Source: Macrostomum lignano
Lineage: Eukaryota
Length of the DNA: 64,000 bases
NCBI GenBank assembly: GCA_002269645.1
Contig: NIVC01001115.1
Location: forward strand, 125,403-189,402
Direction of reading: 5' to 3'
The notes under the pieces were generated by a model that saw only the letters and a program-made list of their open reading frames with translations, made no database searches and was not told the DNA's origin. How positions within the stretch are numbered: position 1 is the first letter of the stretch; the number at the start of each line of letters is the position of its first letter. Both the position numbers and the translations under genes were made by a program. This document shows, piece after piece, positions 1-64,000 of the stretch.

Positions 1-659
1 CAATCGGGTTGGGCCAGCACCAACCCACCCCAGAAAGTTTTGCTATATATATATACTGTAGATTCTTACTCGACGCCAACTTAAGATATCCAAACAAATT
101 AATCAGAAATCAAACTTAATCATGAAAATAACAATCGTAGAAAAGTCAAACAGCCGGCAGCGCCGCCCACGCCATCCCCGAACACGTAAGTATTGCATAC
201 ATTGCTGGTTACTACTTTATCATTTAATCACCCCCCCCCCTAGACCTTGCTTTCTCTCTTCTTGACTCTGAGAAGCAAACAAACCAATCAATCGCCAACC
301 AATCAAGAATATAAATAGCATTCTTGAGAACCAAAATCTCATTTTTATACAGGGTTTCTTGCTATCATTCAGTCTGTGAATTTTAATACATTCTCGGTTA
401 CTACCCAATACTACATTATCATTTAAACCCTGAATTTGCTTTCTTTCATCTTATTCTGAGAAGCAAACAAAAAGCGAATGCACATTATTCTTATATACGA
501 ACCAAAATCTCATTTAATTCCGGCCCCGGGCTTACGTAGTAATCAAACATGCTGTTTATTTTAAAATTAACAATTTAACCATCCTTACTTCCTTTCATAG
601 CTGCGGCCTGTTACTTCTGCGGAGACACAAACCACAAGGTAGCCAAATGCGACGCTCTC

Positions 660-670
660 CACACCCAAAT

Positions 671-715
<45 letters not shown>

Positions 716-805
716 GCAACAGCAGGAGCAGGAGCAGCAGCAACAGCAGCAGAAGCAGCAACAGCAGCAGAAGCAGAAGAAATAAGCAGCAGCAGCAGCA
801 GCAGA
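660..805. repeat. Imperfect (CAG/CAA/GCA)n trinucleotide tract
   Basis: Direct reading (gcaacagcagcagca...). It explains the poly-L and poly-A/T ORFs at 585-959 and 647-862. Confidence 0.9.
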
Positions 806-899
806 ATAACTTATAACTTATGCAACTTATGCAAATATATTTTGAAATTTGAAATTTGCTGAACAGAGTGTGCTTTCTGACCTTTCTCCTTTGAATTAG

Positions 900-1344
900 T
901 GTAGAGCAGACATAATCAATTTCTCTATTATTATTAAAGTTAACAATATGGTTACGCAATATAAATTGAGTACTGTGCTATGCTTTCACACTCAACGCTG
1001 TGACGCAATTCAATTGAGTGTCTTGTGTATTGTGATGCAATCTATTTTAGAATCAGAATTCAACCAGTCAGTTTTTCTGCTAGCATTCTTACAATGCATT
1101 TCGATGCTTGACCTTTGCAAAAAAGCATGTTTTTCGAATATTTAATCCCTTTAGCATCGAGCAATTTCTTAGCCACGATGCATGTACCGTCACGGAAAAA
1201 TTTCTGATCGATTGGTGCAAGTTCGAAGAAAATCGGTTGAGCCGTTTTTGCTAAAATCGATCACACACACACACACACATACCGACAGACCACTGTAGCC
1301 CAGTGTAGTGTAGCACAGCCATTGGCGGAAACTAATAGAACAAA
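900..1344 (-). mobile_element. Helitron-like non-autonomous element A0 (5' core; 3' extent not resolved)
   Basis: Reverse complement of the conserved core shared with the elements at 7625, 12942, 18583 and 26277 (ccgattttcttcgaacttgcac...gtgacggtacatgcatcgtggctaagaaattgctc...cgaaaaacatgcttttttgcaaaggtcaagc). (GT)n microsatellite at 1261-1279 and small hairpin cactg-tagcc-cagtg at 1291-1305. Confidence 0.7.
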
Positions 1345-1599
1345 AGCAATCTAGTGCGGCCCCCCTTCGGGGCGCCCAATAATAACGAAGCAAAAATAGT
1401 TTATGGAAATCAATTAAAAAGCACATTTTCTTAAAAACGAAGTCCTTCATCACTTTTAAAAATCACCTTATTCATTTAAAATTGTCACGGACAATGATAT
1501 TTGCTATGAATCTCTTTTTTTCTAAAATTAACAAACAGACAAGAAAATATAGCTTTCACAAAGATCACAGTCATTACCCCTAAATAGAAAATATTCCCA

Positions 1600-2000
1600 A
1601 GACAGCAAGCATCCCCCCAGTAGCAAGCACCCGCCTCCAAAAGTAAACAACCGCAGATAGCAAGCATCCACCCAGATAGCAAGCATCTGCAGATAGCAAG
1701 CATCTTGCAGATAGCAAGCATCTTGCAGATAGCAAGCATCCCCCAAATAGAAGCATCCCCCGGATAAAAGCATCCACCCAGATAGCAAGCATCCCCCAAA
1801 TAATGTAGAAGCTTCCTTCCAGATAGCAAGCATCCCCAAAATAATGTAGAAGCATCCTTCCAGATAGCAAGCATCCCCAAAATAATGTAGAAGCATCCTT
1901 CCAGATAGCAAGCATCCCCCAAATAATGTAGAAGCATCCTTCCAGATAGCAAGCATCCTGCACATAGCAAGAATCCCTAAATAGCAAGCATCCCTGGATA
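1600..2000 (-). repeat. 18-19 bp satellite (GATGCTTGCTATCTGGG) inside element A1
   Basis: Tandem agatagcaagcatcc units on the plus strand; source of the spurious GCLLS/DACYL ORFs. Confidence 0.9.
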
Positions 2001-2030
2001 GAAATAATCCTATACATGTAGCCAAGCGTA

Positions 2031-5000
2031 TCAAGCGCAGTAATCCTTGGCTATGGAGTGAAGTAATCCTTGGTTTATTAAGACCAATAATCTTTGACTT
2101 ATCGAGTGCAGTAATCCTTGGTTTATTAATAGTAATAATCCTTGGCTTCTCGAGTGCAGTAATCCTTGGTTTTCCAAGTGCAGTAATCCTTGGTTTATTA
2201 AGAGCAATAATCCTTGGCTTATCGAGTGCATTAATCCTTGGTTTATTAATAGCAATAATCCTTGGCTTCTCGAGTGCAGTAATCCTTGGTTTGCCAAGAG
2301 CAATAGTCCTTGGTTTATCGAGTGCAGTAATCCTTAGTTTATTAATAGCAATAATCCTTGATTAATCAAGTGCAATAATCCTTGGCTTATCGAGTGCAGT
2401 AATCCTTAGTTTATTAAGAGCAATAATCCTTGGCTTATCGAGTGCAGTAATCCTTGGTTTATTAATAGCAGAAATCCTTGGCTTCTTGAGTGCAGTAATC
2501 CTTGGTTTTCCAAGTGCAGTAATCCTTGGTTTATTAATAGCAGTAATCCTTGATTAATCAAATGCAGCAATCCTTGGTTTGCCAAGAGCAATAGTCCTTG
2601 GTTTATCGAGAGCAGTAATCCTTGGTTTATTAAGAGCAATAATCCTTGGCTTCTCGAGTGCAGTAATCCTTGGTTTTCCAAGTGCAGTAATCCTTGGTTT
2701 ATTAAGAGCAATAATCCTTGGCTTATCGAGTGCAGTAATCCTTGGTTTGCCAAGAGCAATAGTCCTTGGTTTATCGAGTGAGGTAATCCTTAGTTTATTA
2801 ATAGCAATAATCCTTGATTAATCAAGTGCAATAATCCTTGGCTTCTCGAGTGCAGTAATCCTTGGTTTTCCAAGTGCAGTAATCCTTGGTTTATTAAGAG
2901 CAATAATCCTTGGCTTATCGAGTGCAGTAATCCTTGGTTTGCCAAGAGCAATAGTCCTTGGTTTATCGAGTGCAGTAATCCTTAGTTTATTAATAGCAAT
3001 AATCCTTGATTAATCAAGTGCAATAATCCTTGGCTTATCAAGTGCAGTAATCCTTGGTTTATTAATAGCAATAATTCTTGGCTTATCGAGTGCAGTAATC
3101 CTAGGTTTATTAATAGCAGTAATCCTTGATTAATCAAATGCAGTAATCCTTGGTTTGCCAAGAGCAATAGTCCTTGGTTTATCGAGTGCAGTAATCCTTG
3201 GTTTATTAATAGCAATAATCCTTGGCTCATCGAGTGCAGTAATCCTAGGTTTATTAATAGCAGTAATCCTTGATTTATCAAATGCAGTAATCCTTGGTTT
3301 GCCAAGAGCAATAGTCCTTGGTTTATCGAGAGCAGTAATCCTTACTTTATTAATAGCAATAATCCTTGGCTTATCGAGTGCAGTAATCCTTGGTTTATTA
3401 ATAGCAATAATCCTTGGCTTATCGAGTGCAGTAATCCTTGGTTTATTAAGAGCAATAATCCTTGGCTTATCGAGTGCAGTAATCCTTAGTTTATTAATAG
3501 CAATAATCCTTGATTAATCAAGTGCAGTAATCCTTAGTTTATTAATAGCAATAATCCTTGATTAATCAAGTGCAGTAATCCTTGGTTTATTAATAGCAAT
3601 AATCCTTGGCTTATCGAGTGCAGTAATCCTAGGTTTATTAATAGCAGTAATCCTTGATTAATCAACTGCAGTAATCCTTGGTTTGCCAAGAGCAATAGTC
3701 CTTGGTTTATCGAGAGCAGTAATCCTTACTTTATTAATAGCAATAATCCTTGGCTTCTCGAGTGCAGTAATCCTTGGTTTGCCAAGAGCAATAGTCCTTG
3801 GTTTATCGAGTGCAGTAATCCTTAGTTTATTAATAGCAATAATCCTTGATTAATCAAGTGCAATAATCCTTGGCTTATCGAGTGCAGTAATCCTTAGTTT
3901 ATTAAAAGCAATAATCCTTGGCTTATCGAGTGCAGTAATCCTTGGTTTATTAATAGCAGAAATCCTTGGCTTCTCGAGTGCAGTAATCCTTGGTTTTCCA
4001 AGTGCAGTAATCCTTGGTTTATTAATAGCAGTAATCCTTGATTAATCAAATGCAGCAATCCTTGGTTTGCCAAGAGCAATAGTCCTTGGTTTATCGAGAG
4101 CAGTAATCCTTGGTTTATTAAGAGCAATAATCCTTGGCTTCTCGAGTGCAGTAATCCTTGGTTTTCCAAGTGCAGTAATCCTTGGTTTATTAAGAGCAAT
4201 AATCCTTGGCTTATCGAGTGCAGTAATCCTTGGTTTGCCAAGAGCAATAGTCCTTGGTTTATCGAGTGCAGTAATCCTTAGTTTATTAATAGCAATAATC
4301 CTTGATTAATCAAGTGCAATAATCCTTGGCTTCTCGAGTGCAGTAATCCTTGGTTTTCCAAGTGCAGTAATCCTTGGTTTATTAAGAGCAATAATCCTTG
4401 GCTTATCGAGTGCAGTAATCCTTGGTTTGCCAAGAGCAATAGTCCTTGGTTTATCGAGTGCAGTAATCCTTAGTTTATTAATAGCAATAATCCTTGATTA
4501 ATCAAGTGCAATAATCCTTGGCTTATCAAGTGCAGTAATCCTTGGTTAATTAATAGCAATAATTCTTGGCTTATCGAGTGCAGTAATCCTAGGTTTATTA
4601 ATAGCAGTAATCCTTGATTAATCAAATGCAGTAATCCTTGGTTTGCCAAGAGCAATAGTCCTTGGTTTATCGAGTGCAGTAATCCTCGGTTTATTAATAG
4701 CAATAATCCTTGGCTCATCGAGTGCAGTAATCCTAGGTTTATTAATAGCAGTAATCCTTGATTTATCAAATGCAGTAATCCTTGGTTTGCCAAGAGCAAT
4801 AGTCCTTGGTTTATCGAGAGCAGTAATCCTTACTTTATTAATAGCAATAATCCTTGGCTTATCGAGTGCAGTAATCCTTGGTTTATTAATAGCAATAATC
4901 CTTGGCTTATCGAGTGCAGTAATCCTTGGTTTATTAAGAGCAATAATCCTTGGCTTATCGAGTGCAGTAATCCTTAGTTTATTAATAGCAATAATCCTTG

Positions 5001-5702
5001 ATTAATCAAGTGCAGTAATCCTTAGTTTATTAATAGCAATAATCCTTGATTAATCAAGTGCAGTAATCCTTGGTTTATTAATAGCAATAATCCTTGGCTT
5101 ATCGAGTGCAGTAATCCTAGGTTTATTAATAGCAGTAATCCTTGATTAATCAACTGCAGTAATCCTTGGTTTGCCAAGAGCAATAGTCCTTGGTTTATCG
5201 AGAGCAGTAATCCTTACTTTATTAATAGCAATAATCCTTGGCTTATCGAGTGCAGTAATCCTTGGTTTATTAATAGCAATAATCCTTGGCTTATCGAGTG
5301 CAGTAATCCTTGGTTTATTAAGAGCAATAATCCTTGGCTTATCGAGTGCAGTAATCCTTAGTTTATTAATAGCAATAATCCTTGATTAATCAAGTGCAGT
5401 AATCCTTAGTTTATTAATAGCAATAATCCTTGATTAATCAAGTGCAGTAATCCTTGGTTTATTAATAGCAATAATCCTTGGCTTATCGAGTGCAGTAATC
5501 CTTGGTTTATTAAGAGCAATAATCCTTGGCTTATCGAGTGCAGTAATCCTTAGTTTATTAATAGCAATAATCCTTGATTAATCAAGTGCAGTAATCCTTA
5601 GTTTATTAATAGCAATAATCCTTGATTAATCAAGTGCAGTAATCCTTGGTTTATTAATAGCAATAATCCTTGGCTTATCGAGTGCAGTAATGCAGTAATC
5701 CT
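2031..5702. repeat. 24-bp satellite (GTGCAGTAATCCTTGGTTTATCAA family) with a 1488-bp higher-order duplication
   Basis: Direct reading. Identical or near-identical ORF translations recur at an offset of 1488 (2406/3894, 2579/4067, 2982/4470, 3155/4643). Confidence 0.95.
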
Positions 5703-5792
5703 TAAGTAGTACACTAAGTAATCTTTAATTATTAAAGAACTAAATATTTAATAAAAGCTTTTAATAAAAATTTTTACACTACTACTTTTAAA

Positions 5793-5858
5793 CTACTTAG
5801 ATTCGAACCTAGGTCGCTGCATTAGCAGTCTGGTCTGTTCAGCTCTAGGCTAGCTCTC
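5793..5858 (-). other. tRNA-derived cassette (A box, GCT anticodon-like loop, B box) in element A1
   Basis: rc reads gagagctagcctagagctgaacagaccagactgctaatgcagcgacctaggttcgaatctaag. Confidence 0.55.
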
Positions 5859-6343
5859 ATCGAAGTTATCAGTGATGTTGTACCACTTATATAATTCAAC
5901 ACTCACACCAAGTCAGGTAGAGTAAAAAGTCTCACGAAGCAGTTATGACATAATCAATTTCTTAGGCAAGTCAGTACCAGTGTCTATGAAAGTTTACAAT
6001 ATGGTTACGTAATATAAATTCAGTACTGCGCTATGCTTTCACACTCAAAGCTGTGACGCAATTCAATTGAGTGTCAAATTCAGCCAGTACACAGACGATA
6101 AATAAAGTGTATTGTGATGCAATCTATTTCAGAATCAGAATTCAACCAGTCAGTTTTTCTGCTAGCATTCTTACAATGCATTTCGATGCTTGACCTTTGC
6201 AAAAAAGCATGTTTTCCGAATATTTAATCCCTTTAGCATCGAGCAATTTCTTAGCCACGATGCATGTACCGTCACGGAATAATTTCTGATCGAACAGTGC
6301 AGGTTCGAAGAAAATCGGTTCAGCCGTTTTTGCTAAAATCGAT

Positions 6344-6374
<31 letters not shown>

Positions 6375-6375
6375 G

Positions 6376-7411
6376 CAATAATCCTTGGCTTATCGAGTGC
6401 AGTAATCCTTGGTTTGCCAAGAGCAATAGTCCTTGGTTTATCGAGTGCAGTAATTCTTAGTTTATTAATAGCAATAATCCTTGATTAATCAAGTGCAATA
6501 ATCCTTGGCTTCTCGAGTGCAGTAATCCTTGGTTTTCCAAGTGCAGTAATCCTTGGTTTATTAAGAGCAATATTCCTTGGCTTATCGAGTGCAGTAATCC
6601 TTGGTTTGCCAAGAGCAATAGTCCTTGGTTTATCGAGTGCAGTAATCATTAGTTTATTAATAGCAATAATCCTTGATTAATCAAGTGCAATAGTCCTTGG
6701 TTTATCGAGAGCAGTAATCCTTACTTTATTAATAGCAATAATCCTTGGCTTATCGAGTGCAGTAATCCTTGGTTTATTAATAGCAATAATCCTTGGCTTA
6801 TCGAGTGCAGTAATCCTAGGTTTATTAATAGCAGTAATCCTTGATTAATCAAATGCAGTAATCCTTGGTTTGCCAAGAGCAATAGTCCTTGGTTTATCGA
6901 GAGCAGTAATCCTTACTTTATTAATAGCAATAATCCTTGGCTTATCGAGTGCAGTAATCCTTGGTTTATTAATAGCAATTATCCTTGGCTTATCGAGTGC
7001 AGTAATCCTTGGTTTATTAAGAGCAATAATCCTTGGCTTATCGAGTGCAGTAATCCTTAGTTTATTAATAGCAATAATCCTTGATTAATCAAGTGCAGTA
7101 ATCCTTAGTTTATTAATAGCAATAATCCTTGATTAATCAAGTGCAGTAATCCTTGGTTTATTAATAGCAATAATCCTTGGCTTATCGAGTGCAGTAATCC
7201 TTGGTTTATTAAGAGCAATAATCCTTGGCTTATCGAGTGCAGTAATCCTTAGTTTATTAATAGCAATAATCCTTGATTAATCAAGTGCAGTAATCCTTAG
7301 TTTATTAATAGCAATAATCCTTGATTAATCAAGTGCAGTAATCCTTGGTTTATTAATAGCAATAATCCTTGGCTTATCGAGTGCAGTAATGCAGTAATCC
7401 TTAAGTAGTAC

Positions 7412-7412
<1 letters not shown>
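6376..7412. repeat. Duplicated ~1 kb block of the 24-bp satellite, including its edge (tgcagtaatgcagtaatccttaagtagtaca)
   Basis: End sequence 7381-7412 matches the end of the A1 array at about 5682-5712. Confidence 0.85.
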
Positions 7413-7496
<84 letters not shown>

Positions 7497-7514
7497 CCTA
7501 TCTATCAATCTGTA

Positions 7515-7610
<96 letters not shown>

Positions 7611-7620
7611 AATCAATCTG
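7413..7620. repeat. (TCTA)n microsatellite
   Basis: Direct reading. Confidence 0.95.
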
Positions 7621-8204
7621 TATATCCTATATACTAAAAATGTGATGTCTATATATATATATATATATATGTGATAGATTAGAGAAAAAATGGCTGGACC
7701 GATTTTGTTCGAACTTGCACTGTTCGATCAGAAATTTTCCCGTGACGGTACATGCATCGTGGCTAAGAAATTGCTCAATGCTAGAGGCATTAAATATTCG
7801 AAAAACATGCTTTTTTGCAAAGGTCAAGCAAACTTTTCGACTTGAAATGCATTGTAAGAATGCTATAGAGAAAAAACTGACTGGTTGAATTCTGACTCTG
7901 AAATAGATTGCATCATAACTGAATTGTAACTCTGACTTGAATTGAAAATGCAGTGTGGAAGCCTAGCACCAGACTTGATTTAAATTGCGTAACCATATTG
8001 TTAACTGATACTGACTGACTGAGAAACTGATTATGTCATAACTGCTTCGTGTGATTAACTCTATGCTTGGATTTTAAACTGTTGAATTATATATATATGT
8101 GCAAAATTTGATAAATGCAGCGACGATGGTTCGAATTTTCATAGAATATAATTTTTTCAATTAAAGCTTTTCAACGTCAGGAAAACTAAAAGACTTTTTA
8201 AAAA

Positions 8205-11200
8205 GAAGCGTCATGTAAAAATCATAGAAGCGTCATATAAAAATCATAGATGCGTCATTTAAAAAATCATAGAAGCATCGTATAAAAATCATAGAAGCGT
8301 CATGTAAACAATCATAGAAGCGTCATGTAAACAATCATAGAAGCGCCATGTAAAAATCATAGAAGCGTCATGTAAACAATCATAGAAGCGTCATGTAAAC
8401 AATCATAGAAGCGTCATGTAAACAATCATAGAAGCGCCATGTAAAAATCATAAAAGCGACATGTAAAAATCATAGAAGCGTCATGTAAAATCATAGAAGC
8501 GTCATGTAAACAATCATAGAAGCGTCATGAAACAATCATGGAAGCGTCATGAAACAATCATAGAAGCGTCATGTAAACAATCATAGAAGCGTCATATAAA
8601 CAATCATAGAAGCGTCATGTAAAAATCATAGAAGCGTCATGTAAACAATCATAGAAGCGTCATGTAAACAATCATAGAAGCGCCATGTAAAAATCATAAA
8701 AGCGACATGTAAAAATCATAGAAGCGTCATGAAACAATCATAGAAGCGTCATGTAAACAATCATAGAAGCGTCATGTAAACAATCATAGAAGCGTCATAT
8801 AAACAATCATAGAAGCGTCATGTAAAAATCATAGAAGCGTCATGTAAACAATCATAGAAGCGTCATGAAACAATCATAGAAGCGTCATGTAAAAATCATA
8901 GAAGCGTCATGTAAACAATCATAGAAGCGTCATGTAAACAATCATAGAAGCGCCATGTAAAAATCATAAAAGCGACATGTAAAAATCATAGAAGCGTCAT
9001 GTAAAATCATAGAATCGTCCTGCCAAAATCGTAGAAGCGTCATGTAAAAAATCCTTGAAGCGTCATGTAAACAATCATAGAAGCGTCATGAAACAATCAT
9101 AGAAGCGTCATGTAAACAATCATAGAAGCGTCATGTAAACAATCCTAGAAGCGTCATGTAAACAATCCTAGAAGCGTCATGTAAACAATCATAGAAGCGT
9201 CATGTAAACAATCCTAGAAGCGTCATGTAAACAATCATAGAAGCGTCATGTAAACAATCATAGAAGCGCCAAGTAAAAATCATAAAAGCGTCATGTAAAC
9301 AATCATTCAAGCGTCATTTAAACAATCATAGAAGCGTCATGTAAACAATCATTCAAGCGTTATTTAAACAATCATAGAAGCGTCATGTAAACAAGCATAG
9401 AAGAATGTAAACAATCATAGAAGCGTCACGTAAACAATCATTCAAGCGTCATTTAAACAATCATAGAAGCGTCATGTAAACAAGCATAGAAGCGTCATGT
9501 AAAAATCATAGAAGCGTCATGTAAACAATCATAGAAGCGTCATGTCAAAATCATAGAAGCGTCATGTAAACAATCATAGAAGCGTCATGAAACAATCATA
9601 GAAGCGTCATGTAAACAATCATAGAAGCGCCATGTAAACAATCATAGAAGCGTCATGTAAAAATCATAGAAGCGTCATGTAAACAATCATAGAAGCGTCA
9701 TGAAACAATCATAGAAACGTCATGTAAAAATCATAGAAGCGTCATGTAAACAATCATAGAAGCGTCATGTAAACAATCATAGAAGCGTCATGTAAACAAT
9801 CATAGAAGCGTCATGTAAACAATCATAGAAGCGCCATGTAAAAATCATAAAAGCGTCATGTAAAATCATAGAAGCGTCATGTAAACAAGCATAGAAGAAT
9901 GTAAACAATCATAGAAGCGTCATGTAAAAATCATAGAAGCGTCATGAAACAATCATAGAAGCGTCATGTAAAAAATCATAAAAGCGTCATGTAAAAATCG
10001 TAGAAGCGTCATGTAAAAATCATAGAAGCGTCATGTAAAATCATAGAAGCGTCATGTAAAAATCATAGAAGCGTCATGTAAAATCGTAGAATCGTCCTGC
10101 CAAAATCGTAGAAGCGTCATGTAAAAAATCATAGAAGCGTCATGTAAAAATCATAGAAGCGTCATGTAAAATCATAGAATCATCCTGCCAAAATCGTAGA
10201 AGCGTCATGTAAAAAATCCTTGAAGCGTCATGTAAACAATCATAGAAGCGTCATGAAACAATCATAGAAGCGTCATGTAAACAATCATAGAAGCGTCATG
10301 TAAACAATCCTAGAAGCGTTATGTAAACAATCCTAGAAGCGTCATGTAAACAATCATAGAAGCGTCATGTAAACAATCATAGAAGCGCCATGTAAAAATC
10401 ATAAAAGCGTCATGTAAAATCATAGAAGCGTCATGTAAACAAGCATAGAAGAATGTAAACAATCATAGAAGCGTCATGTAAAAATCATAGAAGCGTCATG
10501 AAACAATCATAGAAGCGTCATGTAAAAAATCATAAAAGCGTCATGTAAAAATCGTAGAAGCGTCATGTAAAAATCATAGAAGCGTCATGTAAAATCATAG
10601 AAGCGTCATGTAAAAATCATAGAAGCGTCATGTAAAATCGTAGAATCGTCCTGCCAAAATCGTAGAAGCGTCATGTAAAAAATCATAGAAGCGTCATGTA
10701 AAAATCATAGAAGCGTCATGTAAAATCATAGAATCATCCTGCCAAAATCGTAGAAGCGTCATGTAAAAAATCCTTGAAGCGTCATGTAAACAATCATAGA
10801 AGCGTCATGAAACAATCATAGAAGCGTCATGTAAACAATCATAGAAGCGTCATGTAAACAATCCTAGAAGCGTTATGTAAACAATCCTAGAAGCGTCATG
10901 TAAACAATCATAGAAGCGTCATGTAAACAATCCTAGAAGCGTCATGTAAACAATCATAGAAGCGTCATGTAAACAATCATAGAAGCGCCATGTAAAAATC
11001 ATAGAAGCATCATGTAAATAATCATAGAAGCGTCATATAAAAATCATAGAAGCGTTATGTAAAAATGATAGAAGCGTCATATAAAAAATCATAGAAGGGT
11101 CATGTAAACAATCATAGAAGCGTCATATAAAAATCATAGAAGCGTCATGTAAACAATCATAGAAGCGTCATGAAACAATCATAGAAGCGTCATGTAAACA

Positions 11201-11770
11201 ATCATAGAAGCGCCATGTAAAAAATCATAGAAGCGTCATGTAAACAATCATAGAAGCGTCATGTAAAAATCATAGAAGCGTCATATAAAATCATAGATGC
11301 GTCATATAAAAATCATAGATGCGTCATGTAAACAATCATAGAAGCGTCATGTAAACAATCATAGAAGCGTCATGTAAACAATCATAGAAGCGTCATGTAA
11401 ACAATCATAGAAGCGTCATGTAAAAAATCATAGAAGCGTCATGTAAAAATCATAGAAGCGTCATGTAAAAAATCATAGAAGCGTCATGTAAACAATCATA
11501 GAAGCGTCATGTAAAAAATCGTAGAAGCGTCATTTAAAAATCATAAAAAGCGTTATTTAAAAAAATCATAGAAGCGTCATGTAAACAATCATAGAAGCGT
11601 CATGTAAAAAATCATAGAAGCGTCATGTAAAAATTATAGAAGCGTCAAGAAAAAATCATAGAAGCGTCATGTAAAAAAAGTCATAGAAGCGTCATGTTAA
11701 AATCATAGAAGCGTCATGAAAAAATCATAGAAGCCTCATTTAAAAACTAATGAAAGTGTCATTTAAAAAA
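8205..11770. repeat. 22-23 bp satellite AATCATAGAAGCGTCATGTAAA(C/A)
   Basis: Direct reading. Variant blocks are duplicated with a period of about 554 bp (9887/10441, 10091/10645). Confidence 0.95.
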
Positions 11771-12653
11771 TTAAGAAGCATCATGGTACAATAAAAGAAG
11801 CGTCATGTCAGACATGAAGGGTGTCATGTAAAAATAAATGCAGCTATAATGCTGTGCTGGGGAGAAAAACTGAGACGTTAAGGCTCTCAGAGAATAACTG
11901 AGATTACGGGGGGGGGGTTGCTGAGATGTCAAAGCAAAAGTCAGAAGCTACTTCAAAGTTCATGTACTTTACTCAATTTTTTTATTACATTCTTTGTTGG
12001 CTCGCCACGGGGGGGTCGCTGATAGAAGAAGAGTCATGTAAAAAATAAAAGTAGCACTATGTATACATAAAAGAAAAGTCATGTCGAAGTTAAAAGATTC
12101 ATTTGGGAATTGCTATGATGTCAAAGCTTGGAGGGAATCGTTACAGTGCTGTGATTCTTAAAGAAGGAATCACTAAAATGTCAAGGCTTAGGGGAGAAGA
12201 ATTGCTGAGATTCAAGGCTTTAGGTTGGGTTAAAGTTAGGTTTAGGTCAGGTGTGGGTTGAGGGTTATATTTTATCGGGTTTCAGGGTTAACGGGGATTT
12301 TTCAGATTTCAAGGTTTATGGAGGCCATCGCTGACATGTCAAGGCTTACGGGGGGAATAGCTGAGATGTCAAGGCTCACGGGGGTATAAATGAGATTTCA
12401 AAGCTAAAGTCAGAAGCTACATGTAAACAATCATGTAAAGTTTATTGAAAACTTTTTATTACATTATTTGATGCCTCCTCAGGGGAGGGATCGCTGATAA
12501 AAAAAGCGTAATGTAAAAAATAAAAGAAGCTTCATGTCGAAGTTAAGAGATTCATTTGGGAATCCCTACGATGTCGAGGCTTGCAGGAAATCGCTATAAT
12601 GCTGTAGCAGTGCTATAATGACTCTTAGAGAGAATTACTGAAATGTCAATGCT

Positions 12654-12715
12654 TTAGGGTTAGGTTAGGGTTAGGGTTAGGGTTAGGGTTAGGGTTAGGC
12701 TAGGGTTAGGGTTAG
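12654..12715 (+). repeat. Interstitial telomere-like (TTAGGG)n tract in element B
   Basis: About 10 near-perfect TTAGGG units. Confidence 0.9.
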
Positions 12716-13443
12716 AAGGTTGACAGATATTTTTAGATTTCCAAGGCTTATTGGGGCATTGCTGAGATGTCAAGGGGGGGAGTTGATATGTTAAAGCTTG
12801 TGGTGGGGAATTACTGACATGTCAAGGCTTACAAGGTTTGACAGGAGATTTTTTAAGATTTCAAGGATACATGTAGCTTATTAAAAAAACGTGTAGCGAT
12901 TGCATTTCTTTGGCTCCCCAACGGGGGGCGTAGATTGCTAGTCTAAATATACTAAATCTCTAATCCTATATACTAAAAATGAGTTGTCTGTATGTGGGTA
13001 TGTGGGTATGCGATAGATTTCAGAAAAATTGGCTCAACCGATTTTCTTCAAACTTGCACCATTCGATCAGAAATTTTCCTGGGACGGTACATGCATCTTG
13101 GCTAAGAAATTGCTCAATGTTAAAGGGATTAAATATTCGAAAAACATGCTTTTTTGCAAAGGTCAAGCAAAATTTTCGACTTGAAATGCATTGTAAGAAT
13201 GCTAGAGAAAAGCCTGACTGACTGAATTTCAATTCTGATAAAGATTGCATCACAACAAGTTGAAAACAGTGTCGAAGAAATGCACACACGACTTGATTTA
13301 AATTGCGTAACCAATATTGCTAACTTGAACTGAGACTGATACTGGCTGACTGAGAAATTGATTATGTCATAACTTTTTACTCTAATTGACTTGCTATAAG
13401 AATTAAATTATAAGGGCAACAGTTCATGTTCTCCAATTGAAAA

Positions 13444-13510
13444 TAGATAGCCTAGATGCGAACAGACTGGAATGCTAATGTAGCGACCTGGGTTCGAATC
13501 TTAGTAGTGC
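13444..13510 (+). other. tRNA-derived cassette in element C
   Basis: tagcctagatgcgaacagactggaatgctaatgtagcgacctgggttcgaatcttag, followed by a T6 run. Confidence 0.55.
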
Positions 13511-13559
13511 AAAAAAAATTTTTTATCAAAACACCCTAAAACACAAAAAGCTAAACATA

Positions 13560-16500
13560 AAGGAAGCGCAATATCAAACATTAAAGAGCCAACCATCTAA
13601 AACATTAAAGAGCCACCATGTCAAACATATACATGACTCAATGTCAAACATATGCGTGACTCCATGTCAGACTTTAAGGGGCCACCATGTCGAACATTAA
13701 AGAGCCACCATTTGAACATTAAAGAGCCACCATGTCAAACATAAAAGAGCCACCATGTAAAACATATACGTGACTCCATGTCAAACATATACGTGACTCC
13801 ATGTCAAACATATACGTGACTCCATGTCAAACATATACGTGACTCCATGTCAAACATATACGTGACTCCATGTCAAACATATACGTGACTCCATGTCAGA
13901 CATTAAAGAGCCACCATGTCGAACATTAAAGAGCCTCCATGTCAAACAGATACATGACTCCATGTCAAACATATACATGACTCCATGTCAAACATTAAAG
14001 AGCCACCATGTCAAGCATTAAAGAGCCACCATGTCAAACATTGAAGAGCCACCATGTCGAACATTAAATAAACACGATGTTGAACAGTAAAGAGCCACGA
14101 TGTTGAAAATTAAAGAGCCAGACCAGGTTAAACATAAATAAGTCACCATGTCAAACATTAAAGAGCCACCATGTCTAACATTAAAGAGTCGCCATGTCAA
14201 ACATATACATGACTCCATGTAAGACATTAAAGAGCCAGGCCAGGTTAAACATAAATAAGCCACCATGTCAAACATTAAAGAGCCGCCATGTCAAACATAT
14301 ACATGACTCCATGTCAGACATTCAAGAGCCACCATGTCAAACATTAAAGAGCCACTATGTCGAACTTTAAAGAGCCACTATGTCAAACATTAAAGAATCA
14401 CAATGTAAAACATTAATGAGCCGGCATGTCGAAAATTAAACAGCCACCATGTCAAACATCAAAGAGCCACCATGTCAAACATATACATGACTCCATGTCG
14501 AACATTAAAGAGCCACCATGTCAAACATAAAAGAGCTATCATGTCAAACATTAAAGAGCCATCATGTCAAACATAAAAGAGCCACCATGTCAAACATAAA
14601 AGAGCCACCATTCCATACATTAAAGAGCCACCATGTAAAACATATACGTGACTCAAACATGAAAAACCTGATGACAAACGTGGCGAACATTAAAGAGCCA
14701 CCATGTCGAACATAAAAGAGCCACCATGTCTAACATTAAAGAGCCACCATGTCAAGCATAAAAGAGCCACCATGTCGAACAAAAAAGAGCCACCATGTCG
14801 AACATTAAAGAGCCACCATGTCCAACATATATGTGACTCCATGTCAAACATTAAAGAGCCACCATGTCAAACATTAAAGAGCCACCATGTCGAACATTAA
14901 AGAGCCACCATGTCCAACATATATGTGACTCCATGTCAAACATTAAAGAGCCACCATGTCAAACATAAAAGAGCCATCATGTCAAACATAAAAGAGCCAT
15001 CATGTCAAACATAAAAGAGCCACCATGTCAAACATAAAAGAGCCACCATGTCAAACATTAAAGAGCCATCATGTCGAACATTAAAGAGCCACCATGTCTA
15101 ACATTAAAGAGCCACCATGTCGAACATTAAAGAGCCACCATGTCTAACATCAAAGAGTCGCCATGTCAAACATATACATGACTCCATGTAAGACATTAAA
15201 GAGCCAGGCCAGGTTAAACATAAATAAGCCACCATGTCAAACATTAAAGAGCCACCATGTCGAACATTAAAGAGCCGCCATGTCGAACATTAAAGAGCCG
15301 CCATGTCAAACATATACATGACTCCATGTCAGACATTCAAGAGCCACCATGTCGAACATTAAAGAGCCACCATGTCGAACTTTAAAGAGCCAGTATGTCA
15401 AACATTAAAGAATCACAATGTAAAACATTAATGAGCCGGCATGTCGAAAATTAAAGAGCCACCATGTCAAACATCAAAGAGCCACCATGTTAAACATATA
15501 CATGACTCCATGTCGAACATTAAAGGGCCACCATGTCAAACATTAAAGAGCCACCATGTCAAACATAAAAGAGCTATCATGTCAAACATTAAAGAGCCAT
15601 CATGTCAAACATAAAAGAGCCACCATGTCAAACATAAAAGAGCCACCATGCCAAACATTAAAGAGCCACCATGTCAAACATATACGTGACTCAAACATGA
15701 AAAACCTGATGACAAACGTGGCGAACATTAAAGAGCCACCATGTCGAACATAAAAGAGCCACCATGTCAAAAATTAAAGAGCCGCAATGTCAAACATTGA
15801 AGAGAAATCATGTCTAACATTAAAGAGCCATCATGTCTAACATTAGAGAGCCACCATGTCTAACATTAAAGAGCCACCATGTCAAGCATAAAAGAGCCAC
15901 CATGTCGAACATAAAAGAACCACCATGTCGAACAAAAAAGAGCCACCATGTCGAACATTAAAGAGCCACCATGTCAAACATAAAAGAGCCATCATGTCAA
16001 ACATAAAAGAGCCATCATGTCAAACATAAAAGAGCCACCATGTCAAACATAAAAGAGCCACCATGTCAAACATTAAAGAGCCATCATGTCGAACATTAAA
16101 GAGCCACCATGTCTAACATTAAAGAGCCACCATGTCGAACATTAAAGAGCCACCATGTCTAACATTAAAGAGTCGCCATGTTAAACATATACATGACTCC
16201 ATGTAAGACATTAAAGAGCCAGGTCAGGTTAAACATAAATAAGCCACCATGTCAAACATATACATGACTCCATGTCAGACATTCAAGAGCCACCATGTCG
16301 AACATTAAAGAGCCACCATGTCGAACTTTAAAGAGCCAGTATGTCAAACATTAAAGAATCACAATGTAAAACATTAATGAGCCGGCATGTCGAAAATTAA
16401 AGAGCCACCATGTCAAACATCAAAGAGCCACCATTTTAAACATATACATGACTCCATGTCGAACATTAAAGGGCCACCACGTCAAACATTAAAGAGCCAC

Positions 16501-18215
16501 CATGTCAAACATAAAAGAGCTATCATGTCAAACATTAAAGAGCCATCATGTCAAACATAAAAGAGCCATCATGTCAAACATAAAAGAGCCATCATGTCAA
16601 ACATAAAAGAGCCATTATGTCAAACATATACATGACTCCATGTCAAACATAAAAGAGCCACCACGTAAAACATTAAAGAGCCACCATGTCAAACATAAAA
16701 GAGCCATCATGTCAAACATAAAAGAGCCACCATGTCAAACATAAAAGAGCCACCATGTCAAACATTAAAGAGCCATCATGTCGAACATTAAAGAGCCACC
16801 ATGTCTAACATTAAAGAGCCACCATGTCGAACATTAAAGAGCCACCATGTCTAACATTAAAGAGTCGCCATGTTAAACATATACATGACTCCATGTAAGA
16901 CATTAAAGAGCCAGGTCAGGTTAAACATAAATAAGCCACCATGTCAAACATATACATGACTCCATGTCAGACATTCAAGAGCCACCATGTCGAACATTAA
17001 AGAGCCACCATGTCGAACTTTAAAGAGCCAGTATGTCAAACATTAAAGAATCACAATGTAAAACATTAATGAGCCGGCATGTCGAAAATTAAAGAGCCAC
17101 CATGTCAAACATCAAAGAGCCACCATTTTAAACATATACATGACTCCATGTCGAACATTAAAGGGCCACCACGTCAAACAATAAAGAGCCACCATGTCAA
17201 ACATAAAAGAGCTATCATGTCAAACATTAAAGAGCCATCATGTCAAACATAAAAGAGCCACCATGTCAAACATAAAAGAGCCACCTTGCCAAACATTAAA
17301 GAGCCACCATGTCAAACATATACGTGACTCAAACATGAAAAACCTGATGACAAACGTGGCGAACATTAAAGAGCCACCATGTCGAACATAAAAGAGCCAC
17401 CATGTAAAACATATAGGTGACTCCATGTCAAATTTTAAAGAGCCACCATGTCGAACATTAAAGAGTCACCATGCCAAACATAAAAGAGCTACCATGTCGA
17501 ACATTAAAGAACCACCATGTCAAACATTAAAGAGCCACCATATCGAACATTAAAGAGCCACCAAGTCAAACATTAAAGAGCTACCATGTCAAACATTAAA
17601 GACCTACCATGTCAAACATTCAAGAGGCATCATGTCAAACATTCAAGAGCCACCATGTCAAACATTCAAGAGCCACCATGTCGAACATTAAAGAGCCACC
17701 ATGTCAAACATTCAAGAGCCACCATATCAAACATTCAAGAGCCACCACGTAAAACATTAAAGAGCCACCATGTCGAACATAAAAGAGCCACCATGCCAAA
17801 CATAAAATAGCCACCATGTCGAACATTAAAGAGCCACCATATTGAACATTAAAGAGCCACCGAGTCAAACATAAAAGAGCTACCATGTCAAACAATAAAG
17901 ACCTACCATGTCAAACATTAAAGAGCCACCATATCAAACATAAAAGAGCCACCATGTCAAACATATATGTGAATCCAGGTCAAACAGTAAAGAGCCACCA
18001 TGTCAAACATAAAAGAGCCACCATGTCAAACATATATGTGAATCCAGGTCAAACAGTAAAGAGCCACCATGTCAAACATAAAAGAGCCACCATGTCGAAC
18101 ATAAAAGAACCACCATGTCAAACATAAAAGAGCCACTATGTCAAACAATAAACAGACACCATGTCAGACAATAAAAAAACCCGAATCAAACATTAAAGAG
18201 CCACCATGTCAAACA
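13560..18215. repeat. 23-bp satellite CATGTCAAACATTAAAGAGCCAC with interspersed CATATACATGACTC variants
   Basis: Direct reading. Block duplications at offsets 1038 and 1638 from the ORF track (14518/15556/17194). Confidence 0.95.
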
Positions 18216-18315
18216 TAAAATTTACACAATTTCAAACGTAAAAGTAAGCGTCATACTAATTTTAAAGGAGCCACTATAGAGCTAAGGAAATTGTAGCACT
18301 AGCTACTTATTGTAT

Positions 18316-18445
18316 GGTGGATGCTTACTATTTGGGATGCTTGCTATCTGGGGATGCTTGCTATCTGGGGGATGCTTGCTATCTGGGGGATGCTTGCTAT
18401 CTGGGGGGTACTTGCTATCTGGGGGATGCTTGCTGTCTTGGGATG
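18316..18445 (+). repeat. Short array of the 18-19 bp GATGCTTGCTATCTGGG satellite at the 3' end of element C
   Basis: Same monomer as in A1 and D. Confidence 0.9.
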
Positions 18446-19054
18446 ATTTCTTCTTGCATTACACTTTATTTGAGCAGTTTGTCTGTCGTCTTTGTGAAGG
18501 CTTTATTTGGCTGTCTTTTTGTTACTTGTAGAGAACAGAGATTCTATCCAGATGTCCCCCAACGGGGGGCGAAGATTGCTAGTCCAATATACTAAAAATG
18601 AAAATCTTGCTTGTTTGTTTGTTTGTACGCAATCGATTAGAGAAAAAATGGCTGGACCGATTTTCATGAGACTTGCACTGTTCGATCAGAAATTTTCCCG
18701 TGACGGTACATGCATCGTGGCTAAGAAATTGCTCGATGCTAAAGGCATTAAATATTCGAAAAACATGCTTTTTTTGCAAAGGTCAAGCAAACTTTTTGAC
18801 TTGAAATGCATTGTAAGAATGCTAGAGAAAAAACTGACTGGTTGATTCTGATTCTGAAATAGATTGCATCATAACTGAATTGTAACTCCGACTTGAATTG
18901 AAAATGCAGTGTGGAAGCGTAGCACCAGACTTGATTTAAATTGCGTAACCATATGATTATGTCATAACTGCTTCGTGTGATTTACTCTATGCTTGGAGTT
19001 TTGAAACTTATAATTATATTATAGAAGTGCTAAAATTCATGTTATCAAAACGAT

Positions 19055-19115
19055 GAGAGCTAGCCTAGAGGTAAACAGACTGACTGCTAAATGCAGGGAC
19101 GATGGTTCAAATTTT
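19055..19115 (+). other. tRNA-derived cassette in element B2
   Basis: gagagctagcctagaggtaaacagactgactgctaaatgcagggacgatggttcaaattttt. Confidence 0.5.
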
Positions 19116-19164
19116 TACAGAGTTTTTTTAATTAAAGTTTTTTAACGCCAAAAAAACTAAAAAA

Positions 19165-22100
19165 TCATGGAAGCGTCATGTAAAAAATCATAAAAGCGTT
19201 ATGTAAAAAATCATAGAAACGTCATGTAAAAAATCATAAAAGCGTTATGTAAAAATCATAGAAGCGTAATGTAAACAATCATAAAAGTTTTATGTAAAAA
19301 TCATAGAAGCGTCATGTAAACAATCATAGAAGCGTCATGTAAACAATCCTAGAAGCGTCATGTAAAAAATCATAAAAGCGTTATGTAAAAATCATAGAAG
19401 CGTCATGTAAAAAGTCATAGAAGCGTCATGTAAAAATCATAGAAGCGTCATGTAAAAAATCATAGAAGCGTCGTGTAAACAATCATAGAAGCGTCATGTA
19501 AACAATCATAGAAGCGTCATGTAAAAAATCATAAAAGCGTTATGTAAAAAATCATAGAAGCGTCATGTAAAAAATCTTAGAAGCGTCATGTAAACAATCA
19601 TAGAAGCGTCATGTAAACAATCATAGAAGCGTCATGTAAAAAATCATAGAAGCGTCATGTAAAAATCATAGAAGCGTCATGTAAAAAATCTTAGAAGCGT
19701 CATGTAAAAATTATAGAAGCGTCATATAAACAATCATAGATGCGTCATGTAAAAAATCTTAAAGCGTCATGTAAAAATTACAGAAGCGTCATATAAACAA
19801 TCATAGAAGCGTCATGTAAACAATCATAGAAGCGTCATGTAAAAATCATAGAAGCGTCCTGCAGAAATCGTAGAAGCGTCATGAAATAATCATAGAAGCG
19901 TCATGTAAAAAGCATAGAAGCGTCATGTAAAAATCATAGCGTCATATAAACAATCATAGAAGCGTCATGTAAAAATCTAGAAGCGTCATGTAAAAATTAT
20001 AGAAGCGTCATATAAACAATCATAGAAGCGTCATGTAAACAATCATAGAAGCGTCATGTAAACAATCATAGAAGCGTCATGTAAAAATCATAGAAGCGTC
20101 ATGTAAAAATCATAGAAGCGTCATGTAAAAAATCATAGAAGCGTCATGTAAACAATCATAGAAGCGTCATGTAAACATCATAGAAACGTCGTGTAAACAA
20201 TCATAGAAGCGTCATGTAAAAATCAAAGAAGCGTCATGTAAAAAATCATAGAGGCATCACGTAAAAATCATAGAAGCGTCATGTAAACAATCATAGAAGC
20301 GTCATGTAAAAAATCATAGAAGCGTCATGTAAACAATCATAGAAGCGTCATGTAAACAATCATAGAAGCGTCATGTAAAAAATCATAGAAGCGTCATGTA
20401 AACAATCATAGAAGCGTCATGTAAAAATCATAGAAGCGTCATGTAAAAAATCATAGAAGCGTCATGTAAAAATCATAAGCGTCATGTAAAAACATAGAAG
20501 CGTCATGTAAACAATCATAGAAGCGTCATGTAAAAAATCATAAAAGCGTCATGAAAAAATCATAGAAGCGTCATGTAAACAATCATAGAAGCGTCATGTA
20601 AAAAATATAAGCGTCATGTAAAAACCATAGAAGCGTCATGTAAACAATCATAGAAGCGTCATATAAACATCATAGAAGCGTCATGTAAAAATCATAGAAG
20701 CGTCATATAAACAATCATAGAAGCGTCATGTAAAAATCATAGAAGCGTCATGTAAAAAATCATAGAAGCGTCATATAAACATCATAGAAGCGTCATGTAA
20801 AAATCATAAGCGTCATGTAAATCATAGAAGCGTCATGTAAACAATCATAGAAGCGTCATGTAAACAATCATAGAAGCGTCATGTAAAAAATCATAGAAGC
20901 GTCATGTAAACAATCATAGAAGCGTCATGTAAACAATCATAGAAGCGTCATGTAAAAAATCATAGAAGCGTCATGTAAACAATCATAGAAGCGTCATGTA
21001 AAAATCATAGAAGCGTCATGTAAAAATCATAGAAGCGTCATGTAAACAATCATAGAAGCGTCATGTAAACAATCATAGAAGCGTCATGTAAAAATCATAG
21101 AAGCGTCATGTAAAAATCATAGAAGCGTCATGTAAAAATCTTAGAAGCGTCATGTAAAAATCATAGAAGCGTCATGTAAACAATCATAGAAGCGTCATGT
21201 AAAAAATCTAGAAGCGTCATGTAAAAATTAGAAGCGTCATATAAACAATCATAGAAGCGTCATGTAAAAATCATAGAAGCGTCATGTAAAAATCATAGAA
21301 GCGTCATGCAAAATCATAAACGTCATGTAAAAAATCATAGAAGCGTCATGTAAAAATCATAGAAGCGTCATGTAAAAATCATAGAAGCGTCATATAAACA
21401 ATCATAGAAGCGTCATGTAAAAAATCTAGAAGCGTCATGTAAAAATTATAGAAGCGTCATATAAACAATCATAGAAGCGTCATGTAAAATCATAGAAGCG
21501 TCATGTAAACAATCATAGAAGCGTCATGTAAAAATCATAGAAGCGTCATGTAAAAATCATAGAAGCGTCATGTAAAAATCATAGAAGCGTCATGTAAACA
21601 ATCATAGAAGCGTCATGTAAAAATCATAGAAGCGTCATGTAAAAATCATAGAAGCGTCATGTAAAAATCATAGAAGCGTCATGTAAAAATCATAGAAGCG
21701 TCACGTAAACAATCATAGAAGCGTCATGTAAACAATCATAGAAGCGTCATGTAAAAAATCATAGAAGCGTCATGTAAACAATCATAGAAGCGTCATGTAA
21801 ACAATCATAGAAGCGTCATGTAAAAAATCATAGAAGCGTCATGTAAACAATCATAGAAGCGTCATGTAAAAAATCATAGAAGCGTCATGTAAAAAATCAT
21901 AGAAGCGTCATGTAAAAATCATAAAGCGTCATGTAAAAAATCATAGAAGCGTCATGTAAACAATCATAGAAGCGTCATGTAAAAATCATAAAGCGTCATG
22001 TAAAAAATCATAGAAGCGTCATGTAAACAATCATAGAAGCGTCATGTAAAAAATATAAGCGTCATGTAAAAACATAGAAGCGTCATGTAAACAATCATAG

Positions 22101-25075
22101 AAGCGTCATGTAAAAATCATAGAAGCGTCATGTAAAAATCATAGAAGCGTCATATAAACAATCATAGAAGCGTCATGTAAAAATCATAGAAGCGTCATGT
22201 AAAAATCATAGAAGCGTCATATAAAATCATAGAAGCGTCATGTAAAAAATAGAAGCGTCATGTAAACATAGAAGCGTCATGTAAACAATCATAGAAGCGT
22301 CATGTAAACAATCATAGAAGCGTCATGTAAAAAATCATAGAAGCGTCATGTAAACAATCATAGAAGCGTCATGTAAACAATCATAGAAGCGTCATGTAAA
22401 AAATCATAGAAGCGTCATGTAAACAATCATAGAAGCGTCATGTAAAAATCATAGAAGCGTCATGTAAAAAATCATAGAAGCGTCATGTAAACAATCATAG
22501 AAGCGTCATGTAAAAATCATAGAAGCGTCATGTAAAAAATCATAGAAGCGTCATGTAAAAATCATAGAAGCGTCATGTAAAAAATCTAGAAGCGTCATGT
22601 AAAAATCATAGAAGCGTCATGTAAACAATCATAGAAGCGTCATGTAAAAATCTAGAAGCGTCATGTAAAAATCATAGAAGCGTCATGTAAAAATCATAGA
22701 AGCGTCATGTAAAAATCATAGAAGCGTCATGTAAAAATCATAGAAGCGTCATGTAAAAATCATAGAAGCGTCATGTAAAAATCATAGAAGCGTCATGTAA
22801 AAATCATAGAAGCGTCATGTAAAAATCATAGAAGCGTCATGTAAACAATCATAGAAGCGTCATGTAAAAATCTAGAAGCGTCATGTAAAAATTATAGAAG
22901 CGTCATATAAACAATCATAGAAGCGTCATGTAAAAATCATAGAAGCGTCATGTAAAAATCATAGAAGCGTCATGTAAAAATCATAGAAGCGTCATGTAAA
23001 AATCATAGAAGCGTCATGTAAACAATCATAGAAGCGTCATGTAAACAATCATAGAAGCGTCATGTAAAAATCATAGAAGCGTCATGTAAAAATCATAGAA
23101 GCGTCATGTAAAAATCATAGAAGCGTCATGTAAAAAATCATAGAAGCGTCATGTAAACAATCATAGAAGCGTCATGTAAACAATCATAGAAGCGTCATGT
23201 AAAAAATCATAGAAGCGTCATGTAAAAATCATAGAAGCGTCATGTAAACAATCATAGAAGCGTCATGTAAAAAATCATAGAAGCGTCATGTAAACAATCA
23301 TAGAAGCGTCATGTAAACAATCATAGAAGCGTCATGTAAAAATCATAGAAGCGTCATGTAAAAATCATAGAAGCGTCATGTAAAAATCATAGAAGCGTCA
23401 TGTAAACAATCATAGAAGCGTCATGTAAAAATATAAAGCGTCATGTAAAAAATCATAGAAGCGTCATGTAAACAATCATAGAAGCGTCATGTAAAAAAGC
23501 ATAAAGCGTCATGTAAAAATCATAGAAGCGTCATGTAAACAATCATAGAAGCGTCATGTAAAAAATCATAGAAGCGTCATGTAAAAATCATAGAAGCGTC
23601 ATAAAAATCATAGAAGCGTCATGTAAAAAGCATAGAAGCGTCATGTAAAAAATCATAGAAGCGTCATATAAACATCATAGAAGCGTCATGTAAACAATCA
23701 TAGAAGCGTCATGTAAAAATCATAGAAGCGTCATGTAAACATCATAAGCGTCATGTAAACAATCATAGAAGCGTCATGTAAACAATCATAGAAGCGTCAT
23801 GTAAAAAATCATAGAAGCGTCATGTAAACAATCATAGAAGCGTCATGTAAACAATCATAGAAGCGTCATGTAAAAATCATAGAAGCGTCATGTAAACATC
23901 ATAGAAGCGTCATGTAAACAATCATAGAAGCGTCATGTAAAAAATCATAGAAGCGTCATGTAAACAATCATAGAAGCGTCATGTAAAAAATCATAGAAGC
24001 GTCATGTAAAAATCATAGAAGCGTCATGTAAAAATCATAAAGCGTCATGTAAAAACATAGAAGCGTCATGTAAACAATCATAGAAGCGTCATGTAAAAAA
24101 TATAAAGCGTCATGTAAAAATCATAGAAGCGTCATGTAAACAATCATAGAAGCGTCATGTAAAAAATCATAGAAGCGTCATGTAAAAATCATAGAAGCGT
24201 CATATAAACAATCATAGAAGCGTCATGTAAAAAGCATAGAAGCGTCATGTAAAAAATCATAGAAGCGTCATATAAACATCATAGAAGCGTCATGTAAACA
24301 ATCATAGAAGCGTCATGTAAAAAATCATAGAAGCGTCATATAAACAATCAAGCGTCATGTAAAAATCATAGAAGCGTCATGTAAACAATCATAGAAGCGT
24401 CATGTAAACAATCATAGAAGCGTCATGTAAAAATCATAGAAGCGTCATGTAAACAATCATAGAAGCGTCATGTAAACAATCATAGAAGCGTCATGTAAAA
24501 AATCATAGAAGCGTCATGTAAACAATCATAGAAGCGTCATGTAAACAATCATAGAAGCGTCATGTAAAAATCATAGAAGCGTCGTGTAAACAATCATAAA
24601 GCGTTATGTAAAAATCATAGAAGCGTCATGTAAAAAATCATAGAAGCGTCATGTAAAAATCATAGAAGCGTCATGTAAAAAATCATAGAAGCGTCATATA
24701 AAAAATCATAGAAGCGTCATATAAAAAATCATAGAAGCGTCATGTAAAAAATCATAGAAGCGTCATGTAAACAATCATAGAAGCGTCATGTAAAAAATCA
24801 TAGAAGCGTCATGTAAAAATCATAGAAGCGTCATGTAAACAATCATAGAAGCGTCATGTAAAAAGCATAGAAGCGTCATGTAAACAATCATAGAAGCGTC
24901 ATGTAAAAATCATAGAAGCGTCATGTAAAAATCATAGAAGCGTCATGTAAACAATCATAGAAGCGTCATGTAAAAATCATAGAAGCGTCATGTAAAAATC
25001 ATAGAAGCGTCATAAAAATCATAGAAGCGTCATCATAGAAGCATCATAAAAATCATAGAAGCGTCAAAAATCATG
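19165..25075. repeat. 22-23 bp satellite AATCATAGAAGCGTCATGTAAA(C/A), about 5.9 kb
   Basis: Direct reading. Confidence 0.95.
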
Positions 25076-25963
25076 TCATTTAAAAAATTAAGAAGCATCA
25101 TGGTAGAATAAAAGAAGCGTCATGTCAGACATGAAGGTGTCATGTAAAAATTAAATGCAGTTATAATGCTGTGCTGGGGAGAAAAACTGAGACGTAAAGG
25201 CTCTCAGAGAATAACTGAGATTACGGGGGGGTGGTTCTGAGATGTCAAAGCAAAAGTCAGAAGCTACTTCAAAGTTCATGTACTTTACTCAATTTTTTAT
25301 TGCATTCTTTGTTGGCTCGCCACGGGGGGAGGCGCTGATAGAAGAAGAGTCATGTAAAAAATAAAAGTAGCACTAAGTATACATAAAAGAAAGGTCATGT
25401 CGAAGTTAAAAGATTCATTTGGGAATTGCTACGATGTCAAAGCTTGGTGGAAATCGTTATAGTGCTGGTGATTCTTAAAGAAGGAATCACTAAAATGCCA
25501 AGGCTTAGGGGAGAAGAATTGCTGAGATTTCAAGGCTTTAGGTTGGGTTAAAGTTAGGTTTAGGTCAGGTGTGGGTTGAGGGTTATATTTTATCGGGTTT
25601 CAAGGTTAACAGGGGATTTTTTAGATTTCAAGGTTTATGGGGGCCATCGCTGACATGTCAAGGCTTACGGGGGGGGGGGAATAGCTGAGATGTCAAGGCT
25701 CACTGGGGTATAAATGAGATTTCAAGGCTAAAGCCAGAAGCTACATGTAGTTTATTGAAAACTTTTTATTACATTATTTGATGCCTCCTCAGGGGAGGGA
25801 TCGCTGATAAAAAAAGCGTAATGTAAAAAATAAAAGAAGCTTCATGTCGAAGTTAAGAGATTCATTTGGGAATCCCTACGATGTCGAGGCTTGCAGGGAA
25901 TCGCAATAATGCTGTAGTAGTGCTATAATGACTCTTAGAGAGAATTACTGAAATTTCAATGCT

Positions 25964-26055
25964 TTAGGGTTAGGGTTAGGGTTAGGGTTAGGGTTAGGGT
26001 TAGGGCTAGGGTTAGGCTAGGGTTAGAGTTGGGGTTAGGTTTTGATTAGGGTTAG
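25964..26055 (+). repeat. Interstitial telomere-like (TTAGGG)n tract in element B2
   Basis: Same position relative to flanks as the tract in B. Confidence 0.9.
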
Positions 26056-26825
26056 AAGGTTGACAGATATTTTTAGATTTTCAAGGCTTATTGGGGCATT
26101 GCTGAGATGTCAGGGGGGGGAGTTGATATGTTAAAGCTTGTGGGGGGAATTACTGACATGTCAAGGCTTACAAGGTTTGACAGGAGATTTTTTAAGATTT
26201 CAAGGATACATGTAGCATATTAAAAAAACGTGTATTGCATTTCTTTGGCTCCCCAACGGGGGGCGTAGATTGCTAGTCCATATACTAAAAATGAAAATCT
26301 TGCTTGCTTGCTTGTACGAAATCGATTTTCTCCTGAATGGCTGGACCGATTTTCTTCGAACTTGCACTGTTCGATCAGAAATTTGCCCGTGACGGTACAT
26401 GCATCTTGGCTAAGAAATTGCTTGATGCTAAAGGGATTAAATATTCGAAAAACATGCTTTTTTGCAAAGGTCAAGCAGCTCTTTCGACTTGAAATGCATT
26501 GTAAGAATGCTAGAGAAAAAACTGACTGGTTGAATTCTGATTCTGAAATAGATTGCATCATAACAATAGGCTTTTATTTATCGTCTCTGTACTGGCTGAA
26601 TTTTGACACTGAATTGAATTACGTCACAGTATTGAAAACGCAGTGTGGAAGCATAGCACAATACTTGATTTATCTTGCGTAACCATATTGCTAACTTTAA
26701 TAGACACTGGTACTGACTTGCCTAAGAAATTGATTATGTCATAACTGCCTCGTGTAACTTTTACTCTATTGACTTGGTGTGAGTGTTGAATTATAAGTGC
26801 TACAAATTCATTTACAATTTCAATG

Positions 26826-26892
26826 AGAGCTAGCCTAGATGTGAACACACTGGACTGCTAATGCAGCAACCTGGGTTCGAATCTTAGTAGTG
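26826..26892 (+). other. tRNA-Ser(GCT)-like cassette in element D (best preserved copy)
   Basis: A box tagcctagatgtg, anticodon arm ctgga-ctgctaa-tgcag, T arm ctggg-ttcgaat-cttag. The acceptor stem does not pair, so this is not an intact tRNA. Confidence 0.6.
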
Positions 26893-26974
26893 TATAAAAG
26901 AATAAAAGTAGCATAAATTTTTTATTGAAAGCTTTTATTAAAAAACTAATTAAAAAGAACTGGATTATGGATTA

Positions 26975-28225
26975 GAAGCCAAGGATTATTGTACTTGATA
27001 AACCAAGGATTATTGCACTCGATAAGCCAAGGATTACTGCGCTTGATAAACCAAGGATTATTGCACTTGATAGGCCAAGGATTACTGCACTTGATAAACC
27101 AAGGATTATTGCACTTGCTAAGCCAAGGATTATTGCACTCGATAAGCCAAGGATTACTGCGCTTGATAAACCAAGGATTATTGCACTTGATAGGCCAAGG
27201 ATTATTGCACTTGATAAGCCAAGGATTATTGCACTCGATAAGCCAAAGATTACTGCGCTTGATAAACCAAGGATTATTGCACTTGATAAACCAAGGATTA
27301 TTGCACTTGATAAGCCAAGGATTATTGCACTCGATAAGCCAAGGATTACTGCACTTGATAAACCAAGGACTACTGCGCTTGATAAACAAAGGGTTACTGC
27401 ACTTGATAAACCAAGGATTACTGCACTAGATTAACCAAGACTTACTGCACTTGATAAACCAAGGATTACTGCACTTGATAAACCAAGGATTACTGCACTT
27501 GATAAGCCAAGGATTACTGCACTCGATAAACCAAGGATTATTGCACTTGATAGGCCAAGGATTACTGCACTTGATAAACCAAGGATTATTGCACTTGCTA
27601 AGCCAAGGATTATTGCACTCGATAAGCCAAGGATTACTGCGCTTGATCAACCAAGGATTATTGCACTTGATAGGCCAAGGATTACTGCGCTTGATAAACC
27701 AAGGATTATTGCACTTGATAAGCCAAAGATTACTGCGCTTGATAAACCAAGGATTATTGCACTTGATAAACCAAGGATTATTGCACTTGATAAGCCAAGG
27801 ATTATTGCACTCGATAAGCCAAGGATTACTGCACTTGATAAACCAAGGACTACTGCGCTTGATAAACAAAGGGTTACTGCACTTGATAAACCAAGGATTA
27901 CTGCACTTGATAAGCCAAGGATTTCTGCACTTGATAAACCAAGGATTACTGCACTTGATAAACCAAGGACTACTGCATTGGATAAACCAAGACTTACGGC
28001 ACTTTATAAACCAAGGATTTCTGCACTTGATAAACCAAGGATTTCTGCACTTGATAAACCAAGACTTACTGCACTTGATAAACCAAGACTTACTGCACTT
28101 GATAAACCAAGGATTACTGCACTTGATAGACCAGAACTTACTTCACTTGATAAGCCAAGGATTACTGCACTTGATAAACCAATGATTACTGCGCTTGGCA
28201 AACAAAGGATTACTGCGCTTGATAA
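26975..28225. repeat. 24-bp satellite TTGATAAACCAAGGATTACTGCAC (rc of the A1 satellite)
   Basis: Direct reading. 480-bp higher-order duplication (ORFs 26946/27426). Confidence 0.95.
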
Positions 28226-28259
28226 GCTTGGCTATATGTATGGGATTCTTTCTATCTAG

Positions 28260-29150
28260 GGATGTTTGCTTTTTATGGATTCTTACTAACTGGGTTGATG
28301 CTTCTGCAATATTTGGGTGGTGCTTGGTATCTGCAGGATGCTTGCTGTCTGGGTGGATGCTTCTACAATATCTGGGGGGTGCTTGGTATCTGCAGGATGC
28401 TTGCTGTCTGGGTGGATGCTTGCTATCTGGGGGATGCTTGCTGTCTGGGTGGATGCTTCTACAATATTTGGGGGATGCTTGCTATCTAGCTGGATGCTTC
28501 TACAATATTTGGGGGATGCTTGTTATCTGCAGATGCTTGCTATTTGGGTGGATGCTTCTACAATATTTGGGAAATGCTTGCTGTCTGGGTGGATGCTTGC
28601 TATCTGCAGATGCTTGCTATCTGGGTGGATGCTTCTACAATATTTGGGGGATGCTTGCTATCTGCAGATGCTTGCTATTTGGGTGGATGCTTCTACAATA
28701 TTTGGGAAATGCTTGCTGTCTGGGTGGATGCTTGCTATCTGCAGATGCTTGCTATTTGGGTGGATGCTTCTACAATATTTGGGAAATGCTTGCTGTCTGG
28801 GTGGATGCTTGCTATCTGCAGATGCTTGCTATCTGGGTGGATGCTTCTACAATATTTGGGGGATGCTTGTTATCTGCAGATGCTTGCTATCTGGGTGGAT
28901 GCTTCTACAATATTTGGGGGATGCTTGCTATCTGGGTGGATGCTTCTACAATATTTGGGGGATGCTTGTTATCTGCAGATGCTTGCTATCTGGGTGGATG
29001 ATTCTACAATATTTGGGAAATGCTTGCTGTCTGCAGGATGCTCGCTATCTGGGTGGATGCTTGCTACGAGTATTAGGGGATGCTTGCTATCTGCGGTTGC
29101 TTACTTTTGGAGGGGGTGCTTGCTATCTGGAGGGATGCTTGCTGTCTTGG
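28260..29150. repeat. 18-19 bp satellite GATGCTTGCTATCTGGGTG with ttctacaatatttggg variants
   Basis: Direct reading. Confidence 0.9.
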
Positions 29151-29404
29151 GAATATTTTCTATTTAGGGTTAATGTCTGTTATCTTTGTGAAAGTTATAT
29201 TTTGTTGTATATTTGTTAATTTTAGAAAAAAATAGATTCATAGCAAATATCATTGTCCGTGACAATTTTACATGAATAAGGTGATTTTTAAAAGTTAGGA
29301 AGGAATTGGTGTTAAGGAAATTTGCATTTTTAATTGTTTTCCATTAACTATTTTTGCTCCGTGCTTATTGGGCGCCCCGAAGGGGGGCCGCACTAGATTG
29401 CTAG

Positions 29405-30127
<723 letters not shown>

Positions 30128-30486
30128 ATCCATCTTGACCGCAGTGTACACCTCCATACGACACGTTATTCTCGACATTGTGCAGGTGGGTCTTTTACCA
30201 AGTTAGTTGCAGGGGGAGTTTTGAGCACGGCTGCAAACCAAGGCGACATCTGGGCCTGCAGCCATAACCATGTGGAATGCATGCAGACAAACAATTACAT
30301 GATTATGATTGTATGCTTACTTGAATGACCTTTAGTCATGCGATGCTCACGGATATACGCAATCGCATGAGCCGTGATAAATAAAAAGCCAAGAAAAAAT
30401 CTACAAACTTACGAGCTAACGCGATTCTATAGAATTAGCCCTTTTTCACATGACATGTGGAATTTAGCTTTGGCAGATCAATGTAC

Positions 30487-31140
30487 TGGAGAGGAGCTAG
30501 AGCAGAGGAGAGAGGAGGAGAGGAGAGGAGAGTAGAGGAGAGGAGATGAGAGGAGAGGAGAGGAGAGGAAGAGGGGGAGAGGAGAGGAGAGGAGGAGATG
30601 AAAGGAGAGGAGAAGAGAAGAGAGGAGAAGAGAGGCCAAGAGAAGAGAGGAGAGGAGAGGAGAGGAGAGGAGAGGCGAAGAGAAGAGAAGAGAGGAGAGG
30701 AGAGGAGAAGAGAAGAGAAGAGAAGAGAAGATAGGAGAGGAGAGGAGAGGAGAGGGGAAGAGAAGAGAAGAGAGGAGAGGAGAGGAGAGGCGAAGAGAAG
30801 AGAAGAGAAGAGAAGAGAAGAGAGGAGAGGAGAGGAGAGGAGAGGCGAAGAGAAGATAAGAGAGGAGAGAAGAGGCGAAGAGAAGAGAGGAGAGGAGAGG
30901 AGAGGAGAGGAGAGGAGAGGAGAGGAGAGGAGAGGAGAGGAGAGGAGAGGAGAGGAGAGGAGAGGAGAGGAGAGGAGAGGAGAGGAGAGGAGAGGAGAGG
31001 AGAGGAGAGGAGAAGAGAAGAGAAGAGAGAGAGAGAAGAGAGAGAGAGAGAGAAGACGAAGACAAGAGAGGAGAGAGAGAGAGAGAGGAGAGGAGAGGAG
31101 AGGAGAGGAGAGGAGAGGAGAGGAGAGGAGAGGAGAAGAA
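30487..31140. repeat. Polypurine (GAGAG/GAGAA)n repeat
   Basis: Direct reading; almost entirely purine on the plus strand. Confidence 0.95.
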
Positions 31141-31872
31141 CTGCCGGTAAAGCTTCAACTGAATTTATTTCTAGGGACAAAAATTAAAGTCAACATAAAA
31201 ATCTAGCACTTTAGGTGGGACATCCTTCCTGTACATCCAAAAGATGCTAAATTGAACAGGAAAAGCAGTCAGCAACGAAAATATTTTGCAGCTAGTAAAG
31301 TATAGCTAGTTCAATCTTCTTTACCCGATTAAACTGTTGTCCAATATAATCTTTGTAACAGGTGGACCCTCGACGAGTGCAAGCGCACCGGAACTGCACC
31401 CAGGGACTTGACAGACAAGGTGCATTGATGTTGCATCAGAGAGCGTCTAAATTGATATAATGGATTACTACAGCTGTCACACAAAACCGCATTTCCTTTC
31501 CACAGAAACTGGTCTGAAGATTAGTAAACATGAGTAAAGTCCAGACAAGAGCAGGCTACACTCGTACTATAGTGGTATGCACATGCACCGTTTAACTACA
31601 GTGTAAACAAGCTGACCAACCCGACCAAAAGTCACTACCGACCATCCTATTCTTATGTGCACTAATAACTGTCCTTATTAAGTGCTTTCCCGTTTTACCA
31701 TAGACTATTCACTCTTAAAGACGGATTCGTTTAATCGCTAGAATTTATATTGCACCCTGACTGCAGACTTTCGCTAATTACTAGCCAAGTAGAGGCAAGT
31801 GTATGCGTGCTTACGTACGCATTAAAAAGCAACTCAGCTATAAACTTGTCAGCATACATCTCGACAAGCGGC

Positions 31873-32349
31873 ATGGCTAAATTTCTAGTTTTTCTTCCAG
31901 TATTGGTTTGTGTACTTAGCTTTACTGCTGCCTGCCCGAATACTATCAGTAAGTTTGGCCTCTCCATGCTTCAATTCTGTTTTTTTCAAGACTGGCGGCG
32001 TTAAAGTGATGAATTAGTATGAACGAACCAAATTTTTTCAGAAAATGCATTTAATCCTGATGATACTATCAAAGAAACCGGATGCTACTACGCCGACGGG
32101 ATGTTCATCGATGCGGCCTCGGGCACCTCGGCTGATATTGAAAATGCCCAACCTCAAAAGTGTCAAAAGTTCTGCGCGGAAAAGGGTTATTCGAATCAAT
32201 TTGTGATACTGCAATACGAAACCTGCCATTGCAACAAGGCGTTTAGACGTCATGCCAAGCGCGACGCGTCCAAGTGCGATGTGGACTGTCGCGGCAGCCA
32301 TTTGTTCAAGTGCGGCGGAAAAGGCTTCGCCTCGGGGTACTATTTGTGA
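31873..32349 (+). CDS. Secreted single WSC-domain protein 1 (127 aa; exons 31873-31948, 32042-32349)
   Basis: Signal-peptide exon MAKFLVFLPVLVCVLSFTAACPNTI, phase-1 GTAAGT...TTCAG intron, and WSC-type Cys pattern GCY..CQKFC..G..CHC..C..C.G..CGG..S.Y. Confidence 0.75.
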
Positions 32350-33514
32350 CCTTGTGACCTTTTCTTTTGTCGTTATTTCACACGAGTAAGAACTGAGAGT
32401 TTGAATAAGAATTTAAAAAAGCTTTTGGGAGGAAGTAAGATACAAATGGAGACTTAAGTAGATAGTTAGGTGTTCTAAGTAAGACACTATTTTATGTTGC
32501 CAACTTTACTTGTAGTAGCTATTCAAGTGAATTGTGCACTCAGAAACGAATTTACTGCACCGCATTGTAAGTGAAAAAGCAGAATCTGTTTTTACGCTAA
32601 AAACAATAAGTGTTTTCTTTTATTTATTTTAATCTCGATTTCGGAAAATACGTTGTATTGAACCGCTTGAAGATCTGAAAAAACCTGAATAGTCGTGTCA
32701 TACTCAAGTATCTTCAACTTGTAAATTATTAACGTAACTGAATCTGCCTGACTTGATGGATATAGTATAGCTAACAATTAAAATTCTATTGTGTGGGAGT
32801 TTCAGCACACAGGGACCTACTGGCTCAAGCTGCAGAGTGCAACTGTGGCCTGAGCAGGGCAGCAAATCCAAGCGGCAGTTGAGTTGCTATGGCAGTCTTT
32901 AACTTGCAGCCATGCCATGCACAGTCGGTCTGCATTGAGCTACTGATTAGCAGTGACACCTCAGGTTAGTTGCGGCAAGCCATCCACTCAGATGAGTAGT
33001 GCTTGACTGCTTTCCAAGTCCACTCTGCTGTTCATCTGCCTTGCCGAAACACTCGGCTCCCCATTCTATTTTAGAAGTAAGCTAAAATACTCTAAAACTA
33101 TGTGAACTTTCAAATTGACAGCCTAAATTATATGGCGAATTATAATTTATAAATACTCCTTTTAGATTTGAACCCGACTCCGTAAGGCCACATTAATTCG
33201 TCCAGGGGTTTCGTGCTGCTTCATGGGCTCAGGCATCATCAACCCATTCTATCCTTCATGCTCTAGGCCTAAGAGCACTCGCTCGATTTTGAGCAATCGG
33301 TCCAGTGTTTGCACCACTTTTTGCTCGCTTGCTCCTGCGTCCAATCTGCTCTTTCGTGTAATTGATGAATGAGCGATAAGCGAGACCAGTCAAAGGCATG
33401 ATGAACCCACTCACCTGCGGTTTGTACGCATTAATCCATCCTTATGTAATATGAATGCAGACTGAGTATTGGAAGTTCAAATGCAAGGACTAAGCCTTGG
33501 ATTTTCTTAGTGTC

Positions 33515-34485
33515 TAACTCAGCCTCTTGGATTCCCTCAGTGCTTGACTCTCAGCCTCTTGGATTCCCTCAATGCTTGACTCAGCCTCTTGGATTCGGAC
33601 CGTGCTTGACTCAGCCTTTTGGATTCCCTCAATGCTTGACTCAGCCTTTTAGATTCCCACAATGCTTGACTCAGCCTCTTGGATTCCCACCGTGCTTGAC
33701 TATCAGCCTCTTGGAATCCCTCAGTGCTTGATTCAGCCTCTTGGAATCCCTCAGTGCTTGATTCAGCCTCTTGGATTCCCTCAGTGTCTGACTCAGCCTC
33801 TTGGATTCCCTAAGTGCTTGACTATCAACCTCTTGGATTCCCTCAATGCTTGACTCAGCCTCTTGGATTCCCTCAATGCTTGACTCAGCCTCTTGGATTC
33901 GGACCGTGCTTGACTCAGCCTTTTGGATTCCCTCAATGCTTGACTCAGCCTTTTAGATTCCCACAATGCTTGACTCAGCCTCTTGGATTCCCACCGTGCT
34001 TGACTATCAGCCTCTTGGAATCCCTCAGTGCTTGATTCAGCCTCTTGGAATCCCTCAGTGCTTGATTCAGCCTCTTGGATTCCCTCAGTGTCTGACTCAG
34101 CCTCTTGGATTCCCTAAGTGCTTGACTATCAACCTCTTGGATTCCCTCAATGCTTGACTCAGCCTCTTGGATTCCCACCGTGCTTGACTATCAGCCTCTT
34201 GGATTCCCACCGTGCTTGACTATCAACCTCTTGGATTCCCTCAATGCTTGACTCAGCCTCTTGGATTCCCTCAATGCTTGACTCAGCCTTTTATATTCCC
34301 ACAATGCTTGAATCAGCCTCTTGGATTCCCACCGTGCTTGACTATCAACCTCTTGGATTCCCTCAATGCTTGACTCAGCTTCTTGGATTCCCTCAGTGCT
34401 TGACTCAGCCTCTTAGAATCCCTCAGTGCTTGATTCAGCCTCTTGGATTCCCTCGGTACTTAACTCAGCCTCTTGGATTCCCTCA
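33515..34485. repeat. 30-32 bp satellite GCTTGACTCAGCCTCTTGGATTCCCTCAAT with a 304-bp block duplication
   Basis: Direct reading; ORF track offsets 33510/33814 and 33662/33966. Confidence 0.9.
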
Positions 34486-35103
34486 GCGCCACTACAAGAT
34501 CTTTACTTTGACTTGAAATGCCACCTTCCCCGCCCAACGCCCCACCTTTGAGTCAGTCAGTCAATACGGTCAATTGACTAGATCTGTCTGTCTGCACACC
34601 CGAACTTTGCTTCACCTTTCATGCAGTCAATTGGTAAACGCTTGCGTCTCTAAGAAACAGTTTGCTGTACAGTTTTGCTAGCCCCTGTAAGGGACCGGAA
34701 TACCGCTCAGGGGAACGGTACTGCATGAGGCGAGCCGTGCTATCTTATCGATGCTTGCCAGATCCCGTCCGTACAAGGGGAATTAGCCATACAGCTGCGC
34801 TATTAGGAGACGGCCTTTCCGAGTTCTCGGTATAGGACTAGGCTTGGTTTCTTCGACCACGCTTCCGGACTCAGAGGATTGGCCAGTAAGGGGGGGGGGG
34901 TGCAGCCTGCAGCCAACCACTGCGTACCATGCAGGCCAGAGCGGCAACTATAAGCCGCGGCGCAAAGTCCAGCATGCAGAAGTCATGCAAAAGAAGAAGG
35001 CAAAGGAGCAAATATAAAGGCACCCTTTGCAGAAGTGAGCTCAAGCAGCAAGTCACCAATAAGTCACACTCGATTTAAAAAAGGTATCGCAGCGATGCGA
35101 GCC

Positions 35104-45934
<10,831 letters not shown>

Positions 45935-46457
45935 TGCCGAATTAGCCGATTCACCTTTTCACCAAGTTTTCTCATCAGGCACCCTTTCCCGGTGCCGCTG
46001 CAACTTTCCTGAACCTGTCTCCTGCTGGACTCCAATATTCGCATTAAACAGACGCTTTCCTTCTCTCTGTCTCACTTTGTCACTTAAGAGATTATCTTAG
46101 AATGTTGTAAAATAATACCCTGATAAATGCTTTCTTCGGCAATAGCAGATCTTGAAGAGAAGTTTTGAGAAGCAATTGTTATTTAAAGTAAATCGTTACA
46201 TGTTGTCAAAGGTGTGCTGAACTTATTTGTAACCTTTTGTCCATCGAACTCAGCATTTTTTTATTTACCGCGCTAATTTTAGTGAGGAATTCGCTTGCCT
46301 ACAGCAAAACAAATCTGTAAACTGGTTGGTACCGCATGTACCACGCAAAGAAGGCGTCTCGTTCCTAAGTGCTTTAAATGAGAGAACAAAAAATCTAAAC
46401 CAGGACAATATAGCGATTTAGTTGATGCAGCTACTTAAAGTACTCAGTCCTGCCTGG

Positions 46458-46966
46458 TTAGTAGTCAATTTTCATGTCGTATGGATAAGCGGAGATGTGG
46501 CCGGGCCCTCCGCAGCGCTCCTCGATCCGGCCAGGGCAGCTGTGCAAGCACTTGTTGACGTCCGCCCGGCCGTTTTTGCGGAACTCCTTGCCGCAGTGGC
46601 ACAAGTCGACCTCAATCGCGATGATGTCAGTCTGTTCGTGGCCTTTCTTTTTGCACAGGTTGCGGCAGGACTTGAACGACTGCACCATGGAGTTATTGTA
46701 CGTGCCCTCGTTTGAGCCGACAGTTCTCAGGGATCTCAGTGTGAAGCAGGATGGACCGAGTACGGAGTGCGTCCGGGCTAGGAATTCAAACAGAGACGGA
46801 CTTGCATTTGCGTCATCAAGACAGAATCAGACAACAGCTGAACAAGCTTACATGAGACCATGTTTTTCAAGGCTACAAAAGCCCGGGTGAAGCCATGCAC
46901 TTCGGCAACGTTGCTAAGCAGAATGACTCCACAGGTGAATACTAAAAGGATTAAGCGATGCGCCAT
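46458..46966 (-). CDS. Secreted single WSC-domain protein 2 (144 aa; exons 46966-46852, 46777-46458)
   Basis: Signal peptide MAHRLILLVFTCGVILLSNVAEVHG, phase-1 intron, SCFT..CRNLC..G..CHC..C..SCPG..ERCGGPGHISAY. Confidence 0.78.
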
Positions 46967-47887
46967 GCCAATTTTTTATGATGGCTCTCTTTCTCTACTG
47001 TTATGAATTGTCCTTGACCCAATAATTTCTTCGTGTTTTAAGCCAAAGCCACGTGGCTAAAGCTCGGTCATAGACAACTCAAACCAGCTTAAAGTACATG
47101 CAGGATTAGCGATAGTTATACAAGCCGGATGCTTATTTACATCGTCGTCAAGTTTGGTCATAGGCTTGCGCAACCTCGTCAAAGTTAGCACTGCTTTCCG
47201 GACACGCCTCGTAAGTACCAATTGATTTTCACAGTGTCTCTGATCACTTTTGCTAGAATTTACATTGTGTCTCGATCGTTTAGAGTTACTAGGTAAATAT
47301 ACTTTTTCCTCTCTGCAGCAAGGTTTTTAAAATTCGAAATTTTATGATCCATGATTTCCTGTTCACATTTATTACGGAGAGCATCATAGAAGTTTGAACT
47401 ACACTTGAACAGGAAGTGAACTTCACTTTATACCCCACCCACATGGACAGTCCATGTTCTCGTATGGGATCCTTGGTCTTGCAGTCCTCATTGTTTCGCA
47501 GGCCAATGGTTGAATTCTGGATTGGAAATTTCTAGAACATACTTGTCAGTTGAGTAGTGCAATCTTAAGCTGCAGTAAAAGTGAACTCGCTTTGCAGAGC
47601 TCTCTATGCTATTTGTCTCCAGCGTCTTATACTTGAAGTATATTTCAGTATGTTTAGTAGTGCCTGTTGGAAATATAAAAAAATCTGGATGGCCGCCAAA
47701 TGTGCAGGTTTATTTCAAAAATGATATAGAATGGTGGTAATTTATTACCGGTAGTTAAAACAAAGAATTCACTCGGTAGTACGATAGCTAAAAAATTGTC
47801 TCTTAACTTGTATCGCAGACTATAGCTAGGTACGTGTCCATCCATGCTCTAAAACTTATATTTGAGCAAACTATCGAGGCGCGGCTC

Positions 47888-48377
47888 CTACACTGGATAG
47901 GCAGACAGATACTCCGGACCGCCGCAACGCTCATCTAGATTGCCCGGGCAACTGTTCGTGCACTTGGCAACGTCCGATAAGCCCTCCTTTTTGAAGTTCT
48001 TGTCGCAGTGGCACAGCGTCTGCGACACCGCAATGATTTTGCTAGCTGAATGGCCCTTGTCCTTGCACAGCTTGCGGCAGGCGTCAGGAGTCATCGTCTC
48101 CTTCAGTTCGTCGTAGGTGCCCTCCGTTTCGCCTGCGGTGCGCAAAGACCGCTCGGTGAAGCAGCTGGGTCCGTTAAGCGTCTTGATTCGAGCTGGAGCA
48201 GCGTGACAGTGGGAGTGTGGTCATGTTTAAACGGACTCTGGTTAAACGGACGGAGCCTATACAAAACTTACAGCTAAACGTATTTCTGATCGCCACAAAG
48301 CTCCTCGGGCAGGCTTGAACTGACGCTACGGTGGTCAGAAGAACCACGAGGCAAGCAATGAATTGGAAATTCAACAT
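47888..48377 (-). CDS. Secreted single WSC-domain protein 3 (136 aa; exons 48377-48272, 48192-47888)
   Basis: Signal peptide MLNFQFIACLVVLLTTVASVQA, phase-1 intron, MTPDACRKLC..G..CHC..CTNSCPGN..ERCGG..YLSAY. Clear paralog of WSC-2. Confidence 0.8.
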
Positions 48378-49314
48378 GGCGCCGCAGGTGAAGCCTCCTT
48401 GTACTACGAACTCGTTGATGCCTCAGCGGCTTGATAATTTACAACTTAATAATTTTTTATGCCCAAGCAAGCGTTGAAGGCAAATTAATATCGAAAAAGA
48501 TCTGTACAGACTGACCGACCGATTCAACCATAGACAAATTATTCGAATTCCTAAACAAAGTGGGACATCTTAAAAAAGTACACCCAGTGTCTGATTCGGG
48601 CCAGATTGATACGGTGATCTCATGCAGCATGCGCCTTAACTTTAACTTGTTAACGGTTTGCTTTTATACTACAGTAATATGTATCGGGGCATGCAGCATG
48701 GCTCGTGGTAGATAGCTGCAGTCTTCCTGAAATTGATGATCGTGATGATAATAGTAATAATAATAAGTGATAACACCTGCTCTAATGAGCAGATGTACAA
48801 CCGACAGCTCAGCCGCAGCTATTGCGCGGCGTATCTGAAGGCTGCGTACGGCTGTTCAGTCCAAGGACTGGGGGGGGGGGTCGCCACACACACCCTCAAT
48901 TACCCCAGCTAATGCTGGCACCCATTTTACGGCTGGGTGAACTGAAGCAAAGCACTCCCAATTCTCTACAAAATGCGTTATCTAGTGAGAAAAGTTGCTT
49001 ATTACACTGACTGATTTATTTTCACCTCATTAAACTTAAATACGAAGAACCGGCAACCTATAGTTTAAATTCTTAAAAGTTGAATTGAAGTCTTATAACT
49101 TCATTTTGAAATACATTTTATTTAGGAGTAGATCCTATATACTTCATCGCACACTGCAGTTTTACCTAATGAATAGTTAAGAAAACAGAAACCAGACTGC
49201 AAAAGAAATTCAGCTCAGATGGGTGCTGCAAGGTTCTAAAATAACTAAACAAAAATCCACCAATATTTAGTTTACAGTAGCTATAGTTCATCTTTCACAG
49301 AAGCATCGCCCCCT

Positions 49315-49897
49315 CTAGCTGGGGTAAACCGAGATGTAGCCAATGCCGCCGCAATAGTCCTGGTCGTTGCCTTTGCACCTAATTGGGCATTTTTCCTTGT
49401 CGCGCTTGCCGTCGTATTTCATGTACTTGTTGCAGTGGCACTCGGTCGGAGTCAGTCCGACAATTTTGCCTTCAAAGCCGGACTCCTTGCAGAACTTCTT
49501 GCACTCAGCCAAGGACAGGTCTTTGTCCATGTTGTCGTTAGTGAAGGCTGCGACGCCTTCGTCAATCCTGATGGACTCCTGAGTGTAGCAGGTGTGCCCG
49601 TCGACCTCCGTGACTTTCGGATCTGTGAATTTGAAATGGTTAGACACAATTAGTCAGCCTTGCCAGTCCATATACATTGAAAAGCGACTTAGGTTTCTGC
49701 TGGGAGGCACAGAGATATTTCTGCATATTCATAGCTTTAGCCAGTTTTCTTTAATAAAATCAGCCAAATCACTTACTGGCAAATAATTTCTTGATTGGTC
49801 TAGTGACTTTCTTGCAGGCGCTGGCGTTCCCAACGAATATGGCAGCCAAAATCAGCAGCACTTGAGACGACAGCAAAAAACGTGACGTATTCCACAT
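49315..49897 (-). CDS. Secreted single WSC-domain protein 4 (142 aa; exons 49897-49777, 49622-49315)
   Basis: Signal peptide ...QVLLILAAIFVGNASA, phase-1 GTAAGT intron, TCYT..ECKKFC..G..ECHC..CPIRCKGN..YCGG..ISVY. Confidence 0.8.
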
Positions 49898-51306
49898 CGC
49901 AAATGTTTGTTTCTTTTTGACGTTAATTTCTGCGAAAAAGAAAACCTACCGGCTGCGAAGTCTTTTATCAAGTATAGCAAAACGATTAGTTCGCAGCATT
50001 GCCAGCAGCCCTGGACCTTGGCTGGCTTTGAGCCATAGACGAAACGCTCCAGTGCAAAGCAGAGAGTAGCGAGCCAACCCAGAGAGCCCACATTGCTATT
50101 AAAACTGAAGCCTAAATCTCAAATACTCGGGCTCCTACTTTTCGAGCATTAGAAGACAAGAGTCAAAGTGCAAGTACTACATTTTACCCTAATGGCTATC
50201 TATTGAGAATCTTAGAAAAAATGTACGTTAATAATTATACGCTCGTAGATCATTCTGCAGAATCATTTTAGGTGATATTTTGCAAGTGCAGTCCACCAGC
50301 ATGACTAAGCAAGATTTCCACAAGTGTTCTTATAATAGATGTCTAACTTGTGATAAGATAATTCAGTCTTAGTCTTTGTACGATTTTGTCAGACTCAAAT
50401 CTTTTATAATCTTGGAAAGATCTTGCAAGATTTCGGATAGGGAGAATTGCGAAAAATAACCAAATATCCAAGAAACCTGAAAGAAATATCAAAACTATAT
50501 AGAAGTTTTTGCACAATTTTCCGTGGGTAGATACCTGACTACCGGTCTACCAATACTATTGGTTTACCAATAGCAAGATCAGAAGCCAATAGTTTATAAT
50601 TACGGAAGGCTCGTGCACACAACAAATGCAACCTCAAGCGAGGATCCTTCAGACGTAGTTTCCCGTCCTTACTGAATAGTCCTTGCTTTCACCAACTAAT
50701 TGCAAAGTCAAAATTCAAACATCTTGTACAACCAGAAGACGTCTCGTCGTGATGAAAATGACTCATCGAAAGTGCAAAATAAATTGTACTGTCTTGAATA
50801 GCACAGTTTATTACTCATACAAGTAACTTGCATGACTTGTAGGTCGGTAAGTCAAAAGTGAGAAAGACCTGCAGAGACATTTCTCTTTTTCTTCAACTAA
50901 TGGCCATGCAGCTTAGGTCGGTACTGGGCAATGCAGGTTTCCAAGCAGCAACCTATACACGCAAACTGATTGTGATAAGACAACGCACGTTGGTCTCTGC
51001 AACAAAAATTTACTGCAAGTGCGTCCAGCTTTTGTTTGTACGAGTTATCTACTGCGATTTTATCATCAAGTGCGATAATTATTATCATCGAAAGTGGCTC
51101 AGCAAATTGTCAAGCATTAAATTTCAGCCGATGTCATTCGTCAGCGCAGATGTACATAGCCAGAAACTAAATATAACTTGGCATATCTTATCAGAGCTCT
51201 CTCGGCAAACTCGTCTTGCAAAGGAATATATTGCCAGTGGAAACGGCTAGCAAATGAGACTCAATCCGATTGTGAGGCAGAACGCAAGCCCATAGGAAAC
51301 AGAGAC

Positions 51307-52624
51307 ATGCAACACAGAGTCGGCTTGCACAAACTGCTGGTCCTTATGGTCTGCCTCGTTGCGGCCGCCGCGGCCCAGCAGCAGTTCTACTGCAGCCCAG
51401 ACTCTCCTACCATCGTCAGCGCGTCACTGACGGACTTCTACCTGACCACGAGACGCCAGAACGAAGCCGGCTACTCCTCCGACCTGAGCTGCGAGTTCAA
51501 CGCGGAGTCGCCCAACCGAGCATTCTTCGTCGAAGTCAAGTCGTTCAAGGTCAGCTCGGCAGTGTTCACCATCAGCTCCGGCGATGAGGTGCTGTTTAGC
51601 GGTTCCAGCATCCCAGACTACCAACACAACATCTTGACGCCGTCGAAGTCGCTGAAGGTCCGCTTCGATGCGACCGGAGACCAGTCGAACAGCGAGGGCG
51701 TCACAGTCCGAGTTCGAGCGATGGACTTTAACGGCTGCATTCCCGGCTGGACATACATCAGCGGCACCTGCTACGGTACTGACAGCATCGAAAGCAGCCA
51801 GAACTACCTTGACGCTCAGCGAGCTTGCAACAGCATGCGCTCGAATCTCCTACATGTTCCGGTTGCGTACTACAACAACATTGGCTCGTTCATGCGACTG
51901 CTGCCGAACAGTCTGAGGCGCTACTACACCTGGATCGGACTGACCGACCGCTCGTCTCGATTCTCCCACTACTGGCTGAGTGGAACGCTACAATTCTGGT
52001 AATTTCTAGATCCGTTTTTCCTTTTATCTAACATTTACCTACTCTTTCTCTTGTTTTTGACTCCCGAACCATCCGTGCTTTAGGACGTCGGAGATCAGCT
52101 GCTACTCAGGTGGCTCTTCGTCCAGCTGCCTATCGTACGAACGCTGTGGGACTTTCAACGACAAAAGCTCGTATTACGCAATTTTTATGGATGACTGCAG
52201 CGATCGAAACAAATTCGCCTGCTCCGCACCTCCTGGCGGCACGAGTACGTTTTACACCGTGCCAAACACCTACACTCCTTACTATTCAACCAGCAGTAAC
52301 ATTTGGGTCTACGCGTTAGTCGGCCTGTTCTTGTTCGGCCTCATCGTGTTCGGCATTTACTCCGGCATGCGCAGTCGGGCGCGCCGACGGGTCCAGGGCG
52401 CCAGTTCCGTCGTGGTCAGCGCCGGTCAAGTGACGGTCCCGCCGCCTGCCGACAGCTACCCCGCTGCGCCGCAGTACCCGGCGGGGTCTCAGCCGTACCC
52501 GACGCAGCCGCAGTACCCACAGGCCCCGCAGTACCCGCAGTACACTGCCGCGCCTCCGAGCTACGATGCTGCAGTGACGGCTAGCGGCAGTGGCGGCCAG
52601 GTGAATGCGGGATTCAATAAGTAG
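51307..52624 (+). CDS. Type I membrane protein: signal peptide, CUB-like domain, C-type lectin domain, TM, Pro/Tyr-rich tail with PPSY (410 aa; exons 51307-51998, 52084-52624)
   Basis: CUB-like GYSSDLSCEF...SLKVRFDATGDQSNSEG. CTLD CIPGW...CY...AQRAC...WIGL...C..KFAC. TM IWVYALVGLFLFGLIVFGIY. Phase-2 intron restores Trp. Confidence 0.75.
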
Positions 52625-52984
52625 CGGCACTGCTGAGTGCTAAACAATGGGTGTTAATTTTTTAAAATTCAGCTTTTTGGTTTTGTGATTATACGCTCGT
52701 ATTTTTGCGTAATTTTTGCTGCTAATAATTTGCTTAGTGTGATACTAATTTAATTAGCACCTTTATTTATTTACGCATTTTATTTGTCAGATTATTATAA
52801 ATAAATTAATATCTTGTGAAATTAAATTCAGATTGCTTTTCTCGATTGAGATTCAAGACTATAAAAGCCTATGTTCACGAGATGTGCAACTTTAATCTTG
52901 CTTTTGTTCGAAACATAAGTAAAATGCTTTTATGGCTTGCTAAAGTGGCTTTAAGTGGCTTATAAAAGTGGCTTGCTGAATTTC

Positions 52985-53870
52985 CACGTGGCCGACGGAG
53001 TCTGATGATGAAGAACGCAGCGGCCGCCTCACCTCCGCAGCAGGCGATGAGAATTTTGCTGCCATTCGGGCCATGATTAAGGATGATGCCAGGATAACTG
53101 TGGCCCAGATAGAGGCAGAAGTGGCCATCGCGGAAGCCATCCGCACGATCCTGCACTCAAGGCAAGATTTCTGCACGCTGGGTGCCTCATCACCTGACGG
53201 AGGAGCAAAAGGAGGCTCGGGTGGCTTGGTGGCATGCCATGCTTGACAGATTCGTCGGTAGCCGCTCAAACTCGGTCTGGGAAATAGTCAGTGGTGATGA
53301 ATCCTGGAGCGAAAGTTTTGACCCAGAGACCAAGCAGCATTCGGACAAGTGGACACCAGTTAGAGGCGTTACACCATTGAAGCTGAAGCGATCAGCGCAT
53401 GCAGTGTGGCAAAGCAGGTGGTAGCCGTTTTTGTGACGAAAGCTGGTCATCTAGCGACCGTACCACTTGCGCAGCAGCGCACCGTCGCTGCCAACTGGTG
53501 TACCAACTGCTGCCTGCCAGAAGTACTGAGTTGTCTCTCCAGTTGCCGTGCAAGGATTCGAGCTCGGGGTGTGCTTCTTCATCACGACAACGCCTCCGCC
53601 TACAAGTCCAGGCAAGTGGTTGCATGGATTCCTGGCTGGAGAATTCGCATTCAACAGCTTGTCCATCCACCCTACAGCCCAGACCTGGCCCGTGTTTCCG
53701 CAAATCAAGCGGAAGATGCGTGGCAGTCGCTATTCATCGCCGGAAGCTGCAGTCAAGGCCTTCATCGGGCATGTCGAGGAGGTGCCAAGTTTATAGTGGT
53801 CCAGCTGCTTTAATAAGTGGTTTGAAAGGACGCAACGATGCGTAGACTATTCTGGAGAGTACTTTAGAAA
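52985..53870 (+). mobile_element. Decayed Tc1/mariner transposase (frameshifted, 5'-truncated)
   Basis: Motifs KISARWVPHHLT, IVSGDESW, LLHHDNAS, HPPYSPDLA and GEYF lie in different frames. The third catalytic Asp region after SPDLA appears deleted. TIRs not identified. Confidence 0.85.
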
Positions 53871-54568
53871 AAATCTGGCTGTCACGGCCTCTTCCAACTT
53901 TTTACGACCGTTTAAGCATCACTGTCTGTCTGTTACTAAATTTAGCTTCTAGTGTTAATTCGTTCTTTGTTAATTGTCCTAAGGCCTAAGCAATTAAACA
54001 ACTCATAATAGGGTCAAAAACTTCAACTGCTGTCTCTAAATGTTCGTCATCAACTTCCTTTTTAGCAGAGCATCCCAGGATATGCGTCACTAAAACCACA
54101 ACCCCATTACCTGGATTCTGCTCTTCATTGCTGGTATTGTGGCATGGTCCAGCACTCTGACCCGTACATGTATGTGAGAACAGGTAGAACACATAGCAGT
54201 CAAGAATTCTAAACTTCTTCAGGTTGACTTTCGCATTTGTAAGGGGTTTTCTGTACTTTAATACCTTTAAAACATACTGAAAAACACGTGCAATTTTAAT
54301 ACGTTTAATTGACTCGAGAAAGCAAGTATTAGCATTAGTCTTAGTAGTCTTAGAAGTTACTCGTAGTATTTTAGCAACGTATATAGAAACAAACATTCCT
54401 ACACATTTAGACCTATATAGACTTGTTTAACACAATAAGAAAAGCAATAAAATAAAATATGGCCAGTAAGATTCCATTTTAAGCGATATGATCTACAGTG
54501 CATTGGCTGTCCAAAAGCAACTCGGCAATGGGCTACAGATAGAGTGCAGTGCAGTGCAGCAGCTTCAG

Positions 54569-55079
54569 CTAAGCTGGGTACACGGACACGTAGCCAAGGC
54601 CGCCGCAAAACTGCTGATCGTTGCCCCGGCAACGGATTGAACACTTGTCGGCATCTCTGGCGCCGTCGTACTTCATGTACTTGTTGCAGTGGCACTCCGT
54701 TGGTGTCACCCCGACAATTTTGCCTTTAAAGCCCTGGTCTTTGCAGAATTTCTTGCATGCGTCAGCGGACAAGTCGTTAGCCATGCCATTGTTAGTGTAG
54801 GCAGGCATGCCTTGGTCAATCCGGATGGACTCCTTAGTGTAGCAGGTGTGCCCATCGACCTCCGTGACTTTCGGGTCTGCGATTTAAACACCCATTGTAA
54901 GGTAGCTGATTCAGGTCAGATCAGGTGACGTATTAAGACACAGTTGACTACTACATGATGTACTTACTGGCAAAAATTTTCTTGATTGGTTTGGTGACTT
55001 TTTTGCAGGCGCAAGCGTTTCCAACGAAAATGACAGCCACAATCAGCAGCACTTGGGCCGGCAGAGAAATGCGGGGCAT
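54569..55079 (-). CDS. Secreted single WSC-domain protein 5 (139 aa; exons 55079-54968, 54876-54569), close paralog of WSC-4
   Basis: MPRISLPAQVLLIVAVIFVGNACA, phase-1 intron, identical Cys scaffold to WSC-4. Confidence 0.8.
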
Positions 55080-55783
55080 GTTCGATGTCGCAGCTAGCTT
55101 GTTAGCTCTAATACCTCAGCAAATTTTATTGAAGAAGCAGTCCCTTAATTATCAGTCTCACTCTCAAAGACAACTATTAATTGATTAAGTAAGTCTAAAA
55201 CTGCCCTTTCACCTTGGTTTAACCATAGAAAAAATGTCCAAGAATCATCAGAGTTGAAAAGTAGAATGAAGATAGGCTTGGCCATAGAGAATGCGTGAAT
55301 TTCTGACTGAGAAACTCGATGACAAGCGAGCCTACCGCGGTTTGCCGAGCCTACTTGAGAGGCAAAGTGTCTAAAGTGTCACTCTCACGATGGCAAACAC
55401 AAGCCAAGCCAGGGACTTTTAGAAATGGCATCGGTGGACTGGAAACTAAAATAAAACACGGCCCTTTCATTTTGTCGCTGGCATGACAACGATTTATGTT
55501 CGTTCACTGGGGTTTGACTTAATTATTCTAGCCTCCAGTCCACCGAGACAGGGATCTCTATCCCTGCACACGAACAAGCACTGGCGGTATAAGGATGGCT
55601 GCCACTTTTAGTAAACAAATTAAAATGCTATATTCTATTATATCAAGTAGAAAGGCAAACAACGCGGCGACAAAGCAAGACAATTGAAACATTCGCCAGG
55701 CTGTGTTGATGTTTAGGCACGCGCGATTCCAGCAAATGAGCCCACAAAAATTTACATCGACTTGAGAGAGCCGCACCAACTGT

Positions 55784-56566
55784 ATGCATTCGACTTGCGT
55801 TCTATTATTAATTGTGCTAATCCTCGGCTTCCAGGCAGCTGGCGGCAGTGGCTGCACCCCGAAGGACTCGTTCACGGCGGTCAACGACAGCCTGCGCATC
55901 AACAGCGAGTTCACGGAGCTAGATGCCCACCGGGAGCCGGGCCGCATCGGAGGCCGAGTGCTCCCTGCTGTGCTCCAGTTGGTCGCACTGCCAGGCCTTC
56001 AGCACCGCGCACGTGTATTTGACAGGTGCAGCAAACGGGTGAGAAACTGCAGCTGCTCAGCCACTGGTCGGCTGTTTGTGAGGAGACAGCCGGGACTGCA
56101 GCCAGGCAGGCTGTGTCCGTCTGGCTACAATGAGCAGCTATGGGGAGTGAAGTACAAGCTGTACTCCAACTCTGGCAACTGGCAGCAGAGCAAGCAGAAG
56201 CAGGGGTGCGACAGTGAGTTCGGTCTCGTAATCATGGCCAGAGATGAGCTTCATCAACTTGCAGTTCAGCAGCGTATACTCGGATGGCGGATCCGTGTGG
56301 CTGGGTGGCTACCAGACTCAAGGCAGCGGCGAGCCGCGCGAAGGCTGGCGGTGGGTTGCCACGGCCCGGGTGTAAGCGCCGCTCTGTGGGCTGATGGGCC
56401 CAGCAACGGTGCTGATGCGCCCAGCAACGGTGGAGTAGAAGTTGGAAATGAAAAGGCCACCCTTCGGTTAAACCAAGAACCTGGCTTGACTGATGTCTCC
56501 ACGAGTCTTTTAACAGTTCAACACGCAGCTGATGCGAGCGCGTCTCTCCGTTTGATTGACGGGTAA
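55784..56566 (+). pseudogene. Probable pseudogene of a secreted PAN/Apple + C-type lectin protein with several frameshifts
   Basis: Signal peptide, CPSGY..KYKLY and LWADGPSN are in the long ORF frame. ECSLLCSSWSHCQAF (PAN-like, ~55955-56000) and VWLGGYQ..GSGEPREGWRWV (CTLD, ~56295-56360) are in the +1 frame. Confidence 0.6.
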
Positions 56567-57154
56567 AAGATTTAGCTGAAGGATCAGCAATTTAAAACAC
56601 AACTCTAAAGACCAAAGTGTATAGTTTATTACAGTGCTTAACAAATATTGTATAATAAATTTTAACATTAAGCACCCAAACGTGTATAGTGTATTATATG
56701 AAATGTGTGTACACACTAAGGCTAATAGTTTGTAGCTTAAAGAGCCAGTTACGTACATTTTTGAGAAAAGAGCATGCCAAACTGCAATATTTATTAGCAT
56801 TGGTAAAGTTATTGCACAGCGCATTCTGTGACTTAAAATCGGTCAAAGCTTTCACAATACAATAATAATGATTTGATTACAAAACAGGGACAATAAATTT
56901 TATACAGCCAATCCACCAGGACCTACGGAGGAAAGTATTGCTGCAGGCTGTGACGATCCGACTTAATGAAAATGTCAGACTAAAAGACTCAGAGAGCAAT
57001 GTTGCAAAATATAAATAGCTGCGTTGGCAACAGAAATAGAGACCCACATACTGCTATTCACATGACTTTGAAAATGGAACAAAGAAATGAATAAAGAGAA
57101 ATTTTATTGCACAGTTTAACAGCACTTTTTTGCTAACTAATTTAGCAAGACACA

Positions 57155-57335
57155 GCCCCAATGTACATTCCTGCGACCCTATTTTTACACTGGCTGTTCT
57201 CTCCCTCTCTGCCCCAATGTACATTCCTGCGACCCTATTTTTACACTGGTTTTTCTCTCAATCTCTCTCTCTCTCTCTCTGTTCCAATGTACACTCCTGA
57301 GACCCTATTTTTACACTAGCTGTTCTCTCTCTCTC
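57155..57335. repeat. Three copies of a 56-70 bp unit (cccaatgtacattcctgcgaccctatttttacactgg + CT-rich spacer)
   Basis: Direct reading; lies downstream of the SHC-like stop codon. Confidence 0.8.
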
Positions 57336-57707
57336 TCCTTCTTTATGTTGTTTCTGAAAAACCCTTTCCATTTAATTACTTACTTTTTATGTAAAAAAAC
57401 TGGTAAATTCCAAGTGTCTCTGCGAATTCCTATATACTAAAATTGCAATAATATTTTGGCTAGAAGTGTTGATTAATATAAAAGACAGGCAAAAGTTCGC
57501 ATGCTGTATAAAAGGTCAAACAAAGTAAATGTTACTTCTAATTAAAACTTTCTCCACAGCTTTAAAACATAGCAAGCTGGTTAAGCTGCATGGCAGCCTA
57601 ACTCTGTTAAGGAGACGCAACTGTAAGGCATCGAGAGCGATCGACAGGCAGGCAAGACATATAAGCCATTCAGCCGACGTTAAGCCATGGATGAGGAGGG
57701 ACGGGGG

Positions 57708-58099
57708 CTAAGCTCTGGACACGGGACAGCACAGGACCAGCTCGCTGTCCTCACTAACTATGGGTAACCGGCTATCAACGTGGAAAGCAACTAGCTGTTC
57801 GAGATTATCGAACGCGCGGTCCCGAGTTCGAACCCGGCCGTCAGGATCAACCAATAGCAGGTGCTTGCAGCGGCCCTCGGCCAGGCGGCCGCTCAGCACA
57901 AACTGGCCGGGCTGGCCGGTGGCTGCTCGGACAAGAAAATCGCCGGCGGCTGACAGCAACCGTTCGGCCTGCTGCCGGCTGATGGGGCCGTGGTACCACG
58001 GCTGCGACACCGGCTCCGGGACCGAGGCTCCGCTGACTGCCGATGCTGCTGGCGACACCGCCTGTCGGGGCGGCGGCTGCGGGGGCGGCTCTGAGGTGC
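57708..58099 (-). CDS. SHC: Terminal exon of an SHC-family adaptor (Pro-rich linker + C-terminal SH2); upstream exons not identified in the window
   Basis: PWYHGPISRQQAERLL..GDFLVR..PGQFVLSG..KHLLLVDPDGRVRTRDRAFDNLEQLVAFH..LPIVSEDSELVL matches the Shc SH2 as I recall it. Acceptor ctttcAG at 58101-58100. Confidence 0.85.
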
Positions 58100-59499
58100 C
58101 TGAAAGATTGGGAAGTAAAAAAAACTCTTAGACATCATCGTTGCCTTAAACATCCCAAAAAGGGGCGAGGCCGGCAGCGGCCTCACATTAGAACTTGATT
58201 TCAACTGCGCTAATCCGGGTATCTCAGATGTGCCAATTCGGATGTCTCAGGTGTGCCAATTCGGGTGTCTCAGGTGTGCCATCACTTCATCATTATCATT
58301 AAAGTAGTTTACACATATTCGTGAAAGCGACTTTAACAGTAGGAGCTTTTAGAAGCAGGTTTCACTTTGTTTACCCGACTTATATTTGTTATACATATAA
58401 TTATTTGAAAAATATCTCTCCCGAATTCGGTTTGCCAATTTGTAGGAGTAATTTAGTGACACAGAGAACTTTTGGGATGACCCTCGTATGTTCAGACTTG
58501 ATGTGTCTATTACTATATCACTCAGTGTATCATCCTTGCTCATTGTTTTTAAATGGTATATATACTTGATATCTTGAATTTGCTTGCGTATATTACTGAT
58601 AAGAATTTAGAATTGTTTTTTAAAGCAAAATCTGGTATAGTATGTTGTGTGAGTCGCAATCGTAAACATAAATTGCGTTCCTTAAAAAATTCATTCCTGG
58701 TGTTGAATGCCTCGACCAGTCAGTGTCTGATACTGCTACCAGACACTGAAGTAGTGGTGATACAGTAGTAGTGCCTATGTTGACGGTGATATACCTATTT
58801 AAAGTTGCAGCTTTCAAGAAGTTCAAGCAACTCAGTCGATAGGATAGGGATGTACATATACATGTAGGACTGTACATAATTCAGCAGATTCCTTAATGTT
58901 TTGCTAATATATTCTATAATATTTTATAATAATATTGATAATATATCAATATTGTTTTCAATATTTCAACTTCTTTTCAATATAGCCTGGGCTTAAAGCT
59001 TTGCTTGTTTTTATTTTATTTTAGCCACTTTGTGGCTTTGAATAATTAAGTTACGAACTGTTTCTTTACATTTTATTGAATGGTTTACCTTTAAAGAAAT
59101 TAAAGTTAATTAGCTTAACAGTTTTTTATTTAGACAACTATTATTCAATTATAATTTCTTTTAATCATAGTTACAATCAACGAAAAATATACCGAGACAT
59201 GACTCAAAATGCAATACGATTATAATTCAATCCATTTAACCTTATTATAAAATCGATTTTAATTTTTAGGATTCGAGCTCACTTGTTTGGATTCTGATAT
59301 TAATAATGAATTTGAAGATGAAGAGTTTATAAAAAACCAAAGCTTTCTAGAAGATCTTTGATCCTGGGCACTAGATTCAAATATACCAAAGCAGAATATA
59401 ACATAATTACTCCCGTTATTAAAGAAAAAATTTATTGAGTAAGAAACTCTTCAAACTGCTGAAACTTTGCTGGATTAAAATAAATTAATTCCAAGCAGT

Positions 59500-60560
59500 C
59501 CTCAATTGTTTTAATCAATGTTAATAAACTCGTATATTATATGTACGAGTATATGTGTTGGCATGGAATCATCACTAAGTATTAATATACTTGGTCGAAA
59601 ATTCAGCCTTTTAGTAACCATGTGCAAATTTTCATCATTGTTGATGGAATTAGTCTCTTTAAAGGGTAAAAAAACAAGCAATTTTAGGTTATAAAATAAT
59701 GAAGTTAGTGTTTTTGTGTTTGAAATTTTTATGGCATTGGAATACCTGACCTATCAATTTATTTGAAAGATATTGTTGCTGAATTTTGGAAATTGAAAAA
59801 TGGATTTCAAATTTATGATCAAATTGTAAAATTTCACTCCAATTCATAACTGCTGATCTTCCTGCAAAGTCCTATCTTAAATGTACTAAAGGTCACAATG
59901 GTTATTCAAGTTTTGACAGATGCACTATTTCTGGACAATGGTCACTTCTCAATCAATGTTTTTATTTATCATCCAAAAATAAAGCATTTCGCTAAAAGTT
60001 AGGTAAGAAGCATCATGTTCGAAGCAGCCCATTTTGGAGCTCGACATAAGATATGATTGAATCATTTCCAAGTGATCCAATGCAATGCCTATATCTAAGT
60101 GTATGCGTCGCCTACTTTTTGTTTGGATCCATGGAAAACCAGGCAAAGGAAAGTGTAATGCATCAGATATTGTTGATGTTATCAACTCTTATCAAACACT
60201 TAAAACAATTTGGATTCAGACCAAATGGTACCGGAATTTTCAAGAAAGCCTCGAGGGTTAGCAGAGATTAAGTCTTTCTTCTGCTACATACGGCACTTCA
60301 AGTAGTCTTCCACAATGAGAAAATCCAAAGCAACCACGTGCTTTATAATTATGCCGACTCACTGTTGAAGGCAGTTATTTCATCAGCAGTCAAAATCGAT
60401 AGACAGTTTCACCACCCAAAATGTTTATGCTTTAAATCATTTGTCAGCTGATTTTTTCAGCTTTGGTCCACTAAGTCACTGCAGTGCTGATGCCTTTAAG
60501 AACTTTATTTAAGTTTTGGGTATTCATTGTAACTATAGTTTTATTAAACAAGTGATCGGC
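59500..60560 (+). mobile_element. Decayed CACTA/EnSpm (CMC)-type transposase remnant 1
   Basis: Motifs VDGISLFK (~59640), ITADLPAKSYLKCTKGHNGYSSFDRCT (~59846-59926) and FPSDPMQCLYL (~60065), broken by stops and frameshifts. Confidence 0.65.
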
Positions 60561-61859
60561 TTTTTTCTACAAAGCTAATCCTTGCTTCTTAGGCATAACA
60601 GCTCAGACTTTTTTGCTATCAATGACATTTTTATGGATGGAAGTAAAAAACCTTGGTTTTGTGTCAATATTTTCAGACGGTAAAATACTTGTATTCCTAC
60701 CCATGAAAAAGAACGCCAGTGAATGTTCTAAAATATAGTGCTCTTCGGGACACTTAAAATCATATTCTACTTATTTACAGATATACTGCATTGTTTTATT
60801 TCCTAGAGAAAACTCTGTTGAGTATATACCTACCAGCCGATTGATAAAAAATCGGTTACCGAATCCAAAAAGAGTACGTTTTCTCAAAGGTAAACACTTT
60901 TGTCAAACTGTTGCTTGTCTCTGCTTGTTAACAAATACGAGTGTATTAGTTAATTTTAAGAATTAAATTAAACTAACACTATAATATTGTGTTAACTTGT
61001 TTCTTGGAAGGGCATCGCTATTTTTGAATAATTTATTGTTTTCATTACGTCTACCATTTATGTAGTTTAGATGTCACGAAAACCTAGTTTTCGTATTTTT
61101 CTGGTAGTCGAAATTTTTCGGGGTTTGCGCGCACTATTCTATTCATGGTCCCTTAGAAACGATGACTACTGATGAATCAGACGCTCTCCAAACGTTAAGA
61201 CTCATTTTGATGAAGAGTTTCCCCGAGTTTCCGCCAGCATCTCAAATTGACAAAGGCCGCACAGATGTGCAGAGTACAAACAATTTTTTACACTGCTCGA
61301 TTATTCCCGATGATGATGCCCACTTTGATACGAGTATATTGCTCTCGACAGCGGCATTTCAAACACGTTGCCAGCCGCAAGGACATCGACCTATAATCTC
61401 AGTTTACTGCAGCTACTACCGCTATTGTCAATGCTACAGACTCCACAGCCGTTGCTGTCAATGCCACCGTCTCCGCAGCCGCTGTCAATGGTACACTTTT
61501 GCGGCCAGTTCAGCACATTTTCCGGTCATTTAAACTGAACGGCCAGAATTTCACACGCTATTTTATCCATCGGCTTGCAAATGACGTCGGCAAAGCTGAA
61601 GACCCCAGTTCCGCAATCGGTGGATTTGGATTCAGAGTTGACTGCAATGATGGATGAGGCCGAAATCGCCTCACACTGTAAATCTAAAACGTCCATAAGA
61701 GGTCCAAAATAAAATTTTATACCTTAGAAGAAAATTGCGGACCTTTAAGCTCCAAGGTCCGAACTTAAAAAATGTCTTGTAATTACCAGAAATGTAAGTA
61801 CACCCTCTACGAGTATAGTTAAGGTATAATGAGCATTTGTGTTATCAGTTCCAATTCTG

Positions 61860-64000
61860 CACTGAGAAAAATAAATTCTATAGAGGGACAGTGGCTAATA
61901 AATTGTTGTGTATAGTTTTTACAAGTATATACATGTATGTTCTCATGTGTTAGTCGTACTCATAACTGAGCTCTTGGTGAACAAACGTAAGTTTGATTAA
62001 GACTTATCTCATTATTTCTTTGTAAATAGGAGTCTGAACTTGAGGTCGTGGAGACCCAGAACTAGGAGTCTAGAATAGGGAGAACTTGAGGTCGTGGAGA
62101 TCCAGAATTAGGGATCTGGAATAGGGAAATTTGTGTTCGTGAAGACCCAGGATAGAAGCCTAGAGGGGAACTTGAGGTCGTGCAGACCCTAAGAAAGCCG
62201 TGCAGGCTAACAATAGACATTAGGCGCTAGAAAATAGGCATTAGGGAAAAAAATTTGCTACCGCTGGACACCCTTGATTCTCGGAAACGCCAGACTTTCG
62301 AACTAAATTAGGGAATTAGGCAGTGTCTTACCGCTCGGGCTTTTAAGAAAACCGCGTGAATTAGATATTTCTAAGAAAGAATCGCAGTCTGAGGCAGCCA
62401 ACGCTACTGAAAGTAGGCAGCTCAATGACAAATCGGTGAAATTTTAGCTAGGAACTATTAGGACTGTTACAACTTGGTGGCATAGTGGAATAGCTAGAAG
62501 AGGAAACCAAACGCCTGTTACAACTTGGTGGCATAGTGGAATAGCTAGAAGAGGAAACCAAACGCCTGTTACAACTTGGTGGAATAGTGGAATAGCTAGA
62601 AGAGGAAACCAAACGCCTGTTACAACTTGGTGGCTTTCAGTGGGATCTTTTAGCGAAGAACGATTAAAACTGTTACATGCTTCAATCAGTTTGCAAAAAT
62701 AAGTCTTATGAAATTTATCCTGACTGCTCCAACAAATTCAACAGGTACTTTCTTTTGTTCACAATATTTTCAACAATATATCTATCCATTAGTTAATGGT
62801 GATGCAATCTATTTAAAATATATTCTGATGAAATAGAAATTTGCAATCCTATTGGGTCTGCAAAGACTAAACATAAGTTCTATGTAGTTTATTATTCAAT
62901 TTTAAACTTTCCAGAACATTTAAATGCTTCATATAACCTGTGTTTTTTGTCGTTAATTGTGTGTGATTAATCAGTTAAGAAGTTGTGATTAGACTTTTGT
63001 ATATCTCCTTTAGTATCTGAACTTAATGACTTGTTATTAAATGAACTAACAATTAATGAAACCATCAATCAAATTACCTGTTATTGCTTGTTTTATGACA
63101 GGTGATAGTTATCTATCTATGCATAGTATGCTAGGTTTGCAAAAGTGCTTTTCTAGTGGTTTTATCTGTAGGTTTTGCTATAAAGAATTCAATGATTTAT
63201 GTTTACTTGATTCTAATAATCTTAAGTAGTTTATTTCAGTTCAATTATAGGAATCATTCATCTTGCATTCTTGATTCTCAAGGTAAAAATTTAATTCAAT
63301 GAAAGGTTTAAACTTATCCCTAATGTATGTTTAGCTAAGTTTACAAAGTATAACGTTCATAATGATGATTTGCCATGTTTTGCAAGTCAAATGATGTCAA
63401 TTTTACAATACTTTGATCTGTTTTTGGTGATGTTTGCATTTGGGCTTTATTTATCAATCACAGGCTATTCATTGATATTATATTCTCACCTTACTATGAT
63501 AAAAATGTAAATCAAGATTATTTAAAGTTTTTAATAGCATCCCAAATTGAGGGCATTTATTGCTTTTCTAATTCAAAGCCTACATACAAATTTAAGCTCC
63601 ATTATATTTTTCATTATGTTGAACATTACCATTTTTATGTTGGCCTTCGTTATCTTAATAATGCTGCATATACCTGTGCTAAAAATAAAAATACAGAAGG
63701 CATTAATAATCTCACATTTCTCCCCCATGGACATTAAAGGTTTTAATGCAAAAGCTATATTGCTAAGTTCAATTATTGTCCAAGATCATGACCAAGCTGA
63801 ATTATGTTAAAAGTTAAAATTGAATGACAATAATTTGAGTAAGTTTTGTTTTTGTACTTCTGAGTTAACATATTTGGGGTTCAAATATAAATCTCCTACA
63901 ACTAATTTTTGTTATTGTATTTAGGTTCAACATCATCAGCAAATTGAATTGCTTCTTATTGAAAATATCTTGCAGATTTACAGTCAGTGGGTATTAGCTA
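61860..64000 (+). mobile_element. Decayed CACTA/EnSpm (CMC)-type element 2, running off the window
   Basis: Candidate terminus CACTGAGAAAAA at 61860. Motifs YSDEIEICNPIGSAKTKHKFYVVYYSILNFP (~62820-62915) and GD..SMHSMLGLQKCFSSGFICRFC (~63100-63180). Confidence 0.6.
62465..62650 (+). repeat. Three 51-bp tandem copies plus a partial fourth (tgttacaacttggtggcatagtggaatagctagaagaggaaaccaaacgcc)
   Basis: Unit starts at 62465, 62516, 62567 and 62618. Confidence 0.85.

What the first reader, a model, noticed from the sequence alone, without database searches (positions are those of the whole stretch)
7625..29404. A 21.8-kb train of four Helitron-like satellite carriers (three different satellite payloads) joined exactly head-to-tail
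Seen: four elements (7625-12941, 12942-18582, 18583-26276, 26277-29404) each start TC(C/T)..ATATACTAAA, followed by a short microsatellite and a shared ~300-600 bp core. Each ends in a GC hairpin plus GATTGCTAG. All three internal junctions are gap-free CTAG|TC, and the outer ends are A|TC and CTAG|T within (TCTA)n. The payloads differ: 22-23 bp AATCATAGAAGCGTCATGTAAA in B and B2, 23 bp CATGTCAAACATTAAAGAGCCAC in C, and 24 bp plus 18 bp in D. Known: Helitrons have 5'-TC and 3'-CTRR ends with a subterminal hairpin, insert between A and T without a TSD, and non-autonomous Helitrons (Lep1, DINE-1/DINE-TR1) can seed satellites. Inference: a hetero-train is not what rolling-circle copying of one element gives. 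It fits repeated insertion at the A|T formed by the host A and the first T of the resident element, which would make D oldest and B youngest. This would be a self-targeting, modular satellite-dispersal system.
Basis: partly seen in the sequence, partly recalled or inferred. Interest (0 to 1): 0.9.

Follow-up and report, generated by a model that had tools for sequence, protein, structure and literature searches.

The report
Train of satellite-carrying Helitron elements
Four non-coding rolling-circle (Helitron-type) mobile elements, each carrying a long minisatellite, sit exactly end to end inside a simple TCTA repeat of the flatworm Macrostomum lignano; this shows clearly how such elements spread satellite DNA, but the kind of element is already known from oysters, flies and plants.

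Summary
Four plus-strand elements (7625-12941, 12942/12964-18582, 18583-26276, 26277-29404) start TCC(T/A)ATATACTAAAAATG. Each then has a microsatellite, a shared core, a 22-24-bp minisatellite of 1.2-5.9 kb, and a GC hairpin plus AGATTGCTAG. All junctions are CTAG|TC and the outer flanks are A| and |T.

The window is Macrostomum lignano (NIVC01001115.1). By structure these are non-autonomous canonical Helitrons, not Helentron/HINE: no subterminal inverted repeats, no T|T site.

New evidence:
- A homeologous locus has the same (TCTA)n microsatellite uninterrupted and without any element, so the train lies inside a pre-existing microsatellite.
- The same modules occur on another contig in a different order (D then B). 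They are fused there by a deletion, end in a related hairpin+CTAG|T, and are absent from two homeologs.
- A second, inverted cluster of D-type elements (1-7411) abuts the same microsatellite.
- The arrays also grow in place.

Serial insertion at a resident element's terminus is the best reading. One-step insertion of a composite is not excluded, and the proposed age order (D oldest, B youngest) is untested. No Rep/helicase partner was seen. Verdict: a new member of a known kind, of moderate interest.

The parts
7412..7619 (.). (ATCT)n: left remnant of the target microsatellite, between the minus-strand cluster and the plus-strand train
   Evidence: TRF, 52 copies. The homeolog L006 has one uninterrupted (ATCT)n/(ATCC)n block of 1.3 kb at this place.
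7625..12941 (+). Element B. 5' end TCCTATATACTAAAAATG (7625-7642); (TA)n about 7650-7671; conserved core about 7690-7925; 23-bp satellite 8204-11808; 1.13-kb tail with (TTAGGG)n at 12654-12715; hairpin 12913-12929; GTAGATTGCTAG 12930-12941
   Evidence: The 5' flank is A7624.
12942..12963 (+). 22-nt 5'-end stub TCTAAATATACTAAATCTCTAA between the 3' end of B and the full 5' end of C
   Evidence: A second case of stub plus full 5' end lies at L007 about 7712-7640, minus strand.
12964..18582 (+). Element C. 5' end TCCTATATACTAAAAATG; (GTATGTGG)n; core; 23-bp satellite 13574-18220; 18-bp array 18315-18442; hairpin 18556-18569; CGAAGATTGCTAG to 18582
18583..26276 (+). Element B2. 5' end TCCAATATACTAAAAATG; (TTTG)n; core; 22-23-bp satellite 19160-25033; tail with (TTAGGG)n at 25964-26055; hairpin 26248-26264; GTAGATTGCTAG to 26276
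   Evidence: Against B, the head is 87% and the tail 92% identical.
26277..29404 (+). Element D. 5' end TCCATATACTAAAAATG; (TTGC)n; core; 24-bp satellite 26979-28225; 18-19-bp arrays 28290-29147; tail; hairpin about 29371-29389; GCACTAGATTGCTAG to 29404
   Evidence: The 3' flank is T29405.
29405..30127 (.). (TATC)n: right part of the target microsatellite, followed by unique DNA that is syntenic with the homeolog
   Evidence: L006 7520-10830 matches window 29406-32739 at 84.7%.
5712..7411 (-). Minus-strand cluster, upstream part. A 1-kb 24-bp array (7411->6376) starts at the normal array start but has no head before it. It joins abruptly to (GT)n plus a D-type head (6375->5712) that lacks the TC...ATATACTAAA end
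   Evidence: This array is colinear with the first 1,059 bp of the next array at 92.6%. The junction is recombinant, not terminal.
1345..5711 (-). Minus-strand D-type element body (D'): 24-bp array 5711->2029, 18-bp arrays 2010->1604, tail, hairpin about 1373-1355, 3' end ...CACTAGATTGCT (the terminal AG is missing)
   Evidence: (tail 91% identical to the D tail).
905..1344 (-). Element E fragment directly after the D' 3' end: a unique 68-nt leader, (GT)n, and a core 88% identical to the D' head, truncated after about 360 nt

Best explanation
The four units are separate copies of related non-autonomous Helitrons of the canonical type (HLE1).

Architecture: 5' terminus, microsatellite, conserved ~225-bp core, variable spacer, minisatellite payload(s), tail, and a 3' hairpin followed by CTAG.

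Proposed history:
1. The elements entered a pre-existing (TCTA)n microsatellite about 5.7 kb upstream of a G-alpha gene of Macrostomum lignano.
2. The train was built by the Rep/helicase transposase of an unseen autonomous partner, which joined each incoming copy exactly to the terminus of a resident copy. The most likely site is the A|TC junction of the resident 5' end. That is the sequence the enzyme nicks anyway, and it also satisfies the A|T target rule and fixes the orientation.
3. After insertion the minisatellites grew in place by unequal exchange.
4. Deletions across element junctions fuse neighbours into new carriers with two payloads.

Shown: the terminal structure, the exact junctions, the absence of the train from a homeolog that keeps the intact microsatellite, the recurrence of the modules elsewhere in another order, the in-situ array duplications, and the recombinant junctions.

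Inferred: the transposase, the targeting of termini, and the direction and number of insertion events.
For: Helitron structure:
- TC starts, CTAG ends, a 5-7-bp GC hairpin 12-15 nt from the end, and A and T flanks.
- The termini are conserved although the B-type tails have no match in the C- or D-type tails.
- No subterminal inverted repeats.
- Related ends elsewhere in the genome: L001 ...GCTCCCCGAAGGGGGGCAAAACTTTAGCTAG|T and L007 caA|TCAGATATACTAAAA....

Insertion into a microsatellite:
- Homeolog L006 has left flank, uninterrupted (ATCT)n/(ATCC)n and the same right flank, with no module of the elements.

Not chance:
- The microsatellite offers about 230 equivalent CTA|TCT sites, yet three junctions are exactly end to end with no TCTA remnant between units (my arithmetic gives at most about 1e-6 for independent random hits).

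Not one amplified unit:
- B and B2 are 87-92% identical. The heads are 72-89% identical. The payloads are unrelated.

Chains recur in another order:
- L001 has D array, 18-bp array and 28 nt of D tail, fused to the last 100 nt of a B head, B satellite and B tail, all in the same orientation. It is absent from homeologs L002 and L003.
- In the window, the D' 3' end is directly followed by head E.

Support for the 5' side as target:
- 5'-end stubs sit directly upstream of full 5' ends (window 12942-12963; L007, where no 3' end lies upstream).

Mechanistic plausibility:
- Helraiser nicks exactly at A|TC and CTAG|T and makes precise CTAG|TC joints (PMC4778049).

Array growth in place:
- Exact 80-mers recur at offsets of 554, 692, 480 and 1488 bp.
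Against: - Only one intact train was seen.
- No nucleotide-level empty site is available, because the target is a microsatellite.
- No Rep/helicase gene was found in 243 kb of M. lignano DNA.
- The direction of growth and the number of events cannot be read from the sequence.
- Array homogeneity (B 89%, C 80%, B2 91%, D 87%) does not follow a left-to-right age order.
- Three junctions (window 6375, window 7411, L001 about 32317) are recombinant, so recombination also shuffles these modules.
- The D' 3' end lacks the terminal AG, and the next head has a different leader.
- The right flank starts TATC, whereas the uninterrupted copy of the left-flank motif continues TCTATC. This 2-nt discrepancy is unexplained.
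- Helraiser shows no local hopping and no reported end-targeting.
Confidence: 0.5

Rival explanations
1. One-step insertion of a pre-formed composite. The train, or parts of it, formed elsewhere and moved as one unit from the 5' end of B to the 3' end of D. This could happen by read-through of internal 3' ends (end bypass) or as a multimeric circle.
For: End bypass and transduction are documented for Helraiser. Maize Helitrons with multiple termini are explained this way (PMC3288121). One event would explain why there is no microsatellite remnant between the units.
Against: All three internal 3' ends keep an intact hairpin and CTAG, whereas 99% of maize internal pseudo-termini have lost CTAG. 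The only other chain seen has a different order, D then B. This model still needs a first end-to-end joining somewhere.
Confidence: 0.22
2. Serial stacking at the 3' side. Each new copy is joined to the CTAG|T junction of the resident 3' end, so the rightmost element is the youngest. Alternatively, hetero-dimers form when two elements are processed together.
For: The transposase also cuts exactly at the 3' end on both strands in vitro. The final sequence would be identical to the one observed. The stub directly follows the 3' end of B.
Against: G|T is not the canonical A|T target. In L007 a stub plus a full 5' end exist with no 3' end upstream. C would have had to land exactly at the end of a stub that has no 3' signal.
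Confidence: 0.13
3. No transposition at this locus. The cluster arose by unequal crossing-over, segmental duplication and gene conversion among resident repeats, and the boundaries only look like termini.
For: Recombinant junctions exist and the arrays duplicate in place.
Against: Three different pairs of partners are joined at exactly the same two nucleotides, with conserved termini and otherwise unrelated neighbouring sequence. The units are 8-28% diverged. The same termini bound the train against host A and T. Related termini occur on other contigs.
Confidence: 0.07
4. Assembly artefact. The long repetitive reads were mis-joined within the shared cores or arrays.
For: The M. lignano assembly is known to be difficult because of repeats (PMC10733133). 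A neighbouring 273-bp array is 100% identical over 11 copies, which may reflect polishing.
Against: The junctions lie in unique combinations of diverged sequence, not inside shared repeats. B and B2 differ throughout. The same module adjacency is seen on an independent contig.
Confidence: 0.05
5. The elements are Helentron-derived HINEs (the DINE-1 / Cg_HINE type), not canonical Helitrons.
For: The overall architecture is the same: 5' box, microsatellite, conserved box, central tandem repeats, 3' palindrome (PMC7492417; PMC8268682).
Against: There are no consistent 11-15-bp subterminal inverted repeats. The flanks are A and T, not T and T. The ends are TC and CTAG.
Confidence: 0.08

Closest known systems
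Oyster Helitron-N / Cg_HINE satellite carriers (Crassostrea gigas; PMC7492417, PMC8268682)
   Same: Non-autonomous. Conserved 5' box, microsatellite, conserved internal box, central tandem repeats always in one orientation, and a 3' box with palindrome. Related flanks can carry unrelated repeats. Some elements carry two consecutive arrays. Complex shuffled loci occur.
   Different: In the oyster the monomers are 140-180 bp in arrays of 2-29 copies. Here they are 18-24 bp in arrays of 50-260 copies (1-6 kb). Cg_HINEs have subterminal inverted repeats and T-rich/TT sites. Here there are none, and the flanks are A|T. Exact heterologous head-to-tail trains were not reported in the papers read here.
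DINE-1 / DINE-TR1 and other HINEs (Helentron derivatives; PMC4067079)
   Same: A microsatellite plus central tandem repeats between conserved ends, a 3' stem-loop, and a source of satellite DNA.
   Different: The defining subTIRs and TT target are absent here.
Tandem arrays of Helitrons (Myotis, Drosophila Y Helitron-1_DPe, plant centromeres; PMC9248874, PMC5148889, review PMC12628747)
   Same: Precise 3'-end to 5'-end junctions in the genome. Multiple 5' termini. Attributed to rolling-circle replication or to insertion at the end of another copy.
   Different: Those arrays consist of copies, often truncated, of one element. Here four different family members with three unrelated payloads are joined, and every internal terminus is intact.
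Maize Helitrons with multiple termini (PMC3288121)
   Same: Several Helitron ends in one orientation within one block. Stepwise build-up of composite elements.
   Different: The maize internal 3' ends are pseudo-termini without CTAG, and nesting is proposed rather than end-to-end joining.
Hydractinia subtelomeric Helitron-like repeat with associated minisatellite (PMC11934779)
   Same: A Helitron-derived unit coupled to a minisatellite and locally amplified to large blocks.
   Different: It is a single 372-bp unit with only partial Helitron affinity, and it is subtelomeric. Here the elements have full termini and lie at an interstitial site next to genes.

Membership tests
Canonical Helitron (HLE1), non-autonomous | 5' terminus begins with TC | tested here: met
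   TCC(T/A)ATATACTAAAAATG at 7625, 12964, 18583 and 26277. The stub at 12942 also starts TC.
Canonical Helitron (HLE1), non-autonomous | 3' terminus ends CTRR | tested here: met
   All four end ...AGATTGCTAG. The L001 relative ends ...TTAGCTAG. The minus-strand D' ends ...GATTGCT without AG.
Canonical Helitron (HLE1), non-autonomous | Short GC-rich hairpin about 10-12 nt upstream of the 3' end | tested here: met
   Stems of 5-7 bp, CCCC(A/G)A(C/A)GGGG, lie 12-15 nt from the end. DNA folds give -5.4 to -9.8 kcal/mol. The z-scores are modest (-0.8 to -2.0) because the sequences are short.
Canonical Helitron (HLE1), non-autonomous | Insertion between host A and T without target-site duplication | tested here: inconclusive
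   The outer flanks are A7624 and T29405. The L001 3' flank is T and the L007 5' flank is A. The homeolog has the uninterrupted microsatellite, but the exact site cannot be mapped in a repeat. There is a 2-nt TA ambiguity at the right flank.
Canonical Helitron (HLE1), non-autonomous | Autonomous partner encoding Rep/helicase with the same termini | not testable with these tools
   No such ORF was seen among the ORFs listed for the window and part of L005. Gene calls in the nine loci (243 kb with the window) name no Rep or helicase family. The whole genome could not be searched.
Canonical Helitron (HLE1), non-autonomous | Dispersed copies with conserved ends and presence/absence between related loci | tested here: met
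   The modules occur on NIVC01000539.1 (L001), absent from homeologs L002 and L003. A 5' end fragment lies on NIVC01001114.1 (L007). The train is absent from homeolog L006.
Helentron / HINE (HLE2; DINE-1, Cg_HINE) | 11-15-bp subterminal inverted repeats at both ends | tested here: not met
   The longest match between the 5' and 3' ends is no better than in shuffles for B, C and B2. D has one 13-nt match, equal to the shuffle maximum.
Helentron / HINE (HLE2; DINE-1, Cg_HINE) | Insertion between T and T, with T runs at the boundaries | tested here: not met
   The 5' flank is A (or the G of CTAG within the train). There are no T runs at the ends.
Helentron / HINE (HLE2; DINE-1, Cg_HINE) | 5' box, microsatellite, central tandem repeats, 3' palindrome | tested here: met
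   The same layout is present. It is shared by oyster elements annotated as Helitron-N, so it does not discriminate between the families.
Rolling-circle concatemer of a single Helitron | Neighbouring units are copies of one element | tested here: not met
   The heads are 72-89% identical, the B-type tails have no match in the C- or D-type tails, and there are three unrelated payloads.

The most novel reading that the evidence does not exclude
The Helitron transposase of M. lignano prefers the terminal junction of a resident Helitron as its integration site. It may also prefer (TCTA)n, which resembles the TC-TATA... 5' end. Heterologous head-to-tail trains therefore grow by self-targeting. Deletions across the junctions then fuse neighbours into new carriers with new payload combinations. 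Together with in-situ array growth, this would be a main engine behind the unusual load of minisatellites in this genome.
Probability: 0.3. Interest if true: 0.65.

Novelty: new member of a known kind. Interest (0 to 1): 0.45.

Why it matters
M. lignano is a regeneration model. Its genome is about 75% repeats and is hard to assemble because of 'simple repeats and transposons' (PMC10733133). No paper found here describes its Helitrons or satellites.

This locus shows a concrete family of Helitron-type carriers. They place 18-24-bp minisatellites, and even telomere-type repeats, next to genes. The arrays expand in place, and the elements are present in one genome copy and absent from a homeolog.

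If end-targeted insertion is real, it would give a simple mechanism for how rolling-circle elements turn into complex satellite blocks. It could be tested with a reconstructed transposase.

If not, the locus is still a well-resolved example of a known relationship between Helitrons and satellite DNA, now in a new phylum.

Tried and rejected
- Protein searches with the core ORF (26308-26679) and with an ORF of the 24-bp array (27451-28182) found no relatives. The core is not coding: the ATG is lost in three of six copies, and there is a 1-nt and an 11-nt indel.
- The core shows no RNA or DNA structure signal (z = -0.8, no covariation).
- A tRNA-like look of the head 3' half (GGTTCGAATC) was not confirmed by ARAGORN or Rfam.
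- Homology between the B and C satellites was not significant.
- Subterminal inverted repeats were not found.
- Exact-pattern scans of metagenome and prokaryote genome collections for the core and the B satellite found nothing.
- P0001, the G-alpha protein, is not on record in the contig index.
Ids from the listing of cluster members worked instead.
- The 99%-identical contig (L005/L007) lacks the train. But it has lost the whole microsatellite and 420 bp of unique DNA that the homeolog keeps, so it is a deletion derivative. It says nothing about the order of insertions.
- The flank of the L001 composite has no counterpart in L002 or L003, so no base-level empty site was obtained.
- Pritham & Feschotte 2007 could not be read.

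Full report
**1. The observation**

Reading the sequence at the stated coordinates confirms every boundary.
- B starts at 7625 (A|TCCTATATACTAAAAATG) and ends at 12941 (...GCTCCCCAACGGGGGGCGTAGATTGCTAG).
- B2 runs 18583-26276 and D runs 26277-29404. D is followed by T and then (TATC)n.
- The decamer AGATTGCTAG occurs exactly four times in the 64 kb, at the four 3' ends only.
- ATATACTAAA occurs exactly at the four 5' ends, in one stub and at one other site.
- A 15-mer of the shared core occurs six times against 0.05 expected.
- Tandem Repeats Finder gives the payloads as described. B has 23 bp x161 (8204-11808). C has 23 bp x202 (13574-18220). B2 has 22-23 bp x263 (19160-25033). D has 24 bp x52 (26979-28225) plus 18-19-bp arrays (28290-29147).
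- The B and C monomers are not significantly alike.

Corrections and additions:
- The unit called C starts with a 22-nt 5'-end stub (12942-12963). A second, complete 5' end follows at 12964.
- C also has seven copies of the 18-bp repeat of D.
- The B and B2 tails contain (TTAGGG)10-16.
- The region left of the finding holds a second cluster on the minus strand.

**2. Anatomy**

Each element consists of these parts in order:
- a ~18-nt 5' terminus;
- a different microsatellite in each element: (TA)n, (GTATGTGG)n, (TTTG)n or (TTGC)n;
- a ~225-bp core that is 92-99% conserved among all six heads in the window;
- a more diverged 300-400-bp spacer;
- the minisatellite(s);
- a tail;
- a 5-7-bp GC hairpin 12-15 nt before the terminal CTAG.

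The B-type tails (1.1 kb) have no match in the C- or D-type tails, yet the last ~30 nt are shared by all. Conserved ends around variable insides are what a transposase-recognised element looks like.

The core is not a gene. The ATG is not conserved and there are indels of 1 nt and 11 nt. It shows no structure signal. It corresponds in position to the conserved internal 'Box 3' of oyster Helitron-N elements (PMC8268682).

No subterminal inverted repeats link the two ends.

**3. Organism and locus**

A G-alpha exon in the window is identical to a Macrostomum lignano UniRef protein. Locus L004 from GCA_002269645.1 contig NIVC01001115.1 is 100% identical to window 24987-55934.

The train ends 5.7 kb upstream of the start codon of that G-alpha gene (exon 1 is at 35095-35232). 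It ends 2.3 kb upstream of a small WSC-domain gene (31753-32349).

**4. Related loci**

Protein ids obtained through cluster look-ups gave access to eight further M. lignano loci. With the window this makes 243 kb in all.

(a) L006 (NIVC01000092.1) is a homeolog.
- L006 7520-10830 aligns with window 29406-32739 at 84.7%.
- To the left of that lies one uninterrupted block, (ATCT)n then (ATCC)n, of 1.3 kb, and then unique DNA.
- No head, tail or satellite of the elements is present.
- So the microsatellite is ancestral, and the train lies inside it in the window's copy.

(b) L005/L007 (NIVC01001114.1) is 99.0-99.6% identical to the window from 31174 rightwards.
- To the left it joins directly to the sequence that forms the left flank of the microsatellite in L006.
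- It has lost the microsatellite and 420 bp that both other copies keep. It is therefore a deletion derivative and is uninformative about the train.

(c) L001 (NIVC01000539.1) carries a composite on its minus strand, in this order:
- a D-type 24-bp array, the 18-bp array and 28 nt of D tail;
- then, at a 2-nt microhomology, the last ~100 nt of a B-type head, 48 copies of the B satellite and a B tail (86% identical to B) including (TTAGGG)n;
- the B tail is cut ~100 nt before its end and is followed by 465 nt of other sequence;
- the composite ends GCTCCCCGAAGGGGGGCAAAACTTTAGCTAG|T.

The simplest reading is a former D-then-B train that lost its 3'-5' junction by deletion. The two homeologs L002 and L003 (93-95% identical up to about 200 bp from that end) lack it.

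(d) L007 has a solo 5' fragment on its minus strand: caA|TCAGATATACTAAAAAATGAAAACTT|TCTATATACTAAAATGAAAATCTTGC(TTGC)n. It has no core behind it, and it is again a stub followed by a full 5' end.

**5. The minus-strand cluster in the window**

Reading the minus strand from 7411 downwards:
- 1 kb of 24-bp array starts at the normal array start. It is colinear at 92.6% with the start of the next array.
- It joins abruptly to (GT)n and a D-type head without a canonical 5' end.
- Then come 3.7 kb of array, the 18-bp arrays and a tail 91% identical to that of D.
- Then comes the hairpin and ...CTAGATTGCT.
- It is followed at once by a 68-nt unique leader, (GT)n and another core (E).

So head-to-tail order recurs here, but these junctions are recombinant or decayed. 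The two clusters face each other with their 5' sides across the 208-bp microsatellite remnant.

**6. Mechanism**

A concatemer of one element is excluded by the divergence of the units.

Chance abutment is excluded. The microsatellite has about 230 equivalent CTA|TCT sites (208 + 723 bp). Three independent hits exactly on a terminal junction would have a probability of about 1e-6 or less (my arithmetic). No TCTA remnant separates the units.

What remains is a transposase-made joint. Helraiser nicks exactly at A|TC and at CTAG|T, and it makes precise CTAG|TC joints in circles (PMC4778049). A resident 5' junction is therefore a ready-made, oriented A|T target.

Three observations fit insertion at the 5' junction:
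- the stubs sit directly upstream of full 5' ends, once without any 3' end nearby;
- the outer flanks are A and T;
- all units have the same orientation.

The same final sequence would also arise from joining at the 3' junction, or from a single insertion of a pre-formed composite by end bypass. One train cannot separate these. I therefore give serial end-targeted insertion 0.5, and the alternatives 0.22 and 0.13.

The suggested age order has no support. B and B2 are each other's closest relatives (92%), and array homogeneity does not follow position.

Two further processes are shown directly:
- Arrays grow in place. Exact 80-mers recur at offsets of 554 bp in B, 692 bp in C, 480 bp in D and 1488 bp in D'.
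- Deletions or unequal exchange across neighbouring units create chimeras (window 6375; L001 about 32317). This is a plausible origin of carriers with two payloads, such as C and D themselves.

**7. Comparison with what is known**

Definitions of HLE1 versus HLE2 are taken from PMC11417382 and PMC4067079.
- The elements meet the structural criteria of canonical Helitrons and fail the two criteria specific to Helentron/HINE.
- The layout (5' box, microsatellite, internal box, tandem repeats, 3' box), related flanks with unrelated repeats, elements with two arrays, and shuffled loci are all described for Crassostrea gigas (PMC7492417; PMC8268682; review PMC12628747).
- Tandem Helitrons and multiple termini are known from bats, flies, plants and fungi.

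What is different here:
- the host phylum (I found no paper on Helitrons or satellites of M. lignano);
- the very short monomers in very long arrays;
- the exact joining of four different family members with all termini intact.

**8. Verdict**

I file it as a new member of a known kind, of moderate interest. The self-targeting idea is reasonable and testable but not shown.

Limits of this work:
- only one intact train;
- assembly-based sequence with no read support;
- no autonomous partner;
- the empty site is resolved only to the level of the microsatellite.

Noticed in passing
window 35289-38317 (flanked by (CTAT)n at 35242-35314 and 38303-38829): A 273-bp unit repeated 11.1 times with 100% identity lies inside intron 1 of the G-alpha gene. 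It is absent from the 99%-identical contig, which has only (CTAT)118, and from the homeolog L006. It is either a very recent insertion or expansion in a (CTAT)n microsatellite, or it was lost elsewhere by recombination between the flanking microsatellites. It has no Rfam match and no Helitron-like ends.
   Followed up: partly
window 12654-12715 and 25964-26055; L001 about 30235-30265 (minus strand): Telomere-type (TTAGGG)n runs of 5-16 units are part of the tail of the B-type elements in all three copies seen. This family therefore spreads interstitial telomeric repeats.
   Followed up: partly
L001 8726-9036, L002 about 8806-9019, L003 about 8738-9028: A 29-bp satellite (GGGGGAATTGCTGAGATGTCAAGGCTTAC) has the same motif that is repeated inside the B tail. 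It sits at the same place upstream of a paralogous G-alpha gene in three homeologs, so it is an older, element-free array of an element-derived motif.
   Followed up: no
window 57428-57442: TCCTATATACTAAAA is an exact 15-mer of the 5' terminus. It is preceded by T, and no core follows it. It could be a solo 5' fragment, another family, or chance.
   Followed up: partly
L005 1-6193 / L007 8643-9426 versus window 1-31173: Two contigs of the same assembly are 99% identical to the right of window 31174 and unrelated to the left of it. One copy has the >=30-kb repeat cluster. The other has a deletion of the microsatellite, 420 bp of unique DNA and most of (GGAGA)n. This is structural heterozygosity or a difference between near-identical subgenomes.
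   Followed up: yes
window 31753-32349: A WSC-domain gene is present in the window but is annotated only on the allelic contig (PAA72090.1). It is one of a tandem family of small WSC genes around the G-alpha gene (four more lie at window about 46.4-55.1 kb).
   Followed up: partly
window about 8125-8140, 13490-13505, 19103-19118, 26873-26888: The 3' half of every head carries a GGTTCGAATC-like motif (it resembles a tRNA B box) within a tRNA-like-looking stretch. ARAGORN and Rfam find nothing.
   Followed up: yes
L001 (whole locus), window 30488-31136, 33496-34486, 39443-39833, 44469-44975: Introns and intergenic DNA of M. lignano are packed with unrelated micro- and minisatellites of 4-64-bp period. 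One 21-bp array lies inside the G-alpha gene region.
   Followed up: no
window 53399-53845 and 57708-58058 (minus strand): There is a fragment of a mariner/Tc1-like transposase (...HDNASAYKS...PPYSPDLA...) and an SH2-domain exon of a neighbouring gene. No Rep/helicase coding sequence occurs anywhere in the window.
   Followed up: no

What the first reader, a model, noticed from the sequence alone, without database searches (positions are those of the whole stretch)
26826..26930. tRNA-Ser(GCT)-like Pol III cassette sits just upstream of the satellite in most carrier elements
Seen: D (26826-26892), C (13444-13510), B2 (19055-19115) and A1 (5793-5858, minus strand) contain TAGCCTAG (A box), a GA(C/A)TGCTAA loop and GGTTC(G/A)AAT (B box, with a pairing T arm in C and D). 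B keeps only the 3' half (~8111-8130). A T5-T6 run follows within ~40 bp, and the satellite starts ~50-100 bp later. Known: GGACTGCTAAT is the anticodon arm of metazoan tRNA-Ser(GCT), and A plus B boxes form an internal Pol III promoter that can also act as a TFIIIC chromatin boundary. Inference: the elements captured a tRNA/SINE head that may produce a ~90-110 nt ncRNA, or may insulate or position the array. Its fixed position next to three unrelated-looking payloads suggests a role in where arrays nucleate.
Basis: partly seen in the sequence, partly recalled or inferred. Interest (0 to 1): 0.75.

Follow-up and report, generated by a model that had tools for sequence, protein, structure and literature searches.

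The report
tRNA relic inside satellite-carrying Helitrons
A broken piece of a transfer-RNA gene rides inside a family of flatworm rolling-circle transposons, just ahead of the satellite DNA they carry; it is real but looks like decaying inherited cargo, not a switch that starts the satellite.

Summary
The motif is real and tRNA-derived. A profile built from 64 unrelated E. coli and phage tRNAs ranks copies D, A1, C and B2 first to fourth in the window (E 1.7e-5 to 0.024). D meets 23 of 24 textbook tRNA positions; 0 of 200 shuffles did. It is not a tRNA gene: Rfam 13.1 bits against a cut-off of 29, no acceptor stem, broken D stem. The Ser(GCT) label is unproven: the anticodon loop fits, but the variable loop has 4 nt and lacks Ser's long arm. 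The carriers are head-to-tail non-autonomous Helitrons (5' TC, 3' hairpin plus CTAG) in a Macrostomum genome. The proposed role in nucleating arrays is not supported. The five copies descend from one insertion. The cassette is no better conserved than the whole core (0 of 6 pairs significant), although it beats its AT-rich flanks in 3 of 6 pairs. B lost the A box and B and B2 lost B-box C61, yet both keep multi-kb arrays. Verdict: passive tRNA/SINE-head cargo; residual Pol III activity is untested.

The parts
26831..26887 (+). tRNA-derived relic, copy D (tRNA positions 8-65): A box 26831-26842, anticodon loop 26855-26861 (GCT at 26857-26859), 4-nt variable loop 26867-26870, T arm 26871-26887, B box 26874-26884
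   Evidence: (E 1.7e-5)
26918..26923 (+). T6 run, possible Pol III terminator of copy D (a transcript from about 26824 would be about 95-100 nt; inferred)
13448..13504 (+). copy C of the relic; T6 at 13519-13524
   Evidence: E 0.015
5796..5852 (-). copy A1; anticodon stem 2 of 5 pairs, G18 changed
   Evidence: E 0.0013
19061..19117 (+). copy B2; one deletion plus one insertion in the anticodon arm, B-box C61 changed to T, T stem degraded, T5 inside the T arm
   Evidence: (E 0.024)
8109..8139 (+). copy B, 3' half only; A box and D arm deleted, C61 changed to T
   Evidence: E 8.4e-7 to the family profile; E 2.2
26277..29404 (+). element D: non-autonomous Helitron-like unit; 5' TC head, GCTT microsatellite, core, cassette, 24-bp array, GATGCTTG minisatellite tail, hairpin plus CTAG followed by T
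18583..26276 (+). element B2 (23-bp array, B-type tail with TTAGGG repeats)
12942..18582 (+). element C, a mosaic: 23-bp C array, D/A1-type tail, B-type last 26 nt, doubled head (12942 and 12964)
7625..12941 (+). element B; 5' junction A|TC
1346..6374 (-). element A1; head missing (starts at the TG microsatellite), 24-bp array, D-type tail, hairpin end
910..1345 (-). A0: core only, different head, diverges about 100 nt before the cassette position; no cassette, array or 3' end found (lower boundary approximate)
26979..28225 (+). 24-bp satellite array of D, 92 nt after G65
19160..25033 (+). 23-bp array of B2 (91% matches), 43 nt after position 65
13574..18220 (+). 23-bp array of C, 70 nt after G65
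8204..11808 (+). 23-bp array of B (89% matches), 65 nt after the half cassette
2029..5691 (-). 24-bp (48-bp dimer) array of A1, 105 nt after G65
6375..7390 (-). A2: second 24-bp array with the same start junction as A1's array but no core or cassette ahead of it
7412..7619 (.). (ATCT)n microsatellite at the left edge of the B-C-B2-D run
29405..30127 (.). (TATC)n microsatellite at the right edge of the B-C-B2-D run

Best explanation
The cassette is a tRNA-derived relic (a tRNA pseudogene or the head of a tRNA-derived SINE) that entered the ancestor of this non-autonomous Helitron family once and has been copied passively with it. SHOWN: tRNA origin; loss of the acceptor and D stems; homology and fixed position of all five copies at the 3' edge of a shared core of about 550 bp; Helitron-type termini and head-to-tail arrangement; decay in the B lineage; shuffled modules between elements. 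INFERRED: (1) one retroposition or capture event put it at the end of the left conserved segment; (2) rolling-circle replication by an autonomous Helitron elsewhere in the genome spread it; (3) the slot behind it is the variable central region known from satellite-carrying Helitron/Helentron elements, where short units, some native to the element's own tail, expand by slippage or unequal exchange and are swapped by recombination; (4) the satellite therefore sits next to the cassette by descent, and the cassette is not needed to keep it. The best-kept copies (D, C, A1) may still bind TFIIIC or give a weak transcript of about 85-100 nt as a by-product; that is untested.
For: tRNA origin; 14 of 37 exact GTDB matches to the variable-loop/T-arm 18-mer of copy C lie in tRNA calls. 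Not a working tRNA; D stem 31% paired and covariation no better than shuffles, 207 of 500. Helitron termini: a scan for GC hairpin plus CTAG followed by T returned the four element ends plus one other site; the defining termini are as described in PMC4038834 (passages). No excess conservation: cassette versus whole core p = 0.065-0.58 in 6 of 6 pairs; 202 of 343 core windows of 57 columns are as invariant as the cassette; 86 of 389 core windows of 11 columns are as invariant as the B box; boxes versus rest of cassette p = 0.50. Dispensable: B lacks the A box, B and B2 lack C61, with arrays of 3.6 and 5.9 kb at 89-91% matches. Satellite-like units occur in the B tails at 17-21 of 23. Precedent for related flanks with unrelated arrays and for fixed array orientation by descent: PMC7492417 (discussion).
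Against: The cassette is more conserved than its immediate 60-nt flanks in 3 of 6 pairs (D-C p 0.00098, C-A1 p 0.00033, A1-B2 p 0.00073). The pairs are not independent and the flanks are AT-rich (GC 0.15-0.38 against 0.40-0.49), but a local constraint is possible. TAGCCTAGA is invariant in 4 of 4 full copies and GGTTC in 5 of 5; the B box has 0 of 11 variable sites among D, C and A1 (p 0.10). No target-site duplication or SINE body was found: the longest shared flanking repeat is 5-6 nt, so the entry route is not shown. Only five copies in about three lineages were available.
Confidence: 0.65

Rival explanations
1. The cassette is a maintained Pol III promoter or TFIIIC site that insulates the Helitron 5' core from satellite heterochromatin, or stalls replication forks and so sets where arrays start to expand.
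For: Local conservation peak against 60-nt flanks in 3 of 6 pairs. D, C and A1 keep B box GGTTCGAATC and A box TRGCNNAR, with T5-T6 downstream. Arrays begin 43-105 nt after it in 5 of 5 cassette copies. Boundary and fork-pausing activity of tRNA genes is recalled knowledge, not tested here.
Against: One ancestral event explains the adjacency. No excess conservation over the core. The promoter is damaged in B and B2, which hold the most homogeneous arrays. Seven other arrays lie 579-17,582 nt from any cassette end. All four A boxes miss 1-2 consensus positions.
Confidence: 0.12
2. The best copies are transcribed by Pol III into a short RNA of about 85-100 nt that matters to the element (for example as a small-RNA source or a primer-like or structured RNA), independent of the satellite.
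For: Both boxes at canonical spacing, no internal T4 in D, C or A1, T5-T6 15-31 nt after G65. tRNA-like promoters in non-SINE elements have precedent in Helenus TRIMs (PMC10886601, abstract and discussion).
Against: The predicted RNAs fold no better than shuffles (z -0.03 to -0.80) and show no covariation. Helitrons move as DNA, so unlike TRIMs and SINEs they have no evident need for a transcript (established knowledge). B2 has a T5 inside the T arm.
Confidence: 0.12
3. Origin sub-hypothesis, compatible with the best explanation: the source was specifically the host tRNA-Ser(GCT), whose long variable arm was deleted.
For: The loop heptamer CTGCTAA in D and A1 equals that of E. coli serV. Anticodon GCT stands in register in 3 of 4 full copies. 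E. coli Ser(GCT) ranks 2nd, 5th and 7th of 64 tRNAs for D, C and A1 with one 17-nt gap.
Against: Loop end to G52 is 12 nt against 29 nt in serV. The top scorers are Phe, His and Tyr, and T5 Ser(GCT) ranks 25th, 6th and 22nd. The class I profile scores D at E 1.1e-5 and the class II profile at E 0.25, though the latter rests on only 8 sequences. Of 14 tRNA calls carrying the same variable-loop/T-arm 18-mer, 7 are Arg, 3 Pro, 2 Glu, 1 Ala and 1 Ser(CGA); none is Ser(GCT). All comparators are prokaryotic or phage.
Confidence: 0.35
4. The resemblance is chance, or a by-product of a DNA hairpin whose left arm mirrors a GTTCGAAT-containing right arm.
For: Rfam tRNA score only 13.1 bits for D, with no tRNA hit for C, A1 or B2. 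ARAGORN does not call any of the five copies at 75% of its threshold or above. In D and C the D-loop region pairs with the B-box region in the minimum-energy fold (z -2.0 and -1.5 as DNA). No tRNA among 13 phage blastn hits.
Against: An independent tRNA profile ranks four copies 1-4 in the window, best E 1.7e-5. 0 of 200 shuffles reach 23 of 24 invariants. The anticodon arm sits at exact canonical spacing.
Confidence: 0.03

Closest known systems
Cg_HINE / DINE-1 / Pearl satellite-carrying non-autonomous Helentrons (PMC7492417: abstract, passages, first part of discussion)
   Same: Left segment with a short variable microsatellite, central tandem array in fixed orientation, right segment with a palindrome; related flanks can carry unrelated arrays; modules recombine.
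   Different: Termini here are of the canonical Helitron type (5' TC, hairpin then CTAG, A|T junction), not subterminal inverted repeats in T-rich sites. Monomers are 23-24 bp in arrays of 50-260 copies, not 140-180 bp in up to 29 copies. The paper's main text has 0 occurrences of tRNA, SINE or polymerase III. That Pearl core repeats were reported to hold A- and B-box-like motifs is recalled and was not seen in any call.
Lep1 and other non-autonomous canonical Helitrons with acquired internal sequence (PMC4038834 and PMC6544945, passages); bat Helitrons with retroposed cargo (PMC4224331, passages)
   Same: 5' TC, 3' CTRR with a subterminal hairpin, insertion between A and T, conserved 5' part and variable acquired 3' part; capture of host sequence including retrotransposons.
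   Different: The cargo here is a tRNA-derived relic followed by kilobase satellite arrays; no sequence homology to Lep1 or Helibat was tested.
Arabidopsis chromosome 5 tRNA-Cys cluster overlapping Helitron annotations (PMC10701932: abstract, passages)
   Same: tRNA sequence inside tandem, Helitron-annotated units. [quoted passage not shown]
   Different: Those are mostly intact, expressed tRNA genes, and three Helitron predictors did not confirm the elements. Here the Helitron termini are clear, and the tRNA is a non-functional relic in mid-element, far from the 3' hairpin.
Helenus / TRIMp3: tRNA-like sequence in non-autonomous LTR retrotransposons (PMC10886601: abstract, passages, discussion)
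   Same: tRNA-like A and B boxes embedded in a non-SINE mobile element, proposed to arise by SINE insertion; anticodon and body often disagree on isotype.
   Different: TRIMs need a transcript as template, which explains promoter retention. No LTR structure is evident here (not searched for separately), and the boxes are not conserved above background.
tRNA-derived SINE (SINE2) head
   Same: A box, B box, lost acceptor stem, A-rich and T-rich sequence downstream.
   Different: No body, LINE-type tail or target-site duplication was found, and no free copy lies outside the carriers in this window.

Membership tests
tRNA gene (Rfam RF00005) | Covariance score at or above 29 bits or an ARAGORN call | tested here: not met
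   D 13.1 bits, E 4.8; no tRNA hit for C, A1, B2; 0 genes
tRNA gene (Rfam RF00005) | Acceptor and D stems | tested here: not met
   D stem 31% of cells paired; positions 1-7 and 66-72 of D give 1 Watson-Crick and 2 G-U pairs of 7 (read from the sequence)
tRNA-derived sequence | Invariant positions, anticodon arm and T arm at canonical spacing, above chance | tested here: met
   23 of 24 invariants, 0 of 200 shuffles; independent profile E 1.7e-5
tRNA-Ser(GCT) | Anticodon GCT in a canonical loop | tested here: met
   D, C, A1 in register; B2 shifted; loop equals that of serV in D and A1
tRNA-Ser(GCT) | Long (class II) variable arm | tested here: not met
   4-nt loop; 12 against 29 nt to G52. 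3 of 5 Ser calls in the comparator set measure 19-22 nt; the other two gave -2 and 3, from a mis-picked T loop or a doubtful call
tRNA-Ser(GCT) | Best match among host tRNAs is Ser(GCT) | not testable with these tools
   No eukaryotic tRNA set available; the prokaryotic ranking is ambiguous
Type 2 Pol III promoter | A box and B box consensus at suitable spacing | tested here: inconclusive
   A box 1-2 mismatches in 4 of 4; B box 1 mismatch in D, C, A1 and 2 (including C61) in B2 and B; A box absent in B (consensus patterns recalled)
Type 2 Pol III promoter | TFIIIC/Pol III occupancy and transcript | not testable with these tools
   No expression or chromatin data
tRNA-derived SINE (SINE2) | Body and LINE-type or simple-repeat tail with target-site duplication | tested here: not met
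   Longest flanking direct repeat 5-6 nt; old duplications could have eroded; a LINE tail could not be compared
tRNA-derived SINE (SINE2) | Dispersed copies independent of the carrier | tested here: inconclusive
   None in this 64 kb (best other hit E 0.5; no match above background in 30-64 kb); the rest of the genome was not available
Non-autonomous canonical Helitron | 5' TC | tested here: met
   4 of 4 plus-strand elements; A1 head missing, A0 head different
Non-autonomous canonical Helitron | 3' CTRR preceded by a short hairpin | tested here: met
   CTAG at 12941, 18582, 26276, 29404 after a CCCC-loop-GGGG hairpin; each hairpin alone is only z -0.9 to -1.9
Non-autonomous canonical Helitron | Insertion between A and T without duplication | tested here: inconclusive
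   Outer junctions are A|TC at 7625 and CTAG|T at 29404, inside a (TATC)n tract; no empty site available
Non-autonomous canonical Helitron | No RepHel gene; autonomous partner elsewhere | tested here: inconclusive
   35 frames of at least 100 codons in 1-30,200, longest 306, mostly repeat read-through, judged by eye and not scanned against Pfam; partner not searchable
HINE (non-autonomous Helentron) | Subterminal inverted repeats and T-rich target | tested here: not met
   The 5' terminal motif has no reverse-strand copy in the window; ends are hairpin then CTAG

The most novel reading that the evidence does not exclude
A Helitron family has domesticated a tRNA head as a TFIIIC/Pol III site at the border between its conserved 5' replication core and its satellite payload. 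It would shield the core from heterochromatin or pause forks so that short tail units are amplified right behind it, with B-type copies having lost it only after their arrays formed. This would link Pol III elements, rolling-circle transposons and satellite birth in one testable unit.
Probability: 0.1. Interest if true: 0.75.

Novelty: new variant of a known kind. Interest (0 to 1): 0.32.

Why it matters
As it stands it is a clear case of tRNA-derived cargo inside a Helitron with recognisable termini, a cargo class that one 2023 paper called unreported (PMC10701932, passages). It is useful for Macrostomum repeat annotation, since such copies can pass as tRNA pseudogenes or SINEs. It also shows that 23-24 bp satellites in this genome travel inside Helitrons. 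If the cassette proved to be a selected TFIIIC site, it would offer a direct handle on why arrays arise at fixed places inside mobile elements, in a worm with working transgenesis (PMC5730564, title and passages).

Tried and rejected
ARAGORN at default found 0 genes. With relaxed thresholds it called none of the five copies at 75% or above; lower thresholds gave 153-279 calls, mostly noise, and only the first 28 rows were printed. Rfam at gathering level found 0 matches in the window. Distant blastn of copy D against phages gave 13 hits at E 2-8, none a tRNA. In the GTDB scan 23 of 37 exact matches were not in a tRNA call. A suspected diverged cassette near 33150-33280 and 33458-33513, beside the 30-bp array, was rejected: E 0.5-1.6, no Rfam tRNA hit, not above background. 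Relatedness of the 30-mer to the 24-mer was rejected (131-566 of 1000 shuffles as high). Relatedness of the 24-mer to either 23-mer was rejected (1113 and 1981 of 2000). A tRNA-like stretch at 57802-57842 stayed marginal (E 0.09-0.13; no Rfam hit). The sigma-70 and terminator scan does not apply to a eukaryote and was not used. No covariance model of the family was built. A0 was rejected as a test of 'no cassette, no satellite' because it lacks the whole 3' part. Host tRNAs, the rest of the genome, Repbase/Dfam/SINEBase and the viral and metagenome contig collections stayed unchecked.

Full report
Host and setting. The frame at 43042-43944 is 97% identical over 65% of its length to a Macrostomum lignano G-alpha protein, so the window is from M. 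lignano or a close relative. Simple and tandem repeats make up 15% of that genome (PMC5730564, passages). Positions 1-30 kb hold six copies of a core of about 550 bp, 73-89% identical to D in local alignments. Four lie head to tail on the plus strand: B 7625-12941, C 12942-18582, B2 18583-26276, D 26277-29404. Each starts with TC and ends in a CCCC-loop-GGGG hairpin followed by CTAG. A blind scan for a GC hairpin plus CTAG followed by T returned these four ends and one other site. The run is bounded by A|TC and CTAG|T inside a (TATC)n tract. These are the termini that define canonical Helitrons (PMC4038834, passages). No RepHel-sized frame is present (35 frames of at least 100 codons, longest 306, judged by eye). 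The carriers are therefore best read as non-autonomous Helitrons. A1 and A0 lie on the minus strand; A1 lacks its head, and A0 has a different head and breaks off about 100 nt before the cassette position.

Observation. The motifs are present as described. In tRNA numbering, T8-G65 is D 26831-26887, C 13448-13504, A1 5852-5796 and B2 19061-19117. B has only the 3' half. T runs follow and arrays begin 43-105 nt after G65.

Is it tRNA-derived? Standard finders say it is not a gene. ARAGORN found none. Rfam gave D 13.1 bits against a cut-off of 29 and no tRNA hit for C, A1 or B2; B was not scanned separately. These tools reward the acceptor and D stems, which are gone. Two tests that do not depend on those stems say it is derived from a tRNA. 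First, a scan for 24 textbook invariant positions plus the T and anticodon stems ranks D, C, A1 and B2 at the top of the window (32, 30, 28 and 27 of 34; one unrelated site ties at 27). The best site in 200 whole-window shuffles never reached D's 32, or its 23 invariants. I wrote that score after seeing the sequence, and the scores of A1 and B2 alone fall within the shuffle range. Second, a profile from 64 unique tRNA calls (70 in all) of E. coli, T5 and Bxz1, chosen without reference to the window, ranks D, A1, C and B2 first to fourth (E 1.7e-5, 0.0013, 0.015, 0.024) and B's half sixth (E 2.2). In addition, 14 of 37 exact GTDB matches to C's 18-base variable-loop/T-arm stretch lie in tRNA calls.

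Which tRNA? The anticodon reads GCT in 3 of 4 full copies, and the loop equals that of E. coli serV in D and A1. The distance from loop to G52 is 12 nt against 29 in serV, so the class II arm that defines cytosolic Ser tRNAs is missing. The 14 tRNA calls sharing the 18-mer are Arg 7, Pro 3, Glu 2, Ala 1 and Ser(CGA) 1. Pairwise ranking puts Phe, His or Tyr first, with E. coli Ser(GCT) 2nd, 5th and 7th of 64 through one long gap. A Ser(GCT) with a deleted arm and a class I body are both open. Host tRNAs were not available.

Is it maintained? For: against 60 nt on each side the cassette is more conserved in 3 of 6 pairs (p 0.0003-0.001; the other three p 0.08-0.82). TAGCCTAGA and GGTTC are invariant. 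Against: the flanks are AT-rich patches. Against the whole core, no pair is significant (p 0.065-0.58), and the cassette is lower than the core in 4 of 6 pairs. 202 of 343 core windows are as invariant as the cassette, and 86 of 389 as invariant as the B box. Boxes do not differ from the rest of the cassette (3 of 23 against 8 of 34 variable sites, p 0.50). Predicted RNAs fold like shuffles and show no covariation (207 of 500). B lost the A box; B and B2 lost C61, and B2 has a T5 within the T arm. With five copies the power is low.

Does it place the satellite? The five cassettes are homologous at one site, so adjacency is one observation and not five. The payloads are two or three families. 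The B and C 23-mers are borderline related (90 of 2000; 26 of 300), and both match degenerate units in the B tails, up to 21 of 23 for B and 18 of 23 for C. This suggests that B-type arrays grew from the element's own repeats. The 24-mer is unrelated. C is a mosaic of D-type tail and B-type end, so modules are exchanged. The B and B2 arrays, behind damaged promoters, are 3.6 and 5.9 kb and the most homogeneous. Seven other arrays lie 579-17,582 nt from any cassette end. One of them, A2, shares A1's start junction and is probably a partial duplicate, so it says little about origin. In oyster Cg_HINE elements a fixed central array, with unrelated arrays in related flanks, is described with no mention of tRNA or Pol III in the main text (PMC7492417).

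Mechanism. Most likely (0.65): a single capture or retroposition of a tRNA or SINE head at the end of the left conserved segment, passive spread by rolling-circle replication, and decay. Arrays expand and are swapped in the slot behind it for reasons unrelated to it. Entry route, transposition and expansion mechanism are inferred; origin, decay, homology and termini are shown. A functional boundary or nucleation site (0.12) and a functional transcript (0.12) are not excluded for D, C and A1.

Novelty. Satellite-carrying Helitron-type elements and Helitron capture of host and retroposed DNA are known (PMC7492417; PMC4224331, passages; PMC12001565, passages). tRNA-like promoters in non-SINE elements are known for TRIMs (PMC10886601). 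A tRNA inside a Helitron was proposed, unconfirmed, for an Arabidopsis tRNA-Cys cluster (PMC10701932). Ten searches returned no description of this Macrostomum family or of a tRNA relic beside a Helitron-borne satellite. Most hits were seen only as listings. PMC6544945, PMC8010984 and PMC5139131 were seen as passages and added nothing on tRNA cargo. Three supplementary files of PMC5730564 held no mention of Helitron or SINE, but tables held as pictures, subscription journals, Repbase and Dfam were out of reach and may already list it. Verdict: real, a new variant of a known kind, interest 0.32.

Noticed in passing
window 7412-7619 and 29405-30127: The four head-to-tail Helitrons B-C-B2-D sit between two (TATC)n tracts with A|TC and CTAG|T junctions, as if inserted into one microsatellite; the 273-bp array at 35289-38317 is also flanked by (CTAT)n. 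Possible microsatellite targeting.
   Followed up: partly
window 26837-26846 with 26875-26885; 13454-13463 with 13492-13502: In D and C the D-loop region is nearly the reverse complement of the B-box region, so the minimum-energy fold is a long hairpin rather than a cloverleaf (DNA z -2.0 and -1.5; not seen in B2). It could matter in single-stranded rolling-circle intermediates.
   Followed up: partly
window 11809-12941 and 25067-26276: B-type tails contain an internal duplication of about 450 bp, degenerate 23-mer satellite units, 29-30-bp repeats and TTAGGG runs (12654-12715, 25964-26055).
   Followed up: partly
window 57428-57445: An isolated copy of the carriers' 5' terminus (17 of 18 identical to B's head) without the core; 370 nt further lies a weak tRNA-like T arm (57802-57842, E 0.09-0.13), which on the minus strand also reads as hairpin plus CTAG at 57791.
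   Followed up: partly
window 1290-1345 (-) and 200-520, 671-804: A0 has a different head joined to the same core; it recalls Helentron-type subterminal repeats (recalled, untested). Downstream it carries a (GCA)n tract and a degenerate duplication of about 190 bp period.
   Followed up: partly
window 33295-33305 (-) and 33496-34590: A 30-bp array lies next to an 11-base exact match to the carriers' core motif, with TCTG and GTCA microsatellites on its other side; possibly another repeat-carrying element. The array has no significant cassette or 24-mer homology.
   Followed up: partly
window 12942-12981: Element C has a doubled 5' head, a short abortive one followed by a full one at 12964.
   Followed up: no
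window 35289-38317: 11 copies of a 273-bp unit with 100% matches, a very recent amplification or an assembly effect, inside what appears to be the G-alpha gene region.
   Followed up: no
window 43042-43944; 51160-52624; 55766-56566; about 31870-32350: Host genes: a G-alpha(s)-like exon; frames that by eye resemble CUB and C-type lectin membrane proteins and a WSC-like exon (labels recalled, not scanned).
   Followed up: no
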